A stretch of DNA of 64,000 nucleotides from Eledone cirrhosa (lineage: Eukaryota): the NCBI GenBank assembly GCA_964016885.1, contig OZ024742.1:239258001-239322000 (forward strand), written 5' to 3'. The notes beneath the pieces were generated by a model that was not told the origin of the DNA, ran no database searches, and was given only the letters and a program-made list of their open reading frames with translations. Position 1 is the stretch's first letter, and each line of letters starts with the position of its first letter. Both the position numbers and the translations under genes were made by a program. Positions 1-64,000 of the stretch are shown piece by piece.

Positions 1-54
1 AACTAGCGATTGCTCTACTCCACGCACGACCACCATAAATTAATGACCAGCTCA

Positions 55-235
55 ACACAAGTATTGGTAGAGCGTCAGACACCATGCTTTGCAGTATTGT
101 TATGGTCCTTTGCATTCTAAGTTCAAATCCTGCCGAGGTTAACTTCGACTTTCATACTTACTAATTCAATAAAATAAAGTACCAGTAATGGACTGCCGTA
201 ATGGATTTGTGCCGAAAAATAGAAACACTATTAAT
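55..235 (+). mobile_element. Decayed tRNA-derived SINE
   Basis: A-box-like tattggtagagc, B-box gttcaaatcc, then ...tttcat...ataaaataaagtaccagt...gccgaaaaatagaaac. The same body occurs at 12400-12500 and 26280-26470. Confidence 0.6.
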
Positions 236-785
236 GTGCAATAAGAGCAAAATATAACGACATTGCTCAATTATTTTATCTAATGTTGTAATAACACAAG
301 GAAATGTTGTTTGTGTATTTTTTTTTATATTTGCTCATAGGCTTTTACAATTTCGCTCAGCCAACAACTATTAAAAAGTGAGTTGCTTAAGATAACAATT
401 TAATCACAAATTGTTGCTATCTTTTAATACACTCCAACAAGTCATCAAATTATGTACAATAAAAACAAATCTTATTAATTTGCTCAGGGAATATAAAGAA
501 CATGTATATACACTGATAATTGCAATTGTATGTAAATATTTTGTTTTTGTATTGTTTATTTTATGTTTTCTATTATGTATAATATATTGATTTAATATTG
601 ATTGTTTTTTGTAGTTGTTTATATTAAAAGTCTGAAAATATTTTTATACATCTTACACTAATATTTATAAGATAATTTATAATAACAATTACATAATCTA
701 ATTACATTACAACGATAATTTATTATTAATATATATCCTGTTTAACTAGAGTTATTACAAGCGTTGCCTTAAAAAAATATTAAAC

Positions 786-1986
786 TAGACATGAAAAATG
801 CGCAAGCTCAAAAGTGCCACAGAATGTTATAATAAACCTTCAAAAGTGTGGGACTAGAGTTGTTGCTAAAAAATATTGTAATCATTATATCGTACATTCT
901 GTGGCATCCTTTATAAAAATAGCTTAAACCAACGAAGCCTTTATTTTTACGCTATTTCACTTAGTTAATTCTTAGAGTGTAACATATAAAAATAAATACA
1001 TCTATGTTTAATGTAATAACAGCTATAAATAATTACGTAATATTATTATCATATACTCATAGTAACAAAATAATTGTGTTGAAAATTAATATGATGCTTA
1101 TATGAACGATCAAATCTATAATGATAATTTCTTAAATATACTAATAGTAAAATAATTTAGTTATCTATTGTTACATTTTCATAGAACTATAATATTGATT
1201 TCTTTATTAGCCACAAGGGCGCAACAAGAAAGGGGACAATACAAAGACATGCCGGGGATTTTACATACAGTCGTGTAAAAAATATAAAAACAAACAATTT
1301 CAACAATCGAAATCCCCAATAGGGGGGAGGCGCCACAAATGGGTTGTTTAATACCCCGTCGATAGAACAACCCTCAACTCAAGGAGCGTGTTGTGCAAGT
1401 GCTCCTTTCTTCCTTTTGCTCTCTTCCTCAACCTACAGGCTTAATATTAACAATCGTATTGCATTATCAAATTTTTATCACTACAAACTTTCATATTGGA
1501 ATTACCTTAAGCCACTTATTATTACTTCGCTTTCGTACTTTTACAGCTGTAGATATTGCGCTGTATCTTATATCTAATATCAATATCTCATGGTAATTTG
1601 CATGCAGTGTAAAATAGGTTTATTAATAACTTTAATATGAAATGTATTATACAGGGCTGCGGAGTCGGCCAAAAATTGACTGGCTCCAACTCAGGATCCG
1701 ATACTCCATTATTTCCTAAATTTCAGCTCCGCAGGTCTGTTATTATATTAATTAATTTATTTTATAGTTGTAATATATTTTTATATGTTACACTCTAAGA
1801 ATTAACTAAGTGAAATAGCGTAAAAATAAAGGCTTCGTTGGTTTAAGCTATTTTTATAAAGGATGCCACAGAATGTACGATATATAATGATTACAATATT
1901 TTTTAGCAACAACTCTAGTCCCACACTTTTGAAGGTTTATTATAACATTCTGTGGCACTTTTGAGCTTGCGCATTTTTCATGTCTA
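786..1986. repeat. Inverted repeat, ~210-bp arms (786-994 / 1776-1986)
   Basis: Arms are reverse complements apart from a 2-bp indel. Same architecture as the Penelope pseudo-LTR inversions elsewhere in the window. Confidence 0.9.
1652..1739. mobile_element. Small hAT-like MITE
   Basis: TIRs cagggctgcggagtc / cagctccgcaggtctg. Flanks gtattata / ttattata form an 8-bp TSD with one mismatch. Confidence 0.65.
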
Positions 1987-2309
1987 TGATAACATGTGTC
2001 ACACTTTCCTCAAGTATTTTATTGATTTCACTTAAAGATTGTTGATTAGATATGCATGCTTTATATTCACCTTCTGAACTATATATAAAATTGGTGTCTG
2101 TGTGTATATATATACTTTGATCTATTTACTTGTGTGGAAAATAGACATTAAACAATGATGATGATCATATATATGGATATCAAGCATAGTGTGTCTATGT
2201 ATATATCATCATCATGCCCACCTGTAATTTACAATATCAAAAATCTCTCTTCCCCCCCTAATAGTGGGATGTATTTATTTTGGGCTGCTCTATTTTACTC
2301 CATGTATTC

Positions 2310-2520
2310 TATCCGGTCGCTCCCCGACAGGTTTGCAGTCATGCCCTTCACAGTGGAGACTTCCGGTGTTCTTGGCTCTAGGGCTATCTCCCTACTTACT
2401 ACCATAGGTGGTGAGCTGGCCAGCCGCAGGTGTGAGCCTCGTGAGATGGAATGGCTCTTCCAGCACGTCTCTCTTACCATCCTCCAGGGAAACGCCTTCT
2501 CCATTCTGTCTGCTGGGGCT
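2310..2520 (+). mobile_element. 3' fragment of a CRE-like non-LTR retrotransposon (RLE endonuclease C-terminus)
   Basis: FAVMPFTVETSGVLGSRAISLLTTIGGELASRRCEPREMEWLFQHVSLTILQGNAFSIL matches the P..VET.G..G...LFQR.S..IQRGNA pattern that ends RLE-type (CRE-clade) ORFs. Confidence 0.7.
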
Positions 2521-3107
2521 GTGGGGTGGCCAGCACGTGGGACCCCATTTGCTCGTAATACAGGGGGATGGGAAGGGCAGGAGAGATGGAGGTGATGACA
2601 GTGGGAGTTCGGCTCTTCCGTTTTCAGACGCATTGCACCTGTCACGTGGATCATGTGATATTGTCCCATATCCTACATACTATCAATAAAAAGATATATT
2701 TCTCTTTTCTACCCTGCCACTGCTATTAACAAGTATTCACATGGCTTACTGGAACATACTTATGTCAGGCTATGCTCTATTCTATTCTATTCATTCTATC
2801 AACAATGGTTATCTTGAGTCCTATTCCATTCATTTCATTTCATGAATACCATCAATGGCAATGAATACCATCATAGTCTCCTGGCCAATTGTGGGTGGGG
2901 CTATTTAATCCTGGATGGCCTTGACTCTTAGGAGTTCATCCACCCTTTTAATAGCTCTTGTTATTTGTACTGCTGGGGTTCCACCTATCTTCCTCACCAG
3001 ACCAGTGTCTGGTGGGGGAGCCAGTTTAGTCACTCGACCATGAAGCATGTTGTATTGGGTTACATGGTTCCAATAGCACAAAGAAGCCTGACCAGATGAG
3101 TTTGTGT

Positions 3108-3146
<39 letters not shown>

Positions 3147-3169
3147 AACACACACACATATATATTTTT

Positions 3170-3575
3170 GATATGAAATCGTGTGTTGAAATAAATATTG
3201 TTATATTTGGGGAGGGTTATATTGTTATAATATTACCAGATAATAATAAAACACACTCACTGTTTGGTTTGGATTGGTTTTCACTTCTGTATCAACAGGA
3301 GGAAACATAATAATACCACTGATGATGTCACAGATGTGTGATGAAATAACTTTGATAGATTATGTATATATATATTATATATATGTGTGTATTTATATCT
3401 GTATTTTTAACCATTGGTCAATCAATGATAAACATTGATTGCCAGATAAATCAACTATGGAGATATAAAAGATACAGAAGCAAAAACCAATCCAAACCAA
3501 ACGGTGAGTGTGTTTTATTATTATTTCTGGCAATATTATATAACAATATGACCCTCCCCAAAACAACACACACAT
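3170..3575 (+). mobile_element. Penelope pseudo-LTR with 5' inverted segment and decayed hammerhead core (3319-3346)
   Basis: About 3205-3282 is inverted relative to about 3483-3561. Same family as 53640-53900. Core CTGATGA-T-GTCACA-gatg-TGTGAT-GAAA with a mismatched helix I. Confidence 0.7.
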
Positions 3576-3635
3576 ATAAATAAAAACAAGAAGTGTAAGT
3601 CAACAGGTTAAAATTAACCTTGTTTATTCATATTT

Positions 3636-3694
3636 GCTGTTATATATATTTCGGTGACAATCATTATTCAACAGCTATGTCCTCATCAGACAGC
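3636..3694 (-). ncRNA. Type I hammerhead ribozyme motif
   Basis: Minus strand reads GCTGT CTGATGA GG-ACA...TGT-CA-CC GAAA TATATA TA| ACAGC: 5-bp helix I, intact core, palindromic helix III. Confidence 0.75.
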
Positions 3695-4324
3695 TAGAAC
3701 TTGAACAGAGTAAACAGTAAAACATAATGATGGAATAAAGTTTACCTCTGTAATTTCCATCTTTTGATATACCCAGTGCCGAAGTATGGTGTTTTTTCTC
3801 AAAGTACTGGTGGCATATGATTTAGAATGAATGAATTCAAGCATCAGTAAAATTTACCTGCCTCTCATTAGTCAGATTCAATCTCACCATTCCAATACCA
3901 AGTCTATTGAATTTCTTGGGTTAGTTGTCCTGGAATCAGGTCAGTTGGTTAGGGTTGTTTTTAGCAGTCAACTATAATTACTGTATATACCTAGAATATA
4001 GGTGTGCTTTGGCGTCAGTGACCTAGCTGTATTAGTGGCAGTAGTGTTAATATGCTCCTACCACTCCTCATGTTGTGAGGAGTGGTAGTATTGGAGTTGT
4101 TAGTGAAAAACAGATATGGGTTCATTTGGGAATGTGTATGCTTATCAATATTAAGAGTCCTGATAATAAAAGGTATTAAGATTATAATTGTAGGTTAAAA
4201 TTATAATCCATATCGTAAACATATAATACTCACCTGCACACACAAATCTACATACATATATTCATACACAGACACATATACATACACATACACACACACA
4301 CACATACGTATATACATACACACA

Positions 4325-4660
4325 TCATCATCATCATTTTTACATCCGCTTTTCCCTGCTTGCAAGGGTGGGATGGGAACTGATTCTGGCTTGATTTCTA
4401 CAGCTGGAAGCCCTTCCTAACACCAACCTCATTTACAGTGAGTGCTGGGTGCTTTTTTGCCGTGGCACCTCCACGACCACTTTGCAGTGGAATGATAGGG
4501 ACCCCAGTCCTATCATCTCATTTCTACAGCTGAATAAACTGGAGCAATGTGAAATAAAGTGTCTTGCTCAAGGAAACAACACATCACCCGGTCTGAGAAT
4601 TGAACTCACAACCTTTCGATTGCAAGGCCAATGCTCTAACCACTAAGCCATGTGCCGCCA
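4325..4660 (-). mobile_element. tRNA-headed SINE with RTE-like 3' tail ending in (ATG)n
   Basis: Nearly identical in reverse complement to 56381-56707 and 60053-60425. A/B boxes tggcttagtgg and gagttcaattc. The tail shares ggtgttaggaagggcatccagc with the RTE 3' UTRs. Confidence 0.85.
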
Positions 4661-5273
4661 TCAAGTATATATATATCTATTGGCTTTTATGTGCGAAAGG
4701 AAATAGGTTAGAGGTAGTTTGTTCTTAAGAAAACCGGATTATAGACCGAGGGTAGATGGTTAAACCCAGTGAGCAGAAATGTGGGGTGTATGTAGATTCC
4801 CAGGGTAGGACTCAGCCAACATATTATCTTGCTAAATAGCTAATGGTTAGATACTTGGATTAGAACTAAGGAAATGAGAAAGAAGGGAAATCCATGGCGA
4901 GGTAAGGCGTGGGCCCAGCCGCTAAGTAAGTGTGGCTATAATTAAAAATAGGGCTGTGTAGTTACCAGTAAATAATATTTGAAAAAAAAAAAACACTTAG
5001 GTGAAAACACGGAAGAGACAAACACAAGAACATAGACAGTTATCCTCTGCTGCTTCAGCTGGAACCTGCTAGATGGTGCTGGCTGTCTGCCTTTCGATTC
5101 ATAGTCGGACTTTCAAAATGTTTATTTACTAAACATACTGTATCGCTTTGGATATACAAAATTCACATACACGTATGTCTACAACTATGCCGAAGCTAAA
5201 TGTTTATATATATGCAAGCAGGGAAAAGCGGACGTAAAATAATGATGATGATGATATATATATATATATATAT

Positions 5274-6001
5274 ATATATCATAAAACATGTCTATAGAAT
5301 CACCAGATAAAATATATACCGTTTCCTCTCCCAATTAGCATAATTAACCATATAAAAAATCGATTAGACCAAGCTATAAGAATAAAGGCTTCTATGAAGA
5401 AATCTCCGACAAATAACCGAAAGCAGCTCTTCGTGGCGGTTGCGGCGGAGTATTTATTGAGTATTTCAACAGCGTGTATAAATCGACCAGATATACAGTC
5501 AACTAAACAGAAGTAGGTGTAAAATAAACTAGGAGAAAAGTGAACATATTTAGTTACCTCTACCATGGTTTCGTCCGCATTTTAAGATATCCGATAACAT
5601 TGGACATCTGGAGCACCGGACTCTTCAGGAGTTAGCTCAAATTTAGACAATTAATTTTCCAAAGTGATTGCGCCAAGAATACATTAAAAAATGGCTAAGA
5701 ATTGTGACGTAGCAGCGGTCAAGTTAGAAAGAATGTGATTAGTTGCTTACGGCTGGAGGCCTTTTGCTAGAAAGCGCAGCCCAATACAGCCAAAATTGTA
5801 TCTCAACCTAACGGGAGATTATTACATATAAAGGTTTACATATATATATATATATATGTATTTGTCGGAGATTTCTTCATAGAAGCCTTTATTCTTATAG
5901 CTTGGTCTAATCGATTTTTTATATGGTTAATTATGCTAATTGGGAGAGGAAACGGTATATATTTTATCTGGTGATTCTATAGACATGTTTTATGATATAT
6001 A
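5274..6001. repeat. Inverted repeat, ~140-bp arms (5274-5415 / 5859-6001), Penelope pseudo-LTR type
   Basis: Arms are exact reverse complements, bounded by (TA)n, and enclose a hammerhead motif. Confidence 0.9.
5553..5636 (-). ncRNA. Type I hammerhead ribozyme motif
   Basis: Minus strand reads TAACTC CTGAAGA GTCCG...CGGAC GAAA CCATGG TA| GAGGTA: intact core, 5-bp stem II base, palindromic helix III, GUA cleavage triplet. Confidence 0.8.
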
Positions 6002-6058
6002 GCTCTGATTATATAATTTATTAAATCTTCATTGAGCCACAAAGTGACCCGTTGCAAA

Positions 6059-6120
<62 letters not shown>

Positions 6121-6199
6121 CTTTATATATATATATATAAAGTATTAAAAAAATAATGAATAAAACAATGAAACAGTTCCTTATATTAAACAAAAAAAG

Positions 6200-6352
6200 T
6201 TCATTATTTAACGATCGTTTCTAGGACATATATGTGTTAGAATTGGCATGCATATTCAACAGATCTATGTACAAAATTATACAAAATTATACAAACTATC
6301 AAATCTAATATACATACCAACACATACATATGCCGTCTTCAGAAATAATGAA
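6200..6352 (-). ncRNA. Type I hammerhead motif with long stem II (inverted copy)
   Basis: Exact reverse complement of 10381-10533. Confidence 0.7.
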
Positions 6353-6705
6353 ATATATTTATTGATAATAACAACAATTCAAAATTACAGGTCTGTTTGG
6401 GAACAGAGTTCAAATTGACCAATGAAATACACAAAAATATATCAAGAAAATACAGTTAGGTGTGTGTATATATGTAAGTAACTTCGTTCACAGATATGCA
6501 TAAAAATATATGTTCACATGCATACGCATGTCGAAAAAATGTATGTAAATACAAAAATTCAGGGCTAATATCTCTGTATGTTTATAATCTACAGATAAAA
6601 TACACATACGTATATAAACATATATACACATTCATATATACACACACATATACATACATTCACATACTCACGCGCATATACACATAAACATACACATACC
6701 CACGA

Positions 6706-6743
<38 letters not shown>

Positions 6744-6981
6744 GTATATATTATTATTATAACTACATGGATATTAAGGCACACACACAAAAACACTGCC
6801 ACATACATTTTTACATCCATATGCAGAAGATGGTGAAGGGGGTCAGTAATTACTGTGGGTGTCAGAGAACTGCCTATTTATAAATGTATCTATAAATTTA
6901 GAAATAAAAAGAAAGAAATTAAAAAAATAAACAAATAAAATATATACTCATACATAAAATACACACCGATATACATATATA

Positions 6982-7223
6982 CAACATCTCTAGCAGAAAA
7001 AATTAATAGTTATAGAAATAAGAATATAGAATATGATATGACCTGGAGTGTGCTCAAAAGAGCCACCCCTTATCAAAATAATAGAAATGAATGTAGATTA
7101 TGTTCCCAAGAACTATTTGAAATAATGAAATCTAAGGATATCCTATTAAATAAGCGACAGGAATTAATTATATCGTGTAATCATAAACTGAGAAAAACAT
7201 TTAAATATTATAAACCTAATTAA
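6982..7223 (+). pseudogene. Penelope GIY-YIG endonuclease C-terminal fragment
   Basis: TSLAEKINSYRNKNIEYDMTWSVLKRATPYQNNRNECRLCSQELFEIMKSKDILLNKRQELIISCNHKLRK carries the W.IL....Y...C.LC..E....LLNKR.E....C.H signature of PLE ORF ends. Confidence 0.8.
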
Positions 7224-8065
7224 TAATATATATTTTAGAAATTAATATATAATTTAATTTAAATGTAGTTAACCTATAAATTTAATTTAATTAAATTCTA
7301 CTACAGATGAGATTAAAAAATATTGTGTAATCATAAATTGTGAAAAACTTTTAAATATTATTAACATAATTAATATATATAAATAAATTTATAGATTAAT
7401 TTTAGTTTATTTAACCTTTTATTAAAATTCCTTTACAGATGAAATATAACAAAATATTGTGTAATCAATAACAGTGAGATATTTTTTAATATTATAAACC
7501 TAATTAACGTACAATTTAGAAATTTATTTATAAATTAATTTTAATTTAGTTAACCTATAATTTTAATTTAATTAGCTTAAAATTAAAATTCTAATACAGA
7601 TAGATTGCAGAATATCATGTAATCATAAACCGAGATAAATTTTTAAATATATACCTAATTAATATATTCTTTACAATTAAATATATATATATATATTAAT
7701 TTTAATTTTTGTTAACATATAATTATATTCTACTATAGATAAAATACAAAATCTGCTTTAATTATTATAAACATAATTAACTTATACTATAGAAATTAAT
7801 ATATAATTTTTAATTTAGTTAACCTATAATTTATAATTTATATTCTACTACCGATGAAATACTTGATTTGGTTTTCCCTATTACTAAATTCATTTCCTAA
7901 TATTGATACCATAATGTTAATATTTTTAATTTAGTTATGCTATAATTAATACTCTACTACTGTTTAACTTCAAAATTCCGCTTCAAATATTATAAACCTA
8001 AGTAGAAACCTTAGAAATCAATATATTAACTATTTTTAATTTAGTTAACCTATAATTAATAGTAT
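7170..8065 (+). repeat. Decaying tandem array, about 7 units of 105-165 bp
   Basis: Recurrent tgtaatcataaa (7176, 7326, 7460, 7618), aaatattataaacctaa, and ttagttaacctataa (about 7265, 7546, 7815, 8041). Confidence 0.8.
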
Positions 8066-8244
8066 ACTTATATTAAAATGCATAATTTTGCCTTCTTTCT
8101 TACATTTCCTAATACTGAAACTACTATGTAAACACATATTATGATCTATATGCAGATTAATATTCTATGTTCCTTGAAACCTATATTTACTATTTCCAAC
8201 TAATAATTTTAACCCCCCCCCCCATAATTATTTGTATTTGTAAG

Positions 8245-8579
8245 CGTGGATGTATGTATGTGTATGTAAGTAGGTATGTATGTTTGGGTGTTTGTATGTG
8301 AGTATAAAAATACATATGTGCGCATGTAAATAAGTGTGTATGATTGTATATATATATGTATATGTATATATGTATGTATATGTATGTATATATATGTGTG
8401 TATATATATGTCTATGTATATATATGTGTGTATGTATATATGTATGTGTGCGTGTGTATGTGTATATATATATATTTGTAGAGATATGTGTATGTATATA
8501 TATATATATATATATGTGTGCATAACTGTCTGACTGTGTGTATTTATTTATTTATTATATTTTTCTCTTTATATATGTG

Positions 8580-8620
<41 letters not shown>

Positions 8621-8880
8621 ATATATATGTGTATGTATATGTGTGTATGTGTGTGTATGTATATATCTATATATATATATATATATATGTATATGTGTGT
8701 ATGTATATCTCTTTATTTATGTATGTCTGAGTTGTGTGAGTGTGTGGTTGTATGTGTATATACATACATGGATGTGTGTGTGTGTGTGTATATATACGTA
8801 TATATATATGTGAGTGTGTGTATATGTGTGTGCGTGTATGTGTATATATATGTATATGTGTGTATATATGTGTGTATATT
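8245..8880. repeat. (TA)n/(TG)n low-complexity tract
   Basis: Mixed dinucleotide microsatellite. It produces the spurious Y/I/C/V/M-rich ORFs in the track. Confidence 0.95.
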
Positions 8881-8884
8881 ATGT

Positions 8885-9492
8885 CAGGTCACCAGTTGGT
8901 GCTACTGGTAACATGTATCCCAGTACAACCTGTCTCATGGTCGGGTCGTTGGCGACTAAACTGGCAACCCCACCAAGGTTTCTTGGTGAGGAGGGTGACT
9001 TTGGACATCCTGCAGGACTAAAAACAAAACCTGTCAAAGGGCAAGGGAGCTCTTAAGACTCAATAGCCATCCAAAATCACCGGGAGAGATGACCCCTTAG
9101 CCTTTGTCAAGGCAGAATTCTAGGAGAAGGAAAACTCTGATATAACACCTGCAACCCTGATGGTATCCAATGATGTTGACTTGTTCTTCTTTTTGGTAAA
9201 TATCATCTTGGTTAAGAGAGTGGGACTGGCTTTGTGCAGTGCCTTTGCTCACTATAAAAGCTTCACAGCACAGGCATTGCTTTATATCTGGAGATCTCTC
9301 TGCACTTGTCATCACATGGTACCATGGGCCCTGCACTATGTGTCAATAATGGTCACAAGTGTAGTCTTTGTACCAGAGTTTTCAAGTCGCTGGCTGGACT
9401 AAAAAGTCACATTCGTTCAGCGCATCGGTAGGGGTTCTCCTACATGGATATAAAGTAGTGGCCGTACTCGAAAACGAGTTGGCAGCCACCAT
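8885..9492 (+). mobile_element. Short bipartite non-autonomous RTE-derived element (5' UTR-like head + ORF end / 3' hairpin)
   Basis: Head has ggcgactaaactggcaacccc and ctaggagaaggaaaactctga, motifs I associate with RTE 5' UTRs. Related heads at 2880-3090 (-) and 47960-48070 (-). The 3' part encodes FKSLAGLKSHIR (C2H2-finger-like) and ends in a hairpin followed by (TA)n. Confidence 0.5.
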
Positions 9493-9990
9493 ATATATGT
9501 GTATGTATGTATATATGTATATGTATGTATGTGTGTATATGTATGTACATATATGTGTATATATATATATGTGTTGAGAATATATGTATATATATATGTG
9601 TGTGTATGCATGTGTGTCTATGTATTTATATATGTATGTGTATGTGTCTCTATGTATATGTGTATGTATGTATGCGTGTGTATATGTATGTATGTGTATG
9701 TGTATATATATATATATGTGTATATATATATGTGTATATATATAATATCGGTGTGTATTTTATGTATGAGTATATATTTTATTTGTTTATTTTTTTAATT
9801 TCTTTCTTTTTATTTCTAAATTTATAGATACATTTATAAATAGGCAGTTCTCTGACACCCACAGTAATTACTGACCCCCTTCACCATCTTCTGCATATGG
9901 ATGTAAAAATGTATGTGGCAGTGTTTTTGTGTGTGCCTTAATATCCATGTAGTTATAATAATAATATATACATATGTGTGTGTGTGTGTG

Positions 9991-10021
<31 letters not shown>

Positions 10022-10380
10022 ATATGTTCGTGGGTATGTGTATGTTTATGTGTATATGCGTGTGAGTATGTGAATGTATGTATATGTGTGTGTATATATG
10101 AATGTGTATATATGTTTATATACGTATGTGTATTTTATCTGTAGATTATAAACATACAGAGATATTAGCCCTGAATTTTTGTATTTACATACATTTTTTC
10201 GACATGCGTATGCATGTGAACATATATTTTTATGCATATCTGTGAACGAAGTTACTTACATATATACACACACCTAACTGTATTTTCTTGATATATTTTT
10301 GTGTATTTCATTGGTCAATTTGAACTCTGTTCCCAAACAGACCTGTAATTTTGAATTGTTGTTATTATCAATAAATATAT

Positions 10381-10533
10381 TTCATTATTTCTGAAGACGG
10401 CATATGTATGTGTTGGTATGTATATTAGATTTGATAGTTTGTATAATTTTGTATAATTTTGTACATAGATCTGTTGAATATGCATGCCAATTCTAACACA
10501 TATATGTCCTAGAAACGATCGTTAAATAATGAA
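10381..10533 (+). ncRNA. Type I hammerhead motif with long stem II
   Basis: TTCATTATTT CTGAAGA [114 nt; GG-CATAT..ATGTGTTGG pairs with CTAACACAT-ATATG-T-CC] GAAA CGATCG TT| AAATAATGAA. Perfect 10-bp helix I, palindromic helix III. Confidence 0.72.
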
Positions 10534-10833
10534 CTTTTTTTGTTTAATATAAGGAACTGTTTCATTGTTTTATTCATTATTTTTTTAATACTTTATCTTG
10601 ACTCTGTATTCCGTTTATCTTTCACCGAAAGTGATTTTTGAATGCATCTCTTCTTTCCATGATATCCGGATTACATTGAGTTCTTCATACGGATTGGACA
10701 CTACCGTAAACTCTTGGTAGATTTATCTACATATATATATATATATATATAGTTAAATCTTAGACAGGAACAAAAACAGAGAGGCAGTACAAATATTAGT
10801 TTATTAGGTTCACACTTTTGAGGGGGGGGGGGG

Positions 10834-10863
10834 CGTTTTGGGCATAAGCCCTTCATAAGGAGA
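10834..10863 (-). ncRNA. Dead minimal hammerhead remnant
   Basis: Minus strand reads CTTATGA-A-GGGC-TTAT-GCCC-AAAA-CG, the CTGATGA/GAAA core with two substitutions. Helices I and III are lost. Confidence 0.4.
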
Positions 10864-10901
10864 AAAGTGGGTAGGAAGAGAGTTCCGAGGGTGTGTGGGG
10901 G

Positions 10902-10938
<37 letters not shown>

Positions 10939-11347
10939 TGTGTGTGTGTACAATAGCATAGTATCCATTAAAAAATGGTGGGTTTTATAGTAAAAAATTG
11001 ATAATTCCTTGATATTTTGTGAAGATGCTTGAATCCTTGAATTTCTTCTTGTCACTTTGGCCATTACCGTAATTCATTTTACATTCATTTCAATCAATTA
11101 CAACAATTTTCTTCCATACTTTCTGAAATCATTATCATGTATCCAATAATTTATGATGACTTTGTTCTGTATCTATCTATCTTAACTATATATCTTTGGA
11201 CTGGTATTGGGATTTGTGCTTTGTTGTTATTGTCCAAAGATAGATACATTGGTAAATATATACAGATAGTTAAAGACAGTCTGTCAGACATACACGAGAA
11301 TACATAAACAAACCGAGTATTAATAATGATATGATATTAATATAATA

Positions 11348-12383
11348 CTAGCCGAATCACCTGCACCTTGCTGTGTTTCACACATTTTTTTTGTAAAAAA
11401 ATGATGATTGATTTTAAATCAGTGATATATTTTATGGAGAAGAACTCTGCATTTTAATATTATTCAATGTAAAATGTAATACATGAAAAATTGGAAAACA
11501 TTTTTTGTAATATATCAAATCAAAATTACATTATTAAATCTTATTCTTATGTTGTTTCTTGTAAATAATCTTTTTCAAAATATCAATTCAAAACTTGATC
11601 ATTTCATTTTTGTGTAAAGCATTATTTTCAAATTAGAAATTCAAAGTTTAATTATTTATTTTTTAACATAATAAATACATGAAAATATATTTCATACTTT
11701 GTCCTAATGAACTTCTTCATGGTAAACAACATTTCTTGTCTTTCTTTGATTGGCTAAAATGTAGAGATTTTTTGAAGTTCCAGTCCTTGAAACAGCCACA
11801 TAAAACATGCCATGACTGAAACATGGGTTTGTCAGATCTATACCAATAGATTTGAAAGTTTGACCTTGACTCTTATTGATGCTCATGGCAAAGCATGGCC
11901 TCACTGGGAACTGCAGCCTCTTAAATGTAATAATCAACTCGCTATCACTTGGTATAAGTAGAATACTCGGAATGAGAAGAGCTTGACTTTTGTAAGCCCC
12001 AAATATAATGGTTGTTTCAATCGAGTTCTCATGCAATCTTGTTACAACGCATCTTATTCCATTTATTGGCCAAAATGTTCACTATTAGGGGGTTTAACCC
12101 CCCCATTAGGGTGTATTAATATTATTGAAATTTGCTGAAATTTTGTGAATAGGCATCATATCTTGTCATTTACCTATGGTTTAAATTTCATATAAATCGA
12201 AGCGAAAAAATTTTCAGCGGGTGTTTGTGCCCCAGGGAACTCTTTGATTAAAATGAAATATACTTATCCAAGTACCCTGGGCAATGTAGTTTCAGAATAT
12301 GTATGGTTATGGGGGTCTATCTCCAAAACCATAGGAGGAGTTTGTGAACAAACAAACAAAAACTACAACTTTATATATATAGA
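11348..12383 (-). mobile_element. Non-autonomous Helitron, both termini present, retaining the PIF1 helicase C-terminus
   Basis: Minus strand starts A|TCTATATATATAAAG and ends with an imperfect hairpin + CTAG|T. ORF 11704-12036 has FKRLQFPVRPCFAMSINKSQGQT...FSHGMFYVAVSR (PIF1 motifs V/VI). Confidence 0.9.
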
Positions 12384-12698
12384 TTATTATTATTATTCAC
12401 GCCGAGGTTAACTTTGCCTTTCATCCTTACGGGGTCGATAAAATAAAGTACCAGTAATGTACTGGTTAATTGCTGGCCTTGTGCCTAAAGTAGAAACAAT
12501 TATTATTCACTCACGAATACATTTAGGTTTTAGGTCTCCACCACCATCATCATCATCTCCTCCTCCTTCAAATGTTAGTGGGAACAAGGTCTTTCCACTA
12601 TCTTTATCAATCAAAGGAGGCAATCTAGAATATATATTTGTATGGTATGTCTATTCTTATATCTACCCTGTTTATATACTACCAATAAAGATTCTAAC

Positions 12699-12830
12699 TT
12701 CATTGTTTCTGAAGAAGACGGTGTGATCGAACCTATATATTATGTCTGATGGTATACAGTTCTCTAACTGCTATTGATCAGTGAATATATCAATATGATC
12801 AACCCTCCGAAACGATCATAAAACAATGAA
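12699..12830 (+). ncRNA. Type I hammerhead motif with long stem II
   Basis: TTCATTGTTT CTGAAGA [about 93 nt, base GAcGGtgTGATC / GATCAaCCcTCC] GAAA CGATCA TA| AAACAATGAA. Perfect 10-bp helix I; helix III palindrome has one substitution. Confidence 0.7.
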
Positions 12831-15800
12831 ATGACTATGTAAAATGACTTACCATCATTATTATTATCGTTGTTAAACTAATATCTAATATATATATATA
12901 TGAGAGAGAGAATGATGATGATGATGCTTGCTTCCCATCACCTGAACACTCACCCCTAAAGTGAATTTCAATCTTGAAATTATGATGGAATTTTTTTCCC
13001 ACTGGAAAGAATATTTTTGGGCAGTGAGACTATTTGTATGTATGTATGCTCTTCATGTAGAACGCTCCTCTTAGACATTTTCATCTTACACTCTATGGAT
13101 ACACATAATCAGCACATTGTTGCTTTCTGTTTGTCATCTTACATCTGATTTCTCTTATACATAGATTTTCTCTCAGCTCATTTCTTCCCAGCAAAGTGTG
13201 TCCAGCCTTTGCACAGCCTCTTGATTTAGTGCCCATGTTTCACTACTGTACAACACAAAGCATCTTGTACACAATCATCATACAATCACCCCATGAGGAA
13301 ATTTGTTGCCAGCAGATATAAGTTTTCTGGACCTTTTCCAACCTGTTCTTTCTCTGGCTGCTATGATTCTGAAACACATATTTCCATGTTTACCACTTTC
13401 CCTCCCGGTTACACAAATTGCACATGCATAACCTCCATCCACTTAACTACAACTCACACTTTCTTTTCTGAAGAACTATTTGTTCACCCATTGTCCCACT
13501 TTACAAACCTTTTAGCTGTAAAACCTAATTCTTTCTCCACATTTGTTTGCCATTCATTCCACATTATGTCACATTGACCAAAATTGATTATTTTGCAGAG
13601 TCTTTTCTCTTCTTTTCTTCTGTTTCCCTTGAGGACCATTGTCCAAAATATAGAATATGTCAATTTTTTTTCCTTTAAGCATTAAACAAATATAACTACA
13701 TACTCTTGTTCATTTTTTGGTGTTAGTTTTGTTGTTTCTGATACTTTTCACTGGAATGTTTACCATGCTGATGCAGTCTTAGACCCTATAATCCTCAGAT
13801 TACTCTATTTGGATTACACTGGATCTATGATTATATTTTACCACGCTAAATTTCTATACCCTTCTGCATAATTTTATCAGTGTGCCTGACCTCAAACTTT
13901 TTCTCTGTGATCTGTACCTTCACCTCAAACAATTTTTTTATCCTATTCCCCCCTGGCTGTTTTCACGTTTCTTTACATTTCTCCAAACTTTTACTAGGAC
14001 TCATTTCTTCAGCCATTACTCTCTTTTTTAACTATAGTCTCCACTATAATTTAATCCTACTTGGTTTCTGCTTGAAATTCAATCTCAGTAACTACTGCCA
14101 TTGAGCCCATTATCACCTACTATTCCTGTCTCCTCAGTCATGCCACCATCCACTTTATCTATTCCAAAATCTATACCTTGGACTGTAGCATTCCTCAGTC
14201 TCGTTTCCTCCCCTCTACCTGCATCACTCTCAAAACCCTCTGCTACCCACATCCATATCTAGGATGTCAACTGTACCTTCATCCTTGTACTCTGTGTCTA
14301 GCCCCCTGAGTTTGTATCCTGAATGTTGAAAAACGAGCTAAAGTTCCTTACAAATCAAAGGTTACACTTAAGAAGTAAAAGTGAAAAATCACAGAAGTAT
14401 ATGTAAAGATTATCTTTTACTTTAATCCAACATAATGAATAATTTTATAATTGTTACTTGAATTGGATTTCAGTTTTGTCAAATATTATTGGTTTTGATT
14501 GGTATATTAATCTTATCAAATATTAAATAATGAATATCAAAAAAAGTTTTTCCATATATTCTGTGAGCAGTTTGAACGTGAATTTTCTGTCAAAAATTTT
14601 TCTTATATACAGGGTGCGGCATAAATACTGTTACAAAATAAAATGCTTGTAACTCCTTAAATATTTATTGTATCTAGTTACAAAGTAATTAATAAACGTA
14701 ATTAATAAAATGTTTATGAAGGCAATACACACAAACATGAATGCTCGCACACACGTACACACATAGTTTAACATTTTTTTTTGCTGATTTTAGTCAGTTG
14801 GTTGTGATCATGTTAGGGCACTCACTACCTTGGAGGGTAAAGTTGATCATATTGACTCCATAATGATCATCATCCACTTTCTCTGCTCGCATAGGTTGGA
14901 CACATTGCTATGGTCTGTGACTAGACAGGCCAGAAGGGATGATATCTTGCTCCTACATTTCATATTTGACATGGTTTCTATGGTTGGATGTCCTTCCTAA
15001 CACCGCCCACTTTACAGAGTGTACTAAGTGCATTTTATCATGGCACTAGCACTACTACTTTACAGAGTGTGCTGGATGTATTTTATGTCACTGACAACAA
15101 AACATTACAGAGTGTACTGGTTTCATTTAATTATGTTAGTATCACTAGAGAGATTGTCATATGCTTGGCCAGCTTGAAGAGCCTTCTCTACCTTATATTG
15201 TCTCTGATTGCCTATTTCTTTACATATTTTACTGGGTGCATTTTATTATGGCACCAACACTAGAGAAGTTTCCAGGTACTTGACAGTTACAGAGGGTTCT
15301 CTCTACGTTACATTATCTCAGTCTGTTCAGTCACCACTTTACAGGGCTGGGTGGGTACTGAGTGATTTCCATTGTAGTACTGCCACTAGGGAGGCAGATA
15401 TACAAAACAAATGTGGAAACTAAATAAAAAGTAAGATCATTGTAGTAATTGAACTCACATCTTCGCTGATTCCTCAGTATACTTACTACTGTACCATAAA
15501 CCCTCGAACAAACATCAGCCTTTACATTGAAACTTTTGTACACAAGTCACTGAAGGAGCCTCTTATTTTTCCTGAACAGGTCTTTATATTGTTTCATTTA
15601 ATCTAGTGTGTTAGATCTAAGAATGTTCAGAGGCCGTGTGTCAGATCTATGGATATTCAGAAGTAATATGTTAGATCTATGGATGTTCTGAGGGGTTTAA
15701 TTGTATAGCACTGAAGAATATCTGAGCTTCATGTCACTAGTAAGTCAGGCTGTAGTATTGTGCAGTCTGATGTGGGATAAAACTGAGTTACTTCTAAACC

Positions 15801-16873
15801 TAATGGACTAAGATATATTATATTGTAGTCTCTGTAATATTGTGTTTAGTTGCTGTTGATCCTAACTGAGATATATGATAGTAAAGTAGTATAGAATTAA
15901 ATTATAGCTGAACCTTTTGGGGTTTATAGATGAGTAATTTGGCTGTTATGGTTTTAATTATGCCCTGTTCCTTAGAAATTAACATAGGTCACAATAACAG
16001 AAAAAGATAATGAATCTAACTTGTTTTCTTAGAGAAGTGTGTAAACAAGCACAATCTTTTCATTACCATATTTTAAATGAAATACACTGCCTATGTTTTT
16101 CGATTAATTCTGAAAATAATAAAAAAAATTTCGAGGGATTTAGTAAATCTTATGAAGTTAGTGTCGTTACATAAAATTGTAATGGAAGGTTTAAATTCAA
16201 ATTTGAATTCTTTAAAATGTTTTAAAAGCCATAGAATCAAGGGTGGCTTGATATCAAACGGGTTAAAAGAGACAAGTAGTCTGACTAGTAAATATAGCTT
16301 AGAGATCAGAGAGTTGCTCCAGGGTGAGCCACAACTTCTCCACATGAAGAGATCACAACTGTGGTACTACGGATATATGGTTAGAATATCTAAGGGAGGA
16401 ATCGCTGGACAGATTTTATGAGCACAATCAACTGGCATGAAATCCATAGCGAGACCATGAGCAAGATGGTTGGATAACATCCATTAACTTGTTGATCTCG
16501 CTTAGGGATCCAGCTGGATCATTTGGAGATGGTTGCTTTTGATAGGGCCATCTGGAAGGCATGTCTGAGGACTGCTTCCACAACCTGCTCAGGAATAAGT
16601 GGAGGAAGAGGAAGAAGAAACAACAGCTTGTTATTTTGTCTGGCCAAACACCAATACAGCAACAACCTAATATTTTGTCTCACTTATTAATTACATAGTT
16701 CTTCTTACCCCTAATTGGATTCCTTTGAAAGCTGCTGTCATCCAGATTTTCAACCTTCAACAATTTAAAATGAATGGTGACTTCTTTATTCTCACCTACT
16801 TATTGCTATAACTAGTCTAAGAAAACCTGAAAAAACTGAAGCATTCTCTTGATAGCAAACAATGCATAATATA

Positions 16874-18073
16874 TGAGGGTCAGCTGAAAAGTTCATAGGC
16901 TAACCAAGACACTCTCATGGAATGTGACTAAATGAGGTTCATTTTTCAACAGAGTCCACCTTGTGGTCCACACACAGCTTCCATCAGTGTTGCAGTGCTT
17001 GGATTCCATTGGTGAAGAAGCTTTCAGTCTGTTGGTAAAAAAAATCATCAACAGCAGATATGACATCACAATGACTGTGATACTGGTTCCCAATCATCTG
17101 TTTTTTCATGTGGGGGTCTTAATCAGGAGAATAGGAAGGGTGATTAACCCGTTCAAAGCTAGCCATGCACAACAGCCATTGAAACAATGGATTTGTGTGC
17201 TGGAACATTGTCCCGATAAAACAAGAACCCTTTTATTTGGTTTTGTTAGCCTTTTGTAGCCTCAGTAAGTTGGCATTGTACTCTCCATTGAGAGTGTGGC
17301 CCTTTTGAGATAGTCAATAAACAATGCCTTTGCATCTCCAAAAACTGAGAATGTCACCCCTGCAGATGAAACAATGTTGATCTTCTTTGGAGGGTTGGCT
17401 TGTTTCTAATGCATGGCTTGTCTCTTTGTCTCTGGCTGAAAATGATGGATCCAACACTCATCCTAGGTTAGGAAATGTTCAAGGAAATCAGCTGGATCTG
17501 CCTCAAACAATGTCAGATTTTCCTGTGATGTCATTAGGTCTCAGAAGGTGTGGCATTCACCAAGCAGAAACCTTTGTCATGCAAAGTTCATTGTGCAGAA
17601 TATTCTCAACTCTCTCAGGGGATATGTTAACAGCATTGACTATTTGATTTATAGTCGATGGTGAACACGATCAATGTTTTCTTCAGTGGTGGCAGTTGCA
17701 GGATGCCCAGGCCTTGGGTCATTTTCAAGACTCTCTCTTCCCCTCCTAAATTCAGTTGCCCACTTTTGCACTGTTGATAAAGCTGGAGCGTTATCTCTTA
17801 ATGTAGCAACCATGTCAGCAAGAATGTCCTTAGGGGCAAAATCTTTTTTCTACAGGTACTTGATAACACCATGATACCACATTTTGTCCATTTTTCAAGA
17901 GAAGTTGCTACTAGTTACTTTTGAGTTCTTCTTTGGACACTCAGATGTCAGTTTACCTGGAAAGAAAATAATCGCAGTTATTAATAAGAAGAGTTGAAAT
18001 TAATGCATGCAAAATTTCACAGCTCTAGCATCACTCCTTCATAGTTAGCCTATGAACTTTTCAGTCGCCCTTT
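16874..18073 (-). mobile_element. Decayed full-length mariner transposon
   Basis: TIRs gagggtcagctgaaaagttcataggctaac / gttagcctatgaacttttcagtcgccct with TA flanks, about 1.2 kb. Minus-strand remnants DECWIH and RDNVPAH correspond to the DETW and HDNAPAH motifs. Confidence 0.85.
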
Positions 18074-18227
18074 ATACTGTTTGTAAAGGCGTTTTATGTT
18101 AAACATATTATATACTTCACTTGTATTTCCCTTGAAAGAAACATCAAGACTAATTTTTTTAGTTCCCATAGCAGGGAATATATTTTGAAGAAAAGAAATT
18201 AATAAAAATTAATTTTTTTTTTTTTAG

Positions 18228-18372
18228 ATTGATACAGTATTTAATATGCGAAGACCATATGATTTGGTTGCCTTCATGAAACAGGAAGAAAGAGCAGTGA
18301 TGTTAGATAACTTGAAAAAGGAACTATTGAGTCGAAAAGATGAAATTGACAAAAGTGAAGATCGTGACACTG
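18228..18372 (+). CDS. TTC17: TTC17-like TPR protein, internal coding exon A
   Basis: Poly-T tract + ag acceptor, gtatgt donor. Encodes IDTVFNMRRPYDLVAFMKQEERAVMLDNLKKELLSRKDEIDKSEDRDT, resembling the conserved TTC17 N-terminal region as I recall it. Ends in phase 1, matching exon B. Confidence 0.88.
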
Positions 18373-19859
18373 GTATGTTTTCTATATTATTTTCACATAA
18401 TATGACTGGTAGTTTATCTATATACTATTAAAACTCTGTGGTTGGTTGATTGCTTGCTTGTCAGTAATGTAATACAGCCAAAAGAGTGCATAATGGGAAA
18501 ATACTTTGAAAGGAAGTTGCCCCTGAAATGGGAATACAAATGGAATAAAACAAGTTTCGCGTAAATCGAAGCACGGGTTCCCGAGATATGGGGTTTTCTG
18601 GGTACCTTCATAAACAGAGAGAGAGAGGGATAGAGAGAAAGAGATAGTGGTTGTGAGAGAGTAGATTGAAAGAGAGGCATAGAGAGAGGGAGAGGAGAAG
18701 GAGAATGGAAGAGAGAGAGAGCTGGTGGTATTGTGTCTATATATGAGTGTGTGTGTCTATGACCAGTGTATATAGATCAGACACCTACATACACACACAC
18801 ACACACACATTTATATATATATATATATATACACACACATGTATATATATGGGCCTTCCAGTTTCATTTCACATTATATACATGTCTGTGTATATTTTAA
18901 TTATTTTTAAGTAAACATGATTTTAAAAAAATACTTTAAAGTGAACGTGACCCAATGGGTGACAGGTGGTCTAGTATATATACAAAGCTAAAGGATATTT
19001 CTGTTAAACACACGTTCAGACAGATTTTATGTGGCACTCATGATGAAAAGGCAAAGGAGATAGATACCCATTATATAGAGGACAATTAGACATTTCTACA
19101 TAACCACCTACTCTCAGCCACTGACAAGATCTGTGGTTGTAGCAAGGTTTCAGCTGGGTGACAGTTAACATAGGGGTGGAATAACAGTGTAGATTGAGCC
19201 ACAAAAGCTAAAAGACAGATTTAGAAAGACTGGAAGAAAGGGGGCAGCTGAAAGCAAGAGGTTTGCTAATGTTCTGTGACAAGAGGGTCAAGGGCATGAA
19301 GTGTTCTGGATTGCAAAGCAGTGTGTTAATGTTAGTCAAGATGTCATTGAAGGAAAGAGACATGGAAATGCTACGATAAAAGCCTGCTGAAGTAGAGAAT
19401 AGGTGAAAAGAAGAGGGTCTAGTAGAGCTGATTTCTGCTTTATATGTTATCACCTCTGTATTGCATGACTAGTCAGGTGGGTATGTGTTGACATTTCTGC
19501 ATGTGTTATTAACTTTTGTTAATGTTAATGGCTTTTGTGTTGTGGGATTTTTCATATTTGGAATACTGCTGTCGCTCTCTTTCAGACAGTTCCTGCTGAA
19601 TAGGTTTTTGTAGCAGTAGTTAATGAGGAAATGTTTATTTCTCTGGACTAGGAAATTTCTAGCAATATTTGACTTAACATTTAAGGAAAATGGAGGTGTA
19701 AATAAATCATTTTATAGAGTTTCTTATTATAATTGGAAAGTGTGTGTGAATGGTTAGATAATCTTATTTATTTTATTTTTAAATACTCCAGTGAAAATAT
19801 TGTTGTAATAAGAGGCAACTTATTGAAGATTTCTTTGTTGAACTCCTCTGTTATGGCCT

Positions 19860-20720
19860 GCAAAAGTATAATGAACAGGAGTTATGCTGAGGACTAAACC
19901 CTGATGAACTTCTACCTACACACTAAATTAGTCACTAAACTCATTGCCAGCTCTTACTTTGCCTATATATGTGGCTTGCCTCACCCTTACAAGCCATTCA
20001 TAGACCTCCAAATTTTTTCAAAGATCACCAGACTATAGAGCATTCTACTTCTTCAGATGAAATACTTTTTGTCAGTTGTCTCACGAAGAAGGTGAATCAA
20101 TTGTGCTCTGTCCTAGCACAAATCCAGATAGCATCTATCTTTTCATAATCTGTTATCTTCATCTTCATAACTTGATCCTTCAGCTCGATGCTTTGGTAGT
20201 TGCTCCTTTCTAGACCATCATCTTTGCACTTGTTGCAATTAATGATTATACTGCTATGCCAGTCATTGGGTATAGCACCATCATGTATTACCTTCTCTCT
20301 CAGAATGAAAGGCAGATTGTATAATAGCTGTGTTTCAACTGCTATGCTGCATGATAATGAGACTTGGACCATGAATACAGAAGATCTACAATGGTTGGAA
20401 AGAAATGAAGTGTGCATGCTCTGTTGCATGTGTAATGTTAGTGTACATGAATGACTGAGCACAAGGGAGCTGAGTGAAAAATCTGAATATAAGAGGAATC
20501 AAATATAGTGTGCAAGAGAAACAAATGTCCTGGTAAGGACATGGGATGTGTAAGGAAAGCAAGAATTGTATAAAGGAGTGCCAAGCACTTGGAGTAGATG
20601 GAATCTGTGGAAGAAGGAGACCAAGGAAGAAATGTGAAGAATGACTTTAAAGAATGAACCTCACAAAGATGACACAGGATTATGATGATTAGTGACTCAC
20701 TGTGCTAGAAAAGACCTGCC
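19860..20720. mobile_element. Old RTE LINE fragments in opposite orientations
   Basis: Minus: GAIPNDWHSSIIINCNKCKDDGLERSNYQSIELKDQVMK. Plus: FSLRMKGRLYNSCVSTAMLHDNETW. Both are homologous to the young RTE ORFs in this window. Confidence 0.8.
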
Positions 20721-21924
20721 CTTTTAGCCTCGTTGGACAAAACAACCTCTTTAGTGTTGGTGTTACAATGGAGTGCTCTCAGTACCTCACTAAAGTGGTT
20801 GATGAACGAACCAAGTCAACATTGAGTAGAGAGGACTCTTTAGTTATGTCATGGACTTGATAACCTCTCTGGTGTTGGAGCTACAATAAATGACACCCAG
20901 TACACTGTAAAGTGATGGGCAATTGAATGGAGACAATATAATGTTGCTGAGCACATAACCTCACTAGTGTTGGTGCCACAATAAAATGCACACAGTACTC
21001 TTTGTAAAGTGGTTGGCATTAAAGAAAACATCTAGCCATAGAAACCATGCTAAAATATGAGTGAGATATGGTCACTCAATCTGTCTTGCCTTAGACTATG
21101 ACAACCTGTACAACTCTTGCCTGCATGGGAAACGGATGTAAAATGATGATGATGTTGAATTGCTTAGTATTTTACTTTATGCTATATTTGATTGAGTTTC
21201 AGGAGAAATATAATCTTCACAATTTGATTCAACATTTAAGGTGTGTTCTGTTTTGCACTGATACCTTTATTAATTATACTATCCTAATGTAAAGCTTGGC
21301 TTTACTTTATCTTGAGAGCTATTTGGTTTTTAAAGCATTGTCATTGGAGATGCAACCAGCTAAAACATTTGTTTCTCTATTTCAATTTCAATTTGTGGTG
21401 TTAATATAGGAAATGGGTGTTTAAGATATGCTGCAATTATAGGCCTGTACATTATTGTACATTACTTCAATTTTTATGCTATTTTAAGAAATACAATTGT
21501 ATATATAAATTTTAAGAAATACAATTGTATATATAAATTTTTTAAAGTTCAATGCAGAAATTAGAATTGTAAGACAATTATGATATATAACAAATGTGAA
21601 TAATAATAAAAAAAAAAAAAAAAAAAGGAAATTTATAAACACATTTTTCCCCTTGAAAATATTTAAGTGAAATCATTGCTTTGTTATTTTCTGAAATTTT
21701 TGTAACCAGGTAGAAGTTAACTTTATCAATTTTGGATATATTCATATACACTTCAAGCAATTTAATATTTTTATCATCAATTTCTGTTTATTATAATGAA
21801 AGCAATTTTATATGGTGTAAATGATACCGAAATAACATGAATCTAATGTATGAAAACCTATATTTACTTCTTCACTCATTTAATATTTTTCTGATATTTT
21901 AATTTATTTACTTTTAATTTTTAG

Positions 21925-22039
21925 ACCTGGAGCAGAGATTTTATCGATCTGAGCCAGATTGCATTGCTGTTGGTAAACCTTTGCCAGAGTTTGATCTTTA
22001 TATTAGTACTGTCCTGCCTTTAGAAAACAAGGGTATCAG
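21925..22039 (+). CDS. TTC17: TTC17-like exon B
   Basis: tttttag acceptor, gtatgt donor. (D)LEQRFYRSEPDCIAVGKPLPEFDLYISTVLPLENKGI(R). Phase 1 in, phase 2 out. Confidence 0.9.
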
Positions 22040-24324
22040 GTATGTTGATAAGGTTAGATTAATCTTACTCAGTCATTTCTCACCTTAATATATCTTGTAA
22101 GTGTTCTAAATCTTGCTCTTCACTTCAACAATTTATCCATAGTTTACATAGGTCAAACCATTGTGTTCCTTACAGTAGCTATCATCTAAGGCCTACATTC
22201 TTCATATTATCAAGACTGCTAGTCTTTGTAATGTACCATGGGTGAATGGTTAAGATGTTCGCTTCACAATCATAAGAATACAGGTTTGATCCTTCTGCTT
22301 GGATTCTTGAGCAGCATGTGCATTTTACTATAGCCTTGGATCAACCTAAGCATTGTGAGTTAAATAAGATAAACGAGAAGCCCATCAGCTGGATTGTACT
22401 AATACTCATTCTACTTAAGGAGTATGTTAAGAGTATGCATGTCGGCGGAATACTCAGTCACTTACACACTAATTCTACAAAGAGATAGTTTATTGGAGTG
22501 AACAACTGAATACTTATCATTGCAAACAATGCTATATTGTTTTAGAGAGCACAAAACATATCCTACACTTGAGTACTGTTTTCATGTGTAGGATGATATG
22601 TGTATGGGCACTCCTGCTACTCAAATGCCTTACACACATACTTATCCAAATAATACTTGTTTGCCTGATAGATAAGGTAGTATATTTTCCTGCTCCTGCT
22701 ATAGCATATGCTTCTGTTCCACTAAATTCTTAGTATCTGTCTTCCATATTTTGTTCCCTCCAGTCTTTTACACTTCTAAAGCTTTGTACTAAAAAGTGTT
22801 CTTTTCTCTCAACTATCTCTTTCCAGAGTATCTGTTGTCTGTTTTTTACCCAGCCTCTCACTTGCAACAATTTTAACTAAACAGTAATCTCATTAACCCT
22901 ATCTAGTCATCCCAGACAAGGCTGATCTAAAAATAAGTTAATATTTCCATTTTCACTATTTAATCATTGTCAGTTTCTATAGTGTTGAATGTGAGTGAGT
23001 CTGAAAAATAATTGCAAAATGACTTCATGGGAGTGTTCTACAGAGATGGAATGTTTGAGGAGAGCCTTTCATTACTATATTTCTAATGTATGACACTGCT
23101 TATGATTTTCAAATCATTTTGAAAATAATCAAAAATTTAAAGGGATTTAGATATTTAACTAATGTTCTCATTAAGTTGGTATTTAAAACATAACTTAACA
23201 ATGGTTCTTACATAAAATTATGATGGAAAGCCTTTAAATAAATATAACCATTTAAAATAAATAGCACTGCATAATCAAACTGGGGGGTGGTTTCAGACAG
23301 ATTGGTATCAAAAGTGTTAATGGTTGATAATACAAAATCTGCAAGAGAACATTCTCCACCTGTTGAGGAATCACTATCTTTGTACTTGTACATTTCCTCA
23401 TCAATGATTTATGGCTGCTATGAAGGTAATTGACATATAATTCAATACCAGCATTATGCAGCAAGTTGACAATGATACCAACCAACTCTAATAGATCTAA
23501 CATCCACTAATTATCTAGCTAGATAACAATACACATTTTTACTGTAATTAAAGCTCCCAGTCCAAGTCCAGCCTGTAAAGTGGCTAAATTAGTGTCAACA
23601 AAAAGCACCCATCCCACCCTGTAAAGCGGTTGTGTTTGTGACATGACAAAAAAGTTGGTGTTAGGAAGGGCATCCAGTCATAGAAAACTAGCCAGAAACA
23701 GTTCTGCAAGACACGGCCACCTGATCTGACTTGTCTCACAATGGGACAGCGAGGAAAATGAACATTAAATGCTGATGATGATGATGATGCATTGGCACTC
23801 CATCACCTTTAGCTATTGATTTGGGTGCAGAGCTCAGTATTTTCTCTGGTCAGAAGTTCATTTTCTTGCATTTTTTCTTCTACTCAGCATTAGAGTAATA
23901 ACAACTTGTTTATAAATCAGCTAATTTGTGACAAGCATTGTTTAGCATGGAAATATGAAATGCAGTTGTTATCCTATTACTTTCCAACAATAGAGTGCTA
24001 GAATGTTTGCTCTCTAGTAATTAACATAGCACCTTGAAAATTAGCTGTATTGTTGATTCTGATTTGTTTGTTTGAAGTTGGCAATGTTTCTTATCAACAG
24101 AAGAATGCTCATTGACAGTGGCCACATAAAGAAAGCAAATTTCAGTATATTCTTTAGAAGTCACAACTGAAAGAGATAAAGCAGGGTCTTCACATTGCAG
24201 CTATGAACAGTCTGTCCAATACAAACATTGTGCTGCATCTGAGTCTATACATCTGTTTTTTGTAGGGGATAAAGGTAGCTTAATGATTTTATCTCCTTGT
24301 GTTGCTATAATGTACTTCACTTAA

Positions 24325-24544
24325 CCCTTTAGCATTTAAACTGGCTGCATCCAGCCAGAATTCTCTCACCTCTTTCTGTTCAAATTGGCCATAACTAGCC
24401 ACTCATACTGACGTTAAGGTATTGTTCTCAAAATAAATAACATCAACATCTCATAGATTTGATATTATGTGAGATATTATGTAAGGTAAAGCCTTTACCA
24501 TGAAAATACAATAGTATATATAGAGTAATGTAAATGCTAAAGGG
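24325..24544. mobile_element. piggyBac-type MITE
   Basis: ttaa|ccctttagcattta ... taaatgctaaaggg|ttaa: 14-bp TIRs and TTAA TSD. Confidence 0.85.
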
Positions 24545-24589
24545 TTAAGGCAGTAAAAATCATATTTGCCATCTACTTTGAAATAGTCT

Positions 24590-26065
24590 TCCATCAACTT
24601 TGAGCACTCTGCTCCTTTTTATACAGCTGTCATCCTTCAAACGCAACACTTGTACCAATGCAATCTCCTCTCTTGCACACTGCATCTGATTCCTCTTATG
24701 CCTAATTTCTCACGCAGTTCATTTATGCTTCATTTCTTTCCAACCTTCGCAGGTCTTCTGCACACAGTGCCCAGGTCTCTCTACCATGCAACTTTGCTGT
24801 TCGTATACATGCATCATACTGTTTGGCCTTCATTTTGAGGGAAAAACCTTTTGTAGTTAACACCGGTAGGGACTCCCTGAACTTTCTCCAACCCATTCTC
24901 TCTCTGGCTACTGTGATTTTGGAACACCCTCCTCCACTACTAATTTGGTCACCCAGGTAACAGAAACTCTACTACTTCTACAAAACCCTCTGGGCATTTG
25001 AAAGAGATTGTATCCTGAGAGCTCTTGCTACTTACTGCCCCTGTGTACCAACTACATGTAAAACCTGCGTTTTTTTGTTAGCCTGCCTGAAATCCAACTA
25101 CATCTCTTGTATACCCATAGTTTGCATTGGAACATAGGATGAAATTTCTATCTACTCCTTTTCTACACACTGAGCAAGGCTATTTTCCTGAGGAGATCTG
25201 GGTCCTGTTTTCCTTTCTACTCACTAAAACTTTAGTCTTCGCCAAGTTGACTTTTGATTCTAGGCCATGCTTCCAGGTTTGGAAATTCTTCTCTAATTCA
25301 GCTGTAAGGATTAGGTCATCAATACCCAGGAGTTCGCATGGGCAGCCAGTCTGCAGGACGATAATAAACAGGAGAGAGCTAAGAACTGAGCCCTGATGGA
25401 CCCCAACCTGCACACTAAATTCTTCACTATAGTCATTGTTAATCCTCACCTTGCTGACTGTTCTTCTATATATGGCTTGTACAGCTTTCACAAGTCATTT
25501 ATCTACTCCTAGTTTTCTAAGAGCCCACCAAATAATGGAACGGGAGACTCTGTCAAAAGCTTTCTCCTGGTCCTCAAAAATTAAGTAGAAGGGGTTTACC
25601 TTTAACTAGGTACTTCTCCTGCAGTTTCCTAACAAGGAAGAGGGCATCTGTGGTATTTTTACCTGACACAAGTCCAAGTTGCATCTCATCTAAGTTAACT
25701 CATTCCCTAATCAGCTGTGTTATAACTCTTTCTGTGACCTTCATAACCTGGTCAACCAACTTCATGCCTCTATAGTTTTCTCTGTCTAGAGCATCTCATT
25801 TGCTCTTATAGCTGTTCATACTGCTGCTACTACACCAGTCATTGGGTAAGGCACTGTTTTGTATTACCTGGTTTACAATGTGGGTGACTGTGGTGTGACC
25901 TATCATTCCTGATGCGTTTAGCATCTTGGCAACTATCCCTGCGGGTCCAGTTGCCCTCAGTGAGGGCATAATCATTTCAGACACACTTCTCCTCACCATC
26001 ATCGCTATTTTCCTTGACACACTGTCTTACAATTCTGAACACTTCATGTTTTTGGTCCTCACGCT
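24590..26065 (-). mobile_element. Decayed RTE LINE
   Basis: Frameshifted RT segments, for example VSKVRINNDYSEEFSVQVGVHQGSVLSSLLFIIVLQ. Confidence 0.88.
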
Positions 26066-26699
26066 GCAAAGAGAAATCAGACAAAAAAATAAGCTGCACT
26101 TTGCACTGATAGTAATTGTTAGTAACCAGTTATAGTAAGACAGAAGAGAGGGCACAAGAGGCCTTATGCAACCCTTTCATGGCCTTATTTATTATGAAAT
26201 GCACTCTATTCATGAAGAATTAGGAGGCTTTTACTAAAATTATTAATTATTTTATTACTAAGGTAATGGATTATCAGTATTGGTAGAGCATTCTAGAAAA
26301 TGTTTTGCTGCTTTTAGTAATGGCTTTTAACATTGAGTTGAAATCCTGCCATCCTTTACCTTTCATCCTCCCAGGGTCGATAAAATAAAGTACCAGTCAA
26401 GCACTGAGGTCTATTTAATGGACTTTCCCATACCCCAAATTTACTGGCCTTGTGCCTAAATTAGAAATTATCAATTATTTCATTACTAAAATACTATTTG
26501 TAACATAAATAGTTCTTGTATAAAATTATGTTCTCTTGGAAGAGTTTAATTTAAAGAGGAATCTTCTAAAATGGTAGTTTTGTTTCATAGAACCAGAGCC
26601 AGTTTTGACAGGGTTATCTAAAGGGTTAGTAAGTTTTGGCTCATCTATGTAATCCGAATACCCAATTTGATAAACTGTTGAGTCCGTGTATAATTTTTG

Positions 26700-27140
26700 C
26701 TAGATTATCCAACAACATTTGCAGATTCAATCCTGTCACCCCCGATGAAGTCAGAGCTACCTTGAAGCTCAAAAACCACAAAGCACCTGGAATGTGCACT
26801 ATCAGCATAGATATGTTGAAGGCTGGCGAAAATAACATGATCCAGTGGCTCACCTGTATCATCAACCATGTATGGGTGTTAGAGTGGCTCCTAAATTACT
26901 GGACCCTGGGCATCATTTTCTCCTGGAAACAGAAGGGTGACAAACTTGTCTGCAGCAACGACAGGGGTATCACACTTGTCTCCATCCCAAACAAGCTCTT
27001 CATCAAAATCTTCTTCAGCTGAGCTCTTCCTGCCATTAGAAGCAGACTTCACCCACAACAATCTGGATTCAATCTACTGCTGACTACATTTCTGCCCTCC
27101 GTCTCATTATTGAAATATCTTGGGAGTTTTGCAGAGATTG
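26700..27140 (+). mobile_element. Old RTE/BovB-like LINE RT fragment
   Basis: EVRATLKLKNHKAPGMCTISIDMLKAG...WKQKGDKLVCSNDRGITLVSIPNKLF corresponds to RT domains 0/1. Confidence 0.75.
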
Positions 27141-28168
27141 CTCTATGATGATTGAACTTAGATTTCCTTTAAACTGCCATGTCTACTGATTAAATCAGAT
27201 CATATAACATTTGAGTTTGCTTCATCATCATCATTTAATGCCTGTTTTTCCATACTGGCACGGGTTGTATGAGTTGCCACACACCAAGTCAATGATTGCT
27301 ACAGTCTTCCCAGAGAGGCAGGGGGCCACAACTTGCTTATATATGTTCTGATTTTGGTATGGTTTCTACAGCTAGATACCCTTTCTATCATCAACCACTC
27401 TACATTCACTAGAAAGAATTTCTTTGAGGATCTGGTTGGTTGTATTTGACTGTTTTTTCTTAGGTGTTTATTCACTCTTATGTATGTTTCTGTTGATCCA
27501 GGATTAATTTAGTTTAAATCACTTCTATTTTCCTCATTTGTTTCTGTTAGATGTCATTCATTATTGACTCTGTTTGTCAAATGTGTTTTTATTTGATTTG
27601 TTATTTTATGAGAAGCATATTTCCTTTGTAGTTTGGTATTATCGTAATCTGTTTCCATAGACCTTGTCTGATTATCATCTTTACATCATCATTCTAACCC
27701 TAATTCATAAGGCAAAAATTATTATTCTTTCTCTGTATCTGTTTTACTGTGATGACTTGTCATTACTGTGTTCTACCACTTTATTTTTATTATATTCAGA
27801 TGTTTTGTGTGTGGTGGGTTCTGTTGAGCTGCTTTCATTGGTTTATGGGGATTTGCATTTTTTATATATCATTAGTTCATTTTATTCTCACTGTATATTT
27901 TTTGTACGAGTTATTTTGCTTCAGTTTCTGAGATATTTTTGTTGTTTATTATAAATATGTGTACATTCAGTTATGTCAAAGATATGACAATCTCTTTAGT
28001 GTTGGTGAGCTTATGTCAAAGACACGTCAATCTCCCTAGTGCTGGTGTCACAATAAAATGCACTTGATAGAGTACAGTACTGTATGTAAAAGATATACAG
28101 GTCAGTAGCCCCGCTTGAGTATGGACTCGATCTGTAAAGGCTCACCCAGCAAAGAAAATGGACATTAA

Positions 28169-29497
28169 TCCTTTAGCATTCACATTAATTTGTCAAATGT
28201 CATGTTTATCTATTCGTATTATTTTCAGTTAATCGTACTCAAGAGGGTTATCAATTTTATTTGTTTGTAATTGAAATTTTGTCAGATGTTTAAGTATCAA
28301 TAATTTACAATTATATTATTAGAAATGTTAGCTATCGCCGTATTTTGACTAAAGAAATTAAAGAAATTATTTAGCCTGATAGTGGGGTTAAGAACCCTCG
28401 GAGAAATGGAAAAAAGATGAGTATTGACGTACATGTACATCAATACTCATCTTTTTTCCATTTCTCCGAGGGTTCTTAACCCCACTATCAGGCTAAATAA
28501 TTTCTTTAATTTCTTTAGTCAAAATACGGCGATAGCTAACATTTCTAATAATTTCAAATCCACTCGCTGTTTCGAAAATATTCTTACTTACAATTATATA
28601 TTTTTTCCTGATTTCTTTTGTTATGGGCAGGTGAAATTAATTAACAGGGGCATTTGAAGTAACAACCAGGTGCAAATACTGGTCTAATTTTAAATACCTT
28701 GTTTTCGGCATAATACTTGATATATAAGGGTCACTAAACCTTATATCAGTGCTCTAGCAATTCCACAGTCTTGGAAATTGTTTTATACCGAACATAATAT
28801 TTATGGTAAAAAATGCTTGCATTTCCGCAGCATCTGTCGGTGACCATAACAGATCGGGTTTTCTCGATGTGAAATCTGTTGTTGGGCATATCGATTAGTC
28901 TCTTCTGCCACAACTTTCGAAGAAAGTTTGTGGCAAAAACAAAAAGAAATAATCCAGTGCTTTAGCATCGAGAGGTAATGTGTGTTGTGGACAAGTATTT
29001 TGAATAAAATCGAGAACATGTATTGGTGTGGTATTTTTCAACCACATTGCTGTAATATTTTCAATGGCGTCCTGGAGATCTCCTTCGCTTTCACTTTCAA
29101 AATAACAATCATCCTCGAATTTCAGAAATATATACGTCTGATTCATTTGAAGATAAATCACTAATATTATCTTTTGTTTCTTGTTCATTTTGAATGTCAT
29201 CGTGTGTAAAACCTTCAAAGTCAGTATCGCTACTTTCACAAGCTACTTTATCGATACAGATAAAAAATTTGTTGTATTTTCAACGTTAAAAAAACACGTG
29301 TTGTTTCAAGTTGTTTCACTATATTGTTAATTTTCGTGGTAAAGGCCTAATCTCGCAGTAATCTCGAATTGACGAGATTTTGATGACTGTATTCCTTATT
29401 TTCAGAACGATATTTTAGTGTGGGTGTTGTTGGCCTGTTTGAACAAATAAAGGGTAAATAATTTCGGCCGGTTTTGGCTGTTTTGAAGGCTAAAGGG
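28169..29497 (-). mobile_element. Internally rearranged piggyBac element
   Basis: ttaa|tcctttagc ... gctaaaggg|ttaa termini, inserted into the TTAA of a SINE tail (gaaaatggacattaa / atgatg). Minus-strand remnant ALDYFFLFLPQ...VAEETNRYAQQQ resembles a piggyBac transposase N-terminus. Confidence 0.8.
28315..28552. repeat. Spacer-less palindrome, 119-bp arms
   Basis: Centred on aca|tgt (28433/28434). One mismatch seen (28428 vs 28439). Confidence 0.95.
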
Positions 29498-30269
29498 TTA
29501 AATGATGTTGATGATGCATTCATGAGTTTAGTTGTTTTAGATTTCCAGATTTCCACTTGTCTTTTATGGTGCTAGTGTGTTACATATAGCATGACTATAT
29601 ACTATATGTATAATTCTTAAAGGTATTGTCCTTTAGTTTATCATTTTCTGGTAGTTTACATTCCATTTAGATTGTTAGTATGTGCATGGCTGTGTGAAAT
29701 TCACTTAGTGACCATGGTGTTTCAGGTTCGATCCCACTGTGTGGCACCTTGACTAAGTGTCTTCTACTGTAGCCGCCAGCTGACCAATGCCATATGAGTA
29801 AATTTGGAAGATGGGAACTGTATGGAAACTTGACATGTGTGCATTTGTCTATGTCTTCATGTTGACATCATCTAAGTATGTAGTTATGTTTATTTATGTC
29901 CTGCAACTTCACAGTTTGGAGGAGATCATTGGAACGAGTACCATACATAAAAAGAAAATTTGGGTTGGCATCAGAAAGGTCTACTCAAAAAGTCTTGTTG
30001 AACCCATACCAACATGAAAAAATCATCACCAGCTTTGTTTGTTTTTCCATGCTGATATAAGTTAGATGAGAGACCTTTAAGGTGGTATTTAGTCTAGACA
30101 ATAGCTAATTGTGGTCTAGTGGTTAGTGTTGGTTAATGATCATAAGGTCATGGATTCGATTCATGGAGCAGGCAGCACGTGTTTTTGTGCAAGATTCTTG
30201 ATTTCATGTTGCTTTTTCATAATAGGCTTGTGGCCCTTATCAAAATACTCCTTTTTTACATATTGAGCA

Positions 30270-31450
30270 GGGTCACTTTCCTGAAGGAATCAGGATCCTA
30301 TCTTCTTTGCTACTCACTAGTACTGTAGTTTTGGCTAACTTTATTCTCAGAACTTTTGATTCCAAATTCTGTTTCATAGTCGGAACTTATTCTCTAGTTA
30401 TTTTATGGATTCAGCTATAAGGACCAGATCATCTGCATAAAGAAGTTCCCATGGACAGCCAGTCTTAAACTCCTCTGTTATGGCTTGGAGAACTATGATG
30501 AACAGCAGTGGGCTGAGAACCGAACCCTGATGAACTTTTACCTGCACCTTGAATTCCTCACTGAAGTCACTTCCTACTCTTACTTTCACTAAACTATCTC
30601 TTTCTTTATGAATTTCCGGCGCCTCCTCCTCGAACGGGTCGTGAGGGAAGAGTCCTGAAACACTCCTCCCAACGGCTCTTGTCAGAAACAACTGTTTCCA
30701 ACTGATCCGGCTGGATCCCCAAGCGAGACCAGCCGAGCTCATGGATGTTATCCAACCATCTTGCTCAGGTTCTACCCCTGGGTCTCCTGCAATTCTTTCC
30801 TGAGATATTCTAACTACATGCTCAAAGTATTGGAGCCGTGATCTCTCAATTCGGCTCTACCTGGAGAACTCTCTGATCTCCGAGTTACACTCTCTATCAA
30901 GTAATGTTACTCCACAGACCTTTTGGAGGAAGTCAGAGAGCTTCTTCTGTTGAGTTTGGTTAAACGATGTCATTTGCAAATTTCAGCTGACCTGTTCTAC
31001 ACTTGCCAGTTGTGATATCACTTCCAACGCTGCTGTGCATGTCAATCCTGTTCATGAAAATATTGAACAAGAGAGGTGACATTACGCACTCTTGGCAGAG
31101 TCTGACTCCCACATTGAATGGTTTCGATTTAGCACCATTTATCCGAACACAAATACTTGGGCATTTGTATAGAGACATGAAGGCAAGAAGCTGATCAATC
31201 CCTTACTCCTGCAGAACCTTTCACATGCCTTTTTGAGGTTTACAAAAACCTCTTGGCAGTACTCCGACGATTTACCACAGTGCAAAAACCACACTGGTCA
31301 TCAGCTAGCTTGGACTCAACAATCTCTCTAGATCTCTTTGCCAGACACTTAGCATAGACTTTACTAGGGAGGCTTAACAAGGAGATCCCTCTATAATTAG
31401 AACAATCCCGCTTATGTTCCTTTTTGAAAGTTGGGCTTATCACTCTTTGA
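30270..31450 (-). mobile_element. Two abutting decayed RTE-type LINE fragments
   Basis: VHQGSVLSPLLFIIVLQAITEEFKTGCPWELLYADDLVLIAES (30270-30600). A second family reads SNYRGISLLSLPSKVYAK...LCQECVMSPLLFNIFM...KFANDIV (30600-31450). Confidence 0.8.
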
Positions 31451-32946
31451 ACTGCCTAGAGACTAAATATTTGGTGTTGCACCGATAACAAAAGTTTTAC
31501 CAACCTTAAAATAGCTTTCACTTTAAAATTGTAGTGCCCCTTCTTTCATGAATGACCATGGTTTTGCACCTGGAATGTTCCCCTCCGAGGCACAAGCCTG
31601 GGTAAGGAATATTTGTGTGGAAGACCAGCAGTCACCCATGTTTGACATAGTCCCCCTCCATGCCACCAATCTTGCCCAAGCAAAAGGCAATGGTTGATAC
31701 AGCTGAGTAAACTGGAGCGACATGAAATAAAGTGTTTTGCTCAAGAACACAATGCAGTGGGATTTGAATTCACAACTCAATGATTGTGAGCTCAATGCTC
31801 TAACCACGAAGTAATGCGTCTTCACACTTTAAGATACAATTTATATAAAACAGAATAGATGTCATCAAATAATACATATTGTCACGCTCTCATTGCACAA
31901 AAATACTGACACTCAAATGTTATTCATAATGATATTATTTTCAAATTATCTTAATTTTGTGATCATATTTCTAATGACGTACATTTTATTTCAATTAATT
32001 AACAAAGAATTTTGAGGGATTTACTAAGATTATTATTTCATTACAGAGATAACTTATATTAAGGTTCATCATCATCATCATCACCGTCATTTCATTTTAC
32101 GTCCGCTTTTTCCCTGCTTGCAAGGGTGGGACGGGAACTGATGCTGGCAGTTATATAACTGTATTATTTGTGTTTGAGAGTAGTCAGCCTGTGTAGATTA
32201 GTAATGTAACAGTGTAGCATGTGATTTACTTTACTGTAACATTTCATGATATTTAGTGCTCTGTAGATTGTTAGTAGATATAAGCATGGCTGTATGCTCA
32301 TGTAATCATGTGGTTTCAGGTTCGATTCTATTGAATGCACCCTTGAATAAGTGTCTTCTACTATGGCAGGACAACAATATTTTTACTTCATCTATCTATG
32401 CCTTGGCCAACTTTGCTTGTCATTAATACAAGGTCAATAAAATAGGTACTAGGCATGTACTGAATCTAATTCAATCCCTCCTCAACAAATTTATATCCAT
32501 ATACTTCGTCAAAGGAACTGTTATTGTGTTATGGCAAGTCTTAAACCAATGCCTGGTTTAATATTACCATTCAGTCATTGAATATCTTTAGTGATGTCCA
32601 CACTGTTGTAAGCACTTAAACCAGCTCTTTAGTTTGAAGTTTCTTCTTTCCCTTTTACTTTTGGAAACCTTACAAAAGGCCACTTTTTACTAAGTCATTA
32701 AAAAAATAAGTGTATGAAGTAAGCTTCTTAATGAAATCATTTTACTATTGTTATGCTGCTTTTGTCTTTAGGAAATGTATGAATATCACTCGGTCAAATT
32801 CCTTCTATAAATTTCTGACTAAAAAATCAATGTTATTATTATTCATTTTATAAACTAATAATAAACACCTGTTTCAACAAATGGCTGTTTGTTTTGCAGT
32901 TTTCTTTCTTATTGTGTTCTGTTTACTCTTCATTTTCTTATTGCAG

Positions 32947-33058
32947 ACAGGAGGAACATATCGATTTTAAAGCTGTGCCAAGTAACAAACCTCTTCCACC
33001 TGACTGTACCCAAGTAACGGATCTTCATTACAGTATCCATGCATTTGAACATCTTGAG
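32947..33058 (+). CDS. TTC17: TTC17-like exon C
   Basis: ttgcag acceptor, gttggt donor. (R)QEEHIDFKAVPSNKPLPPDCTQVTDLHYSIHAFEHLE. Phase 2 in, phase 0 out. Confidence 0.88.
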
Positions 33059-35559
33059 GTTGGTAGAGAGTTATTATGTTTGGTTAATTCTGTTCAACTT
33101 CAACTTTTTAGGTTTTGAAGGTACCAGTAGGACATTCTTAAAAAATTGGATGCTGCTGATTTGTTTGAAATAAGTCAGTTTTACAGTTGAATGTTCTCCA
33201 TATTACTAAACCATGCAACTGTGAAGTTGAGTTTACATCTGCTGTTGGCATTTACGTGCTTTGTCTAAAGGAACAATGCAAGTTAAAAAAAATTTATCAT
33301 GGCTTAGTCAAAGGAGGAGTGACAGTGCCTATGAGTTCTGAAGTGTTTCCCAGACTGGTGGGACCAAGGGAAGAGTGGCTATAACTCACCCGATACAGTC
33401 CACTTGACAAGGTTTTGCAAATATCCTGTCTAGCCAATTTTACTCACAAGACTTGGGTTGATGTTAAAAGTTTGCTGAAGGTGTTGCACAGTACAGTTGA
33501 ACCCAGAATAACATGATTGTGAAGCTAACCTCTATGACTGCACCAAAAACTACAATGACTATATTCTTCTACTTAAAACGAACAAAACAAAACAAAACAA
33601 GACAACAAAAAAAACTATACATGACCTTCTTCAGTCACCTGTTGATATTCAAGGTTTGGTAATGTCTCCCATACTCTCTACTTTGATCATCATCATTTTA
33701 AGCTGGCATGGTCTGGATGGGTCGTCATATCCAAAGTCAGTTCTTATTTGAAGTTTCTGCTCTCCTACATGGGTCAGAGAGCCAGGTTTCACTTGTTTCT
33801 GATGCCAGCCATTTTACAGGTGTACTGTATGTATTTTATTGTGACACCAGCACTTGGCAAATCTAAAGAGTCTTCTCCATTCTATGTTGATTTTGTTTGT
33901 TCAAGGAAAATGTGATGCAGAATGTGAGTAAAAGAGAAAGTGATGATGAACAGGGTGAAATAAGAGAGAGAGAGAGAGAGTGATAGCAAGAACAGAGTGA
34001 TAGGAGTGAAACAGAGAGTAATAGAAGAGAGACAGCAATAACTATGTCGCTTGTTGGTAAAGATATTGAATAGGAAAGTTGCATGAGTGGCATGATGGGA
34101 TATGATGGGTGATGATAAAGGAGAGCAAGTGATAGATTGAAATAAAGATGGGTGATGGCAATTGAGAGTGCTAGATATCAGTGAATAATGGCCTGGGATA
34201 GAGAGGGAGACAGAGAGAAAAATAGAGATGACTAGATATAACAAATGGTGATGCTAGGAGTTACCGAATCTTGTTAGCTGGGAAAATGGACATTAAATGA
34301 TGTTAATGATGATGGACACATTTAATGTGAGGTATTGATACATAAGCATTGTGAGGCACGAGGGGTGAAAAGACAAAAATATGATGTCCGAAAAGTGATA
34401 GCATGATTAAAGGGGGATGGTGAGGAGGATTGGATACCGGCAGATGAAATACCATGTCTCCTTACACAGACAATATAATACAGGAAATAAAATAGAGAGT
34501 TAGTGATAGGGTAATGAGGAGGACAACATTGGGTTAGAGATCCAATGTAGATATATACATCCTAATCTCCATCAAAACTACTATTCCAATGACCTTTTTG
34601 CCATGCTTGATTCAGTTGACAGATCTCCAGTGCTGTTGTGTGTTGCCATTCATCCTAGTTCTTTGTCATCCCCTTTGTGACATTCAGCTTCATGGAGATC
34701 AGTCTTCAGCACTTTGTACCTTGTTTCCCTATTTTTCCCGCTTTCAAAGGTTCTGTTCTCTTCAAGTGCTCAGCACTTTATACTACTGATATCCTCCATT
34801 GGCATCACATATCACCACAGTCTTCTTACATCCTACATCTAATTCTTGTTAGTTCCAGTTTTCCTCTGAGCTAATTTATGACTCATTGTTCATGCACACT
34901 ATCCTTATACATACAGAAGATCAAGCTTGCTTCATTTCTTTCTAGCCAGTGCAAATTTTGCACATTCAAGTTCCACATCTTGCTACCATGCAGAATCACA
35001 CCTCTTACACAAACACCATATAATCTACCCTTCACTCTGAGAGAGAAAAACCTTTTGTTCCCAGATCTTTTTCCACTCCATTTTTACTCTGATTGTTATG
35101 CTTTTGGAACTTACCTCTACTGCTAATTAGGCCACCTATTCTAAGGTGGCTTCTGGGTATTAGAAGGAATTTATTTCACATGTGTTGTAAATGTAGGGAA
35201 TGATTGGAAGCTGCAGTGTTTGGCGATTAAACAGAGACAACATAGGGTCTGAAAGGACTTGTGTCTAAATGATCATATGACAAATTTCTAGTGCTGGTGT
35301 CACAATAAAACACACTCAGTCCACCTAGTAAAGTGGTTATGCTGATGCCATAAAAAAATGAACCCAGAACACCTTATAAGGTGTTTGATGTTAGGAAGGA
35401 CATCTAGCCATTGAAACTATGCCAAATACAGAATGTATGAGTGAGATGTGGTCACTCTGACCTGTCTGGTATTGGACCATGACAATCTGTCAAACCCATA
35501 CTAGTATGGAAAGCAGACATAAAAATAATGATGATGATGATGTATTTTTATTGCTAGTT

Positions 35560-36110
35560 TCTGTACATCAGCCACATATGAAATCTACCTTCCCTGCTGG
35601 TCTGTGATTCCACTACATCTCATGTATGCCCATAGTTTGTACTGAGCATAGCATACAGAATTTCTCTCTACTCTTTTTCTGTGTAATGGGTACAACCATT
35701 TCCCTAATGGTATCAGAGTCCCGTCTTCTTTCCTACTTACCAAGATATTAGTCTTTGATACGTTTTTTTTAGGCTTCTTAGTTTTAGGTTTTGTTTCTAT
35801 GCCTGCAGTATCTACATTAAATTTTCTACAGATTTAGCTATAAGAACTAGGTCATCAGCATACAGGAGTTACTATGAACAGCTGCTCTTAAACCCCTCTA
35901 TTATAGCCTGGAGAACTATAATAAACAAGAGGGAAGTGAGAACTGAGCCTTGATGAACACCTATCTGCATGCTAAATTCATTGCTTAACTTATTGCTGAC
36001 TTCACCTAATACTAAATATATAGGTTTACTCCTAGTTAAGTATTTGCCTCCAGTTGTTGTTCTGTAGTGCAATCTCTTGTAGCAGTTAACAATGATACTG
36101 TTGATCACCC
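35560..36110 (-). mobile_element. Decayed RTE LINE fragment
   Basis: IGVHQGSVLTSLLFIIVLQAIIEGFKSSCS followed by a YADDL-like sequence. Confidence 0.75.
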
Positions 36111-36919
36111 TTCATCATCATCATCGTTTAATGTCCATTTTCCATGCTAGCATGGGTAGGGCGGGCTGTCCTATTGTGAGAGATCCAGATCGAAGGACTG
36201 TGTTTCACTCACTCAGAAATGATTTTGGCTTGTTTTTTATGGCTGGATGCCCTTCCTAACACCAACCACATTTACAGTGTGTGCTGGGTGCTTTTTGTTG
36301 TGACACCTACACAACCATTTTACAGTGTGAGATGGGCACTTTACAGTGTGAGCTGGGTGTTTTAGGCTTAGGAAATACTCCAGTCCTGATCGGTTGATGA
36401 CTCTTTACATACAAAGCTCAAATACGATTCACATTGAAATACAGCATATTTGTATGAAGCAGTGAAGCTGCTACACCCTAACACCCTCCCCCAAAGAAGG
36501 CTATTCTACTTACAACCACTAGCTTATAGGCATGCAATTTCTTCTGCTTCTTCTATTGTTACTTCAATAACATCTGTTATTCTGAAATAGTTATCTGCAT
36601 GCCCACTCCATCTGCATGCCCACTCCATAAAACCACCGATCTCTCATCTTTCTGTCAGCCTTACTGTATCTCACCTCCCAGACCCTGCGTAAAACACTCT
36701 GCCCAGTTTTTTCTTCGCTTAACTTAAACATTGACATAACTATGTCCAAACTGAACATCAACCATATCAATCTCATCTGTCTGGGAAAAAACAAAATTTG
36801 ATTTGGTGTTAGAGAAAAGGAAACTAACCGTAAACTGTAAAACATATTTTGCAACAGATTGTGTCACTTATATCTTCATGGGAATATTTATAAAAAAATA
36901 CTCAAATATAACTAAATAT

Positions 36920-38200
36920 CGCCTGTAAAAAATGGTATTGAAAAGAGTGTTAGAGAAGAGGATAAGGATAAAGTGAAGATTGATATAATGCAGTTTAGAT
37001 TTCTACCAGTTAAAGAAGTACAGGGACAAGAGGAAGAATTTGTTTTGGGGGTTTGTTGATCTGGAGAAAGTTTTTGATAGGGTTCTATCTGAAGTAGTGA
37101 CATGGGCATTGAGAGAGTTGGGAATGGAAGAATGGTTGGTTAGAGTAGTGATGACAATGTATGAAAAAATGTGAACTTTTGTAAGGACAAAGGATTAGAA
37201 CAGTGACTGGTTTAAAGCCAAGGCTGGAATGCATTGGGGATCAGTATTAAGCCCACTACTATTTGTAGTTGTGATGGCAGTAGTGGCCCAAAGTGCAAGG
37301 AAGGTTTACCATGGGAGTTTCTGTGTACAGATGACCTGATGTTAATAGCAGAGAGTATAGATGGATTGAGCAAGATGAATAAGTGGAAGAAATGTATGGA
37401 GGCAAAAAGAATGAAGGCGAATATTGGAAAGATGCAGGTAATTGCAAGTGGTAAAGCATTTGGTGAGATGGAAAAAAACAGGAAGGTAGTTTGCAGTGTA
37501 TAGGAAGGGCGTTAAAGTGAATTCCATTAAATGTATGATATGCATTGGATGGGTACATAGAAAATATAGTGGTGTGAAGGGATTATTAAATAATGTGGCA
37601 GCTACATTTAAGTGTAAAGCATATATAGAGATAGTTTTACATGGAAAGGATGTTGAATTGGATTTGGGGAATGGTGTAAAAATGTTTTGTTACTTTGGAG
37701 ACATGATGACTGGAGAAGGTGACTTAACTCTGTGACAGTATCGAGAATAAGATGTGCATAGAAGTTCTGAGAACTGGGTGATGTGCTAAGGAGGGTGTGT
37801 GTCACTGAATTTGAATGGAAAGGTGTATGTTGCATATGTGAGAAGTGTCATGATTTATGGGAATGAAACTTGGGTGGTGAACTGGTCCAATGAATGAGTG
37901 AAATATTGCTGAGAGAGTGAGAGGAAAACAAAAACAAATAATGAATTGCAGAGGTTGATGGAAATAGAACTAGTTTGAAGAATGTGAAGAGAAATGGAAC
38001 AAAATGATTGGGTCATATGTTGAGAGAGGATAATAGTGACTAGATGAGAGTAGTGATGGAAATGAATGTGGAAGGAAGTAGAGGAAGGGGAAGACCAAGA
38101 AAGACATAGTTAAAAATGAAGCAGGAGGAAATGAAAACCAGGGCTTGGTGAGGGGATCCAGATGGTAGGGAAGAGGGTAAAATCTTGTCATGGGACTTGC
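36920..38200 (+). mobile_element. Old RTE LINE
   Basis: Degenerate MQF...DLEK..DR, LPWEFLCTDDLMLIAES, GVKVNSIKCMICIGWVHRKYSG and FCYFGDM segments. Confidence 0.8.
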
Positions 38201-38318
38201 AAGGTTAACTTCTGATTTAGCAGAAGTTGAGGCCAATTAAGATGGCCTTAAAATACTTGTTATATCATCTATATAATAATGTGATTATAAAAAAATGTAT
38301 TTTAATATTTCTCTCTAG

Positions 38319-38432
38319 GGCATGAAAGCTAGAAAGAATCTTTCTGGTACGGCTGAACTTGGTTTAAAGAATGCTATTCCTCGAGAGAATGTTGATGATT
38401 ATGGAAACCTCATCTATGAAGCTATGAAAAAG
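38319..38432 (+). CDS. TTC17: TTC17-like exon D
   Basis: ctctctag acceptor, gtgaga donor. GMKARKNLSGTAELGLKNAIPRENVDDYGNLIYEAMKK. 114 nt, phase 0-0. Confidence 0.88.
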
Positions 38433-38734
38433 GTGAGAAAATAAGCTTTTGATTTTATAAAAACTATACATTATATGAGATTAAGGAGCCACACATCACT
38501 TCACTTAACTCCCTAACATTCTTGTGAAAATATAACCTTTCAAGAAGTCATGTTTGAATTATACCAACTTACAAAAATAAGTCCTATCTGTAATTCAAAA
38601 GGCTAGTCTCTCTCTATCCCATATGCACATTTAATTATCGGAAGCAGTGTTTTCACACACAAGAATTCTACAAACATCAAAAGCAAACTCAATCCTTTTT
38701 TTGGGGGGAGTAAATATTTTAATGTATTGTTATA

Positions 38735-39060
38735 TATATATATATGAATGTATATATATAGTGTATTTTGCAATACACTGTATACTTAATTAAAAGCATT
38801 TCGAAGACTTTACGCTATTGTTTTAGAGTAGTGACAGTCTCACTTACTTTAATTTCCAGCAAACAGGGGAGATAAAGCTGACAGAGTCCTGTTTCACACT
38901 TTTTGGTGCTTATCAAAGTTAACTACTCCTCCTGTTTGCTGAAAATCATGAATGTTTGATTCTTATAGAATTCTAGTAATAATCAGGAACTGATTATACA
39001 GAGCGGTTGCCGGTCAAGCAGAAATTGAAAATTAGAATTGGTGCTCTGAAATAGCGATAT
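38735..39060 (-). mobile_element. Monomer of the ~320-nt hammerhead-containing repeat (retrozyme / pseudo-LTR-like)
   Basis: Diverged reverse complement of about 41148-41470. Hammerhead at 38853-38945 (-): TTGATAA GCAC-caaaaa-GTGT GAAA CAG-gact-CTG TC| AGCT. Confidence 0.8.
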
Positions 39061-39061
39061 C

Positions 39062-41068
39062 ACCATCATCATAAGCATCGTTTAACGTCCATCTTCCACG
39101 CTTGCATGGGTTTGGACGGGAGTTTTCCCACTTGAGGCAAGAGTGGTTGTCTTGCTCGCATAGGACTGTCTGGCGGGTTTTCTACGGCTGGATGCCCTTC
39201 CTAACACCAACCACATTTACAGTGTGGACTAGGAGGTTTTTACCGTGTTACCTACATGGCCACATTACAGCGTGGACTGTGTGTTTTTGTCGTGACACCT
39301 ACACGACCTCATTTGTTTCGAACTGGATGTTGTGGTACCAACATAACTTTACATTGAAAGGGGTGGTGTGGATGGGTGGGGGTAGTGGGACGGGGGTGTA
39401 TTTTTGTTAGAGGTGCCTACTGACTGTAGTAGGTTTCGCTTTGTTCTTAGGTAAGGCGGGTCTTCTGTATTACTGTGTAGCGCCAAAGATCTCGGTCCAG
39501 TGACATTGTCTTGGAGAGGTGTAAGTGTGTGAGGTCGGAATTTATCAAATCGTCCCAGGTTTTTCTGGATCTGCCTACTCCGTGGCTACCGTCTATCTTT
39601 ATTGCCCTGCACTTTGTTATACAGCTATCGACTTTCATGCGCATCACGTGTCCACACCAATGTAGTCTTCTCTCGAGTAAACAACATCTGATCCCTCTTA
39701 TTTCTAATTTTTCCCTTAGTTCGTTTATGCTTTGCCGTTCACGTATATTACTATTACACATCCAGCGGAGCATGCAAGCTTCGTTCCTCTCCAGTCTGCG
39801 TATATCCTCTGCACACAATGCCCAGGTCTCACTGCCATGTAACATTGCTGTTCGTATGCAGGCATCATACAGCCTGCCTTTCATTTTTAGAGAGAACCCT
39901 TTAGTGGCTAATAGTGGTATAAGCCCTCTGAACTTTTTCCATCCAGTTCTGACTCTAGCTACTGTACTTTCAGAGCACCCTCCACCACTGCTGATTTTGT
40001 CACCCAAGTAACGGAAGGTGTCCACTATTTCTATAGGACCATCTGTGCAATGGAATGAGCTAGTATTCTGTGGGCACTTGCTGCTACTTATTGCACCAGA
40101 GCACCGGCCACATATAAAATCTATATTCTTAGTTAGCTTACCTGTGATCCCACTACATCTTTTATGCACCCATACTTTGCATTTGGGACATAAAATGGAG
40201 TTTCTACCTACGCCTTTCCTACACACTGAGCATGGCCATTTCCCGGATGGAACCGGTGCCCTATTTTCCTTCCTACAAACTAGAACTTTAGTCTTAGACA
40301 GGTTAATTTTAAGGCCTTTTGATTCTCGGCAATGCTTCCATGTTTGGAATTTCTTTTCTAGTTCAGCCATTGATTCAGCTATGAGCGTTAGATCATCTGC
40401 GTATAGGAGTTCCCATGGGCAGACGGTCTTGAACTCCACTGTTATAGCCTGAAAGGCAATAATAAATAGTAGGGGGCTAAGAACGGAGCCCTGATGAACA
40501 CCAAATTTTACGCTAAACTGTTCACTATATTCGTTGTTAATTCTAACCTTGCTGACTGTTTCTTTATACATGGCTTGTATAGCTCTCACAAGCCATTCAT
40601 CAACACCTAGTTTTCTAAGAGCCCACAAGATAATGGAACGGGGGACTCTGTCAAAGGCTTTCTCCAAGTCAACAAAAGCCAAGTATAGGGGTTTACTTTT
40701 AGCTAGGTACTTCTCCTGTAGTTGTCGTACAATGAAAAGAGCGTCTGTGGTACTTTTACCTGAAACAAACCCGAACTGCATTTCATCTAGATCAATTCTC
40801 TCTCTGATTAGTTGCGCTATTACTTTTTCTGTGACCTTCATGACCTGGTCGATTAATTTAATGCCTCTATAGTTACCCCTATCTAGGGCATCTCCTTTAC
40901 CCTTGTAGCAGTTAATGATGATGTTGCTACGCCAGTCCTTCGGAACAACCCCATTCTGTATGACTTGGTTTACTATCCGGGTGACCATGGTGTGTCCCAC
41001 CGATCCAGAAGCTTTCAGCATTTCAGCAACTATTTCCGAAGGCCCAGCCGCCTTACCCATCTTCATAT
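39062..41068 (-). mobile_element. Young 5'-truncated RTE LINE (RT ORF open, 39447-41068)
   Basis: RT motifs FVDLEKAFDRVPR, HQGSVLSP, YADD, FRYLG; Cys-rich insert; 3' UTR and (ATG)n tail. No APE endonuclease domain. Confidence 0.95.
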
Positions 41069-41087
41069 CTCTATATATATATATGAT

Positions 41088-41496
41088 AAATATATATGAA
41101 TGTATATATAGTGTATTTTGCAATACACTATATATACATTCATATATATATCGCTATTTCAAAGCACCAATTCTAATTTTCAATTTCTGCTTGACCGGCA
41201 ACCGCTCTGTATAATCAGTTCCTGATTATTACTAGAATTCTATAAGAATCAAACATTCATGATTTTCAGCAAACAGGAGGAGTAGTTAGCTTTGATAAGC
41301 ACCAAAAAGTGCGAAACAGAGCTCTGTCAGCTTTATCTCCCCTGTTTGCTGAAAATTCAAGTAAGTGAGACTGTCAGTACTCTAAAACAATAGCATAAGG
41401 TCTTTGAAATGCTTTTAATTAAGCATACAGTGTATTGCAAAATACACTATATATACATTCATATATATATTGCTATTTCAGAGCACCAATTCTAAT
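41088..41496 (+). mobile_element. 319-nt terminally redundant hammerhead-containing unit with short 5' inversion
   Basis: aatacactatatatacattcatatatatat.gctatttca.agcaccaattctaat occurs at 41122 and 41441 (period 319). About 41090-41122 is the reverse complement of about 41435-41468. Confidence 0.85.
41263..41355 (+). ncRNA. Full-length type I hammerhead ribozyme, U3-A8 core variant
   Basis: TTTTCAGCAAACAGG-a-GGAG-tagtt-AGCT TTGATAA GCAC-caaaaa-GTGC GAAA CAGAGCTCTG TC| AGCT-ttat-CTCC-CCTGTTTGCTGAAAA. GUC site, predicted cleavage after 41328. Confidence 0.85.
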
Positions 41497-41512
41497 ATAT
41501 ATATATATATAT

Positions 41513-43121
41513 ATCACTGATGCCCTCTTCCTTGTGAGGCAGTTACAGGAAAAGTACCTAGCTAAAAGTAAGCCACTTTACCTGGCATTCGTCGATCCCG
41601 AGAAAGACTTTGACAGAGTTCCCCGTGCTATAATCTGGTGGGCTCTTAGAAAACTAGGAGTAGATGAATGGCTTGTGAAAGCTGTACAAGCCATGTATAG
41701 GGGAGCAGTCAGCAAAGTTAGGATTAGCAATGAGTATAGCGAGGAATTTAGCGTACAGGTCGGTGTCCACCAGGGCTCTGTTCTTAGCCCCCTCCTGTTC
41801 ATCATAGTCCTGCAGGCAATAACGGAGGAGTTTGAGACCGGAAGCCCATGGGAACTCCTGTATGCAAATGACCTCGCACTTATAGCTGAATCTATTTTAG
41901 AACTAGACAAGAAATTCCAAACTTGGAAGCAGGGACTAGAAAGAAAGGGTCTCAAAGTCAACATGACAAAGACTAAGGTCCTTGTAAGTAGACGAGAAAA
42001 CAGAACCCAGATCCCCTCAGGGAAATGGCGTTGCTCAGTATGTAGGAAAGGTGTAGGTAGGAACTCCATTCTCTGCCCCAAATGCAAACAATGGGTACAC
42101 AAGAGATGTAGCGGGATCTCAGAAAGCTTAACTAAGAATGTAGGCTTCACATGTAGCAGCTGTGCTGGGACAGCAAGCAGCAAACAGCCACAGGAAACAA
42201 GTACCACCAAACTCTGGGAGGGTTCTGTAGAAACAGTAGACAGCTTCTGCTACCTAGGTGACCGAATTAGCAGCAGAGGTGGGTGTTCGGAAAGTACAAT
42301 AACTAGGGTAAGAACGGGATGGAAGAAGTTCAGGGAGCCACTGCTAACTACAAAAGGCTTTTCCCTCAAAATGAAAGGCAGACTGTATGATGCATGCATG
42401 CGAACAGCAATGTTACATGGTAGTGAGACCTGGGCGCTGTCTGTGGAAGACTTGCGTAGATTAGAAAGAAACAAAGCCTGCATGCTCCGATGGATGTGTA
42501 ATAGTAATATACGCGAACGGCAAAGCATAAATGAATTGAGAGAGAGACTGAGCATAAGAGGAATCAAATGCTGTGTGCAGGAGAGGCGGTTGCGTTGGTA
42601 TGGACATGTGATGCGTTTGAAGGATGACAGCTGCATAAAAAGGTGCAGAGCAGTAGAAGTTGATGGAAACCGCGGAGTGGGGAGACCCAAGAAGACCTGG
42701 GATGAGGTGATAAAAGCCGACCTTATCCAATTATATCTCTCAAAGGCGATGACACACGACCATAACCTCTGGTGTCACGCAGTAACACAGAAGACCCGAC
42801 CCCCCCATGTGTACAAGCCGAAACTGAAGCATATAGACAATATGCCACCACACCCTCCCACTGCAAAGTGGTCGTGGAGGTGCCATGGCAAAAAAGCACC
42901 CAGCCCACACTGTAAAGTGGACGTATAGGTGCCACGGAAAAAAGCACCCAGCACTCACTGCAAATGAGGTTGGTATTAGGAAGGGCATCCAGCTGTAGAA
43001 ATCAAGCCAAAATCAGTTCCCATATGAGCAAGACAAGGTCGGCCGACCGGACACTGCCCACAACAGGACAACCTGTCTAACCCATGCTAGCATGGAAGAA
43101 CGGACATAAAACGGTGATGAT
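41513..43121 (+). mobile_element. Young 5'-truncated RTE LINE (second subfamily)
   Basis: Open RT ORF to 42928 with the catalytic motif mutated (YAND). 3' UTR and short (ATG) tail. Confidence 0.95.
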
Positions 43122-44197
43122 TATATATATATATATATGTTACAGCTTGTAGAATTTCATTAATCACAGTAGATATCCATGTTTATGACCCCTCAGATGG
43201 GTCTAGTTGGTGGAATGAATGCTTTTCTAGGTAGTTTATCAGTGCAATTTGTTATTTTGTTGACTTGGTTTATCTTTATTTGTTTCAAAGACATGACAAC
43301 CTCCTTAGTGCTGGCTCCATGATAAAATGCAGGAAAGTATCTAAGCAAGATGCTTACATATGGCTGGTCTGAGAGGTCAGGGTTCTGGTTAACTACTGAC
43401 TTGGTCCATGATGACCTATCAAGGAAAATGGACATTAAATGATGATGATGAATTATGATCATCGTCATCATCACCATTTTACGTCCATTCTTCAACACTA
43501 GCATGGGTTAGACGGGTTGTCCTGTTGTGGGCAATGCCAGGTCAGGTGACCATGCTTTGCTCATACAGAACTGATTTTGGCTCGATTTCTACAGTTGGAT
43601 GCCCTTCCTAAAACCAACCTCATTTACAGTGAGTACTGGGTGCTTTTTTACCATAGTGCTTACACAACCACTTTACAGTGTGGACTGGGAGCTTTTTGTC
43701 ATGACACTTACACAACCATTTTACATTGGGAGGAGGGGATACTCTCTATCTGCTTTAGCTTCAACTTGTACCTATGAGAAGTTGGGTATTCTGTATTATA
43801 TGATATATATCAATATATACACACACATATATATGTAGCAGAAAACAAAAAAAAAAAAAAACTATTTCTACACACACACAAAAACAAACACATAAATAAA
43901 ATTTCTGTGCACTTGAATTTTTGTGGATTGTCATGAACCATTCTATAGACTTGACTACTTAACACAAACAAAATAGACATGGATTCCTTTTGGGATTGTC
44001 ACTGAACCATGACACTCCCAATTTTTAGCAAAATCGTGTTATAATCCACAACCAATCAAATTGTATCTGAGCCATTTTTTTGGCATAAAAAGGAAAGGAA
44101 TTTTCCAAACCATCAGATCTGAGGCACTATGGCATAACCACATCTCTCACTTAACTTTTGAAAATCATCCAACTGTGAAACCGGTAAAGTTATTATA

Positions 44198-44810
44198 AAT
44201 GTGAACGGCAAAGCATAAACGAACTAAGTGAGAAATTAGGAATAAGAGGGATCAGATGCTGTTTACTTGAGATGGTATGGTCACGTGATGCGCATGAAAG
44301 ATGACAGCTGCATAAAAAAGTGCAGGGCGATCAAAATTGATGGTAGTTACGGAGTAGGTAGACCCAGAAAAACCTGGGATGATCTGATAAATTCCAACCT
44401 CACACACTTACATCTCTCTAAGACAATGTCTCTGGACCGAGATCTTTGGCGCTATGCAGTAATACAGTAGGCACCTCTTAACCAAATATACACCCCCAAT
44501 CCACTACCCCTACACTATCCTCCCACTCCCACCAACAGCACGAGAAAATGAGATTGAGATCGTGTAGGTGTCACGCCAAAAAAAAACACACACAGTCCAT
44601 GCTGTAATGTGGCCGTGTAGGTAACACAGTAAAAAGTTCCACACTGTAAATGTGGTGGTGTTAGGAAGGGCATCCAGCCGTAGAAAACCTGCCAGATAGT
44701 CCTATATGAGCGAGACATGGTGACCCGACCAGCCTTGCCTCAGGTGGGACAACTCCCGTCTAACCCATGCTAACGTGGAAAATGGACGTTAAACGAAGAT
44801 GATGATGATG
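44198..44810 (+). mobile_element. RTE LINE 3' end
   Basis: RWYGHVMRMKDDSCIKKCRAIKIDG...GRPRKTW, then 3' UTR and (ATG)n. Confidence 0.9.
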
Positions 44811-44890
44811 AAATCTTTACATTTTTTACATCTTTTTCCCATATTTTTTACTCGTATGGGATATAAAAAAACAACTTACTTTCCTATATA

Positions 44891-46843
44891 TCATCATCAT
44901 CGTTTAACGTCTATCTTCCACGCTAGGGTTAGATGGGTTTGTCCCATTTGAGGCAAGTTGGGTCGGGTGACCGTGTCTCGTTCATATAGGACTGTTTCCA
45001 ACTGGTTTTCTACGGCTGGGTGCCCTACCTAATGCCAACCTCATTTACAGTGTGTGCTGAATGCTTTTTGCCATGTCTCCTACACGACCACTTTACTGTG
45101 GATTGGGTGCTTTTTTTCGTGACACCTACATGACCACTTTACAGTGTGGGCTGGATCTTTTGTGGTATCAACATAACTTTTACAGAGTAAGGGTGGTGTG
45201 GGCGGAAGTGGAAGGGTGGTGTAGTAGTGTGGAGTGTACATTTGATTAAGAGGTGCCTACTGAGTGTAGGTTTAAGTCTGTGCGCAAGGGAAGGCGGGTC
45301 TTCTGTATTACTGCATAGCGCCAAAGAGCTTGATCCTGTGTCATTGTCTTAGAGAGGTTCAAGCGTGCAAAGGTCAGCTTTTATCACCTCGTCCCAGGTC
45401 TTTCTGGGTCTACTCACTCCGTAGCCTCCATCAATTTTGATTGCCCTACAGGTTTTTATACAGCTGTCGTCCTTCATACGCACCACATGACCATACCAAC
45501 GCAATCTTCTCTCTAGTAAACATCTGATCCCCCTTACACATCCATCAGAGCCTGCATGCTTCGTTTCTTTCCAATCCGTGCAGATCCTCTGCACACAATG
45601 CCCAGGTCTCACTACCATGTGACATTGCTGTTCGAATACAAGCATCATACTATATGCCTTGCATTTTTAGAGAGAAACCTTTTATGGCCAACAACGGTAT
45701 TAGTTCTCTGAACTTTTTCCCCTCTCGTTCTAACTCTGGCCACTGTACTTTCAGAACACCCTTCTCCACTGCTGATTTTGTCACCCAGGTAACGGAAAGT
45801 GTCTACTATTTCTATAGAACCATCTGGGCAGTTGAAGGAGTGTGCAGTGGGCACTTGCTACTTATTACACCTGAGTATCGACCACATATAAAACCAACAT
45901 TCTTTGATAGCTGGCCTGTGATCCCACTACACCTTTTATGTACCCATAGCTTGCATTTGGGACATAGAATGGAATTTCTACCTACTCCTTTCTTACACAC
46001 TGAGCAAGGCCATTTCCCTGAGGGAACCTGTGCCCTATTTTCTTTTCTACATATTAGAACTGTAGTCTTAGACAAGTTAACTTTAAGGCCTTTTGATTCT
46101 AGGCCATGCTTCCAGGTTTAGAATCTCTTTTCTAGTTCTGCCATAGATTTAGCTATGAGCGTTAGATCATCAGCACATAGAAGTTCCCATGGGCAGCCAG
46201 TCTTAAACTCTTCTGTTATATCCTATAGGACAATAATAAACAGAAGGGGACTAAGGACGGAGCCTACTTTTATGCTAAATTTAGCGTAAAACACCTACTT
46301 TTACGCTAAATTCTTTACTATATTTATTGTTAATTCTAACCTTGTTGACTGTTCCTTTCACAAGCCACTTATCTACTCCTAGTTTTCTAAGAGCCCACCA
46401 GATAATGGAACGGGGCACTCTGTCGAAGGCTTTCTCCAAGTCAACAAAGAGCTAAGTATAGGGGTTTACTTTTAGCTAGGTACTTCTGTAGTTGCTGTAC
46501 AAGGAAGAGAGCATACGTGGTACTTTTATCTGGCACAAACCCAAACTGCATTTCATCTAGATCAATTGAATCCCTAATCAGTTGTGCGATAACTCTTTCT
46601 GTAACCTTCACGACCTGGTCAACTAACTTAATGCTTCTAAAGTTTTCTCTATCTAGAGCGTCTCCTTTGCCCTTGTAGCAGTTAACAATGATGCTGCTAC
46701 GCCAGTCATTTGGTATGGCCCCATTCTGTATTACTTGGACTACTATCTGGGTGATCACAGTATTTCCCACCATTCCAGATGCTTTCAACATCTCAGCAAC
46801 TATCTCTGAATGCCTAGCTGCCTTGCCTGTCTTCATATCTTCA
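44891..46843 (-). mobile_element. 5'-truncated, frameshifted RTE LINE
   Basis: ORF pieces 46441-46836, 45812-46075 and 45349-45854 are homologous to the intact copies. (CAT)n at 44891. Confidence 0.92.
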
Positions 46844-46872
46844 TATAAATTACTTTCTGCTTAAACTTCTAG

Positions 46873-46982
46873 AACAAAACATCATGGGTTCTATTCAACA
46901 TGGCAGCATTTTACTGGCGTATCAAGGGAGATTCTTATCAAGTTATTGAATGTCTACGCAGGGCTTTGCATTATTCTCCAAG
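46873..46982 (+). CDS. TTC17: TTC17-like exon E (TPR)
   Basis: ttctag acceptor, gtaagt donor. NKTSWVLFNMAAFYWRIKGDSYQVIECLRRALHYSP(R), a characteristic TTC17 TPR motif. Phase 0 in, phase 2 out. Confidence 0.92.
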
Positions 46983-48262
46983 GTAAGTAAGCATCTCAAT
47001 ATCTCAGTTCAGTTGACATTTAGTTAACCCTTTTCATGCCAATTTGGCTGAATCACTCCTGGTGCTGGTGGTATAAAATTATTTGTTTTAAATTGTTTAT
47101 ATTTATCTAAAAACTTTCCAACATAATTTTATGTAAGAATCTTTGTTAACCCTTTTGCCACCAACTAAGTTGAAACTGTCCCTAATATTAAGCTGTCTAT
47201 TTTAAAATATTTATATTTATCAAAAACCTTCCATCATAATTTTATCTAAAAACCTTTGTTAAGTTATGGCCCAAACACCAACTTGGTAATGAAAAAGTTG
47301 CCTATGCTACTAAATCCCTCCAAATTCTATATTATTTTCAAAATTATTTGAAAATCATAGTTTGTGTCTTTCATTAGAATTATGGTAATGAAAGGGACTG
47401 TGATATGAATTTGTGAGCTAGATTGGTTGGTCAATGAGGTCATATATTATGTTGTAGTGTGCTGAAACTTTGGTGCTGTGTGCAACTGTGAATATCATAA
47501 TGCAATATGTTATAGGGAAATGTCAATAGATCTGAGTGGCACAACTCAGTAGATAGTTGCTATACTGAGTATTTTGCATTATTGTTTCGTCCTAAATCAG
47601 CTCTGATTGAGCAGACCTGTAATCAAAGGCATTCCACCTATGATTGCTTTGTCTTTTGTATATCTTAGACTGCATTATCAAATATAGCTTTTCAAGATGG
47701 TAGAATGTGATTTGATGGAGACTTAGCTGCTGTTTTAGCATGTTGAACTGCCACATAGAAGGTAGCTCATTGGTTTGATAAATAACATGATGTTAACTTT
47801 TGTACTATATCCTGTGTGTGGATGTAGCATGGTTGAATAGTTAAGAAATTAGCTTTGCAATCATGTGGTTCTTGGTTTGATCCCCTTAGTGGGGCCTGCT
47901 CCATTTGTAGGTTTGATGAATGTTGAGGTCATCCATCTTTATTGACAGGCATTGGTTTTTGTCCTGTCAGGATGTTCGTCCATCCTCCCTTGAATGGGGT
48001 TGCCAGTTTAGTAGCTGATGGCCTGACTATGAAACAGGTAGTGCTGGTTTATATAATTACTAATAGCAGATCATTTGATCTGGCCTGATTATTTAATTAT
48101 ATCACCATCTCCTTATCGAAAATATCCCATGACAAATATTATTTTAAAAATTCAAAGAAAAAAATGGATAATTTTATTGTTAAAACTATATTTTGTGAAA
48201 CTTATTCTTGAGGAACTATTTCTTTGTTTTAAAATAATGAAAATTGTTGGTGTTCTTTGCAG

Positions 48263-48410
48263 GATGCAGAAGGATGTGGCTCTGATTAGTTTGGCTAACG
48301 TCCTGCACAGGGCCCGTTATTCTAATGAGGCAGCTATTGTTGTGCATGCAGCTCTTGATGTCTCAAAGGAGTTAAACGTTAACCACTTCACTCTGGGTAA
48401 CATCTACGCG
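48263..48410 (+). CDS. TTC17: TTC17-like exon F (TPR)
   Basis: tttgcag acceptor, gtaagc donor. (R)MQKDVALISLANVLHRARYSNEAAIVVHAALDVSKELNVNHFTLGNIYA. Phase 2 in, phase 0 out. Confidence 0.92.
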
Positions 48411-48772
48411 GTAAGCTAACATACTTGGCATTCTTCTGGTAAAGATTCTTCTTTTGAATTGTTTGTTACTCCTTGGATATTGTGCCCAGTGTTCGTCAAA
48501 TTCTTCATTAACTAATTCAAATACAGTGTATGCCATTAGAAATATTGTCACAACAAGGATTAAATTAGTATCTTAGTAAAGAAATAATGAATAATTTTAG
48601 TAAATCCTTTGTTCTTCATTTATTAATTGAAATAGTGTATACTTGTATTTCATTAGAAATATACACATAATAAGAAAGCTTTAAGAAACTTGGACTTATA
48701 TCTTGCCACCAGCATTGTTATATAGGTCATTTATTGAACTTCTTTTGTTACCTTGTTGGATATTAAAGCTTG

Positions 48773-49690
48773 GCTGTACAGTAGTTAGAGTTAGAACGGG
48801 ATGGAAAAAGTTCAGAGAGCTTATACCACTATTGGCCGCTAAATGGTTCTCTCTAAAAATGAAAGGCAGGCTGTATGATGCCTGCATACGAACAGCGATG
48901 TTACATGGCAGTGAGACTTGGGCATTGTGTGCAGAGGATATACGCAGACTGGAGAGGAACGAAGCTTGCATGCTCCATTGGATGTGTAATAGTAATATAC
49001 GTGAACGGCAAAGCATAAACGAACTAAGGGAGAAATTAGGAATAAGAGGGATCAGATGTTGTCTACTCGAGAGAAGACTACGTTGGTACGGTCACGTGAT
49101 GCGCATGAAAGACAACAGCTGTATAAAAAAGTGCAGGGCGATAAAAATAGACGGTAGCCACGGAGTAGGCAGACCCAGAAAAACCTGGGACGACTTGATA
49201 AATTCCGACCTCACACACTTACACCTCTCCGAGACAATGTCACTGGACCAAGATCTTTGGCGCTACACAGTAACACAGAAAACCCGCCTTGCCTAAGTAC
49301 AAAGCGAAACCTACAGTCAGTAGGCACCTCTAACAAAAATACACCCCATCCCACTACCCCCCCACGCCATCCACACCACCCCTTTCAATGTAAAGTTATG
49401 TTGGTACCACAACATCCAGTCCGAAATAAATGAGGTCGTGTAGGTGTCACGACAAAAAAAAAAACACACAGTCCACGCTGTAATGTGGCCGTGTAGGTAA
49501 CACGGTAAAAACCTCCTAGTACACACTGTAAACATGGTTGGTGTTAGGAAGGGCATCCAGCCGTAGAAAACCCGCCAGACAGTCCTATACGAGCAAGACA
49601 ACCAATCTTGCCTCAAGTGGGAAAATTCCCGTCCAAACCCATGCAAGCGTGGAAGATGGACGTTAAACGATGATGATGATGATGATGATG
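48773..49690 (+). mobile_element. Young RTE LINE 3' portion
   Basis: ORF to 49296 is nearly identical to the C-terminus of 39447-41068. 3' UTR and (ATG)n tail. Confidence 0.93.
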
Positions 49691-50131
49691 GCTGTGAGGC
49701 AAAGAAGTTGGCTTTTTAGCTATATGATTTGTGGTTTGATCCCACTGTGCAGCACCTTGAGCAAGTTTCTCTTTAATTATCCTTGGATAGACCAATGCCT
49801 TGTGAATGGAATATGTGTGGAAGCCTCCTTTACATGTATATGCACATATATTTGTGTATCATCATCAGCATCATTTGACATGTTTTCCATGTTGACATGG
49901 GTTGAATAGGTTATCACTGTCTAAGACTATATATTTTTTCCGTCCTCCTTATATCTATATATCTCAAATGGTTAGAATGTAGAAGCCATGATCATAAGGC
50001 CATGCGTTTGATTCCTGGATTAGGTAGCATGTACTTTATTTCATGTTCTCCCTTCTGCCAGGAATTGCGACTGGCATATAGTATCAGCTTTTGTCTGACC
50101 TAATGATCAACTGCTTCCCTTTGTTTTCCAT

Positions 50132-50410
50132 ATCATCATCATCATCGTTTAACGTCCATCTTCCACGCTAGCATGGGTTAGATGGGGGTTGTCCCAATTT
50201 GAGGCAAGGTTGGTCGGGTGACCGTGTCTCGCTCATATAGGACTATCTGGCAGGTTTTATACGGCTGGATGCCCTTCCTAACACCAACCACATTTACAGT
50301 GTGGTCTGGGAACTTTTTACCGTGTTACCTACACAGCCACATAGCGTGGGCTGTGTTTTTTGTTGTGACACCTACACGATCTCTCTCTCTCTTTCTCACT
50401 CTCTCTCTCG

Positions 50411-50456
<46 letters not shown>

Positions 50457-50798
50457 CATCATCATCATCATCATCATCAACGTTTAACGTCCGTGTTCCA
50501 CGCTCGCATGGGTTTGGACGGGGGTAGTCCCACTTGAGGCAAGAGTGATTGTCTTGCTCGCATAGGACTGTCTGGCAGGTTTTCTACAGTTGGATGCCCT
50601 TCCTAACACCAACCACATTTACAGTGTGGGTCTGGGAGGTTTTTACCGTGTTGCCTACACGGCCACATTACAGCGTGGACTGTGTGTTTTTTTGTCGTGA
50701 CACCTACACGATCTCATTTGTTTCGGCCTCGATGGCGCGGCACCAACATAACTTTACATAGAACGGGGTGGTGTGGATCGGGTGGGGGTGGTGGGACG

Positions 50799-50800
<2 letters not shown>
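50132..50800 (-). mobile_element. Two RTE 3'-UTR-only insertions (50132-50381, 50455-50800)
   Basis: Each starts with (CAT)n-cgtttaacgtcc. 50455-50790 is almost identical to 50870-51205. Confidence 0.9.
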
Positions 50801-50869
<69 letters not shown>

Positions 50870-50873
<4 letters not shown>

Positions 50874-52970
50874 TCATCATCATCATCAACGTTTAACGTC
50901 CGTGTTCCACGCTTGCATGGGTTTGGACGGGGGTAGTCCCACTTGAGGCAAGAGTGATTGTCTTGCTCGCATAGGACTGTCTGGCAGGTTTTCTACAGTT
51001 GGATGCCCTTCCTAACACCAACCACATTTACAGTGTGGGTCTGGGAGGTTTTTACCGTGTTGCCTACACGGCCACATTACAGCGTGGACTGTGTGTTTTT
51101 TTGTCGTGACACCTACACGATCTCATTTGTTTCGGCCTGGATGGCGCGGCACCAACATAACTTTACATAGGACGGGGTGGTGTGGATGGGTGGGGGTGGT
51201 GGCGGGACGGGGTGTATTTTGTTAGAGATGCCTACTGGCAAGGCGGGTCTTCTCTGTTACTGAGTACCGCCAAAGGTCTCGGTCCAGTGACATTGTCTTG
51301 GAGAGGTGTAAGTGTGTGAGGTCGGAGTTTATCAGCTCGTCCCAGGTTTTTCTAGGTCTGCCTATTCCGTGGCTACCGTCTATCTTTATTGCCCTGCACT
51401 TTGTTATACAGCTATCGACTTTCATGCGCATCACGTGTCCATACCAACGTAGCCTTCTCTCGAGTAAACAACATCTGATCCCTCTTATCTCTAATTTTTT
51501 CCTTAGTTCGTTTATGCTTTGCCGTTCACGTATATTACTGTTACACATCCAGCGGAGCATGCAAGCTTCGTTCCTCTCTAGTCTGCGTATATCCTCTGCA
51601 CACAATGCCCAGGTCTCACTGCCATGCAACATTGCTGTTCGTATGCAGGCATCGTACAACCTGCCTTTCATTTTTAGGGAGAACCCTTTAGCAGCTAATA
51701 GTGGTATAAGCTCTCTGAACTTTTTCCAACCAGTTCTGACTCTAGCTACAGTACTTTCAGAGCACCCTCCCCCACTGCTGATTTTATCGCCCAGGTAACG
51801 GAAGCTGTCCACTATTTCTATAGAACCCTCTGCGCAATTGAAAGGGCTAGTATTTTGTGGGCACTTGCTGCTACTTATTGCACCAGAACACCGGCCACAT
51901 GTAAAATCTATGTTCTTAGTTAGCTTACCTGTGATCCCACTACATCTTTTATGCACCCATACTTTGCATTTAGGACATAAAATGGAGTTTCTACCTACGC
52001 CTTTCCTACACACCGAGCACGACCATTTCCCAGAAGGGACCGCCGCCTTGTTTTCTTTCCTACAAACTAGAACTTTGGTCTTAGCCAGGTTAATTTTAAG
52101 TCCTTTTGACTCTAGGCCGTGCTTCCATGTTTGGAATTTCTTCTCTAGCTCGACCATTGATTCCGCTATGAGTGTCAGGTCGTCTGCGTATAGGAGTTCC
52201 CATGGGCAGCCTGTCTTGAACTCCTCTGTTATAGCCTGAAGGGCAATAATAAATAGTAGGGGGCTGAGAACAGAGCCCTGATGGACGCCAACTTTTACGC
52301 TAAACTCTTCACTATATTCGTTGTTAATTCTAACCTTGCTGACTGTTTCTTTATACATGGCTTGTATAGCCCTCACAAGCCATTCGTCAACCCCTAGTTT
52401 TCTAAGAGCCCACCAGATAATGGAGCGGGGGACTCTGTCGAAGGCTTTCTCCAAGTCGACAAAAGCTAAGTAGAGGGGTTTACCTTTAGCTAGGAACTTC
52501 TCCTGTAGTTGTCGTACTATGAAAAGAGCGTCTGTGGTACTTTTGCCTGACACAAACCCGAACTGCATTTCATCTAGGTCAATTCTCTCTCTGATTAGTT
52601 GCGCTATTACTTTTTCCGTGACCTTCATGACCTGGTCGATTAATTTAATGCCTCTATAGTTACTCCTATCTAGGGCATCTCCTTTACCCTTATAACAGTT
52701 AACGATGATGCTGCTATGCCAGTCCTTCGGAACAACCCCATTCTGTACGACTTGGTTAACTATGCGGGTGACCATGGTGTGTCCCACCGTGCCAGATGCC
52801 TTCAGCATCTCAGCAACTATTTCCGAAGGCCCAGCCGCCTTACCTGTCTTCATATCCTTGATTGCCTTACTTATTATACTCCCCTCGACTAACACTGCTG
52901 GTCCCTCTATTGGGTCGACATGGGGGAGACTGTCTTTCTCCCATTTATTCTCCTCATTTAGTAGCCTTTC
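50870..52970 (-). mobile_element. Young 5'-truncated RTE LINE, longest open RT ORF (52970-51222)
   Basis: Frame is open from ERLLNEENKWEKD through YADD to the stop at 51222. Inserted in (TA)n; no APE domain. Confidence 0.95.
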
Positions 52971-53146
52971 ATATATATATTATATATATATATATTATAT
53001 ATATATATATTATATATATATATATTATATATATATATATTATATATATATATATATTATATATATATATATATATTATATATATATATATATATTATAT
53101 ATATATATATATTATATATATATATATATTATATATATATATATAT

Positions 53147-53207
<61 letters not shown>

Positions 53208-53209
<2 letters not shown>

Positions 53210-53546
53210 CATCATCATCATCATCATCATCACCGTTTTACGTCCGTTCTTCCACGCTAGCATGGGTTAGACGGGTTGTCCTGTTGTGGGCAGTGTCTGG
53301 TCGGCTGACCATGCCTTGCTCATACAGGAACTGATCTGGCTTGATTTCTACAGCTGGATGCCCTTCCTAACACCAACCTCATTTACAGTGAGTGCTGGGT
53401 GCTTTTTCGTGGCGCCTACACGTCCACTTTACAGTGTGGGCTGGGTGCTTTTTTGCCGTGGCACCTCCACGACCACCTTGCGGTAGGGGGGGGGGGGCAT
53501 ATTGTTTATATGCTTCAGCATGTACTCATGGGAGGTCGGGTACCCT

Positions 53547-53548
<2 letters not shown>
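53208..53548 (-). mobile_element. RTE second-subfamily 3' UTR
   Basis: Reverse complement of about 42790-43121, with a (CAT)n tail. Confidence 0.85.
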
Positions 53549-53582
<34 letters not shown>

Positions 53583-53835
53583 GTATATATATGTATATAT
53601 ATGTATATATATATATATATTTCGTTTCTGAATTTGTTTAGCAAGATTCTTTATCTGAAATCGTGTGTTGAAACCGATATTGTTATACTTTGGGAGGGTC
53701 ATGTTGCCAATAAGAAACACACGCACCAGTTGCTTTCACTTCAATTTAATTTATTAAATATTTATAAATTTACAAATTTATAAATTTCTGGTTGGTTGGT
53801 TGGTTCCACAACCAGATAGTTGTTTATATATATAT

Positions 53836-53880
53836 AGTCATAGTTCTTTCGTCACACACTCTGTGACCTCTTCAGTGACT
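53836..53880 (-). ncRNA. Minimal type I hammerhead ribozyme in the Penelope pLTR
   Basis: Minus strand reads AGTCA CTGAAGA-G GTCACA-gagtg-TGTGAC GAAA G-aa-C TA| TGACT: perfect helices I and II, minimal helix III, on the element's sense strand. Confidence 0.85.
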
Positions 53881-54185
53881 GGGGATTTCTTTCTTCGTTT
53901 CTGTGCCTTTCCTTTCTTCTATCCTACGCCATTTTGTTTGTGTGTGGGTTGCGTGCTCAGTTTGCGCATGCGCCACATCCGGGTGTCTGTGTGTGTTTGT
54001 GTTCATTTTTCTATTTTTCTATTTATATTTTTCTATTTGTTTGTTTATTTATTTATTTATTGTTGGTTGGTTGTTTGTTCTATGTGTGTGTGTATTTTCA
54101 TTTTGTCTTGTGTGTGTTTTCATTTTGTGTGTGTTTTCAATTGTAAGTTGTTTGTTCTATGTGTGTGTGTGTTTTCATTTTGTCC

Positions 54186-55676
54186 TTAATTGTAAGTTGT
54201 GATGTTGCTGTTCCACTCATATTTTCTATTTAATTTTGGTTTTAATTCTTTTATGCTTACTGCCTCTGTAATTTGCCTAAACATTGCGTCTTTCTTGTGT
54301 GTGGATTCTATTTTTATTTCTATGCTCTCTAATTTACCCCTGTGTTCTATCTTAGCATGTTGGTAGAGCACAGATGATTCTTTACTATCTTGGAGGTCTC
54401 GCCAGTGTTCATTTATTCGTTCCCCTATACTACGAGCTGTCTCACCTATGTACACTACATTTTTGTTTCTACATTGTCCTTCAGTACATCTTATGCTATA
54501 TACTACATTTCTAGTTTTACAGTTAATATGGGGGCTTATTTTACAGGTTATACATTTCTTATCTATACATGAGGGTCTTTGGAACCGGTATGTCTTGCTA
54601 ATAAGTGTTTTTACGGAGGTACCAGGTCTTTCTACTATCTTAATATTGAGATTATGTTTCTTTAGGGCCCTTCTAAATTTGTAGGCTAGTTCGCCTCTAG
54701 GGGTTGTATTGATGAACATTACACTCTGGTATTTATTGCTATCATACCATGAGTTTATTCTATTGGCCTTGTTCTTAGTTCTTTCTATTCTATTCCAAAA
54801 TTTGCTCCTATACAAGGGGCAGGTCCCATTTATGTCATTATTTACCATTTTTTCCCATTTGGTTCTGGCTCCTTTATACACTCTGATTCTATCTCTCTGA
54901 TTGTAGCCAGAGAACTGCATACGGTGGATGAAGTGTTGTATGTGTCTCTCTAGTTCTTCGGGGTTGCACATGCGGGACACATTTCTCATCACCCGTACCA
55001 AATCCGCAATCAGTATGTTGATTTTGGTATGGTCCGAAATGGCCGAGTTTCGGTGGATCAGATGTTTGGAAGTCATGGGTTTGGCATAATGGGAATGGAG
55101 GATTTGTTTTTGGTTGTTAATAGTATCTAACCAGAGCTCTGTGTCTAGTACAGGTAATCGATGGTTGGGGTGTCTACTTGGGTAGTCTATAGTAACTCTA
55201 ATGCTCTGGTGGATGGAGTTTGCTATTTGCTGGATGCTTTCCATTGTGTTTTTCTCTAGTTCCTGACTGTTCTTTAGTGGGGGTGTCTTAACTACGATGT
55301 TTATATCATCTACGTAGCGGGAGTACATTATCAGGGTTAAGCTGTCTTCTAATTGTTCATTAAGTTTTTGTTTAAGTCTACTGTCCCACCATACCATGAA
55401 TAAGTTAGCTATGTCGCCTGCAATGCTAACACCAATGGCTGCTCCTTCCTCTTGGGCATATGTTTTACCATTAAATTTGAACATATGTTCCTTAAGGGTT
55501 AGTTTTATGCTGGCCCCTACCGCATGTGCAATCATTTTCTTCAGTTCATCGTGGTTTTCGGGTGTCCGTATGGCTCTGGTCCACCCGTTCCATCTATCTG
55601 TGTGGGTTTTCTTGGCCATTGAGGTAATGGTAGGTGGTCTGCCTCTTGCTGGTCTTGTAGGGCACAGGTTGCTAAG
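54186..55676 (-). CDS. Penelope-like RT + GIY-YIG endonuclease (open, N-terminally truncated)
   Basis: FKFNGKTYAQEEGAAIG, YSRYVDD, LPVLD, a Cys-rich linker (CIDKKCITC...C), NVVYSIRC...YIGETARSIGERINEH...EAVSIKELKPKLN. The ORF-track start at 55868 is microsatellite read-through. Confidence 0.92.
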   Translation of the reverse strand, partial: LSNLCPTRPARGRPPTITSMAKKTHTDRWNGWTRAIRTPENHDELKKMIAHAVGASIKLTLKEHMFKFNGKTYAQEEGAAIGVSIAGDIANLFMVWWDSRLKQKLNEQLEDSLTLIMYSRYVDDINIVVKTPPLKNSQELEKNTMESIQQIANSIHQSIRVTIDYPSRHPNHRLPVLDTELWLDTINNQKQILHSHYAKPMTSKHLIHRNSAISDHTKINILIADLVRVMRNVSRMCNPEELERHIQHFIHRMQFSGYNQRDRIRVYKGARTKWEKMVNNDINGTCPLYRSKFWNRIERTKNKANRINSWYDSNKYQSVMFINTTPRGELAYKFRRALKKHNLNIKIVERPGTSVKTLISKTYRFQRPSCIDKKCITCKISPHINCKTRNVVYSIRCTEGQCRNKNVVYIGETARSIGERINEHWRDLQDSKESSVLYQHAKIEHRGKLESIEIKIESTHKKDAMFRQITEAVSIKELKPKLNRKYEWNSNITTYN

Positions 55677-55869
55677 AACAATAGCAACATACCCAGATAC
55701 AACAACAACAATAGCAACATACCCAGATACAACAGACACGCAGACACAAACAACAATAACAACACACACGGAGACAATAATAACAACAACAACAATAGCA
55801 ACATACCCAGATACAACAACACACACACATATACACATATATATACACACACACACATACATACACATG

Positions 55870-56232
55870 CATCATCATCATCATCATCAGGTTTAGCGTC
55901 CGTGTTCCACGCTTGCATGGGTTTGGACGGGGGTTTTCCCACTAGAGGCAAGAGTGGTTGTCTTGCTCGCATAGGACTGTCTGGCGGGTTTTCTACAGTT
56001 GGATGCCCTTCCTAACACCAACCACATTTACAGTGTGGGGCTGGGAGGTTTTTACCGTGTTGCCTACACGGCCACATTACAGCGTGGACTGTCTGGCGGG
56101 TTTTCTACAGCTGGATGCCCTTCCTAACACCAACCACATTTACAGTGTGGGGCTGGGAGGTTTTTACCGTGTTGCCTACACGGCCACATTTACAGCGTGG
56201 ACTGTGTGTTTTTTCTCGTGACACCTACACGA
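55870..56232 (-). mobile_element. RTE 3' UTR with internal tandem duplication of about 113 bp
   Basis: ggactgtctggcgggttttctacag...ccacattacagcgt occurs twice, at about 55974 and 56086. Confidence 0.85.
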
Positions 56233-56380
56233 ATGCATATATATAAATATATATATACATATCTCTCCATATATATACATACATACACATACATACACAG
56301 ACATATACATAAATATACACATATATACCAACATATATACGCATATATACACACATATATATACATATAAATACACGTGG

Positions 56381-56707
56381 AGGCACATGGCTTAGTGGTT
56401 AGAGCATTGGCCTTGCAATCGAAAGGTTGTGAGTTCAATTCTCAGACCGGGTGATGTGTTGTTTCCTTGAGCAAGACACTTTATTTCACGTTGCTCCAGT
56501 TTACTCAGCTGTAGAAATGAGATGATAGGGACTGGGATCCCTATCATTCGTGGAGGTGCCACGGCAAAAAAGCACCCAGCACTCACTGTAAATGAGGTTG
56601 GTGTTAGGAAGGGCATCCAGCTGTAGAAATCAAGCCAGAACCAGTTCCCGTCCCACCCTTGCAAGCAGGGAAAAGTGGACGTAAAATGAAATGAAATGAT
56701 GAAATGA
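56381..56707 (+). mobile_element. tRNA-headed SINE with RTE-like tail
   Basis: ggaggcacatggcttagtggttagagc...gagttcaattc head and (ATGAA/ATG)n tail. Same family as 4325-4660 and 60053-60425. Confidence 0.88.
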
Positions 56708-56744
56708 CACGCATACACACACACACACACACACACATATATAC

Positions 56745-57158
56745 TCAGTAACAGAGAAGACCCGCCTTACCTAAATACATAGTAAAACCTACTACAGCCA
56801 GTAGGCATCTCTAACAAAATACACCCCGTCCCACCACCCCCACCCCATCCACACCACCCCGTTCTATGTAAAGTTATGTTGGTGCCGCGCCATCCAGGCC
56901 GAAACAAATGAGATCGTGTAGGTGTCACGACAAAAAAACACACAGTCCACGCTGTAATGTGACCGTGTAGGCAACACGGTAAAAACCTCCCAGACCCACA
57001 CTGTAAATGTGGTTGGTGTTAGGAAGGGCATCCAACTGTAGAAAACCTGCCAGACAGTCCTATGTGAGCAAGACAATCACTCTTGCCTCAAGTGGGAATA
57101 CCCCCGTCCAAACCCATGCAAGCGTGGAACACGGACGTTAAACGTTGATGATGATGAT
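56745..57158 (+). mobile_element. RTE 3' end
   Basis: Reverse complement of the 50870-51260 region, with an (ATG)n tail. Confidence 0.9.
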
Positions 57159-57178
57159 ATATATATTATTTATATATT

Positions 57179-57210
<32 letters not shown>

Positions 57211-57251
57211 ATTATATATATATATACATATATATATATTATTTATATAGA

Positions 57252-57289
<38 letters not shown>

Positions 57290-57305
57290 TATATATATAT
57301 ATATA

Positions 57306-57358
<53 letters not shown>

Positions 57359-57402
57359 ATACGATATTAAACAAATGGAAACTATATTTATAAAACCATA
57401 TT

Positions 57403-57468
57403 TATTTCATTATACATATTTCAGGGATACCATATTAAAAATATGGCATGCCTTCGTCAGATAAAATA
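57403..57468 (-). ncRNA. Type I hammerhead motif (inverted copy)
   Basis: Reverse complement of 58786-58851. Confidence 0.78.
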
Positions 57469-58785
57469 CAATATATAAACTGTTTTATAAATAATTTTGA
57501 CGTACCATAAATATAAGCGACCATTAAGATAGGAGGCTGGCTTGGTAGTGAAGTGTTTATAATTATTTAGTTATAGTGTTAAGCACAGTTAGAAAAAAAA
57601 AAGACGGAGAGAAAGAAGAAATGGATGTAAAGAAAAACAGAGAGAAATAGGGGAGAGAGAAAGAGAGAGGGAGTACTATATATAGAGAGAGTACAGTAAT
57701 TATTTAGTTATAGTGTTAAGCACAGTTAGAGAGAAGAGAGAAAGAAAAAATGGAGATAAAGAGAAAACAGAGAGAGAGAGGTGGGAGGAAAAGAAAGAGG
57801 GAGAGAAAATATAAATATATAGGGGTAGGTGAAAACCAAGAGAGAAATAATAGAGAAATATGAGAGTCAAAATCAAAGCGACAGATACATAAAACTTCAT
57901 CATATATAAAGAGAGAGGAGAAAGAGCTATATCTAGAGAGAGAGGATACAGTTACATCTTTACGTCATGTCATATCAATTTGAATTATCAATTCATATGA
58001 ACTGGGTAATAGAATGTAAATATCAATATTCATGAATAACAAAATACACCCCGTCCCACCACCACCACCCCCACCCGATCCACACCACCCCGTTCTATGT
58101 AAAGTTATGTTGGTGCCGCGCCATCGAGGCCGAAACAAATGAGATCGTGTAGGTGTCACGACAAAAAAACACACAGTCCACGCTGTAATGTGGCCGTGTA
58201 GGCAACACGGTAAAAACCTCCCAGACCCACACTGTAAATGTGGTTGGTGTTAGGAAGGGCATCCAACTGTAGAAAACCTGCCAGACAGTCCTATGCGAGC
58301 AAGACAATCACTCTTGCCTCAAGTGGGACTACCCCCGTCCAAACCCATGCAAGCATGGAACACGGACGTTAAACGTTGATGATGATGATGATGATGAGAC
58401 ATAGCTATATAATGTGAGAAAATAACTTTGCTCAGTAATGACCATATGTTTAGTTTAAAACTCTGAGGTCAATGTACCAAAATCTGAGATAAACCTTCAA
58501 AAAATTACCCTATTTATAAAAATACGGAGATATATATGTAAATATATATATACGTATATGTACTTTCTGAAAAAAAAGGAAAAGAGAAAGTTATGTCTAG
58601 CTCTAGTCGATAATATAGACATACACATGACTTTACGTGATCAACTCTATAATTTCTTGTCATAAAAAAAAAAAAAAATTCCATTGTGTTATAAAAGATT
58701 TCACCATATATATACATAAAAAATAAACGATTAATATTTATATTTATGGTACGTCAAAATTATTTATAAAACTGTTTATATATTG

Positions 58786-58851
58786 TATTTTATCTGACGA
58801 AGGCATGCCATATTTTTAATATGGTATCCCTGAAATATGTATAATGAAATA
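58786..58851 (+). ncRNA. Type I hammerhead ribozyme motif
   Basis: TATTTTAT CTGACGA AGG-c-ATGCCATATT-ttt-AATATGGTAT-c-CCT GAAA TATGTA TA| ATGAAATA. Confidence 0.8.
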
Positions 58852-58979
58852 AATATGGTTTTATAAATATAGTTTCCATTTGTTTAATATCGTATATCTA
58901 CTCCAAAAACTTGTCGAGTGCTTTATATCGGTTATAAAATATTTACTTGTTGTAACCCAACAATTTTAAATAACACTTT

Positions 58980-59062
<83 letters not shown>

Positions 59063-59141
59063 ATATTATATATATATTATATATATATATATATTATATA
59101 TATATATATTATATATATATATATATTATATATATATATAT

Positions 59142-59174
<33 letters not shown>

Positions 59175-60052
59175 CACACATACACACATATATATATATA
59201 TACACACACACATATATATATATATACACACATACTTCAATGAAAAAAGAAGGCTGGATTCCAATATATTCCTTTAATGTTGCATAAATATACAATACAT
59301 ATTTTTTATGTTTGGTGCCTTTTGTCTTCAGGTGTAATTAACATAGAACATTTAGTAATTGACTACTGGGTTACAGCAAAATATAAACAAAGAATTGGTA
59401 TGGAGGCAGTCTGTCAACCAATGCAATCACTGTGACAGACGCCCTTTGAATGCCACTCACTTGATTGTGGGTTTGTAGGCATGAACAGGGGTGAAGGGCA
59501 CTCGACAACAATACATTCATGCAGCGGGCTGATATTGGATGCTATCAATCACAGTTAGTTTGATGTCTTTAACAAGTTTTGGGGGCACCAAACGGGCTGC
59601 GATAACAGTGTTGGTCCCTGGCCAAAAACCAGTGTAGCGTGACAAGTAGGTTCAATATATGAAAATAGGGGAATTTCTTGAACGTTGAGTTCAATTTATT
59701 CCAAGCGCTCAAGGTAAAAATCAGATGCTGGCATCCGTTTGTGTGACCAAGAGGACGGCAGAGGAGTCAATCCATGATGTAACACGTACCAGATAATTTG
59801 AGTAAGTGATAGTAATGTTCATGACACACATATCACATATAGCGTCACCTCCTGCTAATAGCAGTATCAGTAACAATGCTACCTATTTCAACCATAAAAA
59901 AGAATATGAATCATAAAAGGTAAATAAAAACAATAAAAAATCCAAGTATTTATTCCAGTATTATACATTGTTCATGTATTAACTTTTCATGAATCCTAAC
60001 TATTGTATAATTATCCTTTTATGCTTTTTTTTTGAAAATTAATCTTTATGCA

Positions 60053-60425
60053 TTAATGGTTAGAGCATTGGGCTTGCAATTGAAAGGTTGTGAGTTCAAT
60101 TCTCAGACCGGGTGATGTGTTGTTTCCTTGAGCAAGACACTTTATTTCACATTGCTCCAGTTTACTCAGCTGTAAAAATGAGATGATAGGGGCTGGGGTC
60201 CATATCATTCCACTGCAAAGTTGTCGTAGAGGTGCCACGGCAAAAAAGCACCCAGCTCTCACTGTAACGTGGACGTGTTAAGCGCCATGGAAGAAAAGCA
60301 CCCAGCACTCACTGTAAATAAGGTTGGTGTTAGGAAAGGCATCCAGCTGTAGAAATCAAGCCAGAATCAGTTTCCGTCCCACCCTTGCAAGCAGGGAAAA
60401 GTGGACGTAAAATGATGATGATGAT
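60053..60425 (+). mobile_element. tRNA-headed SINE with RTE-like tail
   Basis: Same family as 56381-56707, with an (ATG)n tail. Confidence 0.88.
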
Positions 60426-60521
60426 TAATGGGTTTTTATACATGTTTCTTTTATGTGTTATATTTCTTTTGATTGATTCCTTACTTTTTGTTGAGAAAAG
60501 TATATTCCGTTTCCATTAAAG

Positions 60522-60661
60522 GTTCTGGGAGAGTACAATAAGTCTGTGATATGTTTTGAAAATACTTTAAAAATCCAGCCAGAATTTGAAGCAGCAGCAA
60601 AACTAAAACATGCCGTCCTCTGTCATGCAAAGCTTGAAAGTGCGTTAGAGGCTCAGCATAG
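60522..60661 (+). CDS. TTC17: TTC17-like exon G (TPR)
   Basis: ttccattaaag acceptor (AAG type), gtatgt donor. VLGEYNKSVICFENTLKIQPEFEAAAKLKHAVLCHAKLESALEAQH(R). Phase 0 in, phase 2 out. Confidence 0.9.
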
Positions 60662-61343
60662 GTATGTTTTGAATTCGATTCATCATTCAATTTATTTCAA
60701 CAGGTAGAATTGATCACTTATGTTTTTTCTTTGTTGTTTTTACAATTATACTTGTATTGTAGACAAATTATGTGTTTTTTAGAGCGCTACAGCAATGCAA
60801 ATAAATGTTAAAAGTAACAATAAAAAGATGTTAAAGCAGGATATCCTGTGTTGTTCAATATTCCTGCTCCGAATTAGTTTCCTCAATTCTTCTTTTCATG
60901 GAAGGATTTTATCCCAAATATTAAGGACTATTAAACAATTCCAAGGTAACATTTTAATATCTTTGTTATTATTTTTAACATATAATGTTCCATATATATT
61001 GTTATAGCCCATTAAAAAACACACTGTTTTCTTCTACACTTTGGGCTCTGCTTTTTCTGCCCTGACTAAAGCAATTAAAAAAATTATATACGGGTTAACC
61101 AATGCCTTGTGAGTGAAATTTAGTAGATGGAAACTACACAAGTTCATCGTATATCATTTTATGTTGCCTTCCATGCTGGCATTGGTTGGACAGGTCATTG
61201 TCAACCCGGTAACCCGTCCAACCCATATTATTGTGGAAAGTGGATGTAAAAAGATGATAATATATGATAGGCTTGTGCAGTTTGCATCTACCAAATTTCA
61301 CTCACAAGGTATTGTTCAACCTGTATATATTTACAAGCTTATC

Positions 61344-61510
61344 TATATAAGTTTATTTGTTCATTTTATTACAACATGATGTTTCAGTAAAGCAAGTTTT
61401 CACTAAGCCTTTTCAAAGAATTATTGCTTTTCTGAAGAGGCTTAGTGAACACTTGCTTTACTGAAACACGATAGCTATGTCATAAGAAAATTAATAAATA
61501 AACTTATATA
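61344..61510. repeat. Imperfect inverted repeat of two hammerhead-like half-sites
   Basis: tgtttcagtaaagcaagttttcactaagccttttcaaa / tctgaagaggcttagtgaacacttgctttactgaaaca, plus outer tatataagtttattt / aaataaacttatata. Confidence 0.8.
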
Positions 61511-61870
61511 TTTATTGTATTATAAATATTGAGTTCTTTGACTTTTGCAGACTACTAAGATAAGATCATTACATCTGTACACAATTTATGTGTGTGTGTT
61601 TGCATGTATGGGTGTGTCTGTTTATATTTGTGTCTGTATGTATGTCTCGCAGTTTGACAAAAAAAAAAGAGATTGGTAAAATAAGACTTGGTATAAGTAC
61701 TGGGACTGAAATAATTGGGCCCCGCATCTCGCTTACATACATTTTAATGCTCTACCGAGTGTGCAAACAGGCTGGTCATTGTTTTTATTCTATCATTTTT
61801 TTTCTCCAATTATTGAAAAAAAAAAGTAAATAAAATGTTTTCAAGTTCATTTTGGCAATCTCTTTGGCAG

Positions 61871-62037
61871 GTCATTGCAACGTACCTTGAATGATTTGAA
61901 AGATTATCAACGGAAACATGACTTTTGGCAGCAGCAGAACACCAAATTACAAACTGAACAGGTTCCTGCTGATGTGAAGATAATTCAGGAACAAACATTT
62001 GATCAACTCAATTCATGGCATTCCACTGCAAGCATGT
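61871..62037 (+). CDS. TTC17: TTC17-like exon H (coiled-coil region)
   Basis: tttggcag acceptor. (R)SLQRTLNDLKDYQRKHDFWQQQNTKLQTEQVPADVKIIQEQTFDQLNSWHSTASM. Donor gtcagt at 62038 gives the phase 1 needed by exon I; the exact 3' end is uncertain. Confidence 0.82.
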
Positions 62038-62218
62038 GTCAGTTAATATTTAATTTTTTTTTTTTTGTTTGATCCAGTTTTATTAGTAATGTTTCACCTT
62101 GACCCAATGGCAATGGCATTGACTCCTCCTCACCTTGTGGTCAGTTATCTAGTATCGTTTACCTCACAAATACATTTACTATTTCCCTCTCTACCTCTCT
62201 CTTCTTCATATATATATA

Positions 62219-62399
62219 CTGTATTTGCCGGCGCCGAAGACGCTTTGCCCTCAAGGATGCACCCTAATTTTGATAACCCAAAATTTGAAAAAAAAAAAAA
62301 AAAAAAAAAAAAAAAAGCCTTCGGCCTCCAGGACGCATGGTAGATTTTTCAGACTTATTTTATGAAAAATGTAGCATCTTCGACGCCGGGGAAAATTGG
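62219..62399. mobile_element. Tc1/mariner (pogo-like) MITE
   Basis: Imperfect TIRs ctgtatttgccggcgccgaagacgc / gcatcttcgacgccggggaaaattgg, flanked by TA. Confidence 0.65.
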
Positions 62400-62449
62400 T
62401 ATATATCATCATCATCATCATCATCATTTAACATATATCTTCCACGCTA

Positions 62450-62485
<36 letters not shown>

Positions 62486-62672
62486 TGAATTCCCAATGTA
62501 TATCAGGAGGTGACCACAGTTAAAACAGGTACTCAATACATTAGATTATAGGCATCTTCATTTTATTATAGAAATGATTGATTTCTACAGGAAGATTTTT
62601 GCCTGACTTTCCTGATGATTTCTTACAAATGAAAGTTCTAGTCCTGTAGAAGTAATTTCTATAACAAAATAA

Positions 62673-62717
<45 letters not shown>

Positions 62718-63325
62718 AAGTCATGCCCTGTTTCTCTGGAGTTTTACCTGTATGTGCACAGGGTCATCATCCTATTTTTATTCTTGCTACTATGCTTTTG
62801 GAGCTGCCTCCTCCACTGCTAGGTAGCAGAAACTATCAACAACATCTAGGTCACCTAGCTTTCAAATCCTTCTGGAGAGCCTCTCTGGCAACTAAAGAAA
62901 TCTATTTTACATCTGTTCTTAGTGTTTACTTCTCCTGTACATCTGCTGCATACAAAGTCTATTAATTTGCTTGTAATTCTACTATATCTCTTGTGTATCC
63001 ATAAGTTACACTGTGTGCACCTTATGGAATTTCTGCCCATTGTACTATGATACTAAGGTGTTTTTATTTATCTAAAAGCCTTCCATCAAAATTATTGGCA
63101 GTGTCTTTCATTTGAAATTTGGTAATGAAAGATTAAAAAATATATTATATATAATAATTGTCTCTAAAGTTATTTGTACAAACATTTAAAAACATATTGC
63201 TCTTCATCATCATCGTTTAACGTCTATCCTCCACGCTGTAAGCGAATGTAAATTGTATGCAATAATTGTAAAACGTATGTCCATCTGCCAACACATCATT
63301 TCAGTTGAGATTGTCTTGTTTTCAG

Positions 63326-63453
63326 ATGATTTTTGTCAAATGACAGATCGACACGGCCATCATATACTAGAATGTAATCGGGATCGTAAACCAACTTCTA
63401 ACTTTGATTTCTCTCTAAGTTCAGAGGAACCATTGTCTAATACAGAAACTAAG
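63326..63453 (+). CDS. TTC17: TTC17-like exon I
   Basis: ttgttttcag acceptor, gtaaat donor. xDFCQMTDRHGHHILECNRDRKPTSNFDFSLSSEEPLSNTETK. Phase-compatible with exon H; less conserved region. Confidence 0.7.
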
Positions 63454-63609
63454 GTAAATATAATTAACTTCTTATAATGATTAAAGATTTAAAAAAATGT
63501 AACCCTTTCATGATTATTTCATATGAAATATTCCCTGTTTCAAATAATTAAGAAGTTTGACAGATTTACTGAAATTATTCATTATTTCATTGTTAATATA
63601 ATAACTTAA

Positions 63610-63966
63610 CCCTTTTCATACCAACCTACCCCAAACTTTCTTTGTTTCTACAACATAAAACTACCTATTTTAAAGGGTTCCTATTTAAATTTAAACCTTC
63701 CAACATCATTTTATATAAGGACATTTGGTTATATTAGAAATACCACTTTAATGAAATGATAATTTTAGTAAATGTTTCTCAAATTCTTCATTGAATTAAT
63801 TAAAATACAAAGGATTTTATTGGCAATAAAATAAATGAAAGAGTTAACATAAGGTTCTTATATAAAATTATGTTGGAAGATTTTACTTTAATTAGGAACC
63901 TTTCAAAATGTATGGTTTTATTTCATAGAAACAGAGCTGGTTTTGACCAGGTTGGTATCAAAAGAG
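63610..63966. mobile_element. piggyBac-type MITE
   Basis: ttaa|cccttttcataccaacct ... aggttggtatcaaaagag|ttaa. Related partial copies at about 16000-16265, 23150-23320, 26480-26630 and 47025-47400. Confidence 0.75.
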
Positions 63967-64000
63967 TTAAACTATTAGACTCGTGTATTCAGTCCCCTCC

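What the first reader, a model, noticed from the sequence alone, without database searches (positions are those of the whole stretch)
3319..61510. About ten intact-looking hammerhead motifs of seven sequence types concentrated in one gene locus
Seen: well-formed type I motifs at 3636(-), 5553(-), 6200(-), 10381(+), 12699(+), 38853(-), 41263(+), 53836(-), 57403(-) and 58786(+), plus decayed ones at 3319, 10834 and 61344-61510. Their helices are mostly unrelated in sequence yet all pair. Most have a palindromic helix III (TATATA, CCATGG, CGATCG, CAGAGCTCTG). Established: Penelope-like elements carry minimal type I hammerheads in their pseudo-LTRs, and palindromic helix III supports dimeric cleavage. 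Inference: at roughly one motif per 6 kb, this genome may hold a very large and diverse unannotated ribozyme population with effects on long-intron transcripts.
Basis: partly seen in the sequence, partly recalled or inferred. Interest (0 to 1): 0.75.

Follow-up and report, generated by a model that had tools for sequence, protein, structure and literature searches.

The report
Hammerhead ribozymes from Penelope-type jumping repeats
These are real hammerhead-shaped RNA motifs left in the introns of one gene by several families of jumping repeats; the gene holds no more of them than the rest of this animal genome, which by sampling likely carries on the order of a hundred thousand, and they likely serve the repeats' own copying rather than the gene.

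Summary
The motifs exist and far exceed chance: 6 pass a strict type I hammerhead descriptor, against 0.11 per shuffled window. Of the ten called intact, 6 pass, 3 have intact core words but an irregular helix II base, and 1 is damaged. Three pairs are mirror copies, giving 7 types. All lie in introns of TTC17 in a likely octopod genome. They are not concentrated here: 59 spaced 10-kb samples gave 33 motifs (1 per 18 kb, order 10^5 genome-wide); TTC17 has 13 in 241 kb. One motif ends a young Penelope-like element (RT plus GIY-YIG; 4,898 exact motif copies). Two more types match terminal repeats of such elements. Two types sit in 319- and 586-base retrozyme-like units. No effect on host transcripts showed: 19 sense versus 23 antisense in 936 kb of genes, and a post hoc hint did not replicate. 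Cleavage is untested. This is a known kind (Penelope hammerheads, non-LTR retrozymes); my searches found no paper reporting it in cephalopods. The scan noted the same population before on other DNA of this genome.

The parts
3293..3582 (+). Decayed terminal repeat (pLTR) of a Penelope-like element with a decayed hammerhead at 3319; relative of the 53836 family
   Evidence: Homologous stretch follows PLE RT/EN coding sequence on the same strand in L029, L046, L011 and L015
3634..3696 (-). Type I hammerhead motif, helix III TATATA, predicted cut after 3641; likely a pLTR remnant
   Evidence: Passes descriptor; homologue lies downstream of a PLE endonuclease in L046; active fold 12 kcal/mol above MFE
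5254..6001 (-). Non-coding retrozyme-like element, 586-base unit with terminal redundancy (5273-5415 = 5859-6001); hammerhead at 5555-5634, helix III CCATGG
   Evidence: (2,782 candidates, 40 scored, 95-98% identical)
6137..6983 (-). Left arm of an inverted repeat carrying the 6200 hammerhead-like motif
   Evidence: 602 of 604 bases identical to 9993-10596
9492..10596 (+). Element of at least 1.1 kb with hammerhead-like motif 10381-10531: 10-bp helix I, CGATCG, irregular helix II base
   Evidence: fold z = -4.0; fails the strict descriptor
10717..10902 (-). Repeat with a decayed hammerhead (two core changes) near 10834
   Evidence: 4 other copies in the loci held
12590..12901 (+). Short repeat with hammerhead-like motif 12699-12831; family core reads CCGAAGA in 9 of 14 other loci
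   Evidence: (1,119 candidates)
18228..63453 (+). Nine TTC17 coding exons (near 18228, 21924, 32945, 38319, 46873, 48260, 60522, 61869, 63325); every motif is intronic
38731..39060 (-). Copy of the 319-base retrozyme unit with a damaged hammerhead (38853)
41106..41514 (+). 319-base retrozyme (about 1.3 units) with an intact U3-A8 type I hammerhead at 41288-41332, long helix I, loop II CAAAAA, palindromic helix III, predicted cut after 41328
   Evidence: 152 exact pattern matches; z = -7.1; Rfam HH9 23.4 bits, E 0.00095, under the gathering score of 52
53548..54185 (-). 3' terminal repeat of a young Penelope-like element with hammerhead 53836-53880, predicted cut after 53841
   Evidence: 4,898 exact copies of the 43-base motif
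54186..55700 (-). 5'-truncated Penelope-like ORF: RT, C-x4-C-x2-C linker, GIY-YIG endonuclease
   Evidence: RVT_1 E 1.6e-4, below cut-off; GIY-YIG 25.1 bits over cut-off 22.6; sequence
57157..57516 (-). Short repeat with hammerhead 57401-57470; inverted partner of 58784
58738..59234 (+). Short repeat with hammerhead 58784-58853, helix III TATGTA; no PLE coding sequence found beside it
   Evidence: 27 copies in 17 loci
61344..61510 (.). Fold-back of two head-to-head decayed hammerheads
   Evidence: no other copy in the loci held
62560..62665 (+).
   Evidence: resemblance by eye to a 10-member family (it did not cluster with it)

Best explanation
The motifs are type I hammerhead sequences carried by at least seven repeat families inserted in TTC17 introns, one a Penelope-like element and the others likely Penelope remnants or Penelope-dependent retrozymes; they are predicted to cut the repeats' own tandem RNA as dimers and likely do little to the host transcript. 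Shown: the motifs, their families, copy numbers, the PLE ORF beside 53836, tandem units of 319 and 586 bases, inverted partner copies, and ordinary local density. Predicted by folding: helix III is unstable as a hairpin in 5 of 6 intact motifs; the 41263 monomer prefers an inactive fold by 3.5 kcal/mol, while in a natural tandem dimer the dimeric active fold is 13 kcal/mol better than two monomer folds. Inferred from the literature: cleavage releases unit-length RNA, which may circularise and is copied back by the PLE reverse transcriptase and endonuclease. In TTC17 pre-mRNA only + strand copies are read; both intact ones lack a tandem partner and have an inverted copy 1.4-2.5 kb upstream that would pair with them.
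For: Excess over shuffles. Features left out of a second descriptor also appear: 15.2-16.2 pair in 84% of 38 hits versus 30% shuffled, C11.1 in 45% versus 4%, perfect palindrome in 32% versus 7%. Homologous 319- and 311-base units swap U3-A8 for C3-G8 and change helices I, II and III while keeping pairing. PLE RT and GIY-YIG next to 53836; 3319 and 3636 homologues next to PLE coding sequence. Tandem and inverted partial copies. 319-nt circle folds at -76.4 versus -49.0 +/- 4.7 kcal/mol. Dimer energetics. No sense or genic depletion. Literature: PMC4209133, PMC7229834, PMC8557442, bioRxiv 10.64898/2026.07.22.740005.
Against: No cleavage or RNA data. No PLE coding sequence was found beside 58786, 10381 or 12699 copies with one PLE protein as query, in loci up to L140. 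Only 2 of the 30 top GIY-YIG loci had a descriptor-passing motif downstream; a looser look found a U3-A8 core with a short helix I in 12 of 30, all of one family. 53836, the most abundant motif counted, has no stable helix III as monomer or dimer (+5.6 and +1.4 kcal/mol). In the rows shown the 319-base unit matched the pLTRs of that family only in TA-rich sequence. Only 1 of 9 Xenopus retrozyme dimers cleaved in vitro, so many predicted motifs may be inactive.
Confidence: 0.85

Rival explanations
1. Sense-oriented intronic hammerheads cut host pre-mRNA and shape long-intron gene expression; unpaired sense copies are purged or co-opted.
For: Post hoc, motifs without an inverted partner were 2 sense to 9 antisense (p = 0.065). 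41263 has a hairpin-stable helix III (-1.8 kcal/mol) and an HH9-like loop II. Xenopus retrozymes are reported as less dense in introns.
Against: The test written down beforehand (note) gave 4:4 on new genes, pooled 6:13, p = 0.17. All motifs 19:23, p = 0.64. Genic density 1 per 22.3 kb versus 1 per 17.9 kb sampled, p = 0.35. The new set was only 200 kb and 7 of its 8 hits were weak, so a mild bias is not excluded.
Confidence: 0.1
2. Most genomic copies, and possibly whole families, are catalytically dead passengers; the motif is kept only because the element sequence is copied.
For: Irregular helix II in the 10381 and 12699 families and CCGAAGA in 9 of 14 loci; weak helix III in 53836; low in vitro activity of minimal PLE hammerheads (PMC4209133); 8 of 9 Xenopus dimers inactive.
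Against: Covariation across homologous families and 17 unrelated families keeping the same fold imply selection on the founder elements. This rival is compatible with the best explanation at the level of single copies.
Confidence: 0.3
3. The motifs are chance matches in AT-rich, microsatellite-rich DNA.
For: A loose descriptor gives about 1.4 hits per shuffled window; 3 of its 10 window hits are long-loop AT-rich matches and 1 is a mis-parse of the damaged 38853 copy.
Against: 6 versus 0.11; 21 versus 0 in five shuffles of the myosin spans; 4,898 exact copies versus 0 for the reversed pattern.
Confidence: 0.01

Closest known systems
Minimal type I hammerheads in pLTRs of metazoan Penelope-like elements (Cervera and de la Pena 2014, PMC4209133; parts 1-2 of 4 read)
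   Same: Type I topology, extra base between positions 9 and 10.1, short palindromic helix III, U3-A8 variant, many families per genome, mostly single motifs from truncated copies, pairs on opposite strands
   Different: Estimated number here is order 10^5, against about 2,000-9,000 per genome in that paper (different descriptors); some families have ~110-nt helix II inserts
Metazoan non-LTR retrozymes (PMC7229834, passages and section 14 read; bioRxiv 10.64898/2026.07.22.740005, parts 1-3 of 5 read)
   Same: Non-coding, low-GC tandem units with one type I hammerhead each; monomers, dimers and arrays; strongly self-paired predicted circle; co-occurrence with PLEs
   Different: The 319-base family has a U3-A8 core, a long helix I and a 12-nt palindromic helix III; the 586-base unit is longer than the 150-450 bases given in PMC7229834 but within the 51-972 of the preprint; circular RNA not shown here
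Neptune/Nematis EN+ Penelope-like elements (PMC8557442, passages read)
   Same: RT, CX2-5CxxC linker, C-terminal GIY-YIG, 5' truncation, inverted truncated copies, microsatellite neighbourhood
   Different: Clade not resolved between Neptune and Nematis; no tree built
Amniote intronic HH9 hammerhead (Rfam RF02275)
   Same: 41263 shares loop II CAAAAA and part of the helix I internal loop
   Different: 23.4 bits versus gathering 52; a young multicopy repeat, not a conserved single-copy intronic element

Membership tests
Type I hammerhead ribozyme | Core C3UGAN G8A (or U3-A8), GAAA and NUH in type I order with three helices | tested here: met
   6 of 10 motifs pass; 3 irregular at helix II; 1 damaged
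Type I hammerhead ribozyme | Covariation of helices and of the 3-8 pair among homologues | tested here: met
   319-base, L073 and 311-base units; tested for this clan only
Type I hammerhead ribozyme | Site-specific self-cleavage | not testable with these tools
   No RNA run listed; needs in vitro assay
Rfam hammerhead families (clan CL00010) | Gathering score reached | tested here: not met
   Best: HH9 23.4 of 52 bits; only 41263 and 38853 matched at E <= 10 in the window scan
EN+ Penelope-like element (53548-55700) | RT followed by C-terminal GIY-YIG endonuclease | tested here: met
   RVT_1 E 1.6e-4 under cut-off, GIY-YIG over cut-off
EN+ Penelope-like element (53548-55700) | Hammerhead in the terminal repeat; 5' truncation; inverted partial copies | tested here: met
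   Motif about 305 bases past the stop; variable 5' ends and inverted copies in L082, L089, L091
Neptune clade | CX2-5CxxC linker plus RT phylogeny | tested here: inconclusive
   Linker present; shared with Nematis; no tree built
Non-LTR retrozyme (41263, 5553 families) | Non-coding tandem unit of a few hundred bases with one type I hammerhead | tested here: met
   319-base period with head-to-tail dimers; 586-base terminal redundancy, no full dimer seen
Non-LTR retrozyme (41263, 5553 families) | Expressed as circular RNA | not testable with these tools
   No RNA holder listed
PLE pLTR (58786, 10381, 12699 families) | Adjacent PLE coding sequence in some copies | tested here: inconclusive
   None found with one query protein in loci up to L140; no blastn match to 30 GIY-YIG loci
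Type-SGC permuted hammerhead (PMC10085705) | Block order S, G, C | tested here: not met
   All listed motifs are in type I order; no SGC hit in the window, but the scanner found only background in 1.54 Mb and is probably insensitive; no window member in the candidate permuted clusters

The most novel reading that the evidence does not exclude
This cephalopod genome holds one of the densest hammerhead populations known (about 1 per 18 kb, 17 or more families), and introns tolerate it because dimer dependence and inverted partner copies switch the ribozymes off in pre-mRNA, while unpaired sense copies do cut host transcripts and are purged. The same inverted pairs would supply long double-stranded RNA in introns.
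Probability: 0.12. Interest if true: 0.65.

Novelty: new member of a known kind. Interest (0 to 1): 0.32.

Why it matters
If the estimate holds, a 3.0-Gb cephalopod genome carries about as many hammerheads as the 120,000 reported for the 28-Gb axolotl genome, so roughly ten times the density, from many families of different ages and with an apparently still-young Penelope-like element. That makes it a good system for testing how PLE hammerheads and retrozymes work and whether intronic ribozymes cost the host anything. The locus itself is ordinary for this genome, and the kinds of element are already described.

Tried and rejected
Rfam scan of the window: no family at its gathering score; the top rows are microsatellite matches to miRNA models. 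Sequencing runs: no RNA holder listed. The four listed runs, laid on 38200-48500, cover unique intron sequence like DNA; summed depth is not a copy number and was not used. DNA search with the 58786 motif returned nothing, not even the window itself, so it is uninformative. The solo/paired count misclassed two close inverted pairs; one search corrects it. The post hoc solo-sense deficit (2:9) did not replicate (4:4). A planned further 150 kb of kinesin intron was not obtained, so that test used 200 of 350 kb. 80 kb of an uncertain myosin span (1 antisense motif) was left out of the orientation counts. Insertion in (TA)n: 9 of 12 element ends lie within 30 bases of (TA)4 versus 8% of window positions, but the ends came from blastn with low-complexity masking, which favours this result, so I give it little weight. 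Similarity between the 319-base unit and the U3-A8 pLTRs: only TA-rich matches in the rows shown. Permuted hammerheads in the window: none found, with an insensitive scanner. The dynein search was not followed up. No supplements were read; those of PMC4209133 and PMC7229834 list more species, and the preprint's are closed, so a cephalopod entry there cannot be excluded.
Full report
Setting. The window is G000:C3:239258001-239322000 of a 3.0-Gb genome. Nine + strand exons match mollusc TTC17; most exon matches are 83-100% identical to Octopus proteins where alignments do not run into introns. Exon 1 lies 102 kb upstream and the last exon 75 kb downstream, so every motif is intronic in one 241-kb gene. 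The animal is likely an octopod (inference from those identities).

Observation. I wrote a type I descriptor (core CUGANGA or UUGANAA, optional extra base after A9, GAAA, NUH, helices I and II of at least 4 pairs). Its loose form gave 10 window hits against 1.40 +/- 1.11 in 60 block-wise dinucleotide shuffles. A stricter class, defined after seeing those hits, gave 6 against 0.11 (max 2) in 100 shuffles: 3634(-), 5555(-), 41288(+), 53836(-), 57401(-), 58784(+). Of the other four called intact, 6200/10381 and 12699 keep the core words and a 10-bp helix I but have an irregular helix II base and a ~110-nt insert, and 38853 is damaged. Three pairs are inverted copies, leaving seven types. A second descriptor without helix III gave 38 hits in 831 kb against 3.0 per shuffled pass, and real hits showed unrequested hammerhead traits: a 15.2-16.2 pair in 84% versus 30%, C11.1 in 45% versus 4%, perfect palindromes in 32% versus 7%. 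Rfam does not call them: best HH9 23.4 of 52 bits.

Is the locus special? 59 evenly spaced 10-kb stretches (589.6 kb; 40 from contigs C1-C5) held 33 strict motifs against 0.6 shuffled; bootstrap 17-54. That is 1 per 18 kb, or about 165,000 (83,000-270,000) in the genome. Two cautions. One stretch holds 8 of the 33, and the one family counted exactly (4,898 copies) predicts about 1 copy in the sample where 3 were seen, so the sample may run high. On the other side the descriptor misses families with a short helix I or a mismatch at the helix II base. Order 10^5 is the safe statement. A 64-kb draw reaches the window's 6 with P = 0.19, and the whole gene has 13 in 241 kb. 46 motifs fell into 17 families.

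What carries them. 53836 lies about 305 bases past the stop of a 5'-truncated ORF with RT and GIY-YIG domains and a C-x4-C-x2-C linker. All 40 scored copies round to 100% identity, and they show variable 5' truncation and inverted partial copies, as described for PLEs (PMC8557442, passages). The 3319 repeat follows PLE coding sequence in L029, L046, L011 and L015, and the 3636 repeat in L046. 41263/38853 belong to a non-coding 319-base unit found as monomers, head-to-tail dimers and inverted partial copies, with 152 exact pattern matches. It aligns with a 311-base tandem family in which U3-A8 becomes C3-G8 and all three helices change sequence yet pair. 5553 sits in a 586-base terminally redundant unit with 2,782 candidates. 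58786, 10381 and 12699 are multicopy short repeats with no PLE coding sequence found beside them. Against a simple 'every PLE has one' picture, only 2 of the 30 top GIY-YIG loci had a strict motif downstream; 12 of 30 had a U3-A8 core with a short helix I.

Mechanism. Helix III is unstable as a hairpin in 5 of the 6 intact motifs (+2.9 to +5.6 kcal/mol). Dimer duplexes are -20.1 for 41263, -11.2 for 5553, -2 to -3 for the TA-rich ones and +1.4 for 53836. The 41263 monomer prefers a fold that buries the core by 3.5 kcal/mol; in the natural tandem of L019 the dimeric active fold is -123.1 against -109.7 for two monomer folds and -125.7 for the MFE. The unit folds as a circle at -76.4 versus -49.0 +/- 4.7 in 50 shuffles. 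These are predictions. The step from cleavage to circle to PLE-driven reinsertion is the model proposed in PMC4209133 (parts 1-2 of 4), PMC7229834 (passages and section 14) and bioRxiv 10.64898/2026.07.22.740005 (parts 1-3 of 5). Those papers also report low activity of minimal motifs and cleavage by only 1 of 9 Xenopus dimers.

Host effect. I mapped gene spans with myosin and kinesin profiles and scanned 936 kb of gene body including TTC17. Strict motifs: 19 sense, 23 antisense (p = 0.64); density 1 per 22.3 kb versus 1 per 17.9 kb sampled (p = 0.35); homology-based count before the kinesin spans 32:43 (p = 0.25). Motifs without an inverted partner were 2:9 post hoc, so I noted a test; new genes gave 4:4, pooled 6:13, p = 0.17. 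The new set was 200 of 350 kb planned and 7 of its 8 hits were weak, so only a strong bias is excluded. In the window, both intact sense motifs have an inverted copy 1.4-2.5 kb upstream that would pair in pre-mRNA (-524 and -235 kcal/mol).

Known and new. Penelope hammerheads with palindromic helix III, the U3-A8 variant and thousands of single copies per genome are in PMC4209133; retrozymes in a mollusc (about 5,000) and axolotl (about 120,000) are in PMC7229834. Searches for hammerhead plus octopus, Penelope plus octopus, retrozyme, and self-cleaving ribozyme plus cephalopod (listings) showed no cephalopod hammerhead report. The 2026 Octopus vulgaris repeat annotation (PMC13282606, term search) lists recently active Penelope-like families and has no mention of ribozymes. 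PMC6765202 and PMC10085705 were seen as passages; Lunse et al. only as a reference there. No supplements were read. Earlier scan notes describe the same population and a permuted hammerhead family elsewhere in this genome; I found no window member of the latter. Hammerhead numbering and the role of loop I-loop II contacts are partly recalled.

Verdict. Real motifs, correctly tied to Penelope biology, in a locus that is ordinary for a genome unusually rich in them. New member of a known kind; interest 0.32.

Noticed in passing
window 12699-12831 and L112-L125: The family core reads CCGAAGA in 9 of 14 other loci, CTGAAGA in 4 and CCAAAGA in 1; the standard-looking core may have arisen by CpG decay of a variant founder.
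   Followed up: partly
L141-L168 (12 of 30 GIY-YIG loci), 420-670 bases past the endonuclease: One PLE family carries a U3-A8 core with a very short helix I and a stem-loop II resembling that of the 319-base retrozyme; no wider similarity seen.
   Followed up: partly
L026:5773(-), L056, L215, L216; L061:4978(-), L179, L182: Two repeat clusters with GAAA before CUGANGA, candidates for the permuted hammerhead noted by earlier scan reports; no member in this window.
   Followed up: partly
L040:1455-1463, L075:2319, L183:7934; window 62612: A 10-member fold-back family in which two hammerhead cores face outwards from a centre just upstream of CUGAUGA, so helix I is lost.
   Followed up: no
L071:1420-2384, L024:2705: A 482-base tandem family with a U-U mismatch at the helix II base, missed by the strict descriptor.
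   Followed up: no
L067:5951-7900 and L200:4815-6968: 311-base retrozyme arrays with arms on both strands; the L200 array lies in a myosin gene span.
   Followed up: partly
window 39447-42928, 51222-52979 and other copies: Many RT-encoding LINE-like fragments (likely RTE type, label recalled) with a PHD-like finger inside the protein (Pfam PHD over cut-off).
   Followed up: no
window 11704-12078 (-): Helicase fragment (Herpes_Helicase and UvrD_C_2 hits under cut-off), likely a Helitron remnant.
   Followed up: no
window 28398-28468: Perfect inverted repeat of about 70 bases without a loop.
   Followed up: no
G000:C3:239156067-239276225: TTC17 intron 1 is about 120 kb long.
   Followed up: yes
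window 6137-6740 and 9993-10596: Arms 602 of 604 identical although the nearest relative held is 91% identical; a recent insertion, gene conversion or an assembly effect was not told apart.
   Followed up: partly
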